A stretch of DNA of 64,000 nt from Desulfovibrio sp. (GTDB lineage Bacteria; Desulfobacterota; Desulfovibrionia; Desulfovibrionales; Desulfovibrionaceae): contig JAISTH010000079.1 in NCBI GenBank assembly GCA_031272715.1, forward strand, positions 2,805 to 66,804. Reading direction: 5' to 3'. Position 1 is the first letter of the stretch; each line of letters begins with the position of its first letter. Below are positions 1-64,000 of this stretch, piece after piece. The notes under the pieces were generated by a model. The model was not told where the DNA came from, searched no databases, and saw only the letters and a program-made list of their open reading frames with translations. The translations under genes and the position numbers were made by a program.

Positions 1-232
1 TGCGCACGCAGACGGCGGGACATCGGACGCACTTGTCCAGCCCGAGACATCGGCCCTTGTTGTAGGCCAGTTCCGGCTGGGGACGCTGGGATTCGGGATT
101 GCTGCACCAGCGGCAGGAGAGGGCGCACCCCTTGAGGAACACGAGGGTCCGTATGCCGGGGCCGTCGTGGATGGAGTACTTCTGGATGTTGAACACGGTG
201 CCGGCGTGGCGGCGGTCGTCGGTCTCTTCCAT
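1..232 (-). CDS. islB: Glycyl-radical enzyme activating enzyme (radical SAM), IslB/IseH-like; partial, runs off the window's left edge
   Basis: Manual translation from ATG at 232: [49 protein letters not shown], with the HDGPGIRT and CxxxCxxC GRE-activase motifs, followed by the start of a ferredoxin-like Cys cluster. Lies directly downstream of the GRE gene. Confidence 0.93.
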
Positions 233-356
233 GTCCGGCGTTCCCCCGGGGTTTCTATGACAGCGCCCCGGCGGCGGGGCCGCGGAGGGTTCGTGCGGTG
301 CGCGGCCATCGGCGAGATCGATCCGGCGGCCGTTCGCGGATAGCTCAAGAAAGCGC

Positions 357-393
357 GCCGCGCCGGCGCTCCCCCCCGGAGCCCCGGCGCGGC
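357..393 (-). other. GC-rich stem-loop between islA and islB
   Basis: GCCGCGCCGGCGCTCC-CCCCC-GGAGCCCCGGCGCGGC near-perfect inverted repeat just after the islA stop; no U-tract. Confidence 0.55.
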
Positions 394-402
394 CAGGCCG
401 CA

Positions 403-2898
403 TCAGAGCGCACCGTGCTCCGTGCGGGCTATCAGGTCGTTCTGCAGGTCCGGGGACAGATCCACGAAGTAGGCGCTGTACCCGGCGATGCGCACGATGA
501 GGTTCCGGTACTTCCGCGGATCCTTCTGGGCCGCCAGCAGAGTTTCGCGGCTGATGACGTTGAACTGGACGTGCCACAGCTTCAGGTCGCAGAAGGTCCG
601 GATGAAGGCCACCAGCTTCTCCGTGCCCTGGTCACCCTCAAGGCACTTCGGGGTGAACTTGACGTTGAGCATCCGCGCGGCCCGCGCCCGGTATCCCATG
701 TTCTTCGTGTTGAAGTTGGAGAGCATGACGGCGGTGGGCCCGTTCACGTCGGCCCCATGGGAGGCGGAGGAACCGTCCGACAGGGGGAACCATTCCGTGC
801 GGCCGTTGGGGGTGGCGGACACCACCTTGCCGAAGGGCACGTGGGAGGTGAAGGGCACGTAACGGACATCGTTGTGGATGCCCAGATCCTTCATGGAGTA
901 CTTGTCGCCGTACTCCACGGATATCCTGTCGATGTCGCGGCCGATGGCGTCGGCGTAAGGATCGTTGTTGCCGTAGCAGGGGGCGGTGCGCAGGAGGGCC
1001 TTGACGTCCTCGTGCCCCTCGAAGTTGGCGTCGATGGCCGCGAGGAGTTCGTCCATCGTCAGCCGCCGGTCCTCGTAGACCAGCTTCTTCACCGCCGCCA
1101 GGGAGTCCACCACGGTGCCCAGCCCCATGTACTCGAAGTACCCGAAGTCCAGTCCCTCCGGAATGTCCGGCTGGTGCAGGTCGATGCAGTGCTTCATGCA
1201 CAGGTCGTGGATGGCCGACCCCATGGGCTGCGCGAAATGCCGCGCCCGCAGGTCGATGATGATGCGCTGCTGGATGAAGGCGGCCTTCATGAAGAGCAGG
1301 TGCTGCTGCACGTAGGCGTCCCAGAACTGCTCCCAGGTCGCGAAGGAGCGGGGATCCCCGGTTTCGACCCCGAGGACCCGGTCCCCGTACTTCTTCATCC
1401 TGCCGTTGCGCAGCACCATTTCCACGGCCGCGGCGAAGTTGATGTACGCGCCTCCGGAGGTGTAGGTGTCCCGGTTGGGCATGCGGGCCTCGGTGCATCC
1501 GGAGACGGCGTAGTCCAGGGCCTCCTCGAAGGTCGCCCCCTTGGACACGTACAGGGGGACCACTTCCTCGTCGTTGATGAGCTTGGGGAAGCCGGACCCG
1601 TACTTGATCGTCTCGGCCACGTCCCACAGGTAGCGTTCGGGGGCGCGGGAATGGATGCGGGCGGCGAGATCGGGGTAGTGCAGGGGGAATTCCCGCTTGG
1701 ACTTGAGGAAGAGGTAGGTGAGGTCGTTGGAGGCATCGCGGCCGTCGGGGGTCTGCCCGCCGACGGTGACGGCCTCCCAGTGGGCGTAGCCCTCGTTGAA
1801 GGCGCCTCCCGTGGGGGAGATGTACATGTCGATGAATTCCGCCATGCCCACCCACATGCACTCAAGAAGCTCGATGGTCTTGGCGTCGGTGAGGGTGCCG
1901 TCCTCCTTCCCTTTCCTGTAGTAGGGGTAGAGGTACTGGTCCATCCGGCCGTTGGAGATGGTGGTGCCGGTCTTCTGCTCGAGGCGCGAGAACATCTGGA
2001 CGAACCACTGGGACTGGCAGGCCTCGTAGAAGTCCCTGGCGGGCAGTGCGGGCACACGCTCGGCGTTCTCGGCCATGCGCAGGAGTTCGCTCTTGCGCGC
2101 GGGATCGTACTCGATTCCGGCCATTTCCCGGGCCAGGGCCGCGTGGCGTCGCGCCCAGAGGACTATGGCCTCGCTGACGATGATCACCGCCTCGAGGAAG
2201 GGGCGCTTCCTGCAGTAGTCACCGGCGCTCAGGGGGTCCAGGGCGTCCAGCTTCTCCTGCGCCTCCCTGCGGATGTCGTCGAAGCCGCGGCGCAGGACCT
2301 TCTCGTAGTCGTGGACCCACTGGATGGAGGAGCGGAAGGAGGCCGTCTCGTTCACGATGAACCGGGAGACCAGGCCTTCGGGGTCGTCATAGGTGAGCTT
2401 GTGGATCTCGGGAGGCAGGGCGGCGTTGAGGGCCTCGTGGAAGGTCTTGCCCTTCCAGTAGGGGGCGATCTCCTCAACGACCCGTTTCGCGTCCTCCGGG
2501 GTGATGGTGGCCGGGGACGTGGCGCGTGTCGGCAGGTCCCGCACGGCGATGTCCAGGAAGTCCCCGTCCAGTTCCGGATAGAGGATGCCGTAGCGGCCGT
2601 CGCACCCGGCGCGGCCCAGCAGGAGCTGGTCCTGCTGGACGTGGACGGTGATGTTCTCGGCGATGTGCCTAAGCGCCTTCGCCCAGCGCAGCACGAGGGG
2701 CTGGCCTTCGGTCTCGCGCATGGACTGGGTGAAATAGAGGGCGCGTTCGATGTCGATGCGGGGCTTCTGCCCCTCGAAGCGCTCGAGCAGCCGGAACACG
2801 CGGGCGTGGCTCTTGCGGTGCCGGTCCTCCTTGCCGGCCATGGCATCGTACAGGCGCCGTTCCTGGGGTGACAGACAGTCGCAGGGCATCGTATCCAT
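403..2898 (-). CDS. islA: Glycyl radical enzyme, isethionate sulfite-lyase (IslA/IseG) type, 831 aa
   Basis: RBS GGAGG before ATG 2898. Has the glycyl loop RIAGYSAYF and Cys loop SGCTE. Motifs [24 protein letters not shown] and [10 protein letters not shown] match my recollection of Bilophila/Desulfovibrio IslA, including the sulfonate-binding Arg/Gln/Arg. Confidence 0.9.
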
Positions 2899-3059
2899 GT
2901 ATCGTTTCCTCCCGTGCCCCCGGCCCGTCCACCCGGGAGGGGCGGACGGCGGGGAGACAAGTCGATCTTCGAGACGGCCGCCGGGCATGGCGGCGGGACG
3001 CGGATGCGTCCCGGGCCCGTCCGGGTCCTAACGACCGGGCGGACGCCAGGGCGGGTGAA

Positions 3060-3074
3060 GCATACACCGTGCCA
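3060..3074 (-). promoter_or_regulatory. sigma54 (-24/-12) promoter for islAB
   Basis: Minus strand reads TGGCAC-GGTGT-ATGC, with correct GG-N10-GC spacing, ~160 bp upstream of islA. Confidence 0.75.
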
Positions 3075-3158
3075 GAGCGTCGGAATCGGCCGTGGACGGG
3101 ACAGCGCCAGCGTCCATCGGACACGGACGATGCGCGAACGAGACGGCCCCGCCGGATC

Positions 3159-3342
3159 GTTGCAATTCTGCAACAACCGGGAATCGTTCCTGATTGTTTG
3201 TCGCAGTTTTGCATCATCGCAAAGTCCACCGTTTTCGTATACTTTCCCCGCACGACAGGCAACCCGACATGCCCTCCGCAACGCCCTCCCCCGCGCGTCC
3301 CGCGAGGGACCGGGCCGCCGAGGCCTGTCGCAATTCTGCGAC
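3159..3342. promoter_or_regulatory. Three palindromic candidate enhancer (UAS) sites
   Basis: GTTGCAATTCTGCAAC (3159-3174), GTCGCAGTTTTGCATC (3200-3215) and GTCGCAATTCTGCGAC (3327-3342) lie between the two divergent sigma54 promoters. Confidence 0.7.
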
Positions 3343-3438
3343 TCACTCGTGCCGGCCGATGGCACCGGACCCGCCGCGCGCGGCCGCTGGGCGCCACCGG
3401 CGCAGTCCCGACGCCGGGACGTCCCCACATCCCGGCCA

Positions 3439-3454
3439 TGGCACAATTCGTGCT
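3439..3454 (+). promoter_or_regulatory. sigma54 (-24/-12) promoter for the adh-TRAP-BMC operon
   Basis: TGGCAC-AATTC-GTGCT with GG-N10-GC spacing, ~60 bp upstream of the GTG start. Confidence 0.75.
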
Positions 3455-3511
3455 TCGGGTCCACAGGCACGACAGGGTCGCTCCCCCCCCCTACCCATCC
3501 AGGAGTTCCCC

Positions 3512-4663
3512 GTGTACACGACCTTCCAGACGCCAGGCCGCATCATCCACGGCGAAGGCTGCATCGAATCCCTCGCCTCGGAAGTCGAACGGCTGGGGTG
3601 CGGCCGCGTCCTCATCGTCACGGACCCCGGCATCGTCGAGTGCGGCGCCCACCGCCTCGCCGAGGCGACCCTCGCCAAGGCGGGCATCCCCTACGCCCTC
3701 TGCGCCGACGTGGAGTCCGATCCATCCCCTGCCTGCGTCGAACGCTGCGCAAAGGCGTTCAAGGATTTCTCCCCGGACGTCATCGTCGGCCTCGGCGGCG
3801 GCAGTTCCATGGACGTGGCGAAGGCCGTGGCCCTCGTCGCCGCCCACGGCACCCCCGCCCAGCGGTTCTTCGGCATCGAACTGGTCCCCTCCCCGTGCCC
3901 GCCCACCATCCTCGTCCCCACCACCGCGGGCACGGCCAGCGAGACCACATCCATCACGGTGCTCCTCGACCCCGAGACCCAGTCCAAGAAAGGCATCGTC
4001 AGCTCCCACCTCTTCGCGAAGACCGTCATCCTGGACCCACTCCTCACGCTGAGCCTGCCGCCCTTCTGGACCGCCACCACCGGCATCGACGCCCTCGTCC
4101 ACGCCATAGAGTCCTACGTCAACCTGGGGGCCACGCCGATCACCGAAGGCATGTGCCTGCAGGCGATGCGGCTCATCGTCCCCAACATCCGCAAGGCATA
4201 CGCCAACGGCGGGAACCGCGAGGCCAGGGCGGCCATGCTCTATGGCGCGTCCCTCGCCGGCATGGGCTTCTCCAACACCCAGAACGGCATCATCCACGCC
4301 ATCGGACACGCCGTCCTCGCCTCCCACCACCTGCCCCACGGACTCCTCATGGCGGCCGCGAGTCCCATGGGCATGGCATTCAACGCACTGGCCGCCCCGG
4401 AAAAGTTCGCGACCATCGCGGGCATCCTCGGCGTCGACTGTTCCCGCGGCAACGTGAACGACCTCGCACGCCAGGCCTCGGAGGCGATGAAACGCCTGCT
4501 CATGGATCTCGACATCGCTCCCGGACTTGCCGCCCACGGCGTCCTCCCGGAGGAGATCCCCGGCATCGCCGAACGGGCCGTGGCGGATGCGCGCCTCATG
4601 GCGAGGAACCCCAGACGCGCCACGGTCGGGGAAGTGGAAGCCCTGCTGCACAGGCATTTCTGA
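3512..4663 (+). CDS. Iron-containing (group III) alcohol dehydrogenase
   Basis: RBS AGGAG then GTG at 3512. Motifs GGGSSMD, PTTAGT, DALVHAIE, IIHAIGH and HG (metal ligands). Confidence 0.9.
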   Translation: MYTTFQTPGRIIHGEGCIESLASEVERLGCGRVLIVTDPGIVECGAHRLAEATLAKAGIPYALCADVESDPSPACVERCAKAFKDFSPDVIVGLGGGSSMDVAKAVALVAAHGTPAQRFFGIELVPSPCPPTILVPTTAGTASETTSITVLLDPETQSKKGIVSSHLFAKTVILDPLLTLSLPPFWTATTGIDALVHAIESYVNLGATPITEGMCLQAMRLIVPNIRKAYANGGNREARAAMLYGASLAGMGFSNTQNGIIHAIGHAVLASHHLPHGLLMAAASPMGMAFNALAAPEKFATIAGILGVDCSRGNVNDLARQASEAMKRLLMDLDIAPGLAAHGVLPEEIPGIAERAVADARLMARNPRRATVGEVEALLHRHF

Positions 4664-4899
4664 AGCGACCCTGCCCCTGTCTGAGGCAGGGGCGCCCCCC
4701 CCCAGCGGATCGACACGGACGGATCCGCACCGGATACGCCCTCCGGGAACGTCGCGGCGAAGTCGCGACAAGCCACAAGGAGGTGAACGACGCGCAAAGG
4801 AAATGGGCCAGACCCGGCCGGATACCGCCGCCCCCCTGCGGGAGTCGGCCGACGCCGGCCGCAACCGTTCACGGCACACCCCAAGCAAAGGACAACCGT

Positions 4900-6018
4900 A
4901 TGAAGAAACTGCTGATCGCCTTCATGTGCGCCGCACTGCTGGCCGTCACCGGCACAGCCGCACAGGCCGCGCAGACCTACGAGCTGAAGATCCAGACGTC
5001 CCTGGCCACCTCCAGCATGTATTTCAGGACCCTTGAACGCTTCAAGAAGAACCTCGAGGCGCTGACCAGCGGCCAGATCAAGGTCGAACTGCTGGCCGAG
5101 GGCGCCGTGGTCAAAGGTTTCGAAGTCTTCGAGGCCGTCAGCGAGGGCATCATCACCGGCGGCATGTCCTGGACCCACTGGGCCTCGGGCAAGCATCCCG
5201 CCGGCGTGCTCTTCTCCGCCCCCGTCGGGGGCCTCGGCCTCGGCCTCGACCAGATAAGCGTCCTGTCCTGGATGTGGGACGGGGACGGCCTCGCCCTGCT
5301 GAACGAGTACTATCAGCAAATGGTGAAGGTGAAGCTGCGGGCCTATCCCGTCCTGCCCATGGGACCGGAGTGCTTCGGATGGTTCCACAAGAAGTACACG
5401 TCCTTCGAGGAGATCAACAAGCTCACCTTCCGGGCCCCGCCCGGAGTGCCCACCGAGGTCTTCAAGGCCATGGGCATGCCCGTCGTCTCCATGCCCGGCG
5501 GCGAGATCATCCCCGCCGCCCAGCGCGGCGCCATCGACGCCGCCGAATGGATCGCCCCGGGAGAGGATCTGCCCATGGGCTTCGCCGAAGTCTGGAAGCA
5601 CTACTACCTGCAGGGCCTCCACCAGGCCATCTCCATCGGCGACGTCTACATCAACATCGAATGGTACGAAAAGCTCCCCGCCAACCTGAAGGCGGCCGTC
5701 GAAGTGGCCATGAAGGCCTGCCTCGCCGACCAGATGCTGGCCAACATCAGCGTCAACTCCAAGGCGCTCCAGACCATGGTCCGGGACAAGGGGGTCATCA
5801 TCGAGGAAACCCCCAAGGAATACTATGCGAAATTCATGCAGGCTACCAAGACCGTGCTGGAAAAGTACATGAAGGATCCCTTCTTCAAGAAGGTCTACGA
5901 CTCGGAACTTGCTTGGGCCAAGATGACGGTCCCCTTCCAGGTCCGTTCCAACGGCCTCTACTACCAGATCGGCAAGACCGCCATGGATGAAGGCGTCATC
6001 ACGGACTACCAGAAGTAG
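4900..6018 (+). CDS. dctP: TRAP transporter solute-binding protein, DctP/TakP-like
   Basis: Signal peptide MKKLLIAF...AAQA. Motifs GWF, FRAPPG, MPGGEIIPAAQRGAIDAAEW typical of TakP/FcbT1-like SBPs. Followed by dctQ and dctM. Confidence 0.9.
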   Translation: MKKLLIAFMCAALLAVTGTAAQAAQTYELKIQTSLATSSMYFRTLERFKKNLEALTSGQIKVELLAEGAVVKGFEVFEAVSEGIITGGMSWTHWASGKHPAGVLFSAPVGGLGLGLDQISVLSWMWDGDGLALLNEYYQQMVKVKLRAYPVLPMGPECFGWFHKKYTSFEEINKLTFRAPPGVPTEVFKAMGMPVVSMPGGEIIPAAQRGAIDAAEWIAPGEDLPMGFAEVWKHYYLQGLHQAISIGDVYINIEWYEKLPANLKAAVEVAMKACLADQMLANISVNSKALQTMVRDKGVIIEETPKEYYAKFMQATKTVLEKYMKDPFFKKVYDSELAWAKMTVPFQVRSNGLYYQIGKTAMDEGVITDYQK

Positions 6019-6024
6019 CACAGC

Positions 6025-6057
6025 CGCCGGGAGAGGGGACGATCCCCTCTCCCGGCG
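6025..6057 (+). other. Stem-loop after the SBP gene (mRNA stabiliser or partial terminator)
   Basis: CGCCGGGAGAGGGGA-CGA-TCCCCTCTCCCGGCG, a perfect 15-bp stem right after the dctP stop. Confidence 0.65.
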
Positions 6058-6090
6058 CCTCTCGTCCACACTCGCGCCAGGGAGGTCCCC

Positions 6091-6678
6091 ATGGCTTCGG
6101 ATGTCGCGGAAAGGCCGGATCCTCGTGTCCCTTCCTCCGTCAGCAAATGCATCTGCATGCTGGACGGCCTGAACGTCGGGGTGGGAAAGATCGCCGCATG
6201 GCTCGCCATCCCCATGATGCTGAGCCTCATCATCGAGGTGGTCATGCGCTACGCCTTCCGGCAGCCCACCATCTGGGCCATGGACATGGCCGTCATCCTC
6301 TACGGCATCCACTTCATGCTGGGGTCGGCCTACTGCCTCAGGGAAGGGCAGCACATCCGCACGGACTTCTTCTATCACAACTGGTCCGTGCGCAAGAAGG
6401 CCGCAGCGGACCTCTTCAACTACATCGTCCTCTTCTTCCCGGCCCACATCGTGTTCTTCTACGTGAGCTGCGGCTATTTCTACAAGTCTTTCGCCCACAA
6501 CGAAACCGCCGTCACGAGTCCTTGGGCCCCCATCATATGGCCTGCAAAACTGGCCATCCCGGTATGCGTGTTCCTGACACTCCTCCAGGGCGTCTCGGAG
6601 GTGCTCAAGTGCATCTACCGATACAAGACCGGCGAGGATCTCTGGCCCGTCTCCGAAATCGCAGAAGCTGAAGACTAA
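6091..6678 (+). CDS. dctQ: TRAP transporter small permease
   Basis: Four hydrophobic segments; EVVMRYAF..PTIWA and GQHIRTD motifs. Confidence 0.9.
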   Translation: MASDVAERPDPRVPSSVSKCICMLDGLNVGVGKIAAWLAIPMMLSLIIEVVMRYAFRQPTIWAMDMAVILYGIHFMLGSAYCLREGQHIRTDFFYHNWSVRKKAAADLFNYIVLFFPAHIVFFYVSCGYFYKSFAHNETAVTSPWAPIIWPAKLAIPVCVFLTLLQGVSEVLKCIYRYKTGEDLWPVSEIAEAED

Positions 6679-6715
6679 ACCTGCGGCCACCCACGCATCA
6701 CGAGGAGCACGCCCC

Positions 6716-8041
6716 ATGGACATGTCCTACAACGAACTGCTCGCCCTGCTTTCCCTGGCCGGGATGTTCGGCGCCTTCTGCCTGGGCTTCCCCATCTCCT
6801 ACACGATGATCTTCAGCGGACTGATCTTCGGCTACCTCGGCATCGGCAAGATCGTCTTCTACCTGCTGACGATGCAGTTCTACCAGGTGATGAGCGACCC
6901 CATCATGGGAGCCATCCCCTTCTTCCTGCTCATGGGATACCTGCTGGAGGGGGCGGGGCTCATGGACAGGCTCTTCAAGTCCTTCCAGCTGCTCTTCGCC
7001 AAGCTCCCCGGATCCCTCTACAGCGCCATCGTCCTCACCGGCACCATCTTCGCCGCCGCCACCGGCATCGTGGGATCGTCGGTGAACCTGCTGTGCATCA
7101 TGTCGGAACCGTCCATGCGGGCCAGCGGCTACAACATCCGCATGGGAGCGGGATGCATCGCCGCCGCGGGAACCCTCGGCATCCTCATCCCCCCCAGCAT
7201 CATGCTGGTGGTGCTCGGCCCCATCATGGGCCTGCCCATCACGGACCTCTTCGCCGCAGCCATCCTGCCGGGCCTGCTGCTGGCCTCCATCTACATCGTC
7301 TACTCCCTGGTCAAGTGCGCCATCTGGCCCGAATACGGCCCGCCCCTGCCCAAGGACATGTGGCCCACGAGCTACCTGACCGTCTTCAAGGAAATGGTCG
7401 TGGGGGTCTTCCCCCTGCTGGTGCTCATCTTCGCCACCCTCGGCAGCATCCTCATGGGCATCGCCACACCCACGGAGGCCTCCGCCTGCGGCGCCTTCGG
7501 CGCCCTGATCCTCGTGATCGCCTACGGCAAGTTCACGTGGAAGAACCTGTCCAAGGCCCTCCACAGCACCATCCTGCTCTCGGCGATGATCCTCGTGATG
7601 ATCGCCTCCTGCAATTTCTTCGGGTCGGTGTTCTCCCGCCTCGGCGGGGCGACATGGCTCTCCAACGCCCTGCTGGCCGTCAACGCCCCGCCCATGCTCA
7701 TGCTCATCCTCATCATGACCATCATCTTCTTCATGGGCTGGGCCATGGAGTGGATCCCCATCGTCCTCATCCTGATCCCCCTGCTCATGCCCGTGGTGGA
7801 CGCCATGGGCTACGACAAGCTGTGGTACTGCCTCGTGGTGGCCGTCACCCTGCAGACCTCCTGGCTGTCCCCGCCCGTGGCCCTCTCCTGCTACTTCATC
7901 AAGGGGAGCCTGCCCCACTGGAAGCTGGTGGACATCTACAAGGGCATGTTCCAGTACATCTTCTGCCAGCTGCTGGGGCTGGCGCTGATCATCCTCTTCC
8001 CCGCCATCGTGACCTTCCTGCCCCAGTGGTTCAAATCCTGA
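6716..8041 (+). CDS. dctM: TRAP transporter large permease
   Basis: AIPFFLLMG, GTLGILIPPSI, TPTEA and SPPVA motifs; highly hydrophobic. Confidence 0.93.
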   Translation: MDMSYNELLALLSLAGMFGAFCLGFPISYTMIFSGLIFGYLGIGKIVFYLLTMQFYQVMSDPIMGAIPFFLLMGYLLEGAGLMDRLFKSFQLLFAKLPGSLYSAIVLTGTIFAAATGIVGSSVNLLCIMSEPSMRASGYNIRMGAGCIAAAGTLGILIPPSIMLVVLGPIMGLPITDLFAAAILPGLLLASIYIVYSLVKCAIWPEYGPPLPKDMWPTSYLTVFKEMVVGVFPLLVLIFATLGSILMGIATPTEASACGAFGALILVIAYGKFTWKNLSKALHSTILLSAMILVMIASCNFFGSVFSRLGGATWLSNALLAVNAPPMLMLILIMTIIFFMGWAMEWIPIVLILIPLLMPVVDAMGYDKLWYCLVVAVTLQTSWLSPPVALSCYFIKGSLPHWKLVDIYKGMFQYIFCQLLGLALIILFPAIVTFLPQWFKS

Positions 8042-8054
8042 GGGGCGACGGGAG

Positions 8055-8846
8055 ATGTTCGGGACATCCGCCATGCACGGGACCGCTCGCCGCATCCGCC
8101 TTCCGCTCCTGCTGGCGGCGATGCTCTGTCTCGCCCTCGCGGCCGGTTCCGCGGCCGCGGCCACGGACGGAAAGGGCGCGCCCAAGGCAGGGACCGGGAC
8201 GACGACGGCCAAGGGCAATGCGGACGCCACCCCGGCCGGGACGTCCCCGGCGCTTTTCGGGGAGTTCCGATACAACGCCCCGAAGGCGGAAATCGCAGCC
8301 CTGAAAGATGCCGTCCCCGCCGAAGGGGAGTTCGCCGGGGACATCCTGCTGCCCCCGGCCGACTTCGCCGGACACCGATGGACGCCGCGGCTGTCCTTCG
8401 ACGGGGACCGGCTCGTCCGGGTCAGCCTGATGGCCCGGGTTCCCGCCCTGGAATCCGAGCGCCTGGAGGCGGTCCGCGGCCATCTGGCGAAGGAAGGGTA
8501 CGAGGTGCTGGGGCTCGTGGCCGACGGGAAGACCCTGGACTGCATCTCCCGCCTCAAGATCGGCTACGCCACCACAGGGGACGCCCCGGCGGCCCTCGCG
8601 AAGGACATGGCGAAGTTCCTCGAAGGCCGGCACGCGCGGATCACCTACGCATGGTTCGACACGAAGGGCCTCTCCCGGGAGAACAAGCGCACGGCCCGCA
8701 ATCTCGGGGACTTCCTCGTGCTGGCCCCCGCCGAGACCCGTGAGGCGGAGGTCACCCTGATCCCGGACCCCGGGGGCAAGGAGGCAATGCTCCTCGTGGA
8801 CTTCACCTACCCGATCCTTGACGCGATGCGGAACGGCCAGAAATGA
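8055..8846 (+). CDS. Hypothetical exported protein
   Basis: Operon-internal ORF with host-like codon usage; RRIRLPLLLAAMLCLALAAGSAAA signal peptide followed by an Ala/Thr-rich linker. Start may be 8073. Confidence 0.7.
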   Translation: MFGTSAMHGTARRIRLPLLLAAMLCLALAAGSAAAATDGKGAPKAGTGTTTAKGNADATPAGTSPALFGEFRYNAPKAEIAALKDAVPAEGEFAGDILLPPADFAGHRWTPRLSFDGDRLVRVSLMARVPALESERLEAVRGHLAKEGYEVLGLVADGKTLDCISRLKIGYATTGDAPAALAKDMAKFLEGRHARITYAWFDTKGLSRENKRTARNLGDFLVLAPAETREAEVTLIPDPGGKEAMLLVDFTYPILDAMRNGQK

Positions 8847-8946
8847 GGCGACCAGGCGCATCCCGAGGCGACCTCCGTCGCGCCGGCGATGCCACGGTCG
8901 GAACGGACCCCGGACATCACCGAAGCCCCCAACGACGAGGTTCCCA

Positions 8947-9876
8947 ATGAAGATCATCGACTTCCGCTTCCGCCCCAACACGGCCGAGGTCCTGGACGGC
9001 ATCAGGAACAGTTCCATGTTCAAGGCCACCTGCGAGGCCATCCACTTCGAGCGGCGCGTCCCCCAGACCCTCCCCCAGATCGTCGCCGACCTGGATCGCC
9101 GGGGCGTCGAACTCTCGGTGATCACGGGCAGGGACTGCGAGACGACATACGGGTTCCCCGCCAACAACGGCAGCGTCCTCTCCTTCGTGAAGGCCTATCC
9201 CGACAAGTTCGTGGGCTTCTGGGGGATAGACCCCCACAAGGGCATGAACGCCGTGCGGGAGATCGTCCATGCCGTCGAGACCGACGGCATGCGGGGCATC
9301 GCCATCGACCCCTATCTCGCCCACATCCCGCCCCACGAGGCGAGGTACTACCCCCTCTACGCGAAGTGCTGCGAACTCGGGATCCCCGTCTTCGTCACCA
9401 CCGCGCCCCCGCCCCAGGTCCCCAGGGCCGTGATGGACTACGTGGATCCCCGCCACGTGGACATCGTCGCCCGGGACTTCCCGGAACTCACGATCATCAT
9501 GAGCCACGGGGGCTACCCCTTCGTGAACGAGGCCGTCTTCGCCTGCATGCGCAACGCCAACGTGTACATGGACCTCTCCGAATACGAACTCGCCCCCATG
9601 GCGGACGTCTACGTCCAGGCCCTCAACACGGCCATCGGCGACAAGGTCGTCTTCGCCAGCGCCCATCCCTTCGTGGAACAGGCCGAGGCCATCGACATCT
9701 ATCGGAAGCTGAAGCTCACCGAGGAGGTCCGCCGCAAGGTCATGTACGAGAACGCCCGGCGCATCCTCGGCCTCGCGAAGGACGAGGCGCCGAAAACCCG
9801 AAGGGTGGCCGGCCTCTCCCAGGAAATGCCCGTGCCCTATCTTCCCTTCTGTCCGGCCGGGAACCGGCCCCGCTGA
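8947..9876 (+). CDS. Amidohydrolase_2 family protein
   Basis: RBS GAGG before ATG 8947. Motifs YPDKFVGF, YPLYAKCCELGIPV, FPELTIIMSHGGYP, NVYMDLS, DKVVFAS and RKVMYENARRIL. Confidence 0.85.
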   Translation: MKIIDFRFRPNTAEVLDGIRNSSMFKATCEAIHFERRVPQTLPQIVADLDRRGVELSVITGRDCETTYGFPANNGSVLSFVKAYPDKFVGFWGIDPHKGMNAVREIVHAVETDGMRGIAIDPYLAHIPPHEARYYPLYAKCCELGIPVFVTTAPPPQVPRAVMDYVDPRHVDIVARDFPELTIIMSHGGYPFVNEAVFACMRNANVYMDLSEYELAPMADVYVQALNTAIGDKVVFASAHPFVEQAEAIDIYRKLKLTEEVRRKVMYENARRILGLAKDEAPKTRRVAGLSQEMPVPYLPFCPAGNRPR

Positions 9877-9879
9877 TCC

Positions 9880-11235
9880 ATGCCCTCCCCTCTCGCCAGG
9901 GACGCCTTCCTGAAGGCCGTGCGGGACGCCGGGGTCGTCGGCGAAGGCGGCGCGGGCTTCCCCGCCCACGCCAAATACGCAGGGACCGCTGACACGGTCA
10001 TCGCCAACGCCTGCGAATGCGAACCCCTGCTCCACACCGACCGCCATCACATGGAGCATTCCGCGGAACAGGCGATGCTGGCCCTGAAACAGGTGGCGGC
10101 GGCCTGCGGCGCCAGGCGGGTCGTCTTCGCCATGAAACGCAAGCACGCGGATCTGGTCCCGGCCATCGAGGCGTCCTGCAGGGCGCATGGGACGGAACTC
10201 GCGCTGCTTGACGACTTCTACCCCGCAGGGGACGAGCAGGTGCTGGTGCGGGAGGTGACGGGCCGCTCGGTTCCGGCCCTGGGGATTCCCCTGGCCGCCG
10301 GATGCCTCGTCGCCAACGTGGGGACGCTGGTGAGCGCCTATGGGGCGATGAGAAACGTCCCCGTGACCCACAAGACCCTGACGGTGACGGGAGAGGTGCG
10401 GCAACCCGGCATCCTCAGAGCGCCCGTGGGCACGCCCATGGCCGAATGCCTCGCTGCGGCCGGAGGCGCCGCCACGCCGGACCCGGTCTTCATCCTCGGC
10501 GGTCCCATGATGGGACGCCTCGTGGACGGCCCGGAAGCCCTCGCCGCCGAGCACGTCGCCAAGACCGACGGCGGGCTCGTGGTCCTGCCACGAGGGCACG
10601 CCCTGCACCGCAACGCCGCCCAGCGTGTGGAACACATGCGCCGCAGGGCCGCCTGCGCCTGCATCCAGTGCCGATTCTGCTCCGATCTCTGCCCCCGGGC
10701 GCTGCTGGGGCAGCCCTTCGAGACCCACAGGGTCATGAAGGCCTTCGGCATGGGGATGGAACTCGCCGGGGAGGCGGGGAGGATGGCGATGCTGTGCAGC
10801 GGTTGCGGCGTCTGCGAACACTACGCCTGTCCCATGGGACTCTCCCCCCGCCGCATCAACCTCGCCGTCCGCAAGGCCATGTCCGGGTCCAAGACGCCCT
10901 ACGGCGGACCCACCGCCCCCGACGAAGCGCGGACCGCCAACAGGGACGTGCGCAAGGTGCCTCTGGGGCGCCTCGCCATGCGGCTGGACGTCCACAGGTA
11001 CATGGACCTCGCGACGCCTTTCCTTGGCACCCTCGAGCCTTCCCGGGTGCGCATCCCCCTGAACCGCCACATCGGCGCCCCGGCCGTCCCCTGCATCGCC
11101 CCGGGGCAGCGGGTCGAGGAGGGGGCATGCATCGGGGACATCCCGGAAGGGGCCCTCGGAGCGAGGGTCCACGCCAGTCTCGCCGGCACCGTGATCGCCG
11201 TGGACGACGGAGTGACCATCAGGAGGCAGCCATGA
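9880..11235 (+). CDS. pduS: PduS-like flavin/Fe-S oxidoreductase (RnfC-like; SLBB and 2x[4Fe-4S])
   Basis: AGVVGEGGAGFP, NACECEP, GGPMMG, CIQCRFCSDLCP, CSGCGVCEHYACP and a C-terminal HIGAPA..VHAS domain; sits next to pduT. Confidence 0.87.
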   Translation: MPSPLARDAFLKAVRDAGVVGEGGAGFPAHAKYAGTADTVIANACECEPLLHTDRHHMEHSAEQAMLALKQVAAACGARRVVFAMKRKHADLVPAIEASCRAHGTELALLDDFYPAGDEQVLVREVTGRSVPALGIPLAAGCLVANVGTLVSAYGAMRNVPVTHKTLTVTGEVRQPGILRAPVGTPMAECLAAAGGAATPDPVFILGGPMMGRLVDGPEALAAEHVAKTDGGLVVLPRGHALHRNAAQRVEHMRRRAACACIQCRFCSDLCPRALLGQPFETHRVMKAFGMGMELAGEAGRMAMLCSGCGVCEHYACPMGLSPRRINLAVRKAMSGSKTPYGGPTAPDEARTANRDVRKVPLGRLAMRLDVHRYMDLATPFLGTLEPSRVRIPLNRHIGAPAVPCIAPGQRVEEGACIGDIPEGALGARVHASLAGTVIAVDDGVTIRRQP

Positions 11236-11789
11236 GGGAAGACTCCCGTGCGGTGGGGATGCTGGAATTCACGAGCATCGCGGCGGGGATGGACGCCTCC
11301 GACCGGATGGTCAAGGCCGCCTCCATCGAGCCCGTCTTCTTCAAGACGGTCTGTCCCGGCAAGTTCCTCGCCTGCGTGGCCGGGGACGTGGCGGCCGTCG
11401 AGGCGTCCATGGAGGCGGGAAGGGCGGGGGCGGGGCCGCTTGTCGCGGACTGGTTCCTGCTCCCGAACATCCATCCCGACGTGACGACGGCGCTGGGGGG
11501 CGTCGGCATGGACATCCCGGTGGAGGCGCTGGGGATACTGGAGACGTACTCGGCGGCATCCATCGTGGCCGCCGCGGACGCGGCGGTTAAGGCCGCGAGG
11601 GTCCGGCTGCTGGACATCCGTCTGGCCATGGGACTTGGCGGCAAGGGATACACGCTCTTCACCGGCGACGTCGCCGCGGTGGAGGCATCGGTTGAGGCGG
11701 GAGCCCGGAGTGCCGCGGAAGCGGGGCTGCTGGTGGGCAAGGTGGTCATCCCGAGGCCCGCCGAGGCCTTCTGCAGGCAAGTGCTCTGA
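11232..11789 (+). CDS. pduT: BMC-T shell protein, PduT-like (tandem BMC domain)
   Basis: AVGMLEFTSIAAG...KTVCPGKF (conserved pore Cys)...ALGILETYS...GLGGKG...VIPRP. ATG overlaps the pduS stop. Confidence 0.9.
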   Translation: MREDSRAVGMLEFTSIAAGMDASDRMVKAASIEPVFFKTVCPGKFLACVAGDVAAVEASMEAGRAGAGPLVADWFLLPNIHPDVTTALGGVGMDIPVEALGILETYSAASIVAAADAAVKAARVRLLDIRLAMGLGGKGYTLFTGDVAAVEASVEAGARSAAEAGLLVGKVVIPRPAEAFCRQVL

Positions 11790-11829
11790 CGCCTGCGGGC
11801 GCCGGACGGGACGAGGACAGGGAGCGAAA

Positions 11830-12990
11830 ATGGCAGCGGGGACTGGCGGACAGGGCTTGTCGACGGGTGCGTCCGGAAGGCGCGCCGTCACCGCCGAGGA
11901 CGTGCGCGACGCCCACCTGCGGGGACTGCGGGAGATTCCCGTCCCCCAAGGGGTCCTCGTGACCCCCCTGGCCCGGGACGTCGCCAAGGAGCACGGCGTG
12001 CTCCTCGCGCAACCCCTCCCCGGGAGCCCCATGGAACCGCCGTCCCCTCACACCGCCAGGCCCCCCTTGCCGCCCCTTCCCGGACAGGTGACGCTCCGCG
12101 CGGGTCAGCCGCTTCCCGATGGCGCATCCCCGCCAAGGACCGCCGACACGTCCACGGCAACCGCTCGCGGCAAAGCCAAGCGCCCCGGCACCCAGCCGCC
12201 CCCCAACCCCAACCGGCATCACCCCCCTGGAGGCCGCATGCTGTTCCTCACCGAAGACGACATACGCCAACGCGGCATCCCCGAGGGCGGAGAACTCGTC
12301 CTCTGCGCCACGGAGCGGCTGACCCCCTCCGCCAGCAGCTACGCCACCCAGCTGCAGCTCCGGGTGGTCGAGGCCGAAGGCCCCCAGTGCCCCGAACGGC
12401 AGGCGCAGACATGCCCGGAGGATGCCTCCAAGGCCCCCTCCGATCCCTCCGAGACGGGCCTGACCCACCTCGATGCCGCCACCATGGTGCCGAAGACCCA
12501 TCCACGCATCGAGGCCCGCGGCAAGCTCGACACCCTGGTATCGGAAATCGTCCTGGTCCAGACCCTCTTCGACCCCAAACGAAAACTCCCCGCCCTGCTC
12601 CTCGAATGCCTCGCCGACCTCAAGGAATGGGCCTTCCAGACCCTCGCCGCGGAAGTCTCCGGCAGTCTCCTCCCGCGCCAGACCATGGCCGGCATGGACC
12701 CCGAAACCCTCCGGGCGGTCTCCCGCAACCCCGGCAGATACCTGAACGCGGAGCATCTGGCCCCGGACGCCTCCATGGGGACGAATCTCGCCCTCCTGAA
12801 CCGGCTGCGCGCCCTCGTGCGGGAGACGGAACTCGCAACGGCAAGGGCGGCCCTCACCCGGGGCGACATACAGCAGTCCCTGAACAGGCTCTCCAGCGCC
12901 GTCTACGTCCTCATGCTCCTGACGCACCTCGCCGAGAGCGGCGCCCCGCTCCCCACATCCGGCATCGCCGCCGACGGGGGCAAGGACTGA
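11830..12990 (+). CDS. eutT: EutT-like cob(I)alamin adenosyltransferase (core 12238-12990) with an in-frame N-terminal extension from 11830
   Basis: Core motifs [46 protein letters not shown] and LNRLSSAVY resemble EutT. Both ATG 11830 (GGAG) and ATG 12238 (GGAGG) have an RBS. Confidence 0.75.
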
Positions 12991-12994
12991 CATC

Positions 12995-14011
12995 ATGGGC
13001 GTCATGGAACGCTGCAAGGCCAAGTGCCGAGGACAAGGGGCCATCGTCGTCTTCGCCGAGGGCGAGGACCGCCGGGTGGTCGAGGCGGCCGTCGCCCTGA
13101 ACCGGGAAGGACTGGTCCACCCTCTGCTCATGGGCAGAGCTTCCATCCTGCTGGATCTGCTCAACCAGACGGCCCGCCTCGGCGAACGCCTCGACGCCCT
13201 CGACCCCGCCGACCCGCACCTGCTCGCCATGAACGCCGAGGCGCTCCTCGCCCTCGCCGCCGAACGAGGCAAACCCATGAACGCCGACGAGGCCCGCTCC
13301 GCCGCGCGCACCCCCCTCACGGCCGCCTGCCTTCTGGTCAGGCAGGGGAAAGCCACCTGCGGCGTCGCCGGGAACCTCTCCCCCACCGCCGACGTGCTGC
13401 GCGCGGGCCTGCGGATTCTCGGCACCACCCGGGACTTGCGGACGGTGTCCGGATTCTTCCTCATGCTGGCCCCGGAGGAACGGCAGGTCTACGTCTTCGC
13501 CGACGCCGGGGTCGTTCCCGAACCCACCGCGGAACAGCTCGCCGACATCGCCATCGCCTCGGCACGGCAGTGCCGGCGCCTGCTGGACGCAACGCCCCGT
13601 GTGGCGATGCTGTCCTTCTCCACCAAGGGCAGCGCCGACCACCCCCGGGTGGACCACGTCCGGCGGGCCCTGGCCCTCGTGCGGGAACGCGCGCCGGAAC
13701 TCGCCGTCGACGGCGAACTCCAGCTCGACGCGGCCGTCTGCCCGGACGTCGCCCGCCTGAAAGGCGTCGACGGCCCAGTGCAGGGAGACGCCAACGTCCT
13801 CGTCTTCCCGGGGCTGGAAGCGGGGAACATCGGCTACAAGATCGCCCAGCGCCTGGGAGGCTACACGGCCCTCGGGCCGCTCCTGCAGGGCCTTGCCGGG
13901 GGATGGCACGACCTCTCCCGGGGATGCTCGGCGGGAGACGTCCACGACATCGCCCTGCTGGGGGCGACGCTGGCCCTTGCGGAACAGGGGGAACAGGCCG
14001 GGGCGGCCTGA
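12995..14011 (+). CDS. eutD: Phosphotransacetylase, EutD/Pta type
   Basis: [45 protein letters not shown] and DLSRGCS. Confidence 0.92.
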
Positions 14012-14077
14012 CGCCCTCCCCAACCTGCGGGCGAAACGCCCGCCAACGCCAACAACCGAACCACAAGGAGACGGGAC

Positions 14078-14356
14078 ATGGATGCACTCGGCATGATCGA
14101 AACGCGGGGACTCGTCGCCCTCATCGAGGCGGCCGACGCCATGGTGAAGGCGGCCCGGGTCGTCCTCATCGCCTACGAGCAGATCGGGGGCGGCTACGTG
14201 ACGGCCATCGTGAGAGGCGACGTCGCGGCCTGCAAGGCGGCGACGGACGCCGGAGTGAACGCGGTGCAGCGCCTTGGCGGCGAGCTCGTGGCCGTGCACG
14301 TGATCCCCAGGCCCCACGCGGACCTGGAGGAGGTCTTCCCCATCCGGAAGAAGTAG
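14078..14356 (+). CDS. eutM: BMC-H hexameric shell protein (EutM/PduA-like)
   Basis: ALGMIETRG...AADAMVKAA...GGGYVT..RGDVAA..HVIPRPH. Confidence 0.95.
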
Positions 14357-14472
14357 CCGGCCGACATCGGTCGAACGCATAGATGCGGACCTGGCGCCCA
14401 TGCGGGCCGAAGTGCCCGGTTCCCCGCCTTCCAGGCGCGGGGCGCCACAGATTCGTCTTCCGGGAGGACGCC

Positions 14473-14760
14473 ATGGAACTCGCGAAGGTCGTGGGGCAGG
14501 TGGTGGCAACCGCCCGCGCCCCCGGACTGCCCAGCAACACCCTCCTGCTGGTGCGGTTCGTGGACGAAAAGGGGGAACCCTGCGGAGGCTGCCACGTGGC
14601 GGCCGATCCGGTGGGGGCCGGCGAGGGGGAGTGGGTGCTGACCGTGCGGGGCAGTTCCGCGCGGTGCGCCATCGACATGGACGCCCCGCTGGATCTGGCG
14701 GTGGTCGCCATCGTCGACAGCGTCGGATCCGCTGCCGAGACGCTCTACAGAAAGAACTGA
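14473..14760 (+). CDS. eutN: BMC-P pentameric vertex protein (EutN/CcmL)
   Basis: RBS GGAGG; MELAKVVGQVVAT...VAADPVGAGEGEWVL..GSSAR..D..VVAIVD. Confidence 0.95.
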   Translation: MELAKVVGQVVATARAPGLPSNTLLLVRFVDEKGEPCGGCHVAADPVGAGEGEWVLTVRGSSARCAIDMDAPLDLAVVAIVDSVGSAAETLYRKN

Positions 14761-14949
14761 CGAACGGCCGCGGCGCCCCTGGATCGCGGCGGCGACGCCG
14801 CGGTCCGGGCATGCGCCCCTTGACGCGCAACGGGAACGCCGACGAAACCCGCGGCGCGCCCGAACGCAGGACGACGACGCTCCGGGCCGCCCCACGGCCC
14901 CGGAGACGCGCCCGTCAACCGTCCCGGCCCCATGCCGGCGGAGACAGAC

Positions 14950-16368
14950 ATGGAAATGCAGGAACAGGACGTGGAACGCATCGTGAGCGAGGTGCTGAAA
15001 CGCCTCGGCACCCCCGGCAGGGAAACGCCGGTCGCGGCCCAGGACGACCTCGGCCTCTTCGCGTCGCTTGACGATGCCGTGGAGGCCGCCTCGCGCGCCT
15101 ACCGGAAGGTGTCCACCCTCAGGGTGCGCCGGGAGGTGATCGCGGCCATCCGCAAGGCGGGCAAGGAACACGCCCAGTCCCTGGCGGAACTCGCCGTCCG
15201 GGAGACGGGCATGGGACGGGTCGCGGACAAGCTGGCGAAGAACATCCTGCAGGCCGAGTCCACCCCGGGACCCGAAGCCCTGGTCCCCAGGGCCATGTCC
15301 GGGGACGCCGGTCTGGCCCTGGAGGAGAACGCGCCCTGGGGCGTCGTCGCCTCGGTCACCCCCTCCACCAATCCAGCCGCCACGGTCGTCAACAACGCCA
15401 TCAGCATGATCTCCGCCGGCAACGCCGTCGTCTTCGCCCCCCATCCGAACGCGAAGCAGACGTCCCAGACCGCCATGCAGACGCTGAACAAGGCCATCCG
15501 GGACGCGACGGGCATAGAGCACCTGCTGTGCGCGGTCCGGGAACCCTCCATCGAGACGGCGCAACGCCTCTTCGCCCACCCCGGCGTGAAACTGCTGGTG
15601 GTCACGGGCGGGGAAGGGGTGGTCGCCGCCGCCCGCAAGCACGCCACCATGCGCCTCATCGCCGCCGGCGCCGGCAATCCCCCGACGGTCGTGGACGAAA
15701 CCGCCGACATCCCCCGGGCCGCCAAGGGCATCCTCGCCGGGGCGAGCTTCGACAACAACATCATCTGCGCCGACGAGAAGGAGATCATCGCCGTGGACGC
15801 CGTCGCGGACCGGCTCAAACGGGAACTGGCCGCGCAGGGAGCCTGCGAGATCACCCTCCCCCAGGCGGAGACCATCGCCAGGTTCGCCCTCCGGGACCAC
15901 CCCGGGCCATCGCCCGCCGCCAACCCCAAATGGGTGGGCAGGGACGCCTCCCGCATCGCCCGCGAGGCGGACATCCACGTCCCCGACACATGCCGGATGC
16001 TCTTCGTGGACGTCGGCCGGGACATAGACCACCCCTTCGCCCGGGTGGAACAGATGATGCCGGTGCTGCCGCTCCTGCGGGCCCGGAACGTCGACGAGGC
16101 CATCGAATGGGCCCTGATCCTGGAACGGGGGCTCTCCCACACGGCGGGGATCCACTCGAGGAACATCGACAACATGCACGCCATGGCCCTCGCCATGAAC
16201 ACCAGCCTCTTCGTCAAGAACGGCCCCCACGTCGCGGCCCTTGGCGTCGGCGGGGAGGGCTGGACGTCGATGACCATCTCGACCCCGACAGGGGAAGGGG
16301 TCACCTCGGCGCGCACCTTCGTGCGCATCAGGCGGTGCGTCCTCGTCGACAGCTTCCGCATCGTCTGA
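14950..16368 (+). CDS. eutE: CoA-acylating aldehyde dehydrogenase (EutE/PduP) with N-terminal encapsulation peptide
   Basis: N-terminal amphipathic helix DVERIVSEVLKRL; PSTNP, VTGG, AGAGNPP, SFDNNIICADEK and TPTGEG. Confidence 0.93.
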   Translation: MEMQEQDVERIVSEVLKRLGTPGRETPVAAQDDLGLFASLDDAVEAASRAYRKVSTLRVRREVIAAIRKAGKEHAQSLAELAVRETGMGRVADKLAKNILQAESTPGPEALVPRAMSGDAGLALEENAPWGVVASVTPSTNPAATVVNNAISMISAGNAVVFAPHPNAKQTSQTAMQTLNKAIRDATGIEHLLCAVREPSIETAQRLFAHPGVKLLVVTGGEGVVAAARKHATMRLIAAGAGNPPTVVDETADIPRAAKGILAGASFDNNIICADEKEIIAVDAVADRLKRELAAQGACEITLPQAETIARFALRDHPGPSPAANPKWVGRDASRIAREADIHVPDTCRMLFVDVGRDIDHPFARVEQMMPVLPLLRARNVDEAIEWALILERGLSHTAGIHSRNIDNMHAMALAMNTSLFVKNGPHVAALGVGGEGWTSMTISTPTGEGVTSARTFVRIRRCVLVDSFRIV

Positions 16369-16373
16369 GGGAC

Positions 16374-17123
16374 ATGCTGGCCTTCCTCGCCCTCGCGAGC
16401 CTTCTCGTCGGCTTGATCATAGGCGCGACCGGGATCGGGGGCGTGATCCTGATCCCGCTGCTCATGGCCGCCGGGGGACTCACTACGCACCAGGCCATGG
16501 CGACGGCGCTGGCCAGCTTCCTCTTCTGCGGGATCGCTTCCACCTGGGCCTTCCAGCGCCACGGAAGCTTCCTCTGGCGGGAGACGGCGCCGGTGATCGC
16601 CGGATGCCTCTGCACGAGCCACGTCGGGGCATACATCGCCACCATGGCCAGCGCCCGCTTTCTCGACCTGACGCTTGCGGCCATCATCCTCCTCTCGAGC
16701 GCCTACAACCTCGTGACCCCGCAAGGCTTCAACCTGCCGACGCGTCTGGGGAGACGAGGCAACCTCGCCCTGCTCTTCGGCGCGGGATGCCTCACCGGCT
16801 TCCTGTGCGGGATGACGGGGGCGGGAGGCGGCATCGTCTCGACGCCGCTCCTCTTCCTCTGCGGCTACCAGACCCTGCCGGTCATCGCGACGGCGCAGAT
16901 CCTGCAAATCTTCGTGTCCCTTGCGGGTTCCCCGGTGAATCTCGCCCACGGATACATAGACCTGCACCTCGCGGGCTGGGTCTCCATCTTCGAGGTCGCC
17001 GGGGTGCTTCTGGGGAGCGGGCTCGCCCACCGGTTGCCAGTGAGGACCTTGCGCGTGACGGCGGTGACGCTGTGCCTGCTCACGAGCGCGGCACTGGCCG
17101 TGAAGGCCGTCTTCTGGGGGTGA
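16374..17123 (+). CDS. TauE/SafE (TSUP) family sulfite/sulfonate transporter
   Basis: Two repeats of G.TG.GGG...P, about 8 TM helices, 249 aa; last gene of the operon. Confidence 0.85.
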   Translation: MLAFLALASLLVGLIIGATGIGGVILIPLLMAAGGLTTHQAMATALASFLFCGIASTWAFQRHGSFLWRETAPVIAGCLCTSHVGAYIATMASARFLDLTLAAIILLSSAYNLVTPQGFNLPTRLGRRGNLALLFGAGCLTGFLCGMTGAGGGIVSTPLLFLCGYQTLPVIATAQILQIFVSLAGSPVNLAHGYIDLHLAGWVSIFEVAGVLLGSGLAHRLPVRTLRVTAVTLCLLTSAALAVKAVFWG

Positions 17124-17142
17124 CGCCGAACGGGAACGCACA

Positions 17143-17164
17143 GGGCCCCCTCGCGGGGCCCTTT
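17143..17164 (+). terminator. Probable intrinsic terminator of the BMC operon
   Basis: GGGCCCC-CTCGC-GGGGCCC followed by TTT. Confidence 0.55.
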
Positions 17165-17351
17165 CCGACCAGGAATCCCGGTTCCGTCAACGCCATTTTT
17201 CATGAAATCGCCTTGACACGAGATGGGCTTCGCCCTGCCAAAGACGACAAGGACGGCGGGGGGATGGCTTGTCAGGTCGCCTGACGGACGCATCCCGACC
17301 TTGAACCTGGGCCGACTGTCAGACGGACCGACCCCGAGTCCCCCGGAAGCG

Positions 17352-19700
17352 TCATGCGGGGCTTTCGGCACGCTCCCGGGCCTTGTCCGCCTCCTTCTCC
17401 TTTCCCAGGGCCTTCAGCGCCTTGGCCAGCATCATCCACCCTTCCGGACGATCCCAAAGCGAGAGGCTCCTGCGGGCGAGAATCTCCACGATGGACGGAT
17501 CCTCGCCCCCCTCGAGATACCGCTCCGCAAGCATGAGCATGGCGACGGGATCCTGGGGATTGCGACGCAGCGCCTCGTGGAGCAGTTCCCGCGCCTCCTC
17601 CCCTCCGCGACGGCTCACGGCGAGCCTCGCCAGCAAACGGGCGCCGATCCCGGCATGCGCCGGATAGGAGCCTTCCAGCTCGGAGGCCTTCTCGTAATGC
17701 TCCCGGGCCTTGTTCCTCCTGCCACTGCGCTCGTGAAGCTGCCCGAGCCGGACGTGGGCGAAGAGATGCCCGGGTGACGCCGCGAGACACGCGCGATAGT
17801 GGTTGAAGGCCGCGCGCACGTGCCCGATGCGCTGGCAGACGGTCCCTAGGTTGTACTGCACCTGCCCCGCCAGCGTCGCATCCGCGCAGGCGAGCGCCTT
17901 GAGAAAGTGCCGCTTCGCCTCCGTGTGCTTCCCCAGCACCGCCATGCAGATCCCGAGGGAGTTCCAGGCCATGGCGTTGCGGTCGTCCGCCAGCAATGCG
18001 AGCTTGTACTCGTCGATGGCCCCGAGGACGTCCCCCTGGCTGTAGAGACGGTCGGCATGGATGTTGATGGCCAGGGAATCGAAGGGCGCAACCCTGGTGC
18101 CCTCCAGCAGCATGGCGCATTCCAGCGCCTTCACGACGCACTCCCGCATCTCGTCCCTGGTGAGGTGCAGGAAGGGGAAACCGGCAAGGCCAATGGCGCA
18201 GCCCAGGCCTGCCTCCTCGAGATCCCCGTGGAGCGCCCGGTAGACGGGCAGCAGCCGCGAAACGTCGGTCTCCGGATGGAAGAAGGCCAAACCGTTGCTC
18301 CCGTACTCCCCGACCAGCGTCCCGGCCGTCGAAGGCATGCGGCGCATCCACGCGGGCATCGCGTCAACGTGCCTGCCGGCCTCGTCCATGCGCACCACTG
18401 CGAGGACGAAGGCGCGGCACCGGCCCTGCTCTTCCGCGACCCGCCTGAAGAACGAGCCGAGGCTGAGACGCTCGGGGCTCCCCTCCTCGCCCTCGGCCCC
18501 TTGCACCGATGCGTCGGCTCCATCCTTCCCATCCTGAGCGGCCTTCTCTCCCGCGGCGTCCCAGTCGCCTTCCAGCAGCACGAGACCGTCCCCCTGGGCG
18601 GGAAGTCTCGCGGGATCTGCCACGTGCATGAGCTCCGCGAGGGATTCCCGGTCCCGCACCTCGATGACGAAGAGTTCCGCGATGTCCCCGTCCTCGTCGT
18701 CCTGCACCGCGAACCGCTGCCCTTCCCGGGCCCCTGTCTGGCGGCCGAGGGAAATCACGTAGCGGCCCGGGGCCTCGCGGAACAGCACCCTGCCTCCCTC
18801 CCGCACGATGTGGGCATAGGCCATGACGGGCCTCGCCCCCCCGAGTTCCGCCGTCCGCGAGGCGACGTCGGCGGCGAGCCGGGCCCTGGACATGAACCTG
18901 CGGGACTGCTCGTACATGGACAGCGCCATGGACGAGCCGTGCAGATCCTGGGGATAGACGGCATGGCCGGCGCACAGGCTCAGAGGGATGTGCGCCGCCG
19001 ACTGCCCCACGAGAAGCACCTTCGACATCGCCTTGAGGATCTCGCCGGCCAGTTCATGGCAGGCCATCCTCCCCCCGGCGGGCAGCAGCAGGGCGAACTC
19101 GTCCGGCCCGGATCTCGCCGCCGTCACGTCCGACGGCAGGACGCTCCGCGCCGCCGCCGCAAGTTCGCGCAGGGCCGCATCGTGGAAGCCGAAGCCCTCC
19201 CGCAGCAGTTGGTCCGCATTGACGATGCGCACGACCACCAACCCCATGAACAGTTCCGGGAAGGAGGACATCGGCCGGGCCGGCCCCTCGGGGGTCTCAA
19301 GAAAATCCCGCACGCCCGCCGCCGCCGCCTCGATCTCGGCATACAGCGTCGGCTCCGTGAACAGCCCCGTGATGGGGTCGGTCCGCATCGCCTTGGCATA
19401 GGCCAGCTTCTCGAGGCACAGCTTCGCCATGCCGGGCAGCAGGGAACGCAGAGGGGTCAGTTCCCGGGTTCGCACGCCGTTCGCCATGAACACGCCGAGC
19501 TGCGAGTTCCGCCACTGCAGCGGAAGCAGCAGACGCCGCTCCCGAGGAAGCAGCACCGGGCCGTCGGGGGCGTTGGCGGTGGGGAAGTACAGAGCGTGCC
19601 CCGTGAAGGAGAAGCAGTTGGAAAGGCTTTCGCACAGCAGCCCTTCCATCTCGAGAAGGTCGTTGCGGGTAAGGTCGACGGTCAACCGCGTGTCGGGCAT
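17352..19700 (-). CDS. Degenerate GGDEF-domain / TPR-repeat protein
   Basis: TDPITGL...ARSGPDEFALL (GPDEF), a second degenerate GGDEF-like segment, and C-terminal TPRs (AWNSLG, YNLG, HVRLG). Confidence 0.75.
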   Translation of the reverse strand: MPDTRLTVDLTRNDLLEMEGLLCESLSNCFSFTGHALYFPTANAPDGPVLLPRERRLLLPLQWRNSQLGVFMANGVRTRELTPLRSLLPGMAKLCLEKLAYAKAMRTDPITGLFTEPTLYAEIEAAAAGVRDFLETPEGPARPMSSFPELFMGLVVVRIVNADQLLREGFGFHDAALRELAAAARSVLPSDVTAARSGPDEFALLLPAGGRMACHELAGEILKAMSKVLLVGQSAAHIPLSLCAGHAVYPQDLHGSSMALSMYEQSRRFMSRARLAADVASRTAELGGARPVMAYAHIVREGGRVLFREAPGRYVISLGRQTGAREGQRFAVQDDEDGDIAELFVIEVRDRESLAELMHVADPARLPAQGDGLVLLEGDWDAAGEKAAQDGKDGADASVQGAEGEEGSPERLSLGSFFRRVAEEQGRCRAFVLAVVRMDEAGRHVDAMPAWMRRMPSTAGTLVGEYGSNGLAFFHPETDVSRLLPVYRALHGDLEEAGLGCAIGLAGFPFLHLTRDEMRECVVKALECAMLLEGTRVAPFDSLAINIHADRLYSQGDVLGAIDEYKLALLADDRNAMAWNSLGICMAVLGKHTEAKRHFLKALACADATLAGQVQYNLGTVCQRIGHVRAAFNHYRACLAASPGHLFAHVRLGQLHERSGRRNKAREHYEKASELEGSYPAHAGIGARLLARLAVSRRGGEEARELLHEALRRNPQDPVAMLMLAERYLEGGEDPSIVEILARRSLSLWDRPEGWMMLAKALKALGKEKEADKARERAESPA

Positions 19701-19882
19701 GCATCCTCCGGCGCCGAAGGCCGCCGCTTCACCGCCGGGGCCTCATGTGGTAGGATTCCAACCGTCCGAAGACGTCCCCGTGGGACGACGGGCGATTGTC
19801 ACCGGAGTGTAGAAAACACGCCCGAAATTGTCCAGAAGCCGCTTGGGCGGCGCTTCCATACAGACATCACGAAGGACAGAAC

Positions 19883-20512
19883 ATGCCAGTCGAGACTTTC
19901 CCGCTGGGGCCGCTTGAAACCAACAGCTATCTTCTCCACGACGCCGGCAATGCCATCGCCGTGGACGTGGGCGGCAAGCCCGCCCCCATGCTCGATTTCC
20001 TCGCCAGGAACAAGCTCGTCCTGACGGCCGTGTGCATCACCCACCGCCATTTCGATCACGTCTACGGCGTCGCGGAACTCGCCAAGGCGACGGAGGCGCC
20101 GGTATACGTCCCTGCCAAGGACGACTGCCTAGGGGAGACGGAGTCGGGCAGGGGCGGCATCTGGGGCTTCCCGCTGGTGACGCCCTTCAAGTCCCTCCCC
20201 ATGCCCCTGGGGGCCGCGACCATCGGCGGATTCCCCTGCGAGGTCCTCGATACCCCGGGACACACACCCGGCGGGGTGACCCTCTACTTCCCCGACAAGG
20301 GTCTCGCCTTCACCGGGGATGCGCTGTTCTACAGATCCATCGGCCGGACGGACTTCCCCGGCGGCGACCATGCGACGCTCCTGCGCGCCATCCGCGAGGT
20401 CCTGTTCAAACTGCCCGACGACACCTTGATCTATCCCGGCCACGGCCCGGAGACCACCATAGGCGACGAGCGCAAGAACAACGCCTTCTGCGGCGACTTC
20501 GCCGGCAGGTGA
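19883..20512 (+). CDS. MBL-fold metallo-hydrolase (glyoxalase II-like)
   Basis: THRHFDH, TPGHTPG, FTGD, GRTD and PGHG. Confidence 0.9.
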   Translation: MPVETFPLGPLETNSYLLHDAGNAIAVDVGGKPAPMLDFLARNKLVLTAVCITHRHFDHVYGVAELAKATEAPVYVPAKDDCLGETESGRGGIWGFPLVTPFKSLPMPLGAATIGGFPCEVLDTPGHTPGGVTLYFPDKGLAFTGDALFYRSIGRTDFPGGDHATLLRAIREVLFKLPDDTLIYPGHGPETTIGDERKNNAFCGDFAGR

Positions 20513-21105
20513 ACGAGCCGCCCCTCATCCTGCTGGGCAGCCCCAGGGCCCAGGGCGCAGGGGACGCCATCGGAGGGCTCCTCGCCGAAGGCCTTGCCCA
20601 GGCGGGCATCGTTCCGAGGACCGTCGCGGTCAGGGATCACGCCATCCTCCCCTGCCAGGGGTGTCTCGCCTGCGCGTCCCCGCCCCACGCATGCCCGCTT
20701 GGGGAACGGCCGGACGACGACGCCGAGGGGCTCTTCTCCCTGCTCCTCCAGGCTCCGCTGATCCTTCTGGTGGCCCCGGTCTATTTCTACGCCCTGCCTG
20801 CGCATTTCAAGGCGCTCGTGGACAGGGCCCAGCGCTTCTGGGCCGCCGGAGGCGGCAACCGCCCCCCGAAGCGGCCCGCCCTCGTGACGCTGACCGCCGG
20901 GAGCGCCAACGGGGAGCATATCTTCGAAGGGACGCTGCTCAGCCTCAAGTACTTCCTTCTCCAGATCGGCGTCGAGATCCGGGAAGTCCGCCGTCTGCGC
21001 GGTGTCCAAGGGCCAGGAAGCATCCTCGGCGATGCCGGGGCATGCGACGACCTGCGATCCTGGGGCCGCGCGTGGGGCGAAAGGTGCGCCCCCGCCTTGG
21101 CCTGA
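20509..21105 (+). CDS. Flavodoxin-family / iron-sulfur flavoprotein (NADPH-dependent FMN reductase family)
   Basis: GTG overlaps the upstream stop; GSPR, CQGCLAC...C, PVYF and KALVDR. Confidence 0.82.
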   Translation: MNEPPLILLGSPRAQGAGDAIGGLLAEGLAQAGIVPRTVAVRDHAILPCQGCLACASPPHACPLGERPDDDAEGLFSLLLQAPLILLVAPVYFYALPAHFKALVDRAQRFWAAGGGNRPPKRPALVTLTAGSANGEHIFEGTLLSLKYFLLQIGVEIREVRRLRGVQGPGSILGDAGACDDLRSWGRAWGERCAPALA

Positions 21106-21274
21106 TGCGCCCGCGGCTCCCCCGGATGCCGGACGGAAGGGGATGCCGAACGGGAGATTTCTGTTGCGTGGCGCCGCGGTTCTGCTAAGTTCCGTCCGCT
21201 CTAAAAAGTCCCGGAAATGTCGACGCCCTCACGCCGCATTGCCGCGCCAAGTCCGTTCCGAGGAGCCCACCCCG

Positions 21275-22258
21275 ATGCCCACCGCCTGCGTCCTCTTGCG
21301 CCAGGTTCCGCCGTTCGCCCTCGTCCTGCTGCTTCTCTTCGCCGCACCGGCACACGCCGACACCAAAGTCACGCTGCTCGTCCCGAGCTGGGCCAACATC
21401 GAGGCACCGCCGCCGGCGCCGACCGACGCGAAGGCGCCGACCGACGCGAAGGCGCCCCCTCCCGCCCCGGCGCCCAACGGAACGACGGCGGCGTCCCCTC
21501 CCCCGGCGCGGCCCGAAGGGAACGGCGAGCCCGCCATCGCCGCCCCCGACATCGGGGAGGAGGTGGACGTCCTCATAACCATGATGCATCCCTTCAGGTA
21601 CGAGGGACTCGTCATCGACATGCCCCAACTCTTCGCGGTGTTGCGCTACGACGACAAGACGCCCGCCAAGGACGGCGTCCTGCATCCGGAACGCAAGGAT
21701 CTGCTGGGGGACGTGGAGGAGATCCGCTACCTCGACAAGAAGGCCTGGGGGGCGAACGTCGGCCTGTCGCGGCCCGGGCTCTACCATTTCCTCATCGAGG
21801 CCCGCCCGTGGTGGGATGCGTCCCGCGACTGCTACATCCAGCACTCCGTCAAGACGATGCTCCCCGTGTACGGGGTAGAGCGGGGCTGGGACAGTCCCGC
21901 CGGACAGCATTTCGAGGTGCTGCCCCTGACCCGGCCCTTCGGGCTGCTGTCCCCGGCGCTCTTCTCCGGGAAGGTCATGCTCAACGGCGCCCCCCTTCCC
22001 CACGCCACCGTCAGGATGAGCCGCCTCAACATGGACAGGACTGCGGTGCCGACCCCTTGGAACGAGGAACTCGCCGCCGCGTCGGACAGCAACGGCACGT
22101 TCTCCTTCGTGCTCAACCAGCCGGGTTGGTGGTGCTGCATCGCCCTGACCCAGGGGGAACCCCTGAAGGGGCCCGACGGGGAGATGCGGCCGCTGGAGAT
22201 CGGGGCGCTCGTCTGGCTGTACGTGGACGCCCCCATGACGGAGGCGAAGAAGAAGTAG
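21275..22258 (+). CDS. DUF4198-family periplasmic protein (putative Co/Ni uptake associated)
   Basis: Signal peptide ..AAPAHA; HPF, PWW, LPLTRPFGL, G.VMLNGAP, D.NG.FSF...GWW and E.GALVW. Confidence 0.72.
   Translation: MPTACVLLRQVPPFALVLLLLFAAPAHADTKVTLLVPSWANIEAPPPAPTDAKAPTDAKAPPPAPAPNGTTAASPPPARPEGNGEPAIAAPDIGEEVDVLITMMHPFRYEGLVIDMPQLFAVLRYDDKTPAKDGVLHPERKDLLGDVEEIRYLDKKAWGANVGLSRPGLYHFLIEARPWWDASRDCYIQHSVKTMLPVYGVERGWDSPAGQHFEVLPLTRPFGLLSPALFSGKVMLNGAPLPHATVRMSRLNMDRTAVPTPWNEELAAASDSNGTFSFVLNQPGWWCCIALTQGEPLKGPDGEMRPLEIGALVWLYVDAPMTEAKKK
21415..21456 (+). repeat. 18-bp in-frame tandem repeat (~2.3 copies, APTDAK)
   Basis: GGCGCCGACCGACGCGAA x2 plus GGCGCC. Confidence 0.85.
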
Positions 22259-22465
22259 GAGGGGAGTCCGCAGGCACATCGCACTCCCGTCCCCTTGCGC
22301 TGTCCAGACACTGCGGACCTGCGGTTCCTACGGATTTGTCGTTTTTTTCCTGCAGTCTCGCCGCCCCCCATCCCGGATTCACGCGCCCCCAGAAAACGCA
22401 GGCGCCAGGGCCGGGAACGCGCAATTCCCCGACCCCGGCGCCGTTCTTCGGCAACGGATCCTTCC

Positions 22466-23971
22466 CTAGGCGCAGGTGGCCTTCATGCGCTCGGCGTGGC
22501 TCATGCCGGCAAGCTTCTCCACCTTGCCAAGGTCCAGGCCGAGTCCCTTGGCGATCCTCTCCCCGTAGGCCTTGTCGGCCAGATAGCAGTGGGCCGCGTG
22601 CCGGTACTTCACGTTGTCCGTCACGGGGGAGATGTTCCGGACGGTGTTCTCGATCAGCAGCTGCCGCTTGTCCTCGGTCATCAGCCTGAAGAGGTCCCCC
22701 GCCTGGTAGAAGCAGTCGTCGGTGGGGTCGTCCTTGGGCTCATGGCTGCCGATGGAACCCTGGACGTCCAGGGGCGGCTCGGCGAGTTCGTGATGGTCCG
22801 CCCACTGGCCGTAGCTGTTGGGGACGTATGCCGTCGTCCCGCCGTAGTTGCCGTCCACGCGCATCTGCCCGTCCCTGTGGTAGGCGTGGAAGGGACACTT
22901 CGGGGCGTTGACGGGGATGGCGTGATGGTTGACTCCCAGACGGTAGCGCTGGGCGTCCCCGTAGGCGAAGAGGCGCCCCTGGAGCATCTTGTCCGGGGAG
23001 AGCCCGAGGCCGGGGACGATGTTCGCCGGGTTGAAGGCGGACTGCTCGACCTCCGCGAAGTAGTTCTCGGGATTGCGGTTCAACTCCAGCGTCCCGACCT
23101 GGATCAAGGGATATTCCTTATGGCTCCAGACCTTCGTGAGGTCGAAGGGATTCTCCTTGTGGCTCTTCGCCTGCTCTTCGGTCATGACCTGGATGAAGAA
23201 GGTCCACTTGGGGAAGTCCTTCCGCTCGATGGCCTCGAAGAGATCCCGCTGATGGGACTCCCGGTCCTTCGCGACGACGGCCTCGGCCTCGGCGTCGGAG
23301 AGGTTCTCGATCCCCTGGCAGGTGTGCAGGTGGTACTTGACCCAGACCCGCCTGTTCCGGGCGTCGAACATGCTGAAGGTGTGGCTCCCGAACCCGTGCA
23401 TGTGCCGGTAGGTCCTGGGGATGCCCCTGTCCGACATGACGATGGTCACCTGGTGCAGGGCCTCGGGGAGCATCGACCAGAAATCCCAGTTGTTCTGCGC
23501 CGAGCGCATGTTGGTCTTGGGATCCCTCTTGACGGCGTGGTTGAGGTCCGGGAAGCGCAGGGGGTCGCGCAGGAAGAACACGGGGGTGTTGTTCCCCACC
23601 AGGTCCCAGTTCCCCTCTTCGGTGTAGAACTTGATGGCGAAGCCGCGGATGTCACGCTCGGCGTCGGCGGCGCCCCGCTCGCCGGCCACCGTGGAGAAGC
23701 GCACGAAGACGTCCGTCTTCTTGCCGACCTTCTCGAAGAGCCTGGCCCGGGTGTACTTCGTGATGTCGTGGGTGACGGTGAAGGTGCCGTAGGCGCCGGA
23801 ACCCTTGGCGTGCATGCGCCGCTCGGGGATCACTTCCCGGTCGAAGTGGGCGAGCTTCTCGAGGAACCAGAGGTTCTCGAGCATCATCCCGCCGCGGGGG
23901 CCGGCGGTCACGGAATTGATGTTGTCGACGACCGGGGCTCCCGCCGCTGTCGTCAGCGATTTTTCCGACAT
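22466..23971 (-). CDS. katA: Monofunctional heme catalase (small subunit)
   Basis: [30 protein letters not shown] and [12 protein letters not shown]; RBS AGGAGG before ATG 23971. Confidence 0.96.
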
Positions 23972-24131
23972 TCTGCGAACCCTCCTGGATGGTTGTGCTC
24001 TTGGCCCGGGGGGATGGCATGAGGATGGCATGGCCGTGAACGCGCGATTGGAGCTTTGCGGCCTCGATGCGCACAAGGGTGCCGCTTCGAGGCCCATCTC
24101 CGGGCGGTGCGCCGAACCATGCAGGCAATTA

Positions 24132-24150
24132 ATCAGGAATGATTATCGAT
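24132..24150. promoter_or_regulatory. Putative PerR/Fur-family box upstream of catalase
   Basis: AT-rich 9-1-9 imperfect dyad ATCAGGAAT-G-ATTATCGAT in otherwise GC-rich DNA, ~160 bp upstream of katA. Confidence 0.5.
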
Positions 24151-24266
24151 AAGTTTTTTGCCAGCCCCTGTAAAGCTTTTTTTCGAGCCGGCCTGGCCGG
24201 GGAAAGCGAGGGGAGATGGCGGGGCTTCGCGGGCCAGGCCCGTTCGGCGATCCGGAGGAGGGGATT

Positions 24267-25316
24267 TCAGTATCTGGGCGTGGTGGGGATGCCGTCCGCG
24301 AGTCTGTCCTGGATGGCCATAAAGGCGTCCACCACCGGGGCGTCGAACTGCGTGCCCCTGCCTTTCCTGATGATGGAACTGGCCCTCTCGTGGCCCAATC
24401 CCTTCCGGTACACCCGGTCGCTGGTCAGTGCGTCGTAGACGTCGGCGACGGCCATGATGCGTCCCGACAGGGGGATCGCGTTCCCCACGAGGCCATCGGG
24501 ATAGCCCTTGCCATCCACGCGCTCATGGTGGGTCCCGGCGATGATGCGGGCGTATTCCAGGTAGTGCTGGCTCGGCAGGCTCACGTAGAGATCGCTCAGT
24601 ATCTCCGCCCCGACCCGGGCATGGGTCTTCATCACGGCATACTCGTCGCCGGTGAGCTTGCCGGGCTTCAGAAGGACGCTGTCGCTGATGGCGATCTTCC
24701 CGATGTCGTGCAGGGGGGCCGCACGGGCTATCATCTCGAGGCTCACGGGATTGAGCTCGTCCTGGAAGAGCCCCGAACGCATCAGGCGGTCCCCGAGCAT
24801 CTGCACCAGCGCCCCCGTCCGCTGCACATGCCCCCAGGTGTCGCCGTCACGCCATTCGATCAGCTCCGCGCAGCCCAGCGCGAGGCTGTCGGCCATCTCC
24901 ATGACGCTCCTCTCCAGCGTGGCGCGGCCTTCGGCGTCCTTCAGATGCAGGGCTATCCTGTGCAACAGGATGTCCCTGTCCACGGGCTTCACGATGAAGT
25001 CGGCGGCGCCCATCGCCAGACAGGCGATCTCCGTCTCCGGGTCGTGGCTCGCCGTGAGGAAGATGACGGGGATATGGCTGAGGTAGGGAATCCGGCTCAG
25101 CCGCTCCATGGTCTCGAAACCGTCCATGTCCGGCATCATCACGTCGAGCAGCACCAGGTCCGGGATCGTCCGCGCGCAGATGCGTATGGCCGTGGCGCCG
25201 GACTTGGCAGGCACCACGGCATACTCTCCGGCAAGGATCGTGCCCATCTGCCGCAGCATCGCGGGATTGTCGTCGACGACGAGTATCCGCTTCCTGGATT
25301 CCGCCGAGTCGCTCAC
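24267..25316 (-). CDS. Response regulator with HD-GYP phosphodiesterase domain (RpfG-like)
   Basis: REC domain (ILVVDD, LLDVMMP, FLTA, KP) plus HDIGK, HHERVDGKGYP, ADVYDAL..RVYRK and FDA. GTG start overlaps the upstream TGA. Confidence 0.9.
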   Translation of the reverse strand: MSDSAESRKRILVVDDNPAMLRQMGTILAGEYAVVPAKSGATAIRICARTIPDLVLLDVMMPDMDGFETMERLSRIPYLSHIPVIFLTASHDPETEIACLAMGAADFIVKPVDRDILLHRIALHLKDAEGRATLERSVMEMADSLALGCAELIEWRDGDTWGHVQRTGALVQMLGDRLMRSGLFQDELNPVSLEMIARAAPLHDIGKIAISDSVLLKPGKLTGDEYAVMKTHARVGAEILSDLYVSLPSQHYLEYARIIAGTHHERVDGKGYPDGLVGNAIPLSGRIMAVADVYDALTSDRVYRKGLGHERASSIIRKGRGTQFDAPVVDAFMAIQDRLADGIPTTPRY

Positions 25317-26422
25317 ATCGCCCCCTCGAGGGATCCCGGCCCTCTCTCCCTCAACAGGACGTCGACGAACGGCTCGACATCGGCGATGAAGACGTCGGCT
25401 ATCAGGGGATCGAACAGGGTTCCCCTGTTGTCCCCGACGAATTCCCGGGCCACGCGGACGAGCGCCGACTTGACCGAGGAACCGCCCAGCAGCGCGACCT
25501 CCTCCCCGGCCGCGCGGATGAACGCCGCTCTGTCGGAGCCCCTCGCGATCCCCTCGTCGAAACGTTCGGCCAGGGCGAGCATGCGGCATCCCAGAGGAAT
25601 GTCCTCCCCGGCAAGCCCTGCGGGATAGCCCTTGCCGTCGTAGCGCTCGTGATGGCCTTCCGCCAGCTGCGCCGCACGGTTGAAGAACTCCTTGGTGGCC
25701 ACGGGGCTGCGGTCCCTGATGCCGCGGAGTATCTTGGCGCCGATGACCGGATGCCTGCGCAGGACCTCCTCCTCCTCCGCTGTCAGCGTGGCGCCTTTCT
25801 GAAGGACGGCGTCGCTGATGGCGATCTTGCCGATGTCGTGGAAAGGGGAGGCGCGGACGATGAGGCCCAGTTCGTCCTCGGGAAGGAGTTCGGCCTGCGG
25901 CCCCTCCTGCAGCCGTCGCCCCAGCATTCCGAGGAACAGGGCGACGCGTTCGACGTGGCCGGTGGCGAGCCTGTTCCTGTACTCGGTGAGATGGGCGAAG
26001 GAGAGGGCCATCCGTCGCTCCATGTCGGCGATCATGTGCTTCAGGCCGGTCTCGTAGTCCGCCAGGCGCAGGTGGGTCTTCAGCCTGTGGAGAAGCACCC
26101 CCCGGTTCACGGGCTTGGTGATGAAGTCCTTTGCCCCCAGACGCAAGGCCTGAAGCTCGGACTCGCGGTCCTGATTCCCGGTGAGGAAGATGACCGGGAC
26201 GTCCGTGCGCTGCGGATCCGCCTTCAGCCGTCTGAAGGTCTCGAATCCGTCGAGCCCGGGCATCTCGATGTCCAGGAGGACGAGGTCGGGCGCCTGCCGG
26301 CCAGCGATGGACAGGGCCATCTCCCCGGACTTGGCCAGCATCACGTCGTAGCCGTCTCGAAGGAAATGCCCGATCTGCTTGAGCGTCGCGAGGTTGTCAT
26401 CGACGACCAGAACTCGATCCAT
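25313..26422 (-). CDS. Response regulator with partly degenerate HD-GYP domain
   Basis: REC domain (VLVVDD, LLDIEMP, FLTG, KP) plus HDIGK and HHERYDGKGYP, but AERFDEG replaces ADxYDAL and there is no RxY motif. Confidence 0.88.
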   Translation of the reverse strand: MDRVLVVDDNLATLKQIGHFLRDGYDVMLAKSGEMALSIAGRQAPDLVLLDIEMPGLDGFETFRRLKADPQRTDVPVIFLTGNQDRESELQALRLGAKDFITKPVNRGVLLHRLKTHLRLADYETGLKHMIADMERRMALSFAHLTEYRNRLATGHVERVALFLGMLGRRLQEGPQAELLPEDELGLIVRASPFHDIGKIAISDAVLQKGATLTAEEEEVLRRHPVIGAKILRGIRDRSPVATKEFFNRAAQLAEGHHERYDGKGYPAGLAGEDIPLGCRMLALAERFDEGIARGSDRAAFIRAAGEEVALLGGSSVKSALVRVAREFVGDNRGTLFDPLIADVFIADVEPFVDVLLRERGPGSLEGAM

Positions 26423-27229
26423 CGGCCCAAGAGCCTCCTCTGCCCCCTGTCGGAAGGACGCATCAAGGCATGCGTCCTTCCGCACTATGCCACACGGGGC
26501 CGCCAAAGCAAGCCGATGCATGGGAAAAGCGCAGGACCGTAGGACAGACCGCCCCCATGGCCGTTTTTGCCAACTCCTGCGTGAACCGCCGGACACGAAG
26601 ACGGAGAGGGCTGATCCGTCTGCGGGAAGCGTGGACGGGGCCCGTGTGCGCAAGGGGACGCAAGACGGCGCGGTTCCACCTGCCAAGCTTGCAAAAAAAC
26701 GCCGTTGTGCAAAATTTGGCTGTCCGCCGTCCTGTAGGGGCGTAGGGTGTCTGGAACGGCGATGGCCCGCGTCGATCCAGAAGACCACGGCCCAAGGATC
26801 CGCATGACTGGGAAACGGCCCGAGCGGTTCGAAAGCGGCGGGATCGGGAGGCCACCGTCCACCATGGCATCGGGGGACGGCGACGGTTCCGACGCTGTCC
26901 CGGGGAGGGACGTCGAAGACACGGACGATGTCTCCGACGCCGATCCCGCTTCCCGGCACCCGCCGCAAAACGCCCTGCAGGCATAGACAGAGCGATCCCC
27001 ATTCCGTGAGGGGCGGGGCAGGCTTGGATCCGCAACGTGGAGACGGGTTGGCCCATAGGGTGCTACAGGGTGGCCGTCTTGACGAATCCGGGGGAGGATT
27101 CGGGGATCAGGCCGGTCCGCTGTTGCAGGGGGCACCATCTATGGCGCGATGTCGGTTGTTCAAAGGTTTAGATCGTGCGGATGGGCGGTCTTGTTGGCAA
27201 TGTCCCGTTTTTCTGGGAAGGGACAGAAT

Positions 27230-28917
27230 ATGTTTCTCAATCAACTTCTTCCTACGGGAACTGCAGATTTCACTGAAATTCGGGAGAAAGGCGCCCTTTA
27301 CATCGACAAAACAAAATACCTTGTTAACCTCATTGACTCAGGCAAGGCATACTTTCTTTCCCGCCCCCGGCGTTTCGGAAAGTCACTCACCGTCTCCACG
27401 CTTGAGTCCATGTTCAAAGGCAAAAATGAATTCTTTAAGGGCCTTGCTGCCGAGGAATGGTTCTCCCGTGAGAACTTCTCTCCGTTCCCTGTTATATCAC
27501 TAGATTTCATAGGCGTTACAGGTGAATTCGGCATAGAGCTTTTGCATGAAGGCTTCAGAATCCAACTGCAGTCTATTGCAGAATCTTATAATATTACACT
27601 GAAAGATAATCTTCCGCCATATATGTTTTACAAACTCGTTGACGCATTGTACTCTGCATTCGGTAAAAAAGTAGTCATCCTAGTAGATGAATATGATCAC
27701 CAAATAAATGATTTTATTGATGATCCAGTACGGGCGAATGAAATCCGTAAGACGATGCAAAATTTCTTGTCAGTAATAAAATGGCGTAATTCACGTATTG
27801 AATTCATTTTTGTAACCGGTATTACTAAATTTAGCAAGACAGGACTTTTTTCCGTGCTTAATAACTTGAATGATATATCGCTTGATGAAGATTATTCTGC
27901 AATTTGTGGTTGTACGCAAGAAGAACTTGATAAATACTTTACAAAATACGTTGAGGAACTCGCTGCTCAGACAGGGAAGAATGAGAGAGACGTCAAAAAT
28001 ACTATCGAACAACTCTACTATGGATTTTCATTCGACGGAAAGACATATGTATACAACCCAGACTCACTCGTTAATCTGTTTCTGAAAAGAAAATTCGACA
28101 ACTTTTGGTTCGAATCCGCAACGCCGACTTACATTGAAAAATTTCTCGCAAACAAGACGATAATTTGCAGTGATTATATCGACCATGAGGCCCCCGCTCT
28201 TCCATAAGGTCTCCCAAGGAAATTGAGGAAGTTGATATTGCAATCTTTCTATACCAATCTGGATATCTAACCTTACGCACAACGCACAAAAATGATATAT
28301 TTTCACTAGTCTATCCAAATGAGGAAGTTGGAAATTCAATGTTACGTCTCGCATCAAATAATCTATTCGCATCGTCAAAGAAAATTCGCAAAAGTCAGAA
28401 CTCTCTTGTTAGATGTTTTGAGAATGATGATATTTCTGGTTTTATCTGTAAATTCGGAGTTGTCCTTGCATTTGGTGGATATGATACATACGCATTGACA
28501 GCAATCAATCCAGCAAACTACGAGTGCTACATTCGCGATACCCTCGCTGCATTTCTTTGCGGTACCTACCAAATCAATGTATCAAAGGAAGTATTTGGTT
28601 CGCTTGGAAGAGCTGATATTGTCGCAAAGCTCAACACTATAGATTTGGCAAAGGTCTATGTCTTTGAGCTAAAAATGCTTAAAGAAAAATCTACACCAGA
28701 AGACACACTTTTAGAAGCAAAGGAGCAAATACTTACACGTAAGTACGTAGAACAGCACTTCTTTACAACTGATATAGTCACAGCTGTTTCCATCGTCTTG
28801 GATAAAGAAACACGAAACATTGTGCTTTATGATGTAATGCAATTAGAAAAAAAGCAGATGCTCGCAAGCGAGAAATTCATAGATGTATCTGACATAGATG
28901 ATATAAAAACCATCTGA
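27230..28917 (+). pseudogene. AAA-ATPase-like + PD-(D/E)XK nuclease-domain protein, split by a 1-nt frameshift at ~28191-28195 (or a sequencing error)
   Basis: N-half has YIDKT, SRPRRFGKS, VDEYD, TGIT and YNP..FW. The C-half continues in another frame (FLYQSGYLT, YPNEEV, GRADI..VFELK, QI..RKY). Adding one C to the C5 run restores one ORF. Confidence 0.8.
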
Positions 28918-29331
28918 CGGCCCTGCACTGGCATTATACGCAACATCTTTGAAAAATGCGTATATAAATGCAAGGACCCATGAAAGTACTATTTAAATAT
29001 AAAAAGTGGGTAAGGTCTCTCGGGATGTTTAGGCCTTGAGAAAGAGTTTTCTGCGACACATGTTGAAAAATACTAGGGCCATCTTGGATCTTGAGTCCGA
29101 GACGATGTCGGCTTTCAGGGTCAACGCCTATCGTCCAGTCCTGACCACTGAGACGGCAATAATTTTTGGGCTTTCAAATCCGTTGCTGGTGCTGTGATGT
29201 GCAAGAGAATGTCATGACTGAATATCACGAAGTGCAGCAACGCAAACACAATATCTCCGGCCACTCTGTCGATCTGGGGCCCGATATGGCGATACTCGGC
29301 GCCATGCCTTTTGCATAGAGGAAAACTGACA

Positions 29332-30681
29332 ATGCTTATTAATTTTACAGTTGAAAACTGGATGTCTTTCCGAGACTCCGCGACTCTATCAATGGTTGCC
29401 AGTGAAGAAAAGCAACATGGGCATAGAGTCCCTACTCTTAATGCATATAACTTATCTGTACTTCCGATTGGAGTCATTTATGGCGGCAATGCTTCAGGCA
29501 AGACAAATCTACTCAAAGCTTTAAATTTTGCAAAAAAATTAATTGTAAAAGGGTCAGATGATGATGGCAGGATTCCAACCATACCATTCATGACAAATAG
29601 CACGAGCTGCAATTTGCCAACTCGCTTTCACTTTGAACTTTTAATAGATGATGCTGTTTATGAATACAGCTTCTCCGTAACTAATTCTGCTGTTATAGAA
29701 GAAAAGCTTATCATTGATACGGGTGATGGTGGCAGTGACGATGGACAAGTGCTATTCAACCGTCAGGACAATACCATTGACATCTTCGATATTGGAAAAG
29801 ACACTGAAGAGTATCACTATCTTAAAACACTCGCTAAGCTTACTCGTAGTAACCAGCTTTTTTTAACTAGTGTATGCATTCAGAACATTACAATATTGCG
29901 ACCAATTTATAACTGGTTTTTAGATAAACTCACACTAGTCGCACCGGATGCAAGGTTTGGGCCTTTCAAGATTTTCTTCGACGAAGGACATCCCTTCTAT
30001 AAAAAAATAAATGAAATGCTATCATGTCTTGATGTTGGGGTAACTCGTATCGGTGTAGAGGAGATACCATTCGAAAGTATTCCTCGACAAGTAATTAAGA
30101 ATCAGTTAGAAACATATCTCAATGAAGGGCAATCGACGATATTTATGGACGTGCTGTCGAATATGCATTACATCGTAACCCGTAAAGGATACGAACTTAT
30201 CGCAAAAAAATTATTCACATATCACCAGCGATGCGATGGCAATGAAGAAAAATTTGACATGTGCCTTGAGTCTGATGGCTTGCGTCGTGTGATTGAATTA
30301 TTGCCATCTTTTCTAGATCTATCTCACAATAGCTCTCAAAAGATTTATGTTATAGATGACGCCGACCTAGGCCTTCATACGCTAATCACCCACAGTTTAC
30401 TTGATGCATATCTCAATACCTGCTCTGCATCAAGTAGGTCACAGCTACTTCTAACAACGCATGACGCACTTCTCATTGATAATGATTTATTACGTTGCGA
30501 TGAGATGTGGTTTGTAGAACGAAATTTTGATGGGCCTAGTCACTTAATGTCTATATGCCAATATATAGATGTCACGGATGACAAAGATATCGTAAAACGC
30601 CATCTACGGGGGAAAATGGGCGGAATTCCAAAAACACAATTCTTGCCAAATTTTTTCTGCAATTTAGATTCGCCTTTCTAG
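29332..30681 (+). CDS. AAA_21 / AbiEii-like (RloA-type) ATPase
   Basis: MLINFTVENWMSFRD start, Walker A GGNASGKTN, ESDG signature, VIDD.D..LH, TTHD, DEMWFVE and C-terminal GKMGGIP. Confidence 0.85.
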   Translation: MLINFTVENWMSFRDSATLSMVASEEKQHGHRVPTLNAYNLSVLPIGVIYGGNASGKTNLLKALNFAKKLIVKGSDDDGRIPTIPFMTNSTSCNLPTRFHFELLIDDAVYEYSFSVTNSAVIEEKLIIDTGDGGSDDGQVLFNRQDNTIDIFDIGKDTEEYHYLKTLAKLTRSNQLFLTSVCIQNITILRPIYNWFLDKLTLVAPDARFGPFKIFFDEGHPFYKKINEMLSCLDVGVTRIGVEEIPFESIPRQVIKNQLETYLNEGQSTIFMDVLSNMHYIVTRKGYELIAKKLFTYHQRCDGNEEKFDMCLESDGLRRVIELLPSFLDLSHNSSQKIYVIDDADLGLHTLITHSLLDAYLNTCSASSRSQLLLTTHDALLIDNDLLRCDEMWFVERNFDGPSHLMSICQYIDVTDDKDIVKRHLRGKMGGIPKTQFLPNFFCNLDSPF

Positions 30682-31342
30682 TCGACATTGCTCATAACCC
30701 CATCAGAACTTAAATTTTTTTTAATATCTCAGCATGATTTTTGTGGAAAAAATTACTTTGTTCTTTCTGTCATAGAATAGAGACAATATATTGACATTAT
30801 TGTAAAGAAAAATAGACATTTCTGCTAATAAATTGACATATAATTCATGCCGTCAGAGTCACTGCAGATACCTGCAAGATGCTCCATGTGAAATGCCCTC
30901 AGCCTGTGTCGTCTCATTTGCGCCATCCTCCGTCCCGCCCCAGATTCCCCGCAAATTCCCGCCACGTCACGATCGCCAGATTCCGGACGGCAACCGTCCA
31001 CCGTCAAACGGGACGCCCCCATGGACGACTCGCACCGCTGAACGTCCCGCACCGCCTTGCCGGAATCACGCCCCCAGGCAACCGGATCGGCAGACTCCCC
31101 GCGCCGTCTCCAGCAAGATGTGCCCCCATCCTTGCATACCCGGCAATCTCTGCTATGCTGAACGCAGGGAACGCGTCCGGAACAAACCCCTCCGCGGCAC
31201 GCTCCCGACGCCCCCGATGTGGGGGACCCCCGGCCCCGCGCAATGCGCCGCCGGGAATCCGCCTTGGATCCCAACACCAGGAAAAACACCGGAGGCCGCG
31301 CTTCCACCCCGCAACACGGGGCAAACGCGCTGACAAGGACCG

Positions 31343-32263
31343 ATGCGCATACACACCGTCTTCCTCGGACTGCTGATCCTCTTCGCCGCACTGACCCTCA
31401 TCCTTCCCGACACCGCCGATGCCGCCAGAATGGGCGGCGGGAAATCCTTCGGCGGCAAGCCCTTCATGAGCACCCCGGCCGCCCCGCCAAGCTCGGCCTC
31501 GCGCCAGCCCCAGGCCAACACCCGGTCAGCACAGCCCGGACAGGCCGCAGCGGCGCCGCGAACCGGCATGTTCGGCGGCATGGGAGGCATCTTCGGCGGC
31601 CTGCTGGCGGGCACGCTGATCGGTTCCCTCCTTTCCGGCAACGGCTTCGGCGGCGGCGGGTTCCTGGACATCATCATCTTCGGCCTGCTGATCTATCTCG
31701 CCCTCAAGCTCTTCGGCCGCATGCGGCAGCGCGCGGTCGACCAGCAATCCGCCTACGCTCCGCCGTCCTACGACCAGGCGCCTCCCACCTTCGACCAGAC
31801 GTCCCGGCCCATGTACCGCGAGTCCGCCTCCGGCTGGGACAGATTGCGGAGCGACGGCGGGGTATCCACCCCATCGGGGCCGCAACCCAACATCCCCGCC
31901 GGCTTCGACACGGAGGAGTTCCTCCGGGGCGCCAAGATGGCCTACACCCGTCTGCAGAACTCCTGGGACAACCGGGACATGGCCGACATCGAGGAATTCG
32001 CCACCCCGGCCGTGATGGAAGTCCTCAAGGAGCAGCTGGCGGAATCCCCCGAGCCCTCCAGGACGGAGCTCATCCTGGTCAACGCCCAGCTTCTCGGGGT
32101 CGAGACGGACGGCGACAGCCAGCGCGCCGAGGTCTACTTCGACGTGCTCATGCGCGAGGATCCCCGGCAGCAGACGCCTTCCAGCGTCCGGGAGATATGG
32201 CATTTCGTGCAGCCACTGTCGGGCGGCCACTGGAGGCTGGACGGCATCCAGCAAGTGAGCTGA
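31343..32263 (+). CDS. Tim44-like domain membrane protein
   Basis: ADAARMGGGKSFG, GGLLAG..G, FD.EEFL.GAK..Y.RLQ.SWD and EIWHF...W.LDGIQQ. Confidence 0.88.
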   Translation: MRIHTVFLGLLILFAALTLILPDTADAARMGGGKSFGGKPFMSTPAAPPSSASRQPQANTRSAQPGQAAAAPRTGMFGGMGGIFGGLLAGTLIGSLLSGNGFGGGGFLDIIIFGLLIYLALKLFGRMRQRAVDQQSAYAPPSYDQAPPTFDQTSRPMYRESASGWDRLRSDGGVSTPSGPQPNIPAGFDTEEFLRGAKMAYTRLQNSWDNRDMADIEEFATPAVMEVLKEQLAESPEPSRTELILVNAQLLGVETDGDSQRAEVYFDVLMREDPRQQTPSSVREIWHFVQPLSGGHWRLDGIQQVS

Positions 32264-32546
32264 CGCCCCTCCCCCGATGTCCCAGGCTCCCGGCTCCGGC
32301 CGGCGGGCCTCCTCCCCTTCCCGTCCTCCGTCGGGACGGACGCCTGACGAACGCCCGCGAGAGCCTCGTCAGGCGCGCGAAGGGGAAGCGGATGCGGACC
32401 GGGTCGCCTGCGGCGCAGGCGGCATCGGTTGCCACGTTCACGACCAAAAGCGCCACGACGCCGCAACCAACGCGCATCGTGACGCCCCAAGCCAGGAACG
32501 GCGGACGCGACGGAAGACGTCCGCGCAACTCCACAACACCATCGGC

Positions 32547-32942
32547 ATGAAGAACTACGTTTCCGATCACGACAAGCTTGTGCGCCTCATGGGGATGACC
32601 ATCGAATCCGTCACCACGGAGTCCGCGAGGGTCACCATGCCCCTGCTGGAGCAGCACAGGAACGGCATGGGCATGGCCCACGGCGGCACGATCTTTTCCC
32701 TGGCGGACGTCGCCTTCGGGGCGGCGGCCAACGCCGAGACCAGCACCGCCGTCGTCAGCCTGAACACCACCATCCAGTACCTGCGGGCCGGGCAGTCCTC
32801 ACCCCTCGTCGCCGTGTCCCACCTCATCCGGGGCGGCAGCCACATCGTCACCTACGACGTGGAAGTCTTCGACGGTTCCGGGGCCCTCATCGCGAAGTGC
32901 CTCTGCACGGGCTACCACACGAACTTCCCCCTGCCCGGGTGA
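32547..32942 (+). CDS. PaaI-family thioesterase (hotdog fold)
   Basis: N..GMAHGGTIFSLADVAFG. Confidence 0.88.
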   Translation: MKNYVSDHDKLVRLMGMTIESVTTESARVTMPLLEQHRNGMGMAHGGTIFSLADVAFGAAANAETSTAVVSLNTTIQYLRAGQSSPLVAVSHLIRGGSHIVTYDVEVFDGSGALIAKCLCTGYHTNFPLPG

Positions 32943-33191
32943 CGCCGGGCGGCGAACGGCCCACCCCACCCCTTCGCGGGAGCGGTCCGCCATGCCCCGG
33001 CGGATCGCTCCCCAAGGCCGCAAAATCACGCCCCCGGCCCTTCCGGGACGGCGGTCGACCTTTTTTTTCAAAAAATCGCTCCGGGACTCTGGACGAATCG
33101 AAAAGCGGACTTACCTTAATGTCCGCAGGGCTCCGCCGCACACGCTGCGGCCTTGCCTTCACAAAAGACCACTCCCGGGAGGATTCATCAT

Positions 33192-35114
<1,923 letters not shown>

Positions 35115-35159
35115 CGACGACCGCGCCGTGGCTTGCCACGGCGCGCCCATTGCACTATG

Positions 35160-35192
35160 AGGAAGATCCGGCCCTGCCGGATCTTCCTTTTT
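35160..35192 (+). terminator. Intrinsic terminator downstream of dnaK
   Basis: AGGAAGATCCGG-CCCTG-CCGGATCTTCCT-TTTT. Confidence 0.8.
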
Positions 35193-35203
35193 GGAGTCCG
35201 CCC

Positions 35204-36556
35204 ATGCAACGTCCCCCCCTCGCTCGAACACTGCCGGCGATCCTCTCCCTCGCCCTGCTCTTCATGCAGGGTTGCGCCCTCATGGCTCCGCCGCAGAAGG
35301 AAAAGGCCCCAGTGGCGCAAGCGCCCTCCGCCCCCTGCATCGTCCTCGCCCTGCCCACCACCGGCCCTTACGGAGCCATCACGGGGAGGATCCGCCGAGG
35401 GGCCGAGAAGGCGACCAAGGATCTCGCGGCGAAGAACGTCGCAACCCAGGTCGAGTTCATCAATTCGGCGGCGCCCGACTGGACGGGACTCCTCGCGGCG
35501 CTCCCGCCCCAGTGCCAGGTCGTGGGCACTCCGCTGCAGCCCAAGGACTACGCTCAAGTGAAGAAGGCCGGACTCCTCCAGCAGCGCACGTTCTTCATCT
35601 TCCTTCCGGATCTGGAGCAGGGGGACGAAGGGGCGCTGGCATGGCGGTTCTTCCCCGGTCTCCAGGACCAGATCGACGCCCTCATCGCCTTCGCCGGCGA
35701 CTCCCTCGGCATCAACACCTTCGGCGCCTTCGCCCCCTCGGATCCCTACGGCACGCTCATGACGGCGCTGTTCGAGCAGTCCTTGGCACGCCGGAACACG
35801 ACGCTGCAGAAGGCCTTCTACAACCCCGCCGATTCCACCACATGGAGCACGGCCGTCACCCCCCTCATCAATCCCACCGTGCCCGAGAGCGGCAAGACCG
35901 TCGTCCCCAGGACGGCCTTCGAGGCCCTCTTCCTGCCGGACTCCTGGAAGAGCATGGACACGATCGTCACGAGCCTGCTCTACAACGGCGAGGACCGGCT
36001 GGTGCTCCTCGGCACCGCGCTCTGGGAGCAGGGGCTGGCCGGCAAGGTCCTCCCCAGCACGGAGAAGTTCGCCCTCGCGGTCTACCCCGTCGCATGGAAC
36101 CCCCAGACCGGGACCGCGAGACTCCCCGGGGGCGATTTCTGGACGGCCCTCGGATACGACTTCATCGTCTTCGCCCGGGAGATGGGCCTGTCCTCCCGCC
36201 TCGCGGCAGCGGACGTCACCCGGGCGGCCCAGCGGGCGGCCCCGAAGATCGCCGGCATCGCCCCCATCACCTGGGACGACGGCGGCAAGGGCCACCAGAA
36301 GATGTACATCTTCCGCATCGCCCCCACCGGGCCCGCCCCCGTGGACCCGACGGCGTTCAAGCAGACCCGCGAGGCCATCATCAAGCGGGCCACCCTGCGC
36401 ATCCAGGGACTGCCTCCGGTGGACAGCGAAGGGAACCCCCTGACGCCAGACCCTCTCGGCCAGACGTCCCCCGGCACGATCACCCACACCGACGGCGCCA
36501 TCATGCACCAGGCGCCGCGTCCGTCCTACAAGCTGCGCCTGCCCGCCGGCAGATGA
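35204..36556 (+). CDS. Lipoprotein, periplasmic-binding-protein / LpoA-like
   Basis: Lipobox-like LFMQGC; LALP.TG.Y, ALFLPDS, LLGT.LW and ALGYD resemble the LpoA C-terminal PBP1 fold. Confidence 0.65.
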   Translation: MQRPPLARTLPAILSLALLFMQGCALMAPPQKEKAPVAQAPSAPCIVLALPTTGPYGAITGRIRRGAEKATKDLAAKNVATQVEFINSAAPDWTGLLAALPPQCQVVGTPLQPKDYAQVKKAGLLQQRTFFIFLPDLEQGDEGALAWRFFPGLQDQIDALIAFAGDSLGINTFGAFAPSDPYGTLMTALFEQSLARRNTTLQKAFYNPADSTTWSTAVTPLINPTVPESGKTVVPRTAFEALFLPDSWKSMDTIVTSLLYNGEDRLVLLGTALWEQGLAGKVLPSTEKFALAVYPVAWNPQTGTARLPGGDFWTALGYDFIVFAREMGLSSRLAAADVTRAAQRAAPKIAGIAPITWDDGGKGHQKMYIFRIAPTGPAPVDPTAFKQTREAIIKRATLRIQGLPPVDSEGNPLTPDPLGQTSPGTITHTDGAIMHQAPRPSYKLRLPAGR

Positions 36557-36606
36557 CGACGCCCCAGGGACACCCGAAGGCCGCCACACCCACGACAGAG
36601 GTCGCG

Positions 36607-36924
36607 ATGCCCACAGATGCCGCCCCAAGCGGAGCCTCCAGAACCATCACCCAGGACGACGTCGCCCGCATGGCGAACCTCGCCCGCCTCTCCCTCGACG
36701 ACAAGGAGCGGGAACTCTTCGCCGGCCAGTTCCAGGACATCCTGGGATACATGGACGTGCTGGGCAAGGTGGACACCCAAGGGGTGGAACCGCTGTACAG
36801 CCCCGCCCTCCACAAGGAACAGGGCAGGCAGGACGAACCCGCACGGCTCCGCTCCCGCGACGAGGTCCTCGCCAATGCGCCCCAGCAGGACGACGGTTCC
36901 TTCGTGGTGCCCCGCATCGTCTGA
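36607..36924 (+). CDS. gatC: Asp/Glu-tRNA amidotransferase subunit C
   Basis: V..MANLARL...IL.Y...L..VDT.GVEPL...NAP....FVVPRIV; upstream of gatA. Alternative start 36553. Confidence 0.92.
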   Translation: MPTDAAPSGASRTITQDDVARMANLARLSLDDKERELFAGQFQDILGYMDVLGKVDTQGVEPLYSPALHKEQGRQDEPARLRSRDEVLANAPQQDDGSFVVPRIV

Positions 36925-36984
36925 TCCGCCCCCGCCCGCGCGACGCGCGGCGCCCACTCTTTTCCAAGGACGCTCGTCACGGAC

Positions 36985-38454
<1,470 letters not shown>

Positions 38455-38506
38455 CCCTCCCTCCCCTGCGGGAGCGAAGGCCGGGGCCGGACCGCCGGGG
38501 ACCCGA

Positions 38507-39400
38507 TCAGTTGAGGATGTAGCGCATGGGGTTCACGGGCACGCCGTTGCGGCGCACCTCGTAGTGCAGGTGCGGACCCGTGGTGCGGCCGGTCATGCCT
38601 ATGTAGCCGATCACCTCGCCCCGCTTGACCCACTGGCCCGGCTTGACCACGTATCGCTGCAGGTGGGCGTACTTGGTGACGATGCCTCCGCCGTGGTTGA
38701 TCTCCACGCTGTTGCCGTAGGCCCCGTCCGGCCCCGTGAAGGAGACGTTCCCCTGGGCCGTGCTCACCACGGGAGTCCCGATCCTGTTGCTGATGTCCAG
38801 CCCCTTGTGGAAGTCCATCGCCCTCCTGCTGAAGGGGGAGGACCTGCGGCCGAAGGTCGAGGACACGAAGCCCACGGCGGGCCATATCGTGGGCATGGAG
38901 GCGAGGACGGACCGATTCTCCCGCAGGACGCGCATGATGTCCTGCTGGGAGACCTCCTCGAGACGGACGGACTCCCCGAGGCGCGTCAGGAACTCGTGGA
39001 GCTTGCGGGCGGCGAGCTCCTGCCTGTGGAGGGGCAGGTAGGTGCTGAAGAAGTCGTCCCCTTCGCTCCCCACTTCCACGGGTTCCTTGTCCATGTTCAT
39101 CATGATGCGGAGCTTCCCGTCGAAGCGCTGCAGCCGCTGCAGGTCGGCGCTGACCTCGCCGATCTTGCCGGTGAGATTCACGAGCTGCCGCCGCTGGTCG
39201 TCGATGAGCCTCTCGGCGTTCTTCAGGTTCTCCCGTATCGTCAGGGACTCCAGCCACTGCCTGGCCAGCCAGACGTTGCAGACGACGATGGCCGTCACGA
39301 GGATGAAGGCGATGATGCCGAACCACCCGCGCAGGCGGAGGTTGCGGCTGCCGCTGCGGCCCTCCTTGAAGATGACGATGTGGTATTTTCCTAGCAGCAT
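38507..39400 (-). CDS. M23 family metallopeptidase
   Basis: N-terminal TM and coiled coil; HKGLD, YAHL and TGPHLHYEV. Confidence 0.92.
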   Translation of the reverse strand: MLLGKYHIVIFKEGRSGSRNLRLRGWFGIIAFILVTAIVVCNVWLARQWLESLTIRENLKNAERLIDDQRRQLVNLTGKIGEVSADLQRLQRFDGKLRIMMNMDKEPVEVGSEGDDFFSTYLPLHRQELAARKLHEFLTRLGESVRLEEVSQQDIMRVLRENRSVLASMPTIWPAVGFVSSTFGRRSSPFSRRAMDFHKGLDISNRIGTPVVSTAQGNVSFTGPDGAYGNSVEINHGGGIVTKYAHLQRYVVKPGQWVKRGEVIGYIGMTGRTTGPHLHYEVRRNGVPVNPMRYILN

Positions 39401-39926
39401 GGGCGGTCCAGAAAATGCGAACTTCCGCGGCTCCCGATCACCACGGGATCATGGCGGAAGGAGCGCCCGCCGTCGGCGGGCACAAGGACTGTCGTTCGAT
39501 CGCCGGCCTCGAGGCCAGTGGGTGCGCGGCCATCCCGAAAATTCCCCGGAAAGCCCTCCGGGCGTCGGGAAGCGCCGCCTTCCCGACCTCCATCCCCTTC
39601 CCGACCGCGATTCCCTTCCCGACACGATGGCCATCCCCGGGGAACGATGCCCGAGTCCGGCCGTGGCGTTCCGGCGGCCGGCCGAGTCGGAAGGATGCGC
39701 CCCGCTCCTTCGTCAGCAGGTCAGACGGGGACGTCGGAAGGCACGGACAGGAGAGCGGCCCCGGGGACACGACTCCGGATCCAGGCCGCGATGCCCTGGC
39801 CGACAGGCGGCAACGGACCTGCATACGCCAAAACAGCCAGAGCATCAAGCCGGTGGCCGACTGCAGGAAAACGCGGTCGACACGGTCTTCCCAGGATCCC
39901 GGAAACGCGGGACGGGTGGCCGTCCT

Positions 39927-40760
39927 TCATGCCGGCCCATCGGGGAAGTCGTCGGCCGCCCCGTCGTCCCCCATCAGGGGCCCGGATCGCACGGTCCGGG
40001 CGCGCCCCTCCCAAGGCCCCCCGTCCCGGGACGCGGCGTCCATCTGCCACCGGATCAGGCCGTTGAAGATGCATTGCCTCGTGTCCTTCGCGATGCCATA
40101 GAAATTCCGGAGGGTCTCGGCCATGTCGCTGCGGGAGGTGTGTCCGGCGGAGGGGCAGGGATTGGAGAAGACGGGAAGGTTCCACTGCCGGGCGGCCGCC
40201 TTGATGTAGGTCTTCTCCACCGCGATGATCGGACGCACCACCACGATCTTCCCCGAAAAGAAGGGCTCGCAGGGATTCAGCCCCTGCACGCGCCCGCCCC
40301 GGCAAAGATTCATGAAAAAGGTCTCCACGAGATCGTCGGCGTTGTGGCCGAAGGCGACGTGGGTGAGCCCGTACTCGGCGCAGAGCTCGAAAAGCCGCTT
40401 GCGGCGCTTCATGGCGCACAGGAAGCACGCCGAGCGGCGGCGGTTCTCGGGGGAGTGGGCCACGGGGCCGTAGTCCGTGACCTCGAGATGCCCCGGGATC
40501 CCCTCCTTGGCGAGCCACTCCACAAGAGGCGCGTGGTTGTCCGGCGCGAAGCCGGGGTTGAGATGGATGGCCATGATCTCGATGGGGAACGGCAGGATCG
40601 TCTGGCGGATCTGCAGGCACTTGAGCAGGACGAAGCTGTCGACGCCCCCCGAGGCGGCCACGCCGATGCGGCATCCGGGCCAGATGGCGCCCGTCCTGTG
40701 GAGCACCTTGCCCACGCTCCTGACGCAGGTCTCCTGGGCGAAGGACCGTTTGCGGCTCAT
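39927..40760 (-). CDS. ttcA: TtcA-family tRNA thiolation PP-loop protein
   Basis: SGGVDS PP-loop, CFLC...R, GHNADD..ET, RP and NPCP. Confidence 0.8.
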   Translation of the reverse strand: MSRKRSFAQETCVRSVGKVLHRTGAIWPGCRIGVAASGGVDSFVLLKCLQIRQTILPFPIEIMAIHLNPGFAPDNHAPLVEWLAKEGIPGHLEVTDYGPVAHSPENRRRSACFLCAMKRRKRLFELCAEYGLTHVAFGHNADDLVETFFMNLCRGGRVQGLNPCEPFFSGKIVVVRPIIAVEKTYIKAAARQWNLPVFSNPCPSAGHTSRSDMAETLRNFYGIAKDTRQCIFNGLIRWQMDAASRDGGPWEGRARTVRSGPLMGDDGAADDFPDGPA

Positions 40761-40995
40761 GGGGCACCTTCGGGTTGCGCTGTTGCGGGGAGGAAGGCCA
40801 AGGGACGCGACGGGGGGGAATCCGCAGGACTCGGCGATCCGTCCCGGCCGGGCCGGACCTGGCCGGAACGTGCGTCCCGCACCCGCCCCGGAAATACACC
40901 AAGGGGATTGCCGCGGCAACCGCATGTCCCATCTCCCGCGTCCGCCCATCGGAACCTGGTGAAGACGGACGGCCCGTCCGACTGGGACTCGATGC

Positions 40996-41024
40996 TTGAC
41001 AACCTCCTCCTCAATCGTTAAATT
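40996..41024 (+). promoter_or_regulatory. sigma70 promoter for rpoZ-dnaJ
   Basis: TTGACA-17 bp-TAAATT. Confidence 0.7.
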
Positions 41025-41131
41025 GAAAGGTTGGCCTCGGTTGCCCGGCTGTGGACGTCTGGCCGGCAGACCCCTTAAAGCACAAAAATCCGCAGGACCC
41101 CCTTCACAAACCCGCGATCGGCATTAACTAA

Positions 41132-42616
<1,485 letters not shown>

Positions 42617-42692
42617 GGGAATTTCGGCCGGGACGGACATCCGCCGCGATCTTTCTTCCCCGGGGCGACGGTTCGCCGAAGACACTTGCAGC

Positions 42693-42727
42693 GAAAGCCC
42701 CCGCATGGCAGCCATGCGGGGGCTTTC
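42693..42727. terminator. Strong hairpin / probable terminator after dnaJ
   Basis: GAAAGCCCCCGCATGGC-A-GCCATGCGGGGGCTTTC, a perfect 17-bp inverted repeat. Confidence 0.7.
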
Positions 42728-42897
42728 CGCCATGAAGGGCATGGAGGCGATTCCCCGATCGCGACGCGGGATGGGACATCTGCATACCCGGTCCGCCATC
42801 GCGCCGCCGGACAAGGCTTGACAGGCGGTCGCCCTGAAGGCACAGGCATTGCCGCCGACATCGGCCAATCCTTCAGATCCCGGAGAGCCACACCCAA

Positions 42898-43908
42898 ATG
42901 AATCTCGCGAAACTCCCCCGCCGGGGCTACGTCCAGACCCCGACTCCCATCGAGTTCCTCCCCAACTTCTCCAAGGCGCTGGGCGACAAGGTCAGGATCT
43001 TCGTCAAGCGCGACGACCTGCTGCCGGGATGCGGCGGCGGCAACAAGACCAGGAAGCTGGATTTCTGCCTGGCGGACGCGATGCTGCAGGGGGCCGACAG
43101 TGTCATCACCTGCGGCGCGGTGCAGTCCAACCACTGCCGCCTGACGCTGGCCTGGTCGGTGAAGGAGGGGCTGGACTGCCACCTGGTGCTGGAGGAACGG
43201 GTCAAGGGAAGCTATCGCCCCGACGCCCTGGGCAACAACTTCCTCTATCGCCTGCTGGGCGCGACGGGGATCACCGTGGTGCCGGGGGGATCCGACATGT
43301 CCGCCGAGATGGAGAAGGTCGCCGACGCCCTCAGGAAGAAGGGGAAAAACCCGTACATCATCCCCGGAGGCGCCTCAAGCGCCCTCGGCGCCCAAGGATA
43401 CGTCGCGTGCGCCCAGGAACTGCTGGAACAGCTCTTCCGCATGGGGCTGGACGTGCACACCGTCGTGCTCCCCAGCGGCAGCGCCGGCACCCACGCCGGC
43501 TTTCTCGCCGGCCTCGTCGGCTGCAACGCCGGGATCCCCGTCCTCGGCATCGACGTGAGCCGTCCCAGGGCCGTCCAGGAGGCCCTCGTGCACAGTCTGG
43601 CCAACGAGGCGGCGAAACTCGCCGGGATGAACGGGACCGTCCCCAGGGACGCCGTGAAATGCGACGACGCCTACGTGGGAGAGGGGTACTCGCTGCCCAC
43701 CGCGTCCATGACCGAGGCCGTGAAGCTTCTCGCGCGCACCGAGGCCATCCTGCTGGATCCCGTGTACACCGGGAAGGCCATGGCAGGCCTGATAGACCTT
43801 GTGCGCAAGGGCGCCTTCCCCGAGCAGGCGAACCTGCTCTTCCTCCACACGGGCGGCTCCCCCGCCCTCTATGCCTACCCCGACACGTTCCTCAAGGATG
43901 GGGCATAG
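42898..43908 (+). CDS. PLP-dependent D-cysteine desulfhydrase / D-cysteate sulfo-lyase (CuyA-like)
   Basis: KRDD...GGNKTRKL, QSNHCR, SGSAGTHAG, DPVYTGK and HTGG. Confidence 0.9.
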   Translation: MNLAKLPRRGYVQTPTPIEFLPNFSKALGDKVRIFVKRDDLLPGCGGGNKTRKLDFCLADAMLQGADSVITCGAVQSNHCRLTLAWSVKEGLDCHLVLEERVKGSYRPDALGNNFLYRLLGATGITVVPGGSDMSAEMEKVADALRKKGKNPYIIPGGASSALGAQGYVACAQELLEQLFRMGLDVHTVVLPSGSAGTHAGFLAGLVGCNAGIPVLGIDVSRPRAVQEALVHSLANEAAKLAGMNGTVPRDAVKCDDAYVGEGYSLPTASMTEAVKLLARTEAILLDPVYTGKAMAGLIDLVRKGAFPEQANLLFLHTGGSPALYAYPDTFLKDGA

Positions 43909-43954
43909 CTCGGCGGACGCGCCCCAGAGAAGCGGACGCCCCCCGGAGAGCACC

Positions 43955-44665
43955 ATGAACGGCCGTCACGAACGCATCGCCGGCATCCTCGGCGGCATGG
44001 GCCCCGAGGCGACCGTGGATCTCATGCAGCGCATCATACGGAACACGCCGGCTTCGGACGACGCGGACCACGTGCGCTGCCTCGTGGACCTGAACCCCAA
44101 GGTGCCGTCCCGCATCAAGGCGCTGATCGACGGCGACGGGGAGGATCCCGCCCCGGCCATGATCCGGATGGCGCAAGGACTCGAGGCGAGCGGCGCGGAC
44201 TTCCTGGCCATCGCCTGCAACACCGCCCACCACTACCATGGCAGGGTGCGCGACGCCGTCGGCATACCCGTCCTCGACATGGTCTGCCTCGCCGTCAGGG
44301 CGGCGAAGGCGCGGATGCCCGCCGGAGGGTCCGTTGTGGGCATTCTCGCATCCCCGGCCGTGCGCATGGTGCGTCTCTACGAAGAGGCGATGCGCGCCGA
44401 GGGGTTGCGCCCCCTCTACCTCGACCCCCCGGACGAGGACAGGCTCTTCGCCGTCATCAAGGCAGTCAAGCAAGGGGACACGGGGCCGGCCCGGCGCGCG
44501 GAGCTTTCCGATGCCGTCGGCAGTCTGCAGGCCCGGGGGGCGGACGTGTGCCTCGTCGCCTGCACGGAACTCAGCGCGTTGCTGGAGGGGGAGGACGACC
44601 GCATCGTCGATGCCGCCGAGACGCTGGCCAGGGAGATCGTGCGGAAGGCGAAAGGGGGAACGTGA
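43955..44665 (+). CDS. Asp/Glu racemase family protein (CuyB cysteate racemase-like)
   Basis: GILGGMGPEAT; both catalytic Cys motifs ACNTAH and ACTEL present. Confidence 0.9.
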   Translation: MNGRHERIAGILGGMGPEATVDLMQRIIRNTPASDDADHVRCLVDLNPKVPSRIKALIDGDGEDPAPAMIRMAQGLEASGADFLAIACNTAHHYHGRVRDAVGIPVLDMVCLAVRAAKARMPAGGSVVGILASPAVRMVRLYEEAMRAEGLRPLYLDPPDEDRLFAVIKAVKQGDTGPARRAELSDAVGSLQARGADVCLVACTELSALLEGEDDRIVDAAETLAREIVRKAKGGT

Positions 44666-45426
44666 GGGGCAAGGTGGAGAGACGGTCCGGGAGCGCCCCA
44701 TCCTGATGTCGGCAACCGAAAAGACTTTGCGTGGCGATGCCAAGCTTTGCGTTGTGACAAGGGATATGACGATGGAGCAGTCCGATGTACCTTCTTTGGG
44801 GAGAACGCTCCAGGGGAGGGGCGACAGGCCCCATCCCATGTGGAAGCCAACTTTACAATGTTCGGGTTTTCATCATGAAGCATTTTTATCGTGCTCCATG
44901 AAGTTGGCGTGTGATGCAGGTGAACGTCCCGCCTAGCTAAAGATCAGCCACCACACAGGCATTCTGATCACCACTGTAAGATGGCACCTGTTGAAGCACA
45001 GCTCGTTGAGGACGATGGGTGTTGGCCCGACTGAGGAGACGGATCTGGTAGCGACGAAAGGCCCTTTACTGCGACAAGTAATGATGACTCGGCACTGGCA
45101 TTTTCCGCGCACTGAAGGCTTGGCCAGACATCGAATTCATTGACGACAGGGACGCCAATACGTTCACGGCCATCATACGCAGGAAACCCATTGACATCGC
45201 ACGGCATTGACCCATTTCGTGCTGACCAAAACGGAAACTTGTCTTCTATTCATGTTAAGACAAAAACTTGCGTGCCATGAGATGCAAAATGGAAGCGCAT
45301 AACTGTCAAACATAAAAACAGAGGTATCCCCCCGCCGCACAACCTCGCCGCAGCAACGCCCGGGCGGCATCGGTCCCTTTCCCGATGCCGCCCGCACACC
45401 TGCACTCCGAACTCTGAATCCGCAGC

Positions 45427-47799
45427 CTACTCGATCTTGAAGAAGCGCAGACGCAGCGCGTTGCACACCACCGAGAAGGACGAGAGCGCCATGGCCGTCC
45501 CCGCCACCATCGGGGACATCATCGGCCCCCCGAAGACGTGGAGGAGACCCGCCGCCACCGGGATGCCAAGGATGTTGTACCCGAAGGCCCAGCCGAGATT
45601 CTGGCGTATGTTGGCCATGGTGGCCCGGGAAATGGCGATGGCGGTCAGCACCGCATCCATCCCTCCCCGCATGAGGACCATGTCCCCCGCCTCGGCGCTG
45701 ACGTCCACCCCGCCGGCAACGGCCATGCCGACGTCGGCGACGGCCAGCGCAGGAGCGTCGTTGATCCCGTCCCCGACCATCCCCACACGCTTCCCCCCTT
45801 CCTGAAGACGGCGCACGGCGTCGGCCTTGTCCCCGGGCAGCAGTCCCGCCTCAACGCGGGCGACGCCGAGTCGGGCCGCGACTGCGGACGCCGTGGCCTG
45901 GTTGTCGCCGGTGAGCATGACCACCTCCATCCCGAGACGCCCCAGGGAGGCCACGACCTTCGCGGATTCCGGGCGCACGCCGTCGGCGAGGACGAGGATG
46001 GCCGAGGGATGTCGGCTCTCCCCGAGGATCATGAGCAGAGGGGTCTTCCCGCGGATGCCCAGTTCCTCGAGGCGCGTCCGCACCGCCGGGGAGGGCGGCG
46101 CCCCGAGCCCGGCCGCGAAGGCGGGGCTGCCCAGGGCGACGCGACGCACGCCATCGCCGGTCCTGACGTCCCCGGCGATGCCGAGACCCGGGCTGACCGC
46201 CACCTCGGTCACCGATGCGTCTCCGGTCTGCTGCGCAGCATCCCGGATCGCCCGGGCCAGGGGATGTTCCGATCGGCTCTCGAGGGCCGCCGCGACGGCC
46301 ACCACCCCGTCCCGGTCAAGTCCGTCCACCTTCGGGACCTCCAGACCCTCCCCGTCCAGCAGCAGGACGTCCTCCAGCTCCGGACGCCCGAAGGTCAGGG
46401 TGCCCGTCTTGTCCACGGCCAGGGCGTCCAGCCAGGATGCCTGCTCCAGCGCCGCGCCGTTCTTCACAAGCACCCCGTGGGACGCGGCGACCCCGGTCCC
46501 CACCATGATGGCCATGGGCGTGGCGAGCCCCATGGCGCAGGGGCAGGCCATGACGAGGACGGCCACGAACACCCCCAGCGCCTCGCTGAAGGACACCCCC
46601 CCGAACAGCAGCCAGGCGGCCCCGGCAAGCAGGGCCACCCCCATGACCGCCGGCACGAAATGGCAGCTCACCCTGTCGGCGAGCCTCGCTATGGGCGCCT
46701 TGCTCCCCTGGGCCTCCCGCACCAGCCGCACGATCCGGGCGAGCTGGGTGTCCCGGCCCACTCTGCGCGCCTGCAGGACCACCGCCCCTTCGCCGTTGAC
46801 GGCCCCGGCCACGAGGTCGTCTCCGGGGCCGCAGGCCACGGGCATGGACTCCCCCGTCATCAGGGAGAGGTCCACGGAACTTTCCCCGGACACCACCACG
46901 CCGTCCACGGGGATGCGCCCCCCCGGTCGCACGAGGACCAGATCCCCGACGACGATGGCGCCCACGGGCACCTCCTCGGGATCGGCGTCCCGCTCGTCCC
47001 GAAGCCGCAGGGCGGTGGGCGGGCACAGCCGCACGAGGGATCCGATGGCGTCCGCCGCCTTGCGCCTGGCCCCGGCCTCGAGGTACCGGCCAAGCTCTAT
47101 CATGGTCAGCAGCACCCCCACGGACTCGTAATAGACGTTGTGGGCCGCGCCTATGGCCCCGAAGCCGACGATCCCGATCAGGGTGTAGCCCAGGCTGTAG
47201 AGGAAGGCCGCGCCGGTCCCGAGGGCCACCAGGCTGTCCATGGTGGGGGACAGGCGACGTATGGCCTCGGCCCCGTCCTTGTAGAAATGGCGCCCCAGCC
47301 ACACCGTGGGCAGCGTCAGCCCCAGCTGGACGAGGAGGAAGGTCCTGGGGGCCGAGAAGGGATCCAGGAACTCCGGCATATCCATCCCCGCCATGTGCCC
47401 CATGGCGAGAACGAGCAGGGGGAGGCTGAAGCATGCCATGACGAGCAGCCGGCGAAGGCGCAGATCCTGCTCCTCCGCCTCACGCAGGGCCTGCCGGGAC
47501 GCCTCGGCCTCGTCCGCATCCCCCGACGCCGGGGTCGCCGTGAAACCCAAAGCCGCCACCCGCTCCGGCACCAGCCTCGCCACGGCCTCCTCCATCCCGG
47601 GACGGGGCCACACCCTGGCGCTGGCGGTGGCGAGATTGACGCTCGCCCTCTCGATCCCCTCCATCCCCCCCAGCACCTTCTCGATCCTCGCCGAGCAGGC
47701 GGCGCAGTGCATGCCCGCGACGTCGAAGGACAGGAACCCCGCCGTCCCGACTTCCTCTTTCGGGTGTTGACGATCTTCGCCCGTGGTCTTAGTCTTCAT
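45427..47799 (-). CDS. copA: Copper-translocating P1B-type ATPase
   Basis: N-terminal GMHCAAC, TGES, CPC, DKTGT, SEHP, GDGINDAPAL, YN and MALSS. Confidence 0.95.
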   Translation of the reverse strand: MKTKTTGEDRQHPKEEVGTAGFLSFDVAGMHCAACSARIEKVLGGMEGIERASVNLATASARVWPRPGMEEAVARLVPERVAALGFTATPASGDADEAEASRQALREAEEQDLRLRRLLVMACFSLPLLVLAMGHMAGMDMPEFLDPFSAPRTFLLVQLGLTLPTVWLGRHFYKDGAEAIRRLSPTMDSLVALGTGAAFLYSLGYTLIGIVGFGAIGAAHNVYYESVGVLLTMIELGRYLEAGARRKAADAIGSLVRLCPPTALRLRDERDADPEEVPVGAIVVGDLVLVRPGGRIPVDGVVVSGESSVDLSLMTGESMPVACGPGDDLVAGAVNGEGAVVLQARRVGRDTQLARIVRLVREAQGSKAPIARLADRVSCHFVPAVMGVALLAGAAWLLFGGVSFSEALGVFVAVLVMACPCAMGLATPMAIMVGTGVAASHGVLVKNGAALEQASWLDALAVDKTGTLTFGRPELEDVLLLDGEGLEVPKVDGLDRDGVVAVAAALESRSEHPLARAIRDAAQQTGDASVTEVAVSPGLGIAGDVRTGDGVRRVALGSPAFAAGLGAPPSPAVRTRLEELGIRGKTPLLMILGESRHPSAILVLADGVRPESAKVVASLGRLGMEVVMLTGDNQATASAVAARLGVARVEAGLLPGDKADAVRRLQEGGKRVGMVGDGINDAPALAVADVGMAVAGGVDVSAEAGDMVLMRGGMDAVLTAIAISRATMANIRQNLGWAFGYNILGIPVAAGLLHVFGGPMMSPMVAGTAMALSSFSVVCNALRLRFFKIE

Positions 47800-47897
47800 G
47801 AAGTCCCCCTCGCTGTGCCGGACGCCTCGACTATACTCCATACGGACGACGGCGTCCCATCGTCCAGACCGTCCAGACGGCCCAAGGAGGTGCCACA

Positions 47898-48098
47898 ATG
47901 CCCACGCTCAGGATAGACGGCATGCATTGCGACCACTGCAAGGCGGCCGTGGAGAAGGCCGCGGCGACCGTTCCCGGAGTCGGCAGACCAGTTGTCGATC
48001 TCGGGAAAGGCGAGCTGCGCTACGAAGAGGACGGCACCGTGGATACCAAGGCCCTTGCCGCAGCCGTAAACGCCCTGGGCTTCACGGCCCGGCCGTAG
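47898..48098 (+). CDS. copZ: Copper chaperone (HMA domain)
   Basis: GMHCDHC; divergent from copA; RBS AGGAGG. Confidence 0.9.
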   Translation: MPTLRIDGMHCDHCKAAVEKAAATVPGVGRPVVDLGKGELRYEEDGTVDTKALAAAVNALGFTARP

Positions 48099-48165
48099 TG
48101 TCCCGCGTCCACGCGCGCCAACCGCTCCCCCGCTCCGGGAGCGCGAGAGTCACCGACGTCCCCGA

Positions 48166-49587
48166 ATGACGAAACATCCCATGCGCCGATCCCTGTCCCT
48201 CGCCCTGTTCGTCCTGCTCGCCCTCGCCACGGCCGCCTCAGCCGCGCGGCCGCACAAGGGCCGTCTCGACCTCGACTTCACCACCGTGCGCCTCGGACAT
48301 CCGTCGCAAACGGTGCTGGTGGTGGGAGGCATCCAGGGGGACGAGCCGGGGGGCTTCTCGGCCGCGACCCTCCTCGCCACGCGCTACACCATCCTCTCCG
48401 GCGCCATGTGGGTCGTCCCCAACCTGAACTTCCCCAGCATCATCAAGCGCTCACGCGGCCTCTACGGGGACATGAACCGCAAGTTCGACCGCATCAAGAG
48501 CAACGATCCCGACTTCCCCAAGGTGCGGCGCATACAGGAGCTGATCCGCCATCCCGACGTGGCCCTGATCCTCAACCTCCACGACGGCAGCGGCTACTAC
48601 CGCGCCGAATACCAGGGCCCCCTCTTCAACCCCTCCCGATGGGGGCAGTCGGTCATCATCGACCAGGAGACCCTGGAGGAGACGCCCCTGGGCAACCTGC
48701 TGGAGGAGGCCCAGCAGGTCTGCGACCACGTGAACACCAAGCTCAAGGCCCCCCATCACCGGTTCCACGTGCACAACACCCGCACGGCCGAAGGGGACAG
48801 GGAGATGGAGAAGAGCCTCACCTACTACGCCGTGCGGCACGGCAAGGCCGCCTTCGGCCTCGAGACCAGCAAGGAGTTCCCCGTCGAACTGCGCACCTAC
48901 TACCACCTGCTCATGGCCGAGGCCCTGCTGGACATGGCGGGGGTCACCTTCCAGCGGGACTTCGCCATGACGCCGGAGGGGGTGCGGGAGGCGCTCCGGT
49001 CCAACCTCGAGGTGTCCTTCGCCGACAACCGGATATTCCTGCCCCTGGACGACATACGGCCCACCATCCGCTTCCTCCCCCTGCCGAAGGGGGCCAGGGC
49101 CGTGACTTCCAAGCCCATCATGGCCGTCCTGCCCTGCCTGGACGGGCCTGAGGGGCTGTGCATCCACTACGGCAACCGGACCATCGCGAGGATCCATCCC
49201 GAATGGCGCGAACTGGACCACGACATCTCCGGGGTGCGCCTCGTCGTGGACGGCGAGGAGCGGGACGTGCCGTTCGGCGGCATCGTGCCCGTCTCGAGGA
49301 CCTTCAAGGTGCTCCACAGGGACGGCTACCGGGTGAACGCCATCGGCGCCGACACGGGAAGGCGCGACGAAAGCGGCATCGCCTTCGGCCACGACAGCTT
49401 CCTGCCGAAGTACTCCCTGGACAGGCAGGGAAGGATCTTCCGCGTGGAGGTCTACAGGAACCAGCATTTCTCCGGCATGTTCCTCGTGCGGTTCGAAGGG
49501 CCCGCCGTCCGCCTCGGAGCGAAGGGAGGGGGCCGGACCGGACACTTCCCCGACAGGGCGGGCCCCGAAAGCTCCCTGGGATACTAG
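48166..49587 (+). CDS. M14/M99 peptidoglycan carboxypeptidase, Csd4/Pgp1-like
   Basis: Signal peptide; GIQGDE (QxxE), DMNRKF, LHDG and KSLTYYA..AFGLE. Start may be 48181. Confidence 0.82.
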   Translation: MTKHPMRRSLSLALFVLLALATAASAARPHKGRLDLDFTTVRLGHPSQTVLVVGGIQGDEPGGFSAATLLATRYTILSGAMWVVPNLNFPSIIKRSRGLYGDMNRKFDRIKSNDPDFPKVRRIQELIRHPDVALILNLHDGSGYYRAEYQGPLFNPSRWGQSVIIDQETLEETPLGNLLEEAQQVCDHVNTKLKAPHHRFHVHNTRTAEGDREMEKSLTYYAVRHGKAAFGLETSKEFPVELRTYYHLLMAEALLDMAGVTFQRDFAMTPEGVREALRSNLEVSFADNRIFLPLDDIRPTIRFLPLPKGARAVTSKPIMAVLPCLDGPEGLCIHYGNRTIARIHPEWRELDHDISGVRLVVDGEERDVPFGGIVPVSRTFKVLHRDGYRVNAIGADTGRRDESGIAFGHDSFLPKYSLDRQGRIFRVEVYRNQHFSGMFLVRFEGPAVRLGAKGGGRTGHFPDRAGPESSLGY

Positions 49588-49725
49588 CCGGGCCCGGATT
49601 CTTGACCCGTCCGCGACGCCGCCCGTCCACGCCCCGGCGTCACGCCCCCGCGGACCTCGTCCCGACACCTTCGCGCGGACCGGCAGCCGGCCGTTCCGCC
49701 TCGCCGACCAGGCAAGGACCACGCC

Positions 49726-50721
49726 ATGGGCAACGAGTCATCCATCACCGTCGCAGGCGGAGGCAGCTGGGGCACGGCTCTCGCCCACCTCCTCGCCGAA
49801 CGCCATTCGGCAACCCTCTGGCTGCGGGATCCCGACGTGGCCGAGGCAATCAGCAAGGACCACGTCAACCCCCGGTATCTCCCCGGCCTCCCCCTGCATC
49901 CCGAACTCGTCGCCACCACCGATCCCGCCGCCCTCGCGGCGGACATCCTGGTGCTGGCCATCCCCATACAGCGGCTCCGGGAGTGGCTGCGCGCCAACCG
50001 CAAGAACCTCCGGCCGGGGCAGATCGTCGTCAACGCCGCCAAAGGCATGGAACTGGACACCCTTTCCCTCCCCGCCACCGTGGTGTCCAGCGAGATCCAG
50101 AAGCCGGCCCCCCCGTACGCCACCATCTCCGGCCCCTCCTTCGCCAGCGAGGTGGTCCTCGGCTCCCCCACCGCCGTGGTGCTGGCCAGCCGGGACGAAG
50201 CCCTCGCCAGGGACCTGCGCAACCGCTTCGCCACCCCCGTCTTCCGCTGCTACTCCAGCAGCGACTGCAAGGGCGTGGAGCTCGGGGGGGCCATAAAGAA
50301 CGTCATGGCCATCGCCGCCGGGCTGTGCGACGGACTGGAATACGGGCACAACAGCCGCGCCGCCCTCGTCACCCGGGGCCTCGCCGAGATGAGCCGGATC
50401 GGCCGGGAATGCGGAGCCAGGCAGTACACCTTCATGGGGTTGTCCGGATTGGGGGACCTGCTCCTGACCTGCACCTCGGACCTGTCCCGCAACCGGCAGG
50501 TGGGGCTCGCGCTGGCGCGGGGCGAGTCCCTGGACCAGGTGACGGGGCGTCTCGGGATGGTCGCCGAGGGGGTCGCCACCACCGCCGCCATGCGCAAGTT
50601 CGCGCGGATCCGCGGCCTGCGCGCCCCCATCGTCGAGGCCGTGCACTCGATCCTCCACGGGGGCCACGACCCCCGCCAGGTGGTGAAGGAGCTGCTGGCC
50701 CGCACCCTCAAGGAGGAATAA
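49726..50721 (+). CDS. gpsA: NAD(P)H-dependent glycerol-3-phosphate dehydrogenase
   Basis: GGGSWGTALA, ISGPSFA, GAIKNV, GLGDL.LTC..SRNR and EG. Confidence 0.96.
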   Translation: MGNESSITVAGGGSWGTALAHLLAERHSATLWLRDPDVAEAISKDHVNPRYLPGLPLHPELVATTDPAALAADILVLAIPIQRLREWLRANRKNLRPGQIVVNAAKGMELDTLSLPATVVSSEIQKPAPPYATISGPSFASEVVLGSPTAVVLASRDEALARDLRNRFATPVFRCYSSSDCKGVELGGAIKNVMAIAAGLCDGLEYGHNSRAALVTRGLAEMSRIGRECGARQYTFMGLSGLGDLLLTCTSDLSRNRQVGLALARGESLDQVTGRLGMVAEGVATTAAMRKFARIRGLRAPIVEAVHSILHGGHDPRQVVKELLARTLKEE

Positions 50722-50765
50722 ATTCTCCCGACAGGTGCATTTTTCCGCTTGGCAAGAACCGCAAC

Positions 50766-50783
50766 TCTTGCTTATAAGTAAGA
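50766..50783. promoter_or_regulatory. AT-rich palindrome upstream of the coo operon (candidate operator)
   Basis: TCTTGCTTA|TAAGTAAGA, an 18-bp dyad with one mismatch. Confidence 0.45.
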
Positions 50784-50984
50784 TTCGTCTTAAAAGGGTT
50801 TTCGTCCGAACCGAGAAACCGCTGACGTCCTCCCGAAGCATCCCCGGCGATGCCGCCGCGACCCCGACGCCCCACGGGCGCACGGTCCGCGACTGCGCCC
50901 TGCCGGAGAAGGCCGGCGAAGGGACGGGCCGGCGCGGCGCACTTCCCTCCCCGGTCCATCGGGGTACTTAGCGCGGGGTGATCC

Positions 50985-53900
50985 ATGAGCGTACCTTTGT
51001 TTTCCACGCAGGCGTCGATGTTCCTGCTCCTCCTCGGAGTGGCTCTCATGCTCGCGGGGGCCTACCGCGCCGTGCAGCATCGGCGCGATCCCAGGATTTT
51101 CATCATCTACGGCCTCATGCACGACGTCGGGGTCGTCTGTCTCGGCCTCGCCGTGCCCAGCCCCCTGGCCTCCGCCGGTCTCTGGCTGTACGTCCTCTTC
51201 CAGCTGATCACGCGGGGACTCGCCCTTGCCGGCTGCGCCCCCCTCGTCGCGTCGCCCGTGCCCGCCGACTACATGCGGTTGCGGGGCGTCGGCCACGGCT
51301 CGGCCGCAGGGGCCCTCTTCGCCCTCGGCCTTCTCGCCGCGGTGGGCGGCTCGCCCTTCCTCGTCCCCGAGGGACGCACGCTGCTGGTCAAGGGCCTGCT
51401 CACCCTCGAGGGCTGCGGCGGCATCACGGTCCTGATGATCCTGGCGTGCACTCTCACCATCTTCATATGGCTCAGCGTCGATCTCGTGCGCCACATGGTG
51501 CTGGAGAAGCCCGCCGACGCCGATGCCGGCCAGGCGGCCCCGCGGTGCACGACCCTCATGTGGGTCCTCGCCGCGGCGACGGCCCTCATGGGCCTCGCCC
51601 GCACGCCCATCGCCGACATCGCCGGACGCCCCTACGGCGTCGTCCTCGAGCACGCGACCACGAATCCCGCATTCGCCGTCCTCTACCTCGGCGCCCTGGT
51701 CGTCGGCATCGCATGTCTCTTCCGCGCCCGCATCGCGCCCACCATAGGCGTCTGCGCATCGGCGCTTTCCCTGGTCCTCGCGGTGGCGTTCGACGCCCCG
51801 CCCCTGAGCCGCTTCTTCCTCATCGTCCTCACCCTCATCGGCCTCGTGGTGAGCGTGTACTCCCTGGGGTACATCCGCCACAACGTGGGCAGATACTGGT
51901 TCTTCCTCCTGCTGACCTTCGCCTCCCTCACGGGCATCGTCAGCGCCGACGGACGGGACGCCCTCTACGGCTACTGGGAGCTGATGACCTTCGCCTCCTA
52001 CTTCCTCGTCGTCCACGAGGAGAACAAGACCGCCTACGACGCCGGCCTCAAGTACTACGTCATGTGCGCCGGCGGCGCCCTCTTCATGCTCCCCGGGCTC
52101 TTCCTCCTGGACGGCCTCGCCGGGCCGCTGGGGATGAAGACCGAAATGATGCCCTGGGTCCAGCTGGGCCTCGTCCTCACTCTCGTGGGACTCGCCGTCA
52201 AGGCCGGCCTCGTGCCCCTGCACTCGTGGCTGCCCGACGCCCACCCCGCCGCGCCCTCCTCGGTCTCCGGCCCCCTCTCCGGCGTCATCACCAAGATGGG
52301 GATATTCGGGATCGTCAGCATCGTCTTCATCCAGGGGAACTTCGGCGTCGCCCAGATGCCGGGACTCTTCGGCCTCTCCTGGTTCGGCACCGGCCTCGTC
52401 GTCATGGGGGCCGCGACCCTGATCTACGGCGAAATCATGGCCCTGTGCCAGGACGACATAAAGCGCATGCTGGCGTATTCCACCCTGGGGCAGCTCGGGG
52501 AGGTGACCCTGGTCCTCGGCATGGGGACCTGGCTCGCCACCACCGGCGCCCTGTGGCACGTACTCAACCACGCCGTGATGAAGGACCTGCTCTTCCTCGG
52601 CGCCGGCGCCCTGATCCTCAGGACGGGGAGCCGGAGCCTCAAGGACATGCGGGGCCTGGGGCGCATGATGCCCTGGACCACCTCGTGCATCGCGGTGGGT
52701 CTCGTGAGCATCATGGGACTCCCGCCCTTCGGCGCCTTCTACAGCAAGTACCTGATGATCCAGGCCGCGGCCCAGGCCGGGCACCTCTGGATCGCCGCGC
52801 TGATCCTCGCCGGCTCCCTCGTGGGGGCGATCTACTACACGCGCATCCTGCGCACCCTGGTCTTCGAGGAACGTCCCGCGAGCCTGCCGAGGGTCCACGA
52901 GGCCCCGGCCTCCATGCGCTACGCCCTGGCAGTCCTCGCCGTCGCCAGCCTCGTGCTCTGCCTCGTCCCCCAGATACCCATGCAGCTGCTCTCGTCGGCG
53001 GCCTCATACTGCTTCAGGCCCGACGCCGTAGACGCCAGCATCCTCAACGCCCTGTCCATCCCGTGGCCCATCTACGTGGTGGTTCCCATCTTCGGCGCCC
53101 TGATCCCCGCCGTCCTCGCCTCCGACCGCAAGAAGGCGGGCTGGTCCAGCGTCATCGTGCTGCTGCTCACCGCCGTCCTGGTCCTGCTCTTCGGCACGGC
53201 GATGGACACCCTCTCCTACTGCTTCGCCATCATCGTGCCCACGATAGGCGCCATCAACATGGCGTACGCCGTGGGCTACATGGAACACAGCCACACCCAG
53301 TGGCGCTTCTTCGCCGCCTTCACCTGCATGTGCGGCGCCCTCGTGGGGGTGGCCGCCAGCCGCTACCTGCTCGGGTTCTTCCTCTTCTGGGAGATCATGA
53401 GCTCCTGGACCCTCTACATGGCCATCGCCCATGAAGGGACCGCCCCCTCGTTGCGGGAGGCCTTCAAGTACTTCATCTTCAACATGGCAGGCGCCGCCTT
53501 CATCTTCCTCGGCATCTGCGTCCTCGGCCCGACGACCCCCTTCATGGCGGGGCTCACCTCGGGCTATTCCCCATCCCTCACCCCGACGACCACATGGCTC
53601 GGCATGAGCCTGCTGGCCATCGGCTTCGTGCTCAAGGCGGCCCAGCTGCCCATCCGCATCGACTGGCAGATGCACCCGGCCCTGGCGCCGACGCCCGTGT
53701 CGGGCTACATCTCCTCGGTCCTGCTGAAGTCCGCCATCGTGGCCCTGGTGAAGCTCCTCGCCCTGCTGGGCGGCGCTCTCGCCGTCACGGGCCTGATGAC
53801 GCCCGTGCACATGGACGTCATCAACGTCGGCGTCATGTGGATCGGCGCCATCACCATCATCTACTCGGGCCTGAAGGCCCTGCAGGTGAACGGGCTCAAG

Positions 53901-54704
53901 CTCATCTTCATCTACTCCACCGTCAGCCAGCTGGGCTACATGGTCCTGGCGGTGGGGGCCGGAGGCGCCCTCGGCTGGGGCGGCGGCATGCTCCACGTCA
54001 TCAACCACGTCTTCTTCAAGGACCTCCTCTTCCTCGTGTGCGGCGCCCTCATGTTCGCCACCCACAGGGAGACCCTCGAGGACCTGGGCGGACTGGGACG
54101 CAGGATGCCCTTCACCCTGGCCGTCTTCGCCATCGCGGGCCTCTCCCTCGTCGGCGTCCCGCCCACCAGCGGGTTCTCCTCCAAGTGGCTGATCTACCAC
54201 GCCCTCATGGACGCCCAGCAGCCCTTCCTGGCGCTCCTGTCGCTCCTTGGCAGCGTGATCACCCTGGCGTACGTGGCGAAGTTCCTCCACGCCGCCTTCC
54301 TCGGGCAGCCCGCCCCGGACCTCGACACCGTCCGGGACGCCCCTGCCGTCATGCGCGTCCCCATGGGCATCCTGGCCTTCGGCTGCCTCCTCACGGGCAT
54401 CTTCCCGGGGCTCGCCCTCAGGCCCATCAACGCCATCCTCGCCGAATACGGCGTGCAGACCCTTCCCATCAGCCTCGCCGGCGTCACCGCCGGGCCCGGC
54501 GCGTGGAACGCCACGGCCATCTTCGTCATGGCCGCCGTCGCGTTCTTCGCCGGACGCTACTTCGTCCTGCGCTTCACGCATCTGCGGGACATCGACGTCC
54601 ACACCTGCGGCCTGCCGCCGGAGGTGGCCACCAGCCGCATGAGTCCCTCCAGCGTCTACGGTGGCCTGTCACGCCTCTTTAACTCGGCGAAAGCGACACG
54701 ATAG
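50985..54704 (+). CDS. cooM: Coo-type energy-converting hydrogenase, large antiporter-like membrane subunit
   Basis: 1239 aa with repeated MrpA/D-like modules (WELM, HSWLPDAHPAAP, AYST, NH..MK/FFK). Confidence 0.92.
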   Translation: MSVPLFSTQASMFLLLLGVALMLAGAYRAVQHRRDPRIFIIYGLMHDVGVVCLGLAVPSPLASAGLWLYVLFQLITRGLALAGCAPLVASPVPADYMRLRGVGHGSAAGALFALGLLAAVGGSPFLVPEGRTLLVKGLLTLEGCGGITVLMILACTLTIFIWLSVDLVRHMVLEKPADADAGQAAPRCTTLMWVLAAATALMGLARTPIADIAGRPYGVVLEHATTNPAFAVLYLGALVVGIACLFRARIAPTIGVCASALSLVLAVAFDAPPLSRFFLIVLTLIGLVVSVYSLGYIRHNVGRYWFFLLLTFASLTGIVSADGRDALYGYWELMTFASYFLVVHEENKTAYDAGLKYYVMCAGGALFMLPGLFLLDGLAGPLGMKTEMMPWVQLGLVLTLVGLAVKAGLVPLHSWLPDAHPAAPSSVSGPLSGVITKMGIFGIVSIVFIQGNFGVAQMPGLFGLSWFGTGLVVMGAATLIYGEIMALCQDDIKRMLAYSTLGQLGEVTLVLGMGTWLATTGALWHVLNHAVMKDLLFLGAGALILRTGSRSLKDMRGLGRMMPWTTSCIAVGLVSIMGLPPFGAFYSKYLMIQAAAQAGHLWIAALILAGSLVGAIYYTRILRTLVFEERPASLPRVHEAPASMRYALAVLAVASLVLCLVPQIPMQLLSSAASYCFRPDAVDASILNALSIPWPIYVVVPIFGALIPAVLASDRKKAGWSSVIVLLLTAVLVLLFGTAMDTLSYCFAIIVPTIGAINMAYAVGYMEHSHTQWRFFAAFTCMCGALVGVAASRYLLGFFLFWEIMSSWTLYMAIAHEGTAPSLREAFKYFIFNMAGAAFIFLGICVLGPTTPFMAGLTSGYSPSLTPTTTWLGMSLLAIGFVLKAAQLPIRIDWQMHPALAPTPVSGYISSVLLKSAIVALVKLLALLGGALAVTGLMTPVHMDVINVGVMWIGAITIIYSGLKALQVNGLKLIFIYSTVSQLGYMVLAVGAGGALGWGGGMLHVINHVFFKDLLFLVCGALMFATHRETLEDLGGLGRRMPFTLAVFAIAGLSLVGVPPTSGFSSKWLIYHALMDAQQPFLALLSLLGSVITLAYVAKFLHAAFLGQPAPDLDTVRDAPAVMRVPMGILAFGCLLTGIFPGLALRPINAILAEYGVQTLPISLAGVTAGPGAWNATAIFVMAAVAFFAGRYFVLRFTHLRDIDVHTCGLPPEVATSRMSPSSVYGGLSRLFNSAKATR

Positions 54705-54716
54705 AGGAGCTTCCCG

Positions 54717-55688
54717 ATGACCGACACACTGCTCGCCTTGCTGCACATGTGCCTCTTCCCAGGAGGCGTGTTCGCTCTGGCCGTGGGCTTCTTCTTCAAG
54801 GGCCTGGACCGCAGGGTCGAGGCGCGGCTGCAGAGCCGCGTCGGCCCCCCGCTGGTCCAGCCCTGGATAGACATCGCCAAGCTCCTCACCAAGGAGACCC
54901 TGATCCCGAAGACGGCCTGCAGACAGGCGTTCCTGATGGCGCCCGTCCTGGGGTTCACGGGCATGGCGGTCTGCGCGGCCTTCATCCCCGTCCCGGGCGT
55001 CTTCAACGGCCTCTTCAACATGGGGGACCTGCTGGTCCTGTTCTACCTGCTGCCCATCCCGGCCATGGCCATCATGGTGGGCGGCTCGGCCTCCAGCTCC
55101 CCCTTCGGCGCCATGGGCTTCTCCCGGGAGATGTCCCTGATGCTGGCCTACGAAACGCCGCTGCTCATGATCCTGCTGACGGTGGCCATGCTGGTGGGGA
55201 AGGGCCTCACCGGCGGCGCCTGGGGGGCGGAGTTCTCCCTCCTCAAGATCGTCGCCTACCAGCAGCAGACCGGATCCTTCGGGCTCAACCCCGTGATGAT
55301 CCCGGCGCTGCTGGCGTACCTGATCTTCCTTCCCGGCACCATGGGCGTTGCGCCCTTCGACATCCCCGAGGCCGAGACCGAGATCATCGAGGGACCCCTG
55401 CTGGAATACGGCGGCCCGCTCCTGGCCCTCTTCCAGGTGACCAGCGCCCTCAAGACCTTCGTGGTCCTGGGACTCGGCGTGGCCCTCTTCTTCCCGGGAA
55501 CCGTCAGCGACCTGTGGCTCGTGAACCTCGGCTGGTTCCTCCTCAAGACCCTCGCGCTGATGCTTCTCTCCCTGACCCTCGTGAAGTCCGCCAGCGGCCG
55601 GATGCGCATCGACCAGGCCTTCCGGTTCTACGTGACCGTGCCCTGCGCCCTGGCCCTGTGCAGCCTGCTCCTCGTCTGGTTCGTATAA
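54717..55688 (+). CDS. cooK: Hydrogenase membrane subunit (NuoH-like)
   Basis: RRVEARLQSRVGPP and PFDIPEAETEI..G...EY. Confidence 0.93.
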   Translation: MTDTLLALLHMCLFPGGVFALAVGFFFKGLDRRVEARLQSRVGPPLVQPWIDIAKLLTKETLIPKTACRQAFLMAPVLGFTGMAVCAAFIPVPGVFNGLFNMGDLLVLFYLLPIPAMAIMVGGSASSSPFGAMGFSREMSLMLAYETPLLMILLTVAMLVGKGLTGGAWGAEFSLLKIVAYQQQTGSFGLNPVMIPALLAYLIFLPGTMGVAPFDIPEAETEIIEGPLLEYGGPLLALFQVTSALKTFVVLGLGVALFFPGTVSDLWLVNLGWFLLKTLALMLLSLTLVKSASGRMRIDQAFRFYVTVPCALALCSLLLVWFV

Positions 55689-55698
55689 GGAGGTCCGC

Positions 55699-56148
55699 GT
55701 GTCCATAGACCACCTGCTCAAGAAACTGTCCGTCCGTTCCCCGTGGCTCTTCCGCATCAACGCGGGATCCTGCAACGGCTGCGACGTGGAACTGGCCACG
55801 ACCGCCTGCATCCCCCGCTACGACGTGGAACGCTTCGGCTGCAGATACTGCGGCAGCCCCCGCCACGCGGACGTCGTGCTCATCACCGGCCCCGTCACCA
55901 CCAAGGTGCGGGATCGGGTCCTCACCGTCTGGAACGAGATACCCGAGCCCAAGGTCACCGTCGCGGTGGGCATCTGCCCCATCTCCGGAGGCGTCTTCCG
56001 GGACAGCTACTCCATCGACGGCCCCCTCGACCGGCTCATCCCCATCGACGTCAACGTGCCCGGATGTCCGCCCAGACCCCAGGCGATCCTGGAGGCCGTC
56101 GTCCTCGCGCGCTCCATCTGGATGAAGAAACTGGGCCTGGAGGGGTAA
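55699..56148 (+). CDS. cooL: Hydrogenase small subunit
   Basis: GSCNGCDVE, G.C..SGG and PGCPPRP. Confidence 0.94.
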   Translation: MSIDHLLKKLSVRSPWLFRINAGSCNGCDVELATTACIPRYDVERFGCRYCGSPRHADVVLITGPVTTKVRDRVLTVWNEIPEPKVTVAVGICPISGGVFRDSYSIDGPLDRLIPIDVNVPGCPPRPQAILEAVVLARSIWMKKLGLEG

Positions 56149-56151
56149 GAC

Positions 56152-56706
56152 ATGTCAAGCTTCCTCAAAGTGCTCTTCCGCAACGTGCTGAACGGGCCGA
56201 GCACCGACCCCTTCCCCCTGGGGGAGACCTTCACCCCCGACAGGCTCCGGGGCAAGGTGCTCATCGATCCGGAACTCTGCATGGGCTGCGGCACATGCAA
56301 AGAGGTCTGCACCGCCGGCGCCATCGACCTCTCGGAACTCGCCGACGGCTCGGGCTTCCGCATCACCGTCTGGCAGAACTCCTGCTGTCTGTGCGCCTCG
56401 TGCCGCCACTACTGTCCCACGGGGGCGGCAAGCCTCATCCCGGACTGGCATGCGGCCCATCCCGAGGAGGACAAGTACGTCCGCATCGAGCAGCAGACGG
56501 TGAAGTACGAGCCCTGCTCCAACTGCGGCACCCTCATGCGGCCGATCCCGGCCAAGCTCGCCAGGAAGCTCTACGCCTCCTCCCCGGAACTGGATCCGGA
56601 ACAGCTGCGGCACCTCTGCCCGGCATGCCGGCGGCTCCGTGACGCCCTGAAGGGACGGCCCTTCCCGGTGGCCGCGGCGAAGGTTCCTGCCGAGGCGCAG
56701 GCGTGA
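56152..56706 (+). CDS. cooX: Hydrogenase Fe-S subunit
   Basis: CMGCGTCKEVC and CCLCASCRHYCP. Confidence 0.92.
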   Translation: MSSFLKVLFRNVLNGPSTDPFPLGETFTPDRLRGKVLIDPELCMGCGTCKEVCTAGAIDLSELADGSGFRITVWQNSCCLCASCRHYCPTGAASLIPDWHAAHPEEDKYVRIEQQTVKYEPCSNCGTLMRPIPAKLARKLYASSPELDPEQLRHLCPACRRLRDALKGRPFPVAAAKVPAEAQA

Positions 56707-56819
56707 GAGGCTGACCGGACCGGAAGGTCCGACGGCACGCGGCCGCAAGCCGCGGCGCGACGACAAGGCCTCGTCGGCGCGAATGCGCCCGGGGCGCGAC
56801 AGATCAGGGAGACAAACTC

Positions 56820-57359
56820 ATGCAGGAAACAATAGCCGGCAACGGGGCGGTCATCGACGCCATAGCGCCGCTGTGCACCGGCGTGAACGCCGTGCGCCAC
56901 AACAGCGACACCTTCGGCAACGGCTACCACTGGTTCAGGCTGGACGACCCCAAGTCCATGACGAAGGCCGCGGAACCGCTGGCCAAGGCCGGGGCGCGCC
57001 TGTGCATGGCCTCCGCCTACAACCGCAGGCAGCCCGCCGATCCCAGGCAGGAAATCTGCTACCACTTCGAACTCGACGGCGCCGTCTACAACATCACGGC
57101 GCCCCTGGCCGACGAGGGGGCGAGCGTCCCCTCCATCACCGCCTTCTTCGCGAACGCCGACTGGCACGAGCGGGAGATGATGGAACTCTACGGCGTCAAG
57201 GTGTCCGACCAGCCCAACCCCCGCCGTCTCTTCCTGGACGAGCGCAAGGACAAGGGCCTGCTCGACGGGGCCGTGCCCCTCTCCGTCATGATGAACGGGG
57301 CCTGCAGCAAGGACCTCTGGGAGCACATCCTCAAGGACAAGGAGTCGGACAAGGCCTAG
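56820..57359 (+). CDS. cooU: Hydrogenase subunit (NuoC-like)
   Basis: YHF, PSIT..F.NADWHEREM.ELYG and RRLFLD. Confidence 0.92.
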   Translation: MQETIAGNGAVIDAIAPLCTGVNAVRHNSDTFGNGYHWFRLDDPKSMTKAAEPLAKAGARLCMASAYNRRQPADPRQEICYHFELDGAVYNITAPLADEGASVPSITAFFANADWHEREMMELYGVKVSDQPNPRRLFLDERKDKGLLDGAVPLSVMMNGACSKDLWEHILKDKESDKA

Positions 57360-57494
57360 CGGCCTTTCCAGGGTCCCGCGCAGCGGCGCGACGGCCCGCA
57401 CGCAACAGAAGGAACCTCAGCGGAGGCCGCATTCCTCCCCGTCCCAAGGCCCTCACGCGGCCACGAGGCGGGACATCCTGCGGAAGAGAACCCA

Positions 57495-58613
57495 ATGAAA
57501 GCCGACACGACCATCGAGACCACCGTCACCGGTCCCCGGACCTTCTCCATGCCCCTCGGGCCCGTCCACGTCGCCCTGGAGGAACCGGTCTACTTCCACC
57601 TCGAGGTGGAAGGGGAGACCGTCCGCAAGGTGACGCTGACCTCCGGGCACGTCCATCGCGGGATGGAGGCCCTGGCGGCCCAGCGCAACCTGATCAAGAA
57701 CGTCACCCTCACCGAGCGGGTGTGTTCCCTGTGTTCCAACAGCCACTCCTTCACCTACTGCATGGCCGTGGAGAACGTCCTCGGCATCTCCATCCCCATG
57801 CGGGCGCGCTACCTGCGCACCATGTCCGAGGAGATCAAGCGGGTGGCCTCGCACCTCTTCAACACGGCCATCCAGGCCCACATCATCGGCTACAAGTCCC
57901 TCTTCATGCACACCATGGAAGTGCGGGAGATCATGCAGGACGTGAAGGAGACGGTGTACGGCAACCGCATGAACATCTCCTCCAACTGCATCGGCGGCGT
58001 GAAGTGCGACCTGACCCCGGAGCTCTTCAAGTACATTCTGGGCGCCCTGGACAAGGTGGAGCCCCTCGTGGACGAGCTGCGGGAGATCTACGCCACCAAC
58101 CCGCTGGTGCTGGGACGCACCAAGGGCATAGGCATGTTCCCCAAGGAGGACGCGCTGCGGCTGGGCATCGTCGGCCCCGTCGCCCGGGGATCCGGCATAT
58201 GCAAGGACGTCCGCAAGGACTCCCCCTACGCCGCCTATCCCCTCGTGGACTTCAAGGTCGTCGTCAAGGACGGCGCCTGCTGCCACACCCGCACGCAGCT
58301 GCGCTTCGACGAGATCTTCGAGTCCATCTCCATCATCCGCCAGTGCTGCCGCGACACGCCCGACGGCCCCCTGGTCGCGCCCATGAACGAGATCCGCGTG
58401 GCGGAGGCGGTCGCCCGGACCGAGGCCCCGCGGGGGGAGGTCTTCTACTACATACGCACGGACGGGACGGACGTCCCCGCCAGGCTCAAGTGGCGCGTGC
58501 CCTCCTACATGAACTGGGAGGCCCTGCCGGTCATGATGAAGAACTGCAACGTCGCCGACGTGGCCCTGATCACGAACACCATAGACCCCTGCGTCTCCTG
58601 CACGGAACGATAG
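57495..58613 (+). CDS. cooH: Group 4 [NiFe]-hydrogenase large subunit
   Basis: L1 ERVCSLCS and L2 DPCVSCTER at the C-terminus with no extension. Confidence 0.95.
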   Translation: MKADTTIETTVTGPRTFSMPLGPVHVALEEPVYFHLEVEGETVRKVTLTSGHVHRGMEALAAQRNLIKNVTLTERVCSLCSNSHSFTYCMAVENVLGISIPMRARYLRTMSEEIKRVASHLFNTAIQAHIIGYKSLFMHTMEVREIMQDVKETVYGNRMNISSNCIGGVKCDLTPELFKYILGALDKVEPLVDELREIYATNPLVLGRTKGIGMFPKEDALRLGIVGPVARGSGICKDVRKDSPYAAYPLVDFKVVVKDGACCHTRTQLRFDEIFESISIIRQCCRDTPDGPLVAPMNEIRVAEAVARTEAPRGEVFYYIRTDGTDVPARLKWRVPSYMNWEALPVMMKNCNVADVALITNTIDPCVSCTER

Positions 58614-58638
58614 GGAGGAACTCGGGAGCCGCACGTCG

Positions 58639-59046
58639 ATGCACGAGGCCAGCCTTGTGCAGGGCCTGCTCTCCCTCGTCCTGGAGACGGTGCGGGACCA
58701 CAACGAGGCCCACCCCGACGACCAGGTGGAACGCATCACGGACATCGTCTGCGACATGGGGCTGCTGTCCTGCGTGGAACCGCAGACGCTGAGCGGATGC
58801 ATGGAACTCCTCGCCGAGGGGACGCCCGCCGAAGGGGCGCGGCTCACCCTGCGGACAAGCCCCCTCCCCTGCACGTGTTCCCGGTGCGGGGCGGCGTTCG
58901 AACTGACGCGACGGCATTTCGCCTGTCCCGTCTGCGGGGGCGACGAACTGAACTTCAGCGGGGGGCACGGCCTCACGCTGCAATCCATAAGCGTTGCATC
59001 CTCACCGATGCAAGCCGGGGAAGAAGAACATGCGCGAACACATTGA
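58639..59046 (+). CDS. hypA: Hydrogenase nickel chaperone
   Basis: MHE, CxxC...CPxC. Confidence 0.93.
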   Translation: MHEASLVQGLLSLVLETVRDHNEAHPDDQVERITDIVCDMGLLSCVEPQTLSGCMELLAEGTPAEGARLTLRTSPLPCTCSRCGAAFELTRRHFACPVCGGDELNFSGGHGLTLQSISVASSPMQAGEEEHARTH

Positions 59047-59716
59047 AGTGCTACCGGACAAGTGTCTTGCCTGCAGACTCTGCGAGGTCGCCTGCATCGC
59101 CGCCCACCACGGCATGACCGTCAAGGACGCCATGAAGCGCCGGAACGAGTTCACCGCCCGTGTGGCGGTGGTGAAGACGGAGGACGGCCTCAAGACTTCC
59201 CTGCGCTGCCACCAGTGCGACGATGCGCCCTGCGCCCACGTCTGTCCCACCGGCGCGCTGCAGCTGACGGAGAAGGACATCCTCGTCCGTCCGGAGTTCT
59301 GCATCGCCTGCAAGATGTGCATCTCGGTCTGTCCGTACGGCGCCATCGCCCTGGAGCGGCAGGCGGACGTGCCGGCCGTGCAGGAGGAGGGGGCGGCCGT
59401 CCCCGCGCCGCGGTGCCCGCACCGGGAGGTGGCGGTGCGCTGCGACGTGTGCGTGGAGTGGCGGGCCGAGAACGGCAAGGAGGTCCCCGCCTGCATGGAG
59501 GCGTGCAAGGCGAGGGCGATCACGTTGGTGGAACCCGACGGGAGGGTCATCGTCCTGCCGCCGCCCCCCAAGAAGGAGAAGGCCGAGGGCGGAAAGCCCG
59601 AAGGGAAGCCGGAAGGGGAGAAGGCGGAGGGGGCCGAGAAGCCTGCGCCGGCCGCCGAGGCCGGGAAGGGCGAGAAGCCTGCCAAGGGCGGCAAGGGCGA
59701 GAAGAAATCCGGCTGA
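59030..59716 (+). CDS. cooF: 4x[4Fe-4S] electron-transfer protein with K/E/G-rich tail
   Basis: CLACRLCEVAC, CHQCDDAPC..VCP, CIACKMC..VCPYG and CDVC..PAC..AC. Confidence 0.9.
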   Translation: MREHIEVLPDKCLACRLCEVACIAAHHGMTVKDAMKRRNEFTARVAVVKTEDGLKTSLRCHQCDDAPCAHVCPTGALQLTEKDILVRPEFCIACKMCISVCPYGAIALERQADVPAVQEEGAAVPAPRCPHREVAVRCDVCVEWRAENGKEVPACMEACKARAITLVEPDGRVIVLPPPPKKEKAEGGKPEGKPEGEKAEGAEKPAPAAEAGKGEKPAKGGKGEKKSG

Positions 59717-59828
59717 AGTCCCGGAGTCCGGCCCCGGTTCCGTTCCCGTTCCCCGGCCGCCCCGGGGGCGGATCCCGTGATCGACGCTTCGACGCGCCGT
59801 CCCTGACGGCCGCGACGTGAAACCAAAC

Positions 59829-59866
59829 GCCACCCGGCGCCCCAAAGGCGCCGGGTGGCTTCGTTT
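59829..59866. terminator. Probable bidirectional terminator between cooF and fliS
   Basis: GCCACCCGGCGCC-CCAAA-GGCGCCGGGTGGC followed by TTCGTTT and preceded by an A-rich stretch. Confidence 0.75.
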
Positions 59867-59936
59867 CCGGGAGGATCACTTTTTCCGGAGGTATCCCCTT
59901 CTTCCGGAGGATCACCTTTTTTCCGGAGGTATCCCT
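59864..59936. repeat. Four ~18-bp direct repeats (A-B-A-B) in the fliS 3' UTR
   Basis: TTTCCGGGAGGATCACT / TTTTCCGGAGGTATCCCC / TTCTTCCGGAGGATCACC / TTTTTTCCGGAGGTATCCCT. Confidence 0.85.
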
Positions 59937-59941
59937 GCCCG

Positions 59942-60619
59942 TCACTCGCCGGAGGCGGCGGCGCGCTGACGGGCCTCGGAGAAGTTGATCAGCTTGGCCT
60001 GACCCGAAGGAGGCGGCGTCGGGGCCTGCAGGGACTGCGACTGGGAGAACTGGTGCACCACCGCCCGCTGGGGTTCCGGGGAGGGCTGCGGCGCCGCGCC
60101 CTGGGGACCCGCCGGAACCGCCCTGCCGTACACCGCCTTCGCATGGGCCATGGAGGCCGTCGCGGTCTGGGGCTGCGGCGCCTGGATGCGGGCCTTCACG
60201 GCCACGGCGGGCTGCAGGCGCTCGGAGATCTGCGCGGACGCCTCCCGGGCCTCCGGCGTCTCCAGGATCTGGGCATAGGCCCCCCGCAATCCCGAGAGGA
60301 TGTGGTAGACGCTGTCCAGGGTCTCGAGGTTCATCTTCAGGTTGGCCTGCAGGAGCCTCGCCGTGCACAGGATGTAGAGGTTGTTCAGGTTGACGGCCAG
60401 ATCCCCGCCCCTCTCCATGTTCAGCGAGGCGGACAGCTCGTTGACGATGTCGATGACCTTGGAGATCAGGATACCCTTGCCGGCGTAGTCCTTCGCCAAC
60501 ATCCTGTCCCTGGCCTGCTGCAGGTACTTGAGCGCGCCATCGTACAACAGGATCAGCAGCTGACCCTGATCCGTGGTGCTGACCTTAGTCTGGAAATATG
60601 CCTGTGCTGCTTTTTGCAT
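59942..60619 (-). CDS. fliS: Flagellar export chaperone FliS with extended C-terminal tail
   Basis: AY....V.T..Q.QL.ILLYDGA..., I..EL.ASLNME.GG..A.NL..LY. Confidence 0.93.
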   Translation of the reverse strand: MQKAAQAYFQTKVSTTDQGQLLILLYDGALKYLQQARDRMLAKDYAGKGILISKVIDIVNELSASLNMERGGDLAVNLNNLYILCTARLLQANLKMNLETLDSVYHILSGLRGAYAQILETPEAREASAQISERLQPAVAVKARIQAPQPQTATASMAHAKAVYGRAVPAGPQGAAPQPSPEPQRAVVHQFSQSQSLQAPTPPPSGQAKLINFSEARQRAAASGE

Positions 60620-60663
60620 ACTAGAATCCCCTCGACATGATTGCCTGAAGGTTAGAGTGTGAA

Positions 60664-63114
60664 CTAATCACTGCTCAACTGTGCAATACTGGATTCCAAA
60701 CTCGACTGTATCTCACCATAATTTGCAAGCAACGTTTCCAATCTTGCAAATGCCGCCTTCTGTCTAGCCTCCCAAAGCGCTATCCGCTCTTCCTCCTGCG
60801 CAATCTTCTTGTCAATATTCTCCATGATCTTCTTGTAGTTATCCCGCAAGACCATCAATGCGCCGTTTTGTGACTTAACTTCTATACCTTCTGCAGTTGA
60901 TGCGGATACATCCGTGAACTGCAACTCCGCCTTTAGAAAGGAGTTGACCGTCTGGACCAAACCTTCCTTGATGCGTACCTGTCCAGTGTGATCCCCTTGA
61001 CTTAAATTATCTATTACGATAGACAGACCTTTTGCATCTCCACTCGCGACACTGTAATAATATCCAGGCATGCTGGTGTCACGCTTTGCTTCCACACCAC
61101 CAATGTAAACATGTTCTATTGCGCCCGAAGCATCCACCGTATAGCTAACATCGTAGGTTCCAGCCTTGGTGATGCCTTCAATGTGACTCCCATAGCGAAA
61201 ATCCGATGAAGTCGTCGTGCCTGTCCCGCTTGTGCAGAAGAAGTCAACCACATCCTGCAGGTGGTTGGTTATCATGTCATTGTATCGCTCCATATCCAGC
61301 GTCTTGAGTTCCGCGATGGAGGAGTCGGGAGCGATTTCAAGGAGTCCGTAGGTCTCAGACGTCTGATCGGTATTTGTCTTGATGCCCATTGCTGAGAGCG
61401 TTGCGATGAGATCGCCGGACAAGATATCGGTTGCAGACGTCCGTTGCGTAAATCCAGGTGGCGAACTGGTCAAGAGACTGGAGAATCGAGTCTTGAAGAG
61501 TTGTACGCCATAGTTGCCTTGGAGCAGTCCGCCTTTTTCTGCAGTCAACTGGGATGGACTGTAGTTGCTGGAATCAGGGTCAGTACTCGTGACCTCCTTG
61601 TCGGAGTCGTATTTTGTGAGTTCTCTGATAGTGATGAGAACGGAGTTTACGGCATCAAGGAAGTTCTGGATTGACTGTTCAACAGATGTGATATCAGTGC
61701 TGATGGACAGCTTGGCCGTTCCAACATCCTGAAGTGAGAAGACGACACCTTCAATGACATCGCTGACGCTATTGGATGCGGACTCCATTTCCATCGGCCA
61801 GTTGTCGACCTGGAACTTCGCATTTGCGGCGTTCTGTATACTCCAGTTTGAGGAGCTCACGACCTGACCGGCAAGACCAGGCCCTGAAATGTTCAGGATA
61901 TTGTCAGCCTCTAATGAAATCTTAGTGTTATCTGTGGGATCAACAACTATGTCTGAGTGAATTCCATAAGTAGCATCTAATTCACTCTGGATTTTATTCA
62001 GTATGTTCTCGTATGTTGCATCTGCAGCACCTGATTTATATCCAGTATTTATTGTATAAGAATTACCATCATTTGCGGTAAATGTATAAGTTAGATCATT
62101 TGGTTCATTGAGATAATCATTCGTTCCATCAGTAAACGTAAAGAGATTGCTAACCTCAGTACTATCAGAAACAGAGTCATAAGTAACTTGACTAGGAGAT
62201 AATATATCATCAGAGTTTTCGTCTAATACACTAACACTTTTAATGCCATTTAGAACTAATCCTTTACCAGTTGCATCTAGACTTGCAGTGGGAGGACTAT
62301 TTGTGATTTGCATATTAATTGCATTGACAATATCGTTACTAGTCATCTCATTGGTAATTTCAATATCAACGTAAGAGTCATCACTCGACAGTTGCAGACG
62401 CATTGTATATTTATTTGGGTCGTTTATAATTGTCGACCCATCGACCGGGGAATTGGTCTCCCACGTGGTCGTGGCGCCGGTCAGGTCCATGCCCAGCAGC
62501 TGCGACGAATGGATGTAGAGGTCGTTCTTCGCGCCGGTGTCCTGCCCCGCCACCTGGAACACGTACCCCGAACCGTTCTGGATCAGGCTCACCTTGACCC
62601 CGGGGTTGCCCACGGCGTTGTTCACCAGATACATGAAGGATTCCAGGGTGGTGTTCGGGGCGACGCTCACCGAGTAGTCCTTGCCGGCGTATGTGTACTC
62701 GAAGGTCTGGGTGGTTCCGGTGGTGTTGATGATGTCCGACTTCGAGGAGAAAACGTGCCCGGTGTTGGCCCAGATGGCGTTGCTGGCCACCTGGTTCACC
62801 GTGATGGTGTGCTGGACGTCCTGGGCGAGGGCGCTGGCCACGGCGGTGACGACATTGGAATCGCTGGAGGTGACGTTCTTCGTCACAAAATGGTTGCGGT
62901 CGGTCAAGGTCGTCAGCATGGAACTGGCCGCCTTCACCTGGTCGATGATCTGCCCGAAGGCCTCGTACCGGAGGCTCCAGTCGGCCTTCCAGGCCTCCAG
63001 GCGGTTCACCTGCGTCTGCTCGATCTTCTTGAGCTGGGCGAGCACCGTATCGAAATTGGTGTCCATTCCGCTCAAGCCCGAGATGGCGTTGGATCCTGAT
63101 AGTGTCGATGCCAT
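60664..63114 (-). CDS. fliD: Flagellar filament cap protein FliD (816 aa)
   Basis: N-terminal ISGLSG.D....L...E, TGA.N, A.NA.F.VD...S.SN.V.DVI.GV...L and C-terminal FARLE..L; upstream of fliS. Confidence 0.93.
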   Translation of the reverse strand: MASTLSGSNAISGLSGMDTNFDTVLAQLKKIEQTQVNRLEAWKADWSLRYEAFGQIIDQVKAASSMLTTLTDRNHFVTKNVTSSDSNVVTAVASALAQDVQHTITVNQVASNAIWANTGHVFSSKSDIINTTGTTQTFEYTYAGKDYSVSVAPNTTLESFMYLVNNAVGNPGVKVSLIQNGSGYVFQVAGQDTGAKNDLYIHSSQLLGMDLTGATTTWETNSPVDGSTIINDPNKYTMRLQLSSDDSYVDIEITNEMTSNDIVNAINMQITNSPPTASLDATGKGLVLNGIKSVSVLDENSDDILSPSQVTYDSVSDSTEVSNLFTFTDGTNDYLNEPNDLTYTFTANDGNSYTINTGYKSGAADATYENILNKIQSELDATYGIHSDIVVDPTDNTKISLEADNILNISGPGLAGQVVSSSNWSIQNAANAKFQVDNWPMEMESASNSVSDVIEGVVFSLQDVGTAKLSISTDITSVEQSIQNFLDAVNSVLITIRELTKYDSDKEVTSTDPDSSNYSPSQLTAEKGGLLQGNYGVQLFKTRFSSLLTSSPPGFTQRTSATDILSGDLIATLSAMGIKTNTDQTSETYGLLEIAPDSSIAELKTLDMERYNDMITNHLQDVVDFFCTSGTGTTTSSDFRYGSHIEGITKAGTYDVSYTVDASGAIEHVYIGGVEAKRDTSMPGYYYSVASGDAKGLSIVIDNLSQGDHTGQVRIKEGLVQTVNSFLKAELQFTDVSASTAEGIEVKSQNGALMVLRDNYKKIMENIDKKIAQEEERIALWEARQKAAFARLETLLANYGEIQSSLESSIAQLSSD

Positions 63115-63218
63115 GTCTGCCTCGCAATGAGCCCGGCATTGGGCCCGCCCTCCCTCTGCAAATTCCGTGCAGGGCAAATGCTGCCTACGGGGATGGCGGC
63201 GAACTCCTCACCTCCTTC

Positions 63219-63245
63219 TTATCGGCGGATGTCCGCCGAAGTTTA
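63219..63245 (-). promoter_or_regulatory. sigma28 (FliA) promoter for fliD-fliS
   Basis: Minus strand TAAA-N15-GCCGATAA, a perfect consensus. Confidence 0.9.
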
Positions 63246-63316
63246 GACTTTGCCCCGAAACCGCCATGCGCGGTCCCCGGGGCGACATCCCTTCCGGGGA
63301 ATCCCTCTTTCCGGGG

Positions 63317-63952
63317 CTACCCCCCGAGGGAAGATCCCCTCGCGAAGGTCTCCCAACGGCTCATGAGGCCGCGCAGGGCCTTGCCCCGATGGCTGCGGGC
63401 GTTCTTCTCCTCCTGGGAGAGCTCCGCCGCCGTCCGGCCAAGTTCGGGATCGAGGAAGACGGGATCGTAGCCGAAGCCGTTCGTCCCCCGCGGGACGTCC
63501 AGGACGCGCCCCTCCCATCTGCCGCTCACCTCGAGGGATCCGTCGTCCGGCCGGACCGCCGCGATGGCGCACACGAAGCGGCATGCGCGGGATTCCGGCT
63601 CCCGGTGGCCTTCCATGACGTGCAGGAGCTTGCGGATGTTGCGGGCGTCCCGGCTCTCCCCCGGGAGCGATGTCCAGTCGTCGGAGAACCTTGCCGAATA
63701 CACCCCCGGCGCCCCCTTCAGGATGTCCACCTCGAGCCCCGAATCGTCGGCCACGCTCGGCAGGCCCGTTCGCGCCGCGGCGTGTCTCGCCTTGAGCAGG
63801 GCGTTCTCGGCGAAGGTCGCGCCCGTCTCCTCCACCTCCGGCACGTCGGGGTGGGCGTCCAATCCCACCACCTTGACGCCGTAGGGCGCCAGCATCGCCC
63901 CGAGTTCCCTGATCTTGCCCGCATTGCGGGTGGCAAGCAGCACCGTCTCCAC
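63317..63952 (-). CDS. rdgB: Non-canonical purine NTP pyrophosphatase (XTP/dITP diphosphatase)
   Basis: ATRNAGK, ENALLKA, ADDSGL, PGVYSAR, GFGYDPVF and SHRG. Confidence 0.96.
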   Translation of the reverse strand: METVLLATRNAGKIRELGAMLAPYGVKVVGLDAHPDVPEVEETGATFAENALLKARHAAARTGLPSVADDSGLEVDILKGAPGVYSARFSDDWTSLPGESRDARNIRKLLHVMEGHREPESRACRFVCAIAAVRPDDGSLEVSGRWEGRVLDVPRGTNGFGYDPVFLDPELGRTAAELSQEEKNARSHRGKALRGLMSRWETFARGSSLGG

Positions 63953-64000
63953 GCAAACATCCCTCCCAAGGCCATCGTTCCTGGCACGCCGGACCTGGCC

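Follow-up and report, generated by a model that had tools for sequence, protein, structure and literature searches.

The GRMguf class of microcompartment loci has been catalogued (Zarzycki 2015; Sutter 2021) and characterised in Bilophila wadsworthia 3.1.6, where it spans HMPREF0179_00636–00649 (Burrichter et al. 2021, PMC8667426; Peck et al. 2019). For Bilophila, Table 1 of Burrichter 2021 lists IslB, IslA, an aldehyde dehydrogenase, EutN, Pta, EutT, EutQ, BMC, PduT, PduS and an amidohydrolase (PMC8667426), and the shell set is larger still, with satellite EutS and EutL genes besides (Sutter 2021). Loci of cockroach-gut Desulfovibrionaceae have been assigned to GRMguf by BMC Caller (PMC10266427). 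A second kind of isethionate locus, which has no compartment, is known from Desulfovibrio and Oleidesulfovibrio and combines iseG/islA–islB with an IseP-type TRAP transporter (Xing et al. 2019, PMC6453916). PduS and PduT, finally, have been described as MNdh and BMC-T^SE, a relay that carries electrons from NADH to the outside in B12-free microcompartments (Sutter et al. 2024, PMC11626177), with a pore motif, CP(G/S)K, defined for BMC-T^SE in the same work.

We analysed a 64,000-nucleotide stretch of DNA from a Desulfovibrio species (hereafter the window), in which positions 1–17164 hold a locus that we read, with a probability of roughly 85%, as a termite-gut Desulfovibrio copy of GRMguf, the Bilophila-type isethionate microcompartment, under sigma54 control, arranged in two arms and serving the respiration of taurine-derived isethionate. 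The window has a GC content of ~68%, and genes were therefore picked by third-position GC, followed by checks against Pfam and NCBIfam; this recovered every gene named in a preliminary description of the DNA, in the order given there. The left arm, on the minus strand, comprises the islB N-terminus and islA, and the right arm, on the plus strand, runs from an iron-type alcohol dehydrogenase (Fe-ADH) gene through tauE (Table 1). Beyond tauE, the next gene (17352–19700, minus strand) codes for a TPR/GGDEF protein with no relation to the locus, which makes the end coordinate sensible. Leftwards the locus extends beyond the window, where contig C67 (1–2900) carries the missing part of islB together with the gene of a PAS-sigma54 activator.

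Table 1 Features of the locus, with positions counted from the first nucleotide of the window.
Feature	Position	Strand	Basis or remark
islB, glycyl-radical activating enzyme	1..232	-	Fer4_12 match; ATG at 232; N-terminal 77 codons only in window
islA, isethionate sulfite-lyase, glycyl radical enzyme, 831 aa	403..2898	-	PFL-like 572 bits; Gly_radical 101 bits
Predicted sigma54-type promoter facing islAB	3059..3074	-	TGGCAC-N5-ATGC, relaxed consensus
Palindrome, candidate bEBP site	3159..3174	.	GTTGCA-ATTC-TGCAAC; ~85-100 bp upstream of islA promoter
Palindrome, candidate activator site	3327..3342	.	GTCGCA-ATTC-TGCGAC; ~100 bp upstream of right-arm promoter
Predicted sigma54-type promoter facing right-arm operon	3439..3454	+	TGGCAC-N5-GTGC, relaxed consensus
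Iron-type alcohol dehydrogenase, SarD-like	3512..4663	+	Best NCBIfam model SarD, 480.7 bits
TRAP solute-binding protein DctP, TakP clade	4900..6018	+	PF03480; signal peptide
TRAP small membrane subunit DctQ	6091..6678	+	PF04290
TRAP large membrane subunit DctM	6716..8041	+	PF06808
Exported protein	8055..8846	+	Always directly after TakP-type dctM
Amidohydro_2-fold protein	8947..9876	+	PF04909 130 bits; C-terminal tail
PduS-like flavin/Fe-S protein (MNdh, metabolosome NADH dehydrogenase)	9880..11235	+	Complex1_51K, SLBB, Fer4_17, RnfC_N
PduT-like tandem BMC-T shell protein	11232..11789	+	Two PF00936 domains, 151 bits; pore Cys motif CPGK
EutT-like protein	11830..12990	+	PF01923 49 bits; EutT model NF011595 138 bits
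Phosphotransacetylase, Pta/EutD type	12995..14011	+	PF01515 321 bits
BMC-H hexamer shell protein, sole one in assembly	14078..14356	+	PF00936 102 bits
BMC-P pentamer (vertex) shell protein, sole one in assembly	14473..14760	+	PF03319 95 bits
EutE-type CoA-acylating aldehyde dehydrogenase	14932..16368	+	NF011927 636 bits, cut-off 403
TauE/SafE-family membrane protein (sulfite/sulfonate anion export family)	16374..17123	+	PF01925 124 bits

The locus shares with the GRMguf of Bilophila wadsworthia IslA, IslB, a PAS-sigma54 regulator, an acylating aldehyde dehydrogenase, a Pta-type phosphotransacetylase, an EutT-like protein, the PduS/PduT pair, BMC-H, BMC-P and a PF04909 amidohydrolase with a C-terminal tail, as well as the internal order amidohydrolase–PduS–PduT–...–EutT–Pta–H–P–ALDH. 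Core genes are also syntenic with, and 50–88% identical to, those of two Bilophila MAG loci (L026 and L027). Several features by which GRMguf is recognised were found: an IslA/IseG-clade glycyl radical enzyme with the activase N-terminus directly downstream, PF00936 and PF03319 shell genes, an acylating aldehyde dehydrogenase and a phosphotransacylase (NF011927, 636 bits; PF01515, 321 bits), and a PF04909 amidohydrolase with a C-terminal extension beside PduS/PduT. The preliminary description had proposed an IslA-based sulfonate microcompartment locus, which our analysis supports. It had further called the architecture distinct and undescribed, and this does not hold for the core: amidohydrolase–PduS–PduT–EutT–Pta–BMC-H–BMC-P–EutE together with islAB is GRMguf, a catalogued and characterised locus type (Burrichter 2021, Table 1; Sutter 2021), and the traits offered as distinguishing, a Pta instead of a PduL, the PduS/PduT/EutT trio and the amidohydrolase, are common to Bilophila-type loci in our synteny comparison.

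While the core is shared, the shell, the importer and the gene order differ from Bilophila, and the locus is a reduced, rearranged sub-variant of GRMguf, which further public MAGs from termite guts share. In B. wadsworthia islAB lies downstream of the aldehyde dehydrogenase gene, whereas here it is divergent; the EutQ cupin protein and the second BMC-H, both Bilophila-type traits, are absent between pduT and eutT, with the EutQ N-module fused to EutT; the operon includes a sarD-like gene, a TakP-type TRAP transporter with its exported partner and tauE, but not ald and tpa, which are found elsewhere in the Desulfovibrio genome; and protein identities are only 42–84%. The missing cupin and second BMC-H mark a sub-variant, and GRMguf membership is not excluded by them. 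Polyhedral bodies, and IslA co-purifying with the shell, are known from Bilophila only (PMC8667426).

The same layout is kept in termite-gut MAGs of two other species of the genus, JAISOT01 (Iy174_bin55; G001) and JAISTW01 (Md513_bin41; G087), whose uncharacterised loci on unannotated contigs have the three-gene shell, the EutQ-N::EutT fusion and the gene order up to tauE. G001 resembles the present locus also in its TakP-type TRAP transporter and exported protein, whereas in G087 a TauA/SsuA-like ABC importer replaces the TRAP transporter; no homologue of the Fe-ADH was found in either locus. Compared with non-compartment isethionate loci, IslA, IslB, a TRAP transporter and sigma54 control are shared, as are, in the relatives examined, an amidohydrolase-like gene and often tauE. 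Those loci, however, are without the shell, EutE, Pta and PduS/T, their amidohydrolase-like protein is without the tail present here, and their IseP-clade binder (8T9T) is barely related to DctP of this locus.

The nearest solved structures to DctP are TTHA0766 (2ZZV) and TakP (2HZK), both scoring close to 100 bits, against only 33 bits for the isethionate-binding DctP 8T9T, which upholds the earlier assignment of a TakP-type importer and leaves DctP outside the IseP clade. Members of the TakP clade usually bind carboxylates, which counts against isethionate import. DctM is 72–90% identical to the copies linked to IslA in G001, G009 and G015; with the DctM found at most of the genus's IslA loci it shares only 28–30% identity. 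The exported protein has no match in Pfam or NCBIfam; it has only 18 homologues, all hypothetical and, where the source is named, from Desulfovibrio MAGs, and its structure model (pLDDT 83.5) gives weak PsbP/Mog1/DcrB-like matches (Z ≤ 6.4).

These features bear on a doubtful reading in which the locus is an undescribed subtype and the imported substrate a precursor (sulfoacetate, sulfolactate or taurine) that is converted to isethionate before IslA acts. The placement of DctP in the TakP/lactate-binding clade and not the IseP clade (SSN description, PMC13335735), a SarD-like reductase as the first operon gene and the exported partner after dctM are in keeping with it; the catalogued GRMguf set at the microcompartment core is not. 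Moreover, the locus is without a CoA ligase, a SauS-type enzyme (the SauS model gives 169 bits on EutE, cut-off 600), an aminotransferase or a sulfolactate enzyme, tpa and ald are elsewhere and under their own activator, the TakP-type TRAP transporter also occurs in reductase-free IslA loci (G001, G015), and the corresponding position in a sister species is taken by a TauA/SsuA-like ABC importer. A precursor step as such is plausible because the Fe-ADH in the operon is SarD-like; the undescribed subtype proposed along with it gives way to the GRMguf core.

The Fe-ADH scores below the SarD equivalog cut-off (NF050025, 480.7 bits against 700), with 177 bits for EutG and 275 for FucO. It is 48% identical to the SarD of a Bilophila MAG, itself above the cut-off at 722.5 bits, and no other SarD-like gene occurs in the assembly. 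Being SarD-like, it is probably a sulfoacetaldehyde reductase, and it may work like SarD though not filed as such. A different role, that of the microcompartment's own NAD+-recycling acetaldehyde reductase, an analogue of EutG/PduQ that yields ethanol, seems unlikely to us, even though Fe-ADHs are common in metabolosome loci, the SarD cut-off is missed and the published Bilophila cluster has no alcohol dehydrogenase, a gap noted by its authors (PMC8667426). SarD is by far the best model, the protein has no N-terminal extension or other terminal targeting extension, NAD+ recycling is already supplied by PduS/PduT (PMC11626177), and the gene sits directly under the promoter, far from the shell genes. 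The genome's own ald–tpa–activator cluster, on contig C49, is also without sarD, whereas the Bilophila MAG locus L026 has sarD beside tpa. With the Fe-ADH as sulfoacetaldehyde reductase, Ald and Tpa from the other contig would convert taurine to sulfoacetaldehyde, which the Fe-ADH would reduce to isethionate in the cytosol. The TRAP transporter would import a sulfonate, most likely isethionate.

The preliminary count of only three shell genes was right, both for the locus and for the whole assembly, in which three PF00936 domains (BMC-H and two of PduT) and one PF03319 domain all fall within the locus. No satellite or further shell genes were found in this assembly, which is only 80% complete, so that further ones could be unassembled. 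BMC-H is 84–88% identical to its relatives, and the BMC-P gene starts with an ATG at 14473 preceded by GGGAGGA. The pduT start overlaps the pduS stop codon; PduT reaches 121 bits with its equivalog model, below the cut-off of 250, and the PduS domain set is complete. Overlapping adjacent genes, full FMN and 2x[4Fe-4S] domains and the CP(G/S)K motif, here read from sequence, liken the pair to MNdh/BMC-T^SE.

Among the enzymes, EutE is 69–77% identical to BMC-locus relatives, and Pta is 50–63% identical to that of Bilophila-type and termite-MAG loci. EutE, whose N-terminus reads MEMQEQDVERIVSEVLKRLG, has an N-terminal extension ahead of the catalytic domain that, read by eye, suggests an amphipathic, encapsulation-peptide-like helix. 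The EutT-like protein matches the EutT model NF011595 over its C-terminal half, at 138 bits against an equivalog cut-off of 226, and its gene has an internal alternative start at 12238. The protein is a fusion that carries at its N-terminus an EutQ N-terminal module plus a Pro-rich linker. Module N1 corresponds to the N-terminus of the EutQ-like gene in Bilophila-type loci, and N2 to the beginning of the EutT encoded there; no Cys-rich motif was seen by eye in the translation. The protein would thereby bear the shell-associated N-module of the lost EutQ.

Most IslA loci of the genus are without shell genes, and two components of Bilophila-type loci, the second BMC-H and the EutQ cupin, have been lost here, as might be expected if the shell module were a decaying remnant that forms no compartment and IslA worked unenclosed in the cytosol, as it does in most Desulfovibrio. 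We regard this as quite improbable: all genes of the locus are intact with a strong coding-type GC3 signal, three species keep the reduced set (BMC-H 88% and EutE 77% identical), and neither the tail motif of the amidohydrolase nor the pore Cys of PduT has been lost. BMC-H, BMC-T and BMC-P together make up a complete set of shell building blocks, which also counts against a remnant.

The islA start at 2898 is preceded by GGGAGG, and islB is 64–84% identical to the islA-adjoining gene in relatives. IslA scores 1510 bits against B. wadsworthia IslA (7KQ3), 1438 against D. vulgaris IseG (5YMR) and 1215 against HpsG (6LON), in contrast to neighbouring glycyl radical enzyme paralogues in other genomes, which score higher to HpsG. 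Aligned to 7KQ3, it reads FRSSIQW, GCTE, DVRYVPF and RIAGYSA, keeping R189/Q193, C468-x-E470, R678/V680/F682 and the Gly loop, and with them the Arg189/Gln193/Arg678 clamp and Val680 (active-site and sulfonate-binding residues of IslA/IseG as named in PMC13450708); it has no recognisable targeting extension. That the enzyme acts on another sulfonate such as DHPS, in an HpsG-like manner, is highly improbable, since the NF048011 model, '(2S)-3-sulfopropanediol dehydratase', which gives it 1512 bits (cut-off 1000), scores Bilophila-MAG IslA (1542) and HpsG-type paralogues (1528–1532) alike and therefore has no discriminating power, solved structures rank IslA/IseG well above HpsG here and the reverse for the paralogues, and the downstream enzymes are a C2 set, EutE and Pta.

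In the isethionate microcompartment that we favour, IslB-activated IslA, placed in its family by sequence and active-site residues, would cleave isethionate to acetaldehyde and sulfite, the chemistry established for IslA and IseG, inside a putative shell of one BMC-H, one Fe-S BMC-T (PduT) and one BMC-P. EutE would convert acetaldehyde to acetyl-CoA and Pta would recycle CoA, giving acetyl phosphate, while PduS would re-oxidise NADH and pass the electrons via the PduT cluster to the outside, following the published MNdh/BMC-T^SE model. Sulfite would exit for dissimilatory reduction, and TauE may vent the excess.

The relaxed sigma54 consensus has only two matches on both strands of the 64 kb window, and these flank the two palindromes. 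The same promoter layout is found in L015, L017 and L023, isl genes in L023, L026, L028 and L031 likewise have GTYGCA-N4-TGCRAC upstream of them, and the palindrome also precedes islA of a Bilophila MAG. The PAS-sigma54 activator, encoded next to islB just left of the window, would bind these palindromes and fire both outward promoters together.

Two genes had been singled out as having no assigned function, and they are the genes of the exported protein and of the amidohydrolase-like protein. The latter belongs to the PF04909 fold family by sequence but does not carry its catalytic signature: the metal ligands are missing, with IDFRFRP in place of the HxH that follows strand 1 and ASAHP in place of the strand-8 Asp, a signature that is invariant in 42 homologues and also present in PDB 3IRS, whereas a canonical relative keeps HVH and TDYP. 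The C-terminal tail, disordered in the structure model, occurs in all eight BMC-locus copies and in none of the seven others. A dedicated HMM for the GRMguf PF04909 amidohydrolase (HMM04909amidhy_1_grmguf), with its C-terminal extension and position next to PduS/PduT, is already recorded in the supplement of Sutter 2021. The protein may be packaged via this tail, with a job coupled to sulfite-releasing glycyl radical enzymes. Across Desulfovibrionaceae its gene co-localises with IslA- and HpsG-type glycyl radical enzymes, and in the non-BMC locus L021 it directly adjoins tauE, which forms the same operon end in L023, L024 and L031.

Spurious open frames are abundant at the GC content of the window (~68%), so genes were chosen by third-position GC and then confirmed with Pfam and NCBIfam. 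The genes called in this way match exactly the order set out in the preliminary description: the right-arm operon runs Fe-ADH, dctP, dctQ, dctM, an exported protein, Amidohydro_2, pduS, pduT, an eutT-like gene, pta, BMC-H, BMC-P, an eutE-type gene and tauE, with the start of pduT overlapping the stop codon of pduS. To the left of the window, the contig extends for another 2.8 kb, which contain the remainder of islB and the gene of an HTH-containing PAS-sigma54 activator. The locus sequence was matched in one DNA run, a termite gut metagenome that is possibly the source sample, and no RNA run was among the matches.

Features of the islAB arm, the control region and the divergent microcompartment operon
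Feature	Position	Strand	Remark
islB start	1-232	-	
islA	403-2898	-	831 aa
sigma54-type promoter	3059-3074	-	faces islAB arm
sigma54-type promoter	3439-3454	+	faces right arm
right-arm operon	3512-17123	+	fourteen genes, preceded by a 613-bp control region

The glycyl radical enzyme (GRE) of the locus scored 1510 bits to B. wadsworthia IslA (7KQ3), 1438 bits to D. vulgaris IseG (5YMR) and 1215 bits to HpsG (6LON), the DHPS-type enzyme, whereas 58-65% identical GRE paralogues of other genomes showed the reverse ranking, with 1420 and 1333 bits to HpsG and 1073-1231 to IslA/IseG. Alignment shows that Arg189, Gln193, Cys468, Glu470, Arg678, Val680 and the glycyl loop of IslA are kept, the list of sulfonate-clamp and catalytic residues being that of PMC13450708. 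NCBIfam NF048011 was rejected as a discriminator because it scores IslA- and HpsG-type enzymes alike, and the name that it carries, '(2S)-3-sulfopropanediol dehydratase', was therefore disregarded.

Both the literature and synteny largely refute the claim in the preliminary description that this is a new microcompartment architecture. In Bilophila, HMPREF0179_00636-00649 comprise a PAS regulator, IslB, IslA, an aldehyde dehydrogenase, EutN, a second 'EutN', a phosphotransacetylase, EutT, EutQ, a BMC protein, PduT, PduS (annotated RnfC) and a predicted amidohydrolase, and induction, polyhedral bodies and co-fractionation have been demonstrated for this locus (Burrichter et al. 2021, PMC8667426). 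The GRMguf type, to which it belongs, was named by Zarzycki 2015 and numbers 18 loci in the count of Sutter 2021; the supplements of the latter, rather than its main text, which has no GRMguf description, provide an HMM for the GRMguf PF04909 amidohydrolase and a same-named 32-position HMM, taken here to be an extension of that protein. Cockroach-gut Desulfovibrionaceae, too, have loci that were called as GRMguf (PMC10266427).

Searching loci selected by their PduS with the window proteins (tblastn) revealed a core order common to two Bilophila MAGs and other Desulfovibrionaceae MAGs, namely amidohydrolase-PduS-PduT-(BMC-H2, EutQ)-EutT-Pta-BMC-H-BMC-P-ALDH. The Pta-type transacetylase, the 'B12-type' trio and the amidohydrolase, all put forward earlier as distinguishing traits, are thus present in Bilophila-type loci too and do not set the locus apart. 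In B12-free compartments, PduS and PduT act as a metabolosome NADH dehydrogenase that passes electrons through a shell Fe-S pore protein (PMC11626177). Judged by gene content and order, the locus is a reduced, rearranged GRMguf variant common to a few termite-gut species, which puts a microcompartment-based taurine/isethionate respiration in Desulfovibrio of termite guts. As a class it adds little to microcompartment biology, since GRMguf/IslA compartments are catalogued and characterised, and its value is comparative. Three modest novelties are left: a minimal shell with an EutQ-N::EutT fusion, a TakP-type importer set and a relocated SarD-like gene.

The whole assembly of the window's genome (80% complete) contains three PF00936 domains (BMC-H and two of PduT) and one PF03319 domain, all within the locus. 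In contrast, a second BMC-H is present in Bilophila-type loci, and the supplement of Sutter 2021 gives satellite EutS and EutL genes for Bilophila. BMC domains occur in 32 of 111 genomes of the genus, mostly with ~10 matches, and the three-domain pattern is seen only in the window's genome and two termite-gut Desulfovibrio MAGs, G001 (JAISOT01) and G087 (JAISTW01). These three also share a gene rearrangement. In the product of the Bilophila-type EutQ-like gene, a ~45-residue N-terminal module is connected by a linker to a cupin domain, while EutT begins with a related module; in the three termite-gut genomes the cupin is absent, and the EutQ module with a Pro-rich linker is joined in frame to EutT. 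That the module was kept and the cupin discarded suggests the module, not the cupin, as the part important to the organelle. Two further differences from the Bilophila type concern the layout, namely the divergent orientation of islAB relative to the operon and the position of tauE as the last operon gene. With one hexamer, one Fe-S trimer and one pentamer, the predicted shell illustrates how far trimming can go in nature, and its reduction to three genes makes it a compact candidate for a heterologous sulfonate/acetaldehyde shell exporting its own electrons.

A larger microcompartment locus of another kind, with ~10 BMC domains (e.g. G022:C41:449116-461428), is present in about a quarter of the genus; it was not found in the assembly of the window's genome. 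The G022 locus, the sole one spot-checked, adjoins a CutC-like GRE that is 34-35% identical to IslA.

The pattern TGGCA[CT]-N5-[TGA]TGC[ATC], searched on both strands of the whole 64 kb, matched only the two tabulated promoters, one per arm, and each of these has a perfect palindrome ~85-110 bp upstream (GTTGCA-ATTC-TGCAAC before the islAB arm and GTCGCA-ATTC-TGCGAC before the right arm). Promoter and palindrome recur together in G087, and the palindrome also in two of the compared loci (L028 and L031) and before islA of a Bilophila MAG. On these sequence features, the adjacent PAS-sigma54 activator would probably switch on the two arms together.

The best model for the Fe-ADH was SarD (480.7 bits, below the cut-off of 700), and the protein is 48% identical to a Bilophila-MAG SarD whose gene adjoins tpa and ald, alongside the isl cluster. 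Another contig of the window's genome (C49; L111:7121-11843) encodes alanine dehydrogenase (ald), a tpa-like class-III aminotransferase, 54% identical to the tpa product of a Bilophila MAG, and a divergent PAS-sigma54 activator. There is no sarD in this ald-tpa cluster, the Fe-ADH gene of the locus being the only SarD-like gene in the assembly. The cluster is the taurine-to-sulfoacetaldehyde module, whose sarD appears to have moved into the isl operon, and we infer that the Fe-ADH would make isethionate from taurine-derived sulfoacetaldehyde. In one Bilophila MAG (L026:902-8671, CAJUHZ010000006.1), the genes of the taurine module, for a classical DctP, SarD (722 bits), Tpa, Ald and a sigma54 activator, directly adjoin the amidohydrolase end of the isl microcompartment locus, making the two published 'separate clusters' physical neighbours in that MAG.

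The TRAP binding protein of the operon is TakP-like: it scored ~100 bits against 2ZZV and 2HZK, and 33 bits against 8T9T, which binds isethionate. Characterised binders of D. piger and O. alaskensis fall into a single cluster that is associated with IslAB loci (PMC13335735). The DctM of most IslA loci in the genus is only 28-30% identical to that of the window; the TakP-type set and the exported protein are found also in IslA loci of G001 and of two further genomes of the genus (G009, G015), and G087 has a TauA/SsuA-like ABC importer at the same position. A second TRAP binding protein family, itself uncharacterised, is thereby connected with IslA. The exported protein (8055-8846) received no family assignment from Pfam or NCBIfam, and its 18 homologues are all hypothetical, those with a named source coming from Desulfovibrio MAGs. 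Its predicted model, although confident (pLDDT 83.5), gave no function when compared with the PDB by Foldseek (best match PA1624, E = 6e-4 but TM ~0.25) or by VIA-align (weak matches to DUF4309, PsbP, Mog1 and DcrB, best Z = 6.4), and the ESM Atlas returned only 'hypothetical protein' clusters (TM 0.61-0.67). All that can be said of it is that it accompanies the TakP-type TRAP system in the periplasm.

The amidohydrolase-like protein (PF04909), which begins at 8947 with MKIIDFRFRP, is conserved and occurs beyond this locus. It has other residues in place of the HxH and Asp metal ligands, and the replacement is invariant in 42 homologues and also seen in the uncharacterised PDB entry 3IRS. It occurs in 102 of 301 Desulfovibrionaceae genomes and IslA/HpsG-type GREs in 99, with near-identical tallies per genus, and a comparison of the two coordinate tables by eye places the two genes at most ~10 kb apart in most genomes, the genus g74 excepted. 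More diverged GREs are paired with more diverged partners; those 41% identical to the window's protein are still found in amidohydrolase-transporter-GRE cassettes, HpsG-type included, which makes the pairing old. At 35% identity the association fades, as no GRE lies near the homologue P0169; contigs of the distant homologues P0150 and P0149 are too short to show gene context. Two metagenome contigs carry such cassettes in compact form with a TRAP or MFS transporter and a 41%-identical partner: in L117:1568-7416 a probable activase follows an HpsG-type GRE, and in L113:870-6526 the GRE is truncated by the contig end and 61% identical to IslA.

All eight distinct copies of the protein that are followed by pduS end in a ~30-residue tail closing with [FIVM]P[LV]P[YF]xP[FY]xP, modelled as disordered in the predicted structure, vs none of seven complete copies from shell-less loci. 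This pattern is already encoded in the supplement of Sutter 2021. In G015, a relative whose locus has no compartment genes, the amidohydrolase gene adjoins tauE, and in the window the pduS...eutE module lies between them; the protein is 76% identical to the Bilophila-MAG copy by alignment (71% by tblastn) and 61-74% identical to untailed copies of its own genus (tblastn). These observations would fit movement of the amidohydrolase-to-eutE block as a unit, a reading based on inference only. A predicted complex of PduS with the protein scored 0.00 (mark 0.32, no controls) and speaks neither for nor against an interaction. A 436-aa metagenomic protein, P0026, scored 761 bits to the query (self-score 711 bits) with 78% identity over 70% of it, which hints at a partial duplication, a fusion or an assembly error.

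No function assignment was found for this protein, which Bilophila, a hydrogen-sulfide producer of the gut, also carries in its isethionate locus. The metal-dependent bile salt hydrolases of two 2026 preprints that mention amidohydrolase and isethionate are secreted PF07969 proteins of ~945 aa and, being of a different family, do not explain the PF04909 gene. The window adds another independent case of the amidohydrolase-like partner of sulfite-releasing radical enzymes. Acetaldehyde and sulfite form a very stable aldehyde-bisulfite adduct, 1-hydroxyethanesulfonate. It is conceivable, if unlikely, that the protein is an uncharacterised enzyme handling products of these lyases, for example by breaking down this adduct. 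Its Arg-x-Arg pocket would grip the sulfonate and a conserved His would serve as base; in shell-bearing loci the tail would pack the protein beside IslA, possibly also aiding recruitment of IslA, which lacks a targeting peptide. Such adduct-lyase activity would be compatible with the company of both IslA- and HpsG-type enzymes, the lack of metal ligands and the restriction of the tail to microcompartment loci.

Immediately after the locus, and read in the other direction, 17352-19700 (-) encodes a 782-aa protein with C-terminal TPR repeats and a partial GGDEF match (profile positions 51-137) of 23 bits, just below the 23.8-bit cut-off, which may be a degenerate diguanylate cyclase-like sensor. 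Further on, 19796-24142 encodes a metallo-beta-lactamase-fold protein, a DUF4198 protein and a haem catalase (622 bits). These are genes of oxygen or stress functions in what is a strict anaerobe, and they have no relation to the microcompartment.

Follow-up and report, generated by a model that had tools for sequence, protein, structure and literature searches.

Respiration of isethionate, taurine and DHPS by Bilophila and Desulfovibrio is a main route to hydrogen sulfide in the gut. To our knowledge, the published sulfonate pathways list only an importer, a lyase, an activase and a regulator. The window analysed here (a stretch of 64,000 nucleotides from Desulfovibrio sp.) encodes in such a locus an amidohydrolase with an altered metal-binding motif, which raises the question of what this additional protein does. 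A previous sequence-only reading stated that no canonical isethionate step needs it, and published work agrees, since IslA and IslB work in vitro without it (PMC6386719, PMC6453916). We found neither a functional assignment for the amidohydrolase in the literature nor any biochemical, proteomic or genetic data on it, the supplements of Burrichter 2021, Hanson 2021 and Peck 2019 included. The G20 mutants tested in the literature are those of Dde_1270 and Dde_1272-1275 only, and the amidohydrolase gene is not among the transposon mutants.

The gene and its surroundings

Translation of 8947-9876(+) gave a protein of 309 residues with the N-terminus MKIIDFRFRP, and a Shine-Dalgarno sequence, GAGG, is found ahead of the ORF at 8937-8940. 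The gene lies within a locus of BMC-H, BMC-T, BMC-P, AldDH and Pta genes with an IslA-type glycyl radical enzyme (GRE), and adjoins genes for the GRE of the IslA/HpsG clade, its activase and a sulfonate importer (Table 1).

Table 1. Positions in the window of the amidohydrolase gene, its parts and its neighbours
Feature	Position	Strand	Remark
IslA-type glycyl radical C-S lyase, functional partner	403..2988	-	context
DctP/DctQ/DctM TRAP importer	4900..8041	+	upstream, same operon as amidohydrolase
RxR-type Amidohydro_2 ORF	8947..9876	+	309 aa + stop; GC3 0.90
TIM-barrel domain, residues 1-277 (predicted)	8947..9777	+	AF2, mean pLDDT 93.4; Foldseek
Strand-1 motif D5-F-R7-F-R9-P10 in place of canonical D-x-H-x-H	8959..8976	+	
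T151 codon (VFVTT), column of strand-5 metal His	9397..9399	+	
H187 codon (SHGGYP), retained strand-6 His	9505..9507	+	
A239 codon (FASAHP), column of strand-8 Asp	9661..9663	+	
C-terminal tail, residues 278-309, predicted disordered	9778..9873	+	
Conserved tail motif P-V-P-Y-L-P-F-C-P; family pattern P[LM]P[FY]xPFxP	9829..9855	+	
PduS-like flavin/FeS protein	9880..11235	+	begins 4 nt past amidohydrolase stop
Remaining microcompartment operon: PduT-like, EutT-like, Pta, BMC-H, EutN/BMC-P, aldehyde dehydrogenase genes	11232..16368	+	

The GRE encoded at 403-2988(-) is 77% identical to IslA and 62% identical to HpsG of B. wadsworthia. Being nearer to IslA, it had reasonably been labelled IslA. 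The NCBIfam name for this protein, HpsG (2S)-3-sulfopropanediol dehydratase, was rejected as a discriminator because known IslA also passes the model cut-off: the B. wadsworthia IslA fragment scores 931 bits over 522 residues and D. piger IslA 1553 bits.

Overall fold and replacement of the metal ligands

In Pfam the window protein belongs to Amidohydro_2 (PF04909; E 1.4e-37, 130 bits against a cut-off of 26.4). This alignment spans residues 73-276 only, so strand 1 needed a separate check, for which MAFFT alignments were used. The AF2 model contains eight strand/helix repeats, with a mean pLDDT of 93.4 in the barrel, and its best Foldseek match was 3IRS (TM 0.76/0.83). The modelling shows the gene product as a well-folded Amidohydro_2 TIM barrel; it belongs to the RxR subfamily.

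The alignment with HxH-type relatives bore out the ligand replacements that had been read from the sequence. Arg7 and Arg9 occupy both His columns of strand 1, Thr151 (VFVTT) that of the strand-5 His and Ala239 (FASAHP) that of the strand-8 Asp, so that all four canonical metal ligands are gone. His187 on strand 6 is kept and is invariant in RxR and HxH types alike. The window protein shows the pattern of the RxR subfamily throughout: D-x-R-x-R-P on strand 1, T or M on strand 5, S/T-A-x-P on strand 8 and the retained H187. In an alignment of 98 RxR sequences, down to 27% identity, D5, R7, R9 and H187 are invariant. The four substitutions covary; the column of the strand-5 His holds T in 71% of the RxR members and H in 100% of the HxH members, which mostly also keep the strand-8 Asp. 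This invariance and covariation argue against chance or decay. On these alignments, the RxR replacement is a signature of a large subfamily and not a one-off.

The closest structural relative is BB4693 of Bordetella bronchiseptica (PDB 3IRS / 3K4W, "uncharacterized TIM-barrel protein"), which belongs to the same subfamily (phmmer E 5.6e-33, residues 1-279; 27% identity by Foldseek). It shares the replacements (IIDFRLRP, IPVIMMTGG, FGTAYP) and, like the window protein, retains the His of SHG. It differs in lacking the C-terminal tail and at the candidate pocket positions 121-124, 209-215 and 240, and its host is an aerobe without lyases of the IslA/HpsG type. A literature search on BB4693, 3IRS and 3K4W returned nothing relevant. 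More remote are the cog2159 enzymes, namely the decarboxylases, hydratase and C-C hydrolase represented by gamma-resorcylate decarboxylase (2DVT), LigW (4QRN), ACMSD (2WM1), LigJ (6DXS) and LigY (5VN5). They share the fold, the Pfam family, the strand-6 His and several structural motifs with the window protein (Foldseek E 1e-13 to 1e-11, TM about 0.6; 13-21% identity among the matches listed). These enzymes, however, hold their metal by HxH, the strand-5 His and the strand-8 Asp, all of which are replaced in the window protein.

Association with the sulfonate lyases

Gene neighbourhoods and the phyletic profile both tied the window-type amidohydrolase specifically to sulfonate C-S lyase loci. 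The clade at or above 41% identity goes with C-S-cleaving GREs of the IslA/HpsG type. Among 201 Desulfovibrionaceae genomes, which are kin and not independent samples, 57 carry both the amidohydrolase and the lyase, 1 the amidohydrolase only, 3 the lyase only and 140 neither. The lyase is thus present in 57 of the 58 genomes with the amidohydrolase, out of 60 that carry the lyase; the single genome with the amidohydrolase only is 58% complete. In a 401-genome sample of the phylum, the amidohydrolase was present in all 14 genomes with a GRE scoring at least 1289 bits, two other families included, and absent from 11 further Desulfobacterota genomes whose GREs of this family score lower. GREs without the amidohydrolase include some that score 1000-1200 bits.

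Most of the 80 best genome loci that extend far enough contain a GRE of the IslA/HpsG clade; many of the others are short contigs. Paralogues of the amidohydrolase at 41-68% identity also adjoin GRE and activase genes, and they track the paralogues of the lyase. In a minimal isethionate module (L048), genes for the EBP, the activase and the GRE are divergent from those for the amidohydrolase and an MFS transporter, so that the amidohydrolase is one of only five genes. In the loci examined, the clade did not occur next to any other type of GRE. The identity matrices of the amidohydrolase and the GRE are correlated (r=0.92, Mantel p=0.001); this correlation supports co-duplication, although it is confounded by the shared species phylogeny and carries little weight for co-evolution.

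A locus of the same kind is found in D. vulgaris Hildenborough. DVU2820, an "amidohydrolase family protein" in the DVU2827 sigma54 regulon (Kazakov 2015), can be equated with this family by its description. It has the neighbours of the window gene, that is, TRAP, GRE (then PFL, now IseG/IslA) and activase genes, and is predicted to be co-regulated by the EBP of the locus (PMC4641369), in one sigma54 regulon with DVU2822-2825 (PMC4641369). Orthologues from such loci without a microcompartment, unlike the window protein, have no tail and stop at about 277 residues. The amidohydrolase is co-inherited with the lyase, shares its locus with the genes for the importer and the sigma54 regulator, and duplicates with it. 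We therefore consider it highly probable that this clade serves IslA and HpsG, the glycyl radical lyases that release sulfite, as a dedicated accessory.

The C-terminal tail and the microcompartment

C-terminal tails occur only on copies from genomes with microcompartment shell genes. Every one of the 40 copies whose fetched locus includes shell genes has a tail, whereas the 29 copies with no shell genes within 5 kb all lack one. Three further tailed copies have no shell genes in the fetched flank but have them elsewhere in their genomes. There are two unrelated types of tail, the Pro/aromatic type of the window protein and Bilophila and an amphipathic helix in the sister clades L103-L112, which argues for independent selection for targeting.

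The window tail does not qualify as an amphipathic-helix encapsulation peptide of the catalogued type. It contains six prolines, no helix appears in the AF2 model (pLDDT 56-60), and its maximum helical hydrophobic moment is 0.50, as compared with 0.63-0.81 in the helical type. A six-frame translation of the window contains the motif just once, and the idea of a peptide shared with other cargo was therefore rejected. If the tail acts as an address, the Pro/aromatic type would be a candidate for a second kind of microcompartment label, possibly usable for loading cargo into engineered shells.

Membership of the gene in such loci was already known. The B. wadsworthia orthologue, HMPREF0179_00649, is 72% identical to the window protein and was described as a locus component without an assigned function (Burrichter 2021). 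Its gene is listed in the Isl microcompartment cluster (PMC8667426), in the order found in the window: amidohydrolase-pduS-pduT...Pta-BMC-H-EutN-AldDH-IslA. The text of PMC8667426 does not report the amidohydrolase inside purified microcompartments. The supplement of Sutter 2021 has for the GRMguf (isethionate) loci a PF04909 class, HMM04909amidhy_1_grmguf, and an encapsulation-peptide HMM, whose amphipathic consensus (..DaqeiQsIIEnVIaq..) differs from the P[LM]P[FY]xPFxP tail of the window protein and Bilophila. Both reports are silent on the lost metal ligands and on the link to lyase loci without a microcompartment. We conclude that the window amidohydrolase is probably associated with the microcompartment. 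Since it is co-inherited and duplicated with the lyase, and tailed wherever the chemistry is compartmentalised, the amidohydrolase very likely does something that the pathway needs in vivo.

The RxR subfamily outside sulfonate loci

The sequence-only reading had linked the RxR pocket to a sulfonate or sulfite anion, a view that common RxR homologues outside sulfonate loci would contradict. The link to such loci holds for the clade at or above 41% identity but not for the wider family. Distant RxR members occur in non-sulfonate loci, beside TAXI-TRAP, Tct and ABC transporter genes and genes for OYE-type flavoenzymes; the neighbours of the BB4693-like members examined are TAXI-TRAP or Tct transporters and OYE-type flavoenzymes. 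Because such homologues are common, RxR alone is no marker of sulfonate chemistry. Because the wider family is found in loci without sulfite chemistry, the Arg residues may do no more than occupy the former metal site, salt-bridged to D/E121 and further acidic residues.

Possible reactions and alternative explanations

Candidate pocket residues were read from the strand C-termini in the DSSP string of the AF2 model. The pocket had been described as cationic; it is not simply so, since the acids D63, D95, D121, E212 and E214 are conserved beside R7, R9, R62 and K98. The candidate residues are nearly identical in the IslA- and HpsG-linked copies, and the only product common to IslA and HpsG is sulfite. 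Because of this near-identity, and because the tail correlates with the microcompartment, reversal of an aldehyde-bisulfite adduct fits the evidence best among the roles proposed earlier.

Such a reaction can be outlined as follows. The tail extension would bring the amidohydrolase into or onto the isethionate microcompartment, so that it would act where IslA acts. There it would most likely serve as a metal-independent acid/base catalyst on the product side, with His187 and/or Asp5 as the base and the cluster of Arg7, Arg9 and Arg62 holding the SO3 group. The most specific candidate reaction is the dissociation of carbonyl-bisulfite adducts: 1-hydroxyethanesulfonate, from acetaldehyde and sulfite, in IslA systems and the hydroxyacetone adduct in HpsG systems. 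Dissociation would free sulfite for respiration and the aldehyde for the CoA-acylating dehydrogenase, and would keep acetaldehyde and sulfite, which are produced in equal amounts inside a closed compartment, from being locked up together as 1-hydroxyethanesulfonate. If this idea is right, the reaction would be the sulfite counterpart of cyanohydrin cleavage. In cleavage of that type a base deprotonates the alpha-hydroxyl and the anionic leaving group departs, stabilised by cationic residues. The likeness to hydroxynitrile lyases is a functional analogy only, as they have neither a sequence nor a fold relationship to the window protein.

The best explanation overall, which we hold tentatively and with somewhat less than even confidence, is that the protein is a lyase accessory, targeted here to the microcompartment, and a metal-independent product-side catalyst, perhaps an adduct lyase. 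Of its parts, sulfite or adduct chemistry on the product side is possible but on the doubtful side. The fullest form, a metal-free alpha-hydroxysulfonate (carbonyl-bisulfite adduct) lyase in which an arginine cluster takes the place of the metal ion and which is packaged with IslA by a non-canonical Pro/aromatic tail, is speculative and rather unlikely. Adduct dissociation is spontaneous, and the need for an enzyme is a presumption argued from the equilibrium constants. Hydroxyacetone, the HpsG product, forms a weaker bisulfite adduct, and HpsG loci nevertheless keep the amidohydrolase, which counts against an adduct lyase. The activity of IslA in vitro without the amidohydrolase, and the three Desulfovibrionaceae and 11 other Desulfobacterota genomes that have a GRE of the family but not the amidohydrolase, count against the overall explanation.

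The linkage to the lyase would be equally consistent with some other product-side or maintenance reaction. The protein might, for example, clear NAD+ or flavin of sulfite adducts, or catalyse an isomerase- or hydratase-type step on a sulfonated by-product. An isomerase and the hydratase LigJ belong to the superfamily, and distant relatives are repeatedly paired with OYE-type ene-reductases, a pairing suggestive of organic anions undergoing addition/elimination or isomerisation. However, the data single out no particular substrate, and we rate this alternative as unlikely. It is conceivable, on the other hand, that the protein catalyses nothing and is a pseudoenzyme, either a stoichiometric binder of sulfite, a sulfonate or another anion or a scaffold or adaptor that organises IslA in the compartment or the cell. 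Microcompartments use enzyme-like scaffolds, all four metal ligands are lost, and the tail could be a docking element. But the invariance of D5, R7, R9 and H187 extends to unrelated loci without a GRE or shell, which speaks for a conserved small-molecule site and against a surface specific to one partner. Conservation of the gene is just as strong where no compartment exists, and a stoichiometric binder could not handle the respiratory flux of sulfite. A purely non-catalytic role would thus seem improbable.

An enzyme on the substrate side, making the lyase substrate from an imported acyl-isethionate, N-acyl-taurine, carboxylated sulfonate or opposite DHPS enantiomer, is quite unlikely. The gene often directly follows transporter genes, distant relatives lie between a TAXI-TRAP permease and its binding protein, and the nearest characterised relatives are decarboxylases and a hydratase. 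However, the ligand of the locus-encoded binding proteins is free isethionate (Kd 0.5 uM) or S-DHPS, and the free sulfonates support growth (PMC6453916, PMC13335735). Of the DHPS enantiomers, B. wadsworthia uses S-DHPS only (PMC13335735), so no racemase is at work. The protein has no metal ligands and no obvious nucleophile for hydrolysis, and compartment targeting would put it with the lyase, not at the membrane. The taurine-conjugate hydrolases of Bilophila, moreover, belong to a different, secreted family of Amidohydro_3 metalloenzymes (PMC13081902, PMC13081988), and the earlier suggestion of a hydrolase that frees isethionate from a conjugate is unlikely on this ground and on that of the binding proteins. 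A metal-dependent bile salt hydrolase was likewise rejected: those of Bilophila have an Amidohydro_3 domain, the ligands HxH...H...H...D and a signal peptide (PMC13081902, PMC13081988), whereas the window protein matches PF04909 only and lacks the ligands. The position immediately upstream of pduS, in the window and in Bilophila (PMC8667426), with a gap of 4 nt between the amidohydrolase stop and the pduS ATG that suggests translational coupling, would agree with a general microcompartment or PduS-linked helper that recycles cofactors or electrons and has nothing to do with sulfonates. Roughly half of the orthologues, however, are in loci without pduS or shell genes nearby, D. piger has no BMC-domain gene at all, and the clade keeps to the IslA/HpsG type of GRE in the loci examined; this helper was rejected as very improbable.

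Returning to the product-side explanation, adduct handling, if true, would explain how cells avoid losing both the electron acceptor and the carbon product. An adduct lyase would be a new enzyme activity and the missing fifth step of anaerobic sulfonate respiration. Adduct handling would also be a new type of reaction in a well-studied superfamily, with arginines standing in for the catalytic metal. The window protein also offers a handle on the function of the large RxR subfamily, a member of which, 3IRS, has been in the PDB without a function since 2009.

Results

Metal ligands and subfamily

The amidohydrolase-like protein (AH) is encoded in a frame with a GC3 of 0.90 in a window of 65% GC, and four bases separate its stop codon from the pduS-like ATG. 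It matched Amidohydro_2 in Pfam (E 1.4e-37) and no model in NCBIfam. Because the Pfam profile aligned with residues 73-276 only, the N-terminal strand was judged from alignments. We aligned 117 full-length representatives from the best 150 matches among 1.84 billion cluster representatives, a sample biased to AH relatives. The two His columns of strand 1 read R-x-R in 68 of the 117, H-x-H in 16 and otherwise in 33. The strand-5 column held Thr in 71% of the RxR set versus His in 100% of the HxH set, and the strand-8 column Ala in the RxR set versus Asp in most HxH members. The strand-6 His (H187) was invariant in both sets; D5, R7, R9 and H187 were invariant in 98 aligned RxR sequences, down to 27% identity, and R62 and Y138 were specific to the RxR type.

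The best PDB match of AH, 3IRS/3K4W ('uncharacterized TIM-barrel protein BB4693', E 5.6e-33), carries the same replacements. The AlphaFold model (mean pLDDT 93.4; barrel, residues 1-277) is nearest to 3IRS (TM 0.76/0.83), followed at TM ~0.6 by metal-dependent cog2159 decarboxylases, LigJ and LigY. The sequence-only reading, that the strand-1, strand-5 and strand-8 ligands are replaced, was thus right in every detail, and the structure prediction it had proposed gave a confident barrel. The RxR type is a coherent and conserved subfamily, and AH does not represent a degenerate gene. Complete loss of the metal ligands as a subfamily signature was not found in the accessible literature.

Features of the AH locus (window positions)
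Feature	Position	Strand	Description
Glycyl radical enzyme (GRE)	403-2988	-	Divergent from AH; NCBIfam HpsG, NF048011, 1512 bits
Operon before AH, in order			Group III alcohol dehydrogenase; DctPQM; exported 263-aa protein without Pfam domain
263-aa protein	8055-8846	+	Between dctM and AH; N-terminal signal-like sequence
Shine-Dalgarno sequence of AH	8937-8940	+	GAGG; ATG six bases further on
AH	8947-9876	+	309 residues, stop-free; N-terminus MKIIDFRFRP (translation)
Tail motif of AH	9829-9855	+	PVPYLPFCP; instance of P[LM]P[FY]xPFxP..R
Operon after AH, in order			PduS-like; PduT-like; EutT-like; Pta; BMC-H; EutN; aldehyde dehydrogenase
782-aa protein	17352-19700	-	TPR repeats, weak GGDEF match; just past microcompartment operon
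Catalase	22466-24097	-	Full-length; just past microcompartment operon, anaerobe-type genome

The locus and its lyase

The operon is of the GRMguf (isethionate) microcompartment type. The AH equivalent of B. wadsworthia, 00649, also adjoins a PduS homologue and is listed solely as 'hypothetical protein, predicted amidohydrolase' (PMC8667426). NF048011 scores the GREs of the B. wadsworthia microcompartment locus and of D. piger, both published as the isethionate lyase IslA, as well as it scores the window GRE. The latter shares 77% identity with the GRE of the B. wadsworthia IslA locus versus 62% with the paralogous DHPS lyase HpsG of that species, and is by this comparison IslA-like; HpsG and IslA themselves share 60.6% identity (PMC8397734). 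The model, considered here for the window GRE and loci L016, L074 and L048, is labelled '(2S)-3-sulfopropanediol dehydratase, HpsG', and the isethionate lyases of B. wadsworthia and D. piger lie far over its cut-off, so that automated annotation will give IslA the name HpsG. The 263-aa protein matched nothing in Pfam or NCBIfam; relatives at 28-54% identity accompany the same TRAP type in eight loci (L007, L047, L058, L071-L073, L078, L079).

Co-inheritance of AH and lyase

AH orthologues of at least 68% identity occupy the best 80 genome loci. Most of those that are sufficiently long, many others being short contigs, contain a GRE of the IslA/HpsG clade (73-88% identity to the window GRE), and about half lack microcompartment genes. 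In the D. falkowii type, the entire module consists of sigma54 EBP, activase and GRE on one side and, read divergently, AH and an MFS transporter on the other; beyond these five genes lie unrelated ones. AH paralogues at 41-68% identity, from Desulfovibrionaceae genomes and metagenome contigs, adjoin a GRE with its activase, TRAP/MFS importers and sigma54 regulators; every such GRE exceeds the NF048011 cut-off, and one paralogue adjoins B. wadsworthia HpsG.

Among 201 sampled Desulfovibrionaceae genomes, with AH called at E<=1e-60, AH was present in 58 and the GRE in 60: both in 57, neither in 140, AH alone in one (a genome 58% complete) and GRE alone in three. In a phylum sample of 401 genomes, AH occurred in 14/14 with a GRE of at least 1289 bits, among them members of two other families in which the two genes are adjacent, and in 0/11 with lower-scoring GREs (997-1202 bits). 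The pattern spans ~30 genera; no probability is quoted, since related genomes are not independent. Pairwise identities of AHs and of their neighbouring GREs were correlated (r=0.92, Mantel p=0.001), to which shared species history contributes, and AHs beside HpsG-like GREs formed a separate group. This pattern fits joint duplication of AH and GRE. The AH gene follows the lyase, not the shell. Neither near one-to-one co-inheritance regardless of microcompartments nor paralogue-for-paralogue pairing was found in the accessible literature. In D. vulgaris, the orthologue DVU2820 is predicted to have its own sigma54 promoter and to share an EBP with the operon DVU2822-2825, at that time called 'PFL' (PMC4641369, a 2015 regulon study).

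NF048011-positive GREs with no nearby or detectable AH were seen at ~1465-1500 bits in some Desulfovibrionaceae (genomes G038, G083, G063, G171, G190) and at 1000-1200 bits in other Desulfobacterota families (G250, G275, G287, G321, G353, G441, G497 and others); this subgroup offers natural controls for the role of AH. The HpsG region of B. wadsworthia ATCC 49260 seemingly holds two AH paralogues, 48% and 48-49% identical to the window AH (end of contig C21 in L087; contig C144 in L082), one past TRAP genes adjoining the activase and one divergent from hpsG, if the contig ends join as gene order suggests. Two loci (L092:2849-8892, L095:7969-14016) carry a GRE of 1300-1345 bits (NF048011) followed by a longer GRE-like gene (851-862 aa, 772-883 bits), each with an activase. 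A TRAP system is also present in L095, together with a 551-aa Amidohydro_3 protein; hydrolysis of taurine conjugates was recently demonstrated for proteins of this kind. These two-GRE loci may represent an uncharacterised sulfonate pathway.

C-terminal tails

AH orthologues measure 275-284 residues where the locus lacks shell genes versus 303-334 where it has them. Among copies at 55% identity or more, a tail was present on all 40 whose fetched locus includes shell genes and absent from 29 that had no shell gene within 5 kb to either side. Three tailed copies lacked shell genes in the fetched flank; BMC-domain genes lay ~10 kb off on the same contig for one and on other contigs for two. The tailless copy of D. 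piger comes from a genome devoid of BMC-domain genes. AH tails thus mark microcompartment lineages.

Two unrelated tail types were seen. In the window, Bilophila and their relatives, a variable linker precedes the Pro/aromatic motif, of which six-frame translation revealed no second copy in the window; the modelled tail has no secondary structure (pLDDT 56-60). A sister clade (57-67% identity to the window AH) ends in an amphipathic helix, e.g. DMVADIVREVLARL, and hydrophobic moments were 0.63-0.81 in helical tails versus 0.50 in the window tail. The catalogue supplement of Sutter 2021 includes a PF04909 class assigned to GRMguf loci and a 32-position encapsulation-peptide HMM with a helical consensus (..DaqeiQsIIEnVIaq..), so that the AH family as likely cargo is already on public record. 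By eye, the window tail is unlike this consensus, and the Pro/aromatic type was not found in the accessible literature. MIC3, a second type of microcompartment, likewise comes with a PF04909 class (HMM04909amidhy_2_mic3; Supplementary Data 2 and 6 of Sutter 2021), which adjoins the aldehyde dehydrogenase of that type and reportedly lacks encapsulation peptides.

Discussion

AH is a genuine and conserved accessory protein, as yet uncharacterised, of the systems that cleave sulfonates by C-S lyases, and belongs to a known superfamily. Its gene in the Bilophila cluster, predicted sigma54 co-regulation in D. vulgaris and a catalogue entry with a helical encapsulation peptide were already published. 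No function assignment, mutant or purified protein of the family was found in the searchable literature; the transposon mutants tested in D. alaskensis G20 were Dde_1270 and Dde_1272-1275. The reaction is testable and potentially new. Of the sequence-only reading, the lost ligands stand, and the interpretation put on them is supported in part.

That reading had included release of isethionate from a conjugate. Such a substrate-preparing role is unlikely, because IslA and IslB need no AH for their activity in vitro (PMC6386719, PMC6453916) and the binding proteins of these loci bind free isethionate or S-DHPS (PMC6453916, PMC13335735). Residence of AH with the lyase inside the compartment would point instead to lumen chemistry. 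At the C-terminal ends of the barrel strands, the alignment shows almost the same residues for AHs linked to IslA and to HpsG, and different ones for the other clades; these candidate pocket residues are D5/R7/R9, R62/D63, D95/H97/K98, D121/Y123, T151, H187, S211/E212/Y213/E214 and S238/H240. The organic products of the two lyases differ (acetaldehyde for IslA, hydroxyacetone for HpsG), and sulfite is common to both. Acetaldehyde and bisulfite form a tight adduct, slow to dissociate at neutral pH, and a closed compartment that produces acetaldehyde and sulfite in a 1:1 ratio would favour it. To cleave the adduct, an enzyme would need a base, such as H187 or D5, and an arginine cluster to hold the SO3 group, as the analogy of hydroxynitrile lyases suggests.

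Because of the near-identical candidate pocket residues, the shared sulfite and this adduct chemistry, a carbonyl-bisulfite adduct lyase or related sulfite handling ranks first among specific reactions, as a tentative proposal well short of probable. The adduct, however, also dissociates spontaneously, HpsG loci keep the AH gene despite the weaker hydroxyacetone adduct, and some related GREs have no AH partner. The arginines, moreover, may do no more than occupy the old metal site, held by salt bridges to conserved acids.

The sequence-only reading had named RxR homologues common outside sulfonate loci as evidence against itself; they are common there for the RxR family as a whole, but not for AH's own clade. 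Distant RxR proteins (28-43% identity to AH) occur in contexts that are not sulfonate-specific: with a citrate/sulfate-symporter-type carrier, a metallo-beta-lactamase-fold protein, an OYE-type enzyme and Fe-ADH; with TctABC/TctC, a ThDP enzyme and an OYE-type enzyme; or with an ABC importer of SBP_bac_5 type. B. wadsworthia has at least four distant copies in modules with a TAXI-TRAP transporter, a 630-770-aa Oxidored_FMN/Pyr_redox_2 flavoenzyme and a sigma54 regulator. RxR loci have in common an organic-anion importer and a central redox or radical enzyme, a pairing suggestive of simple acid/base reactions of small anions. In the B. wadsworthia TAXI-TRAP modules (loci L096, L127, L128; contigs C9, C57, C5) the RxR protein is BB4693-like and the regulators are GAF-sigma54. 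The trio of TAXI-TRAP, BB4693-like RxR amidohydrolase and flavoenzyme recurs in metagenome contigs (L099-L101), and this repeated module is possibly reductive.
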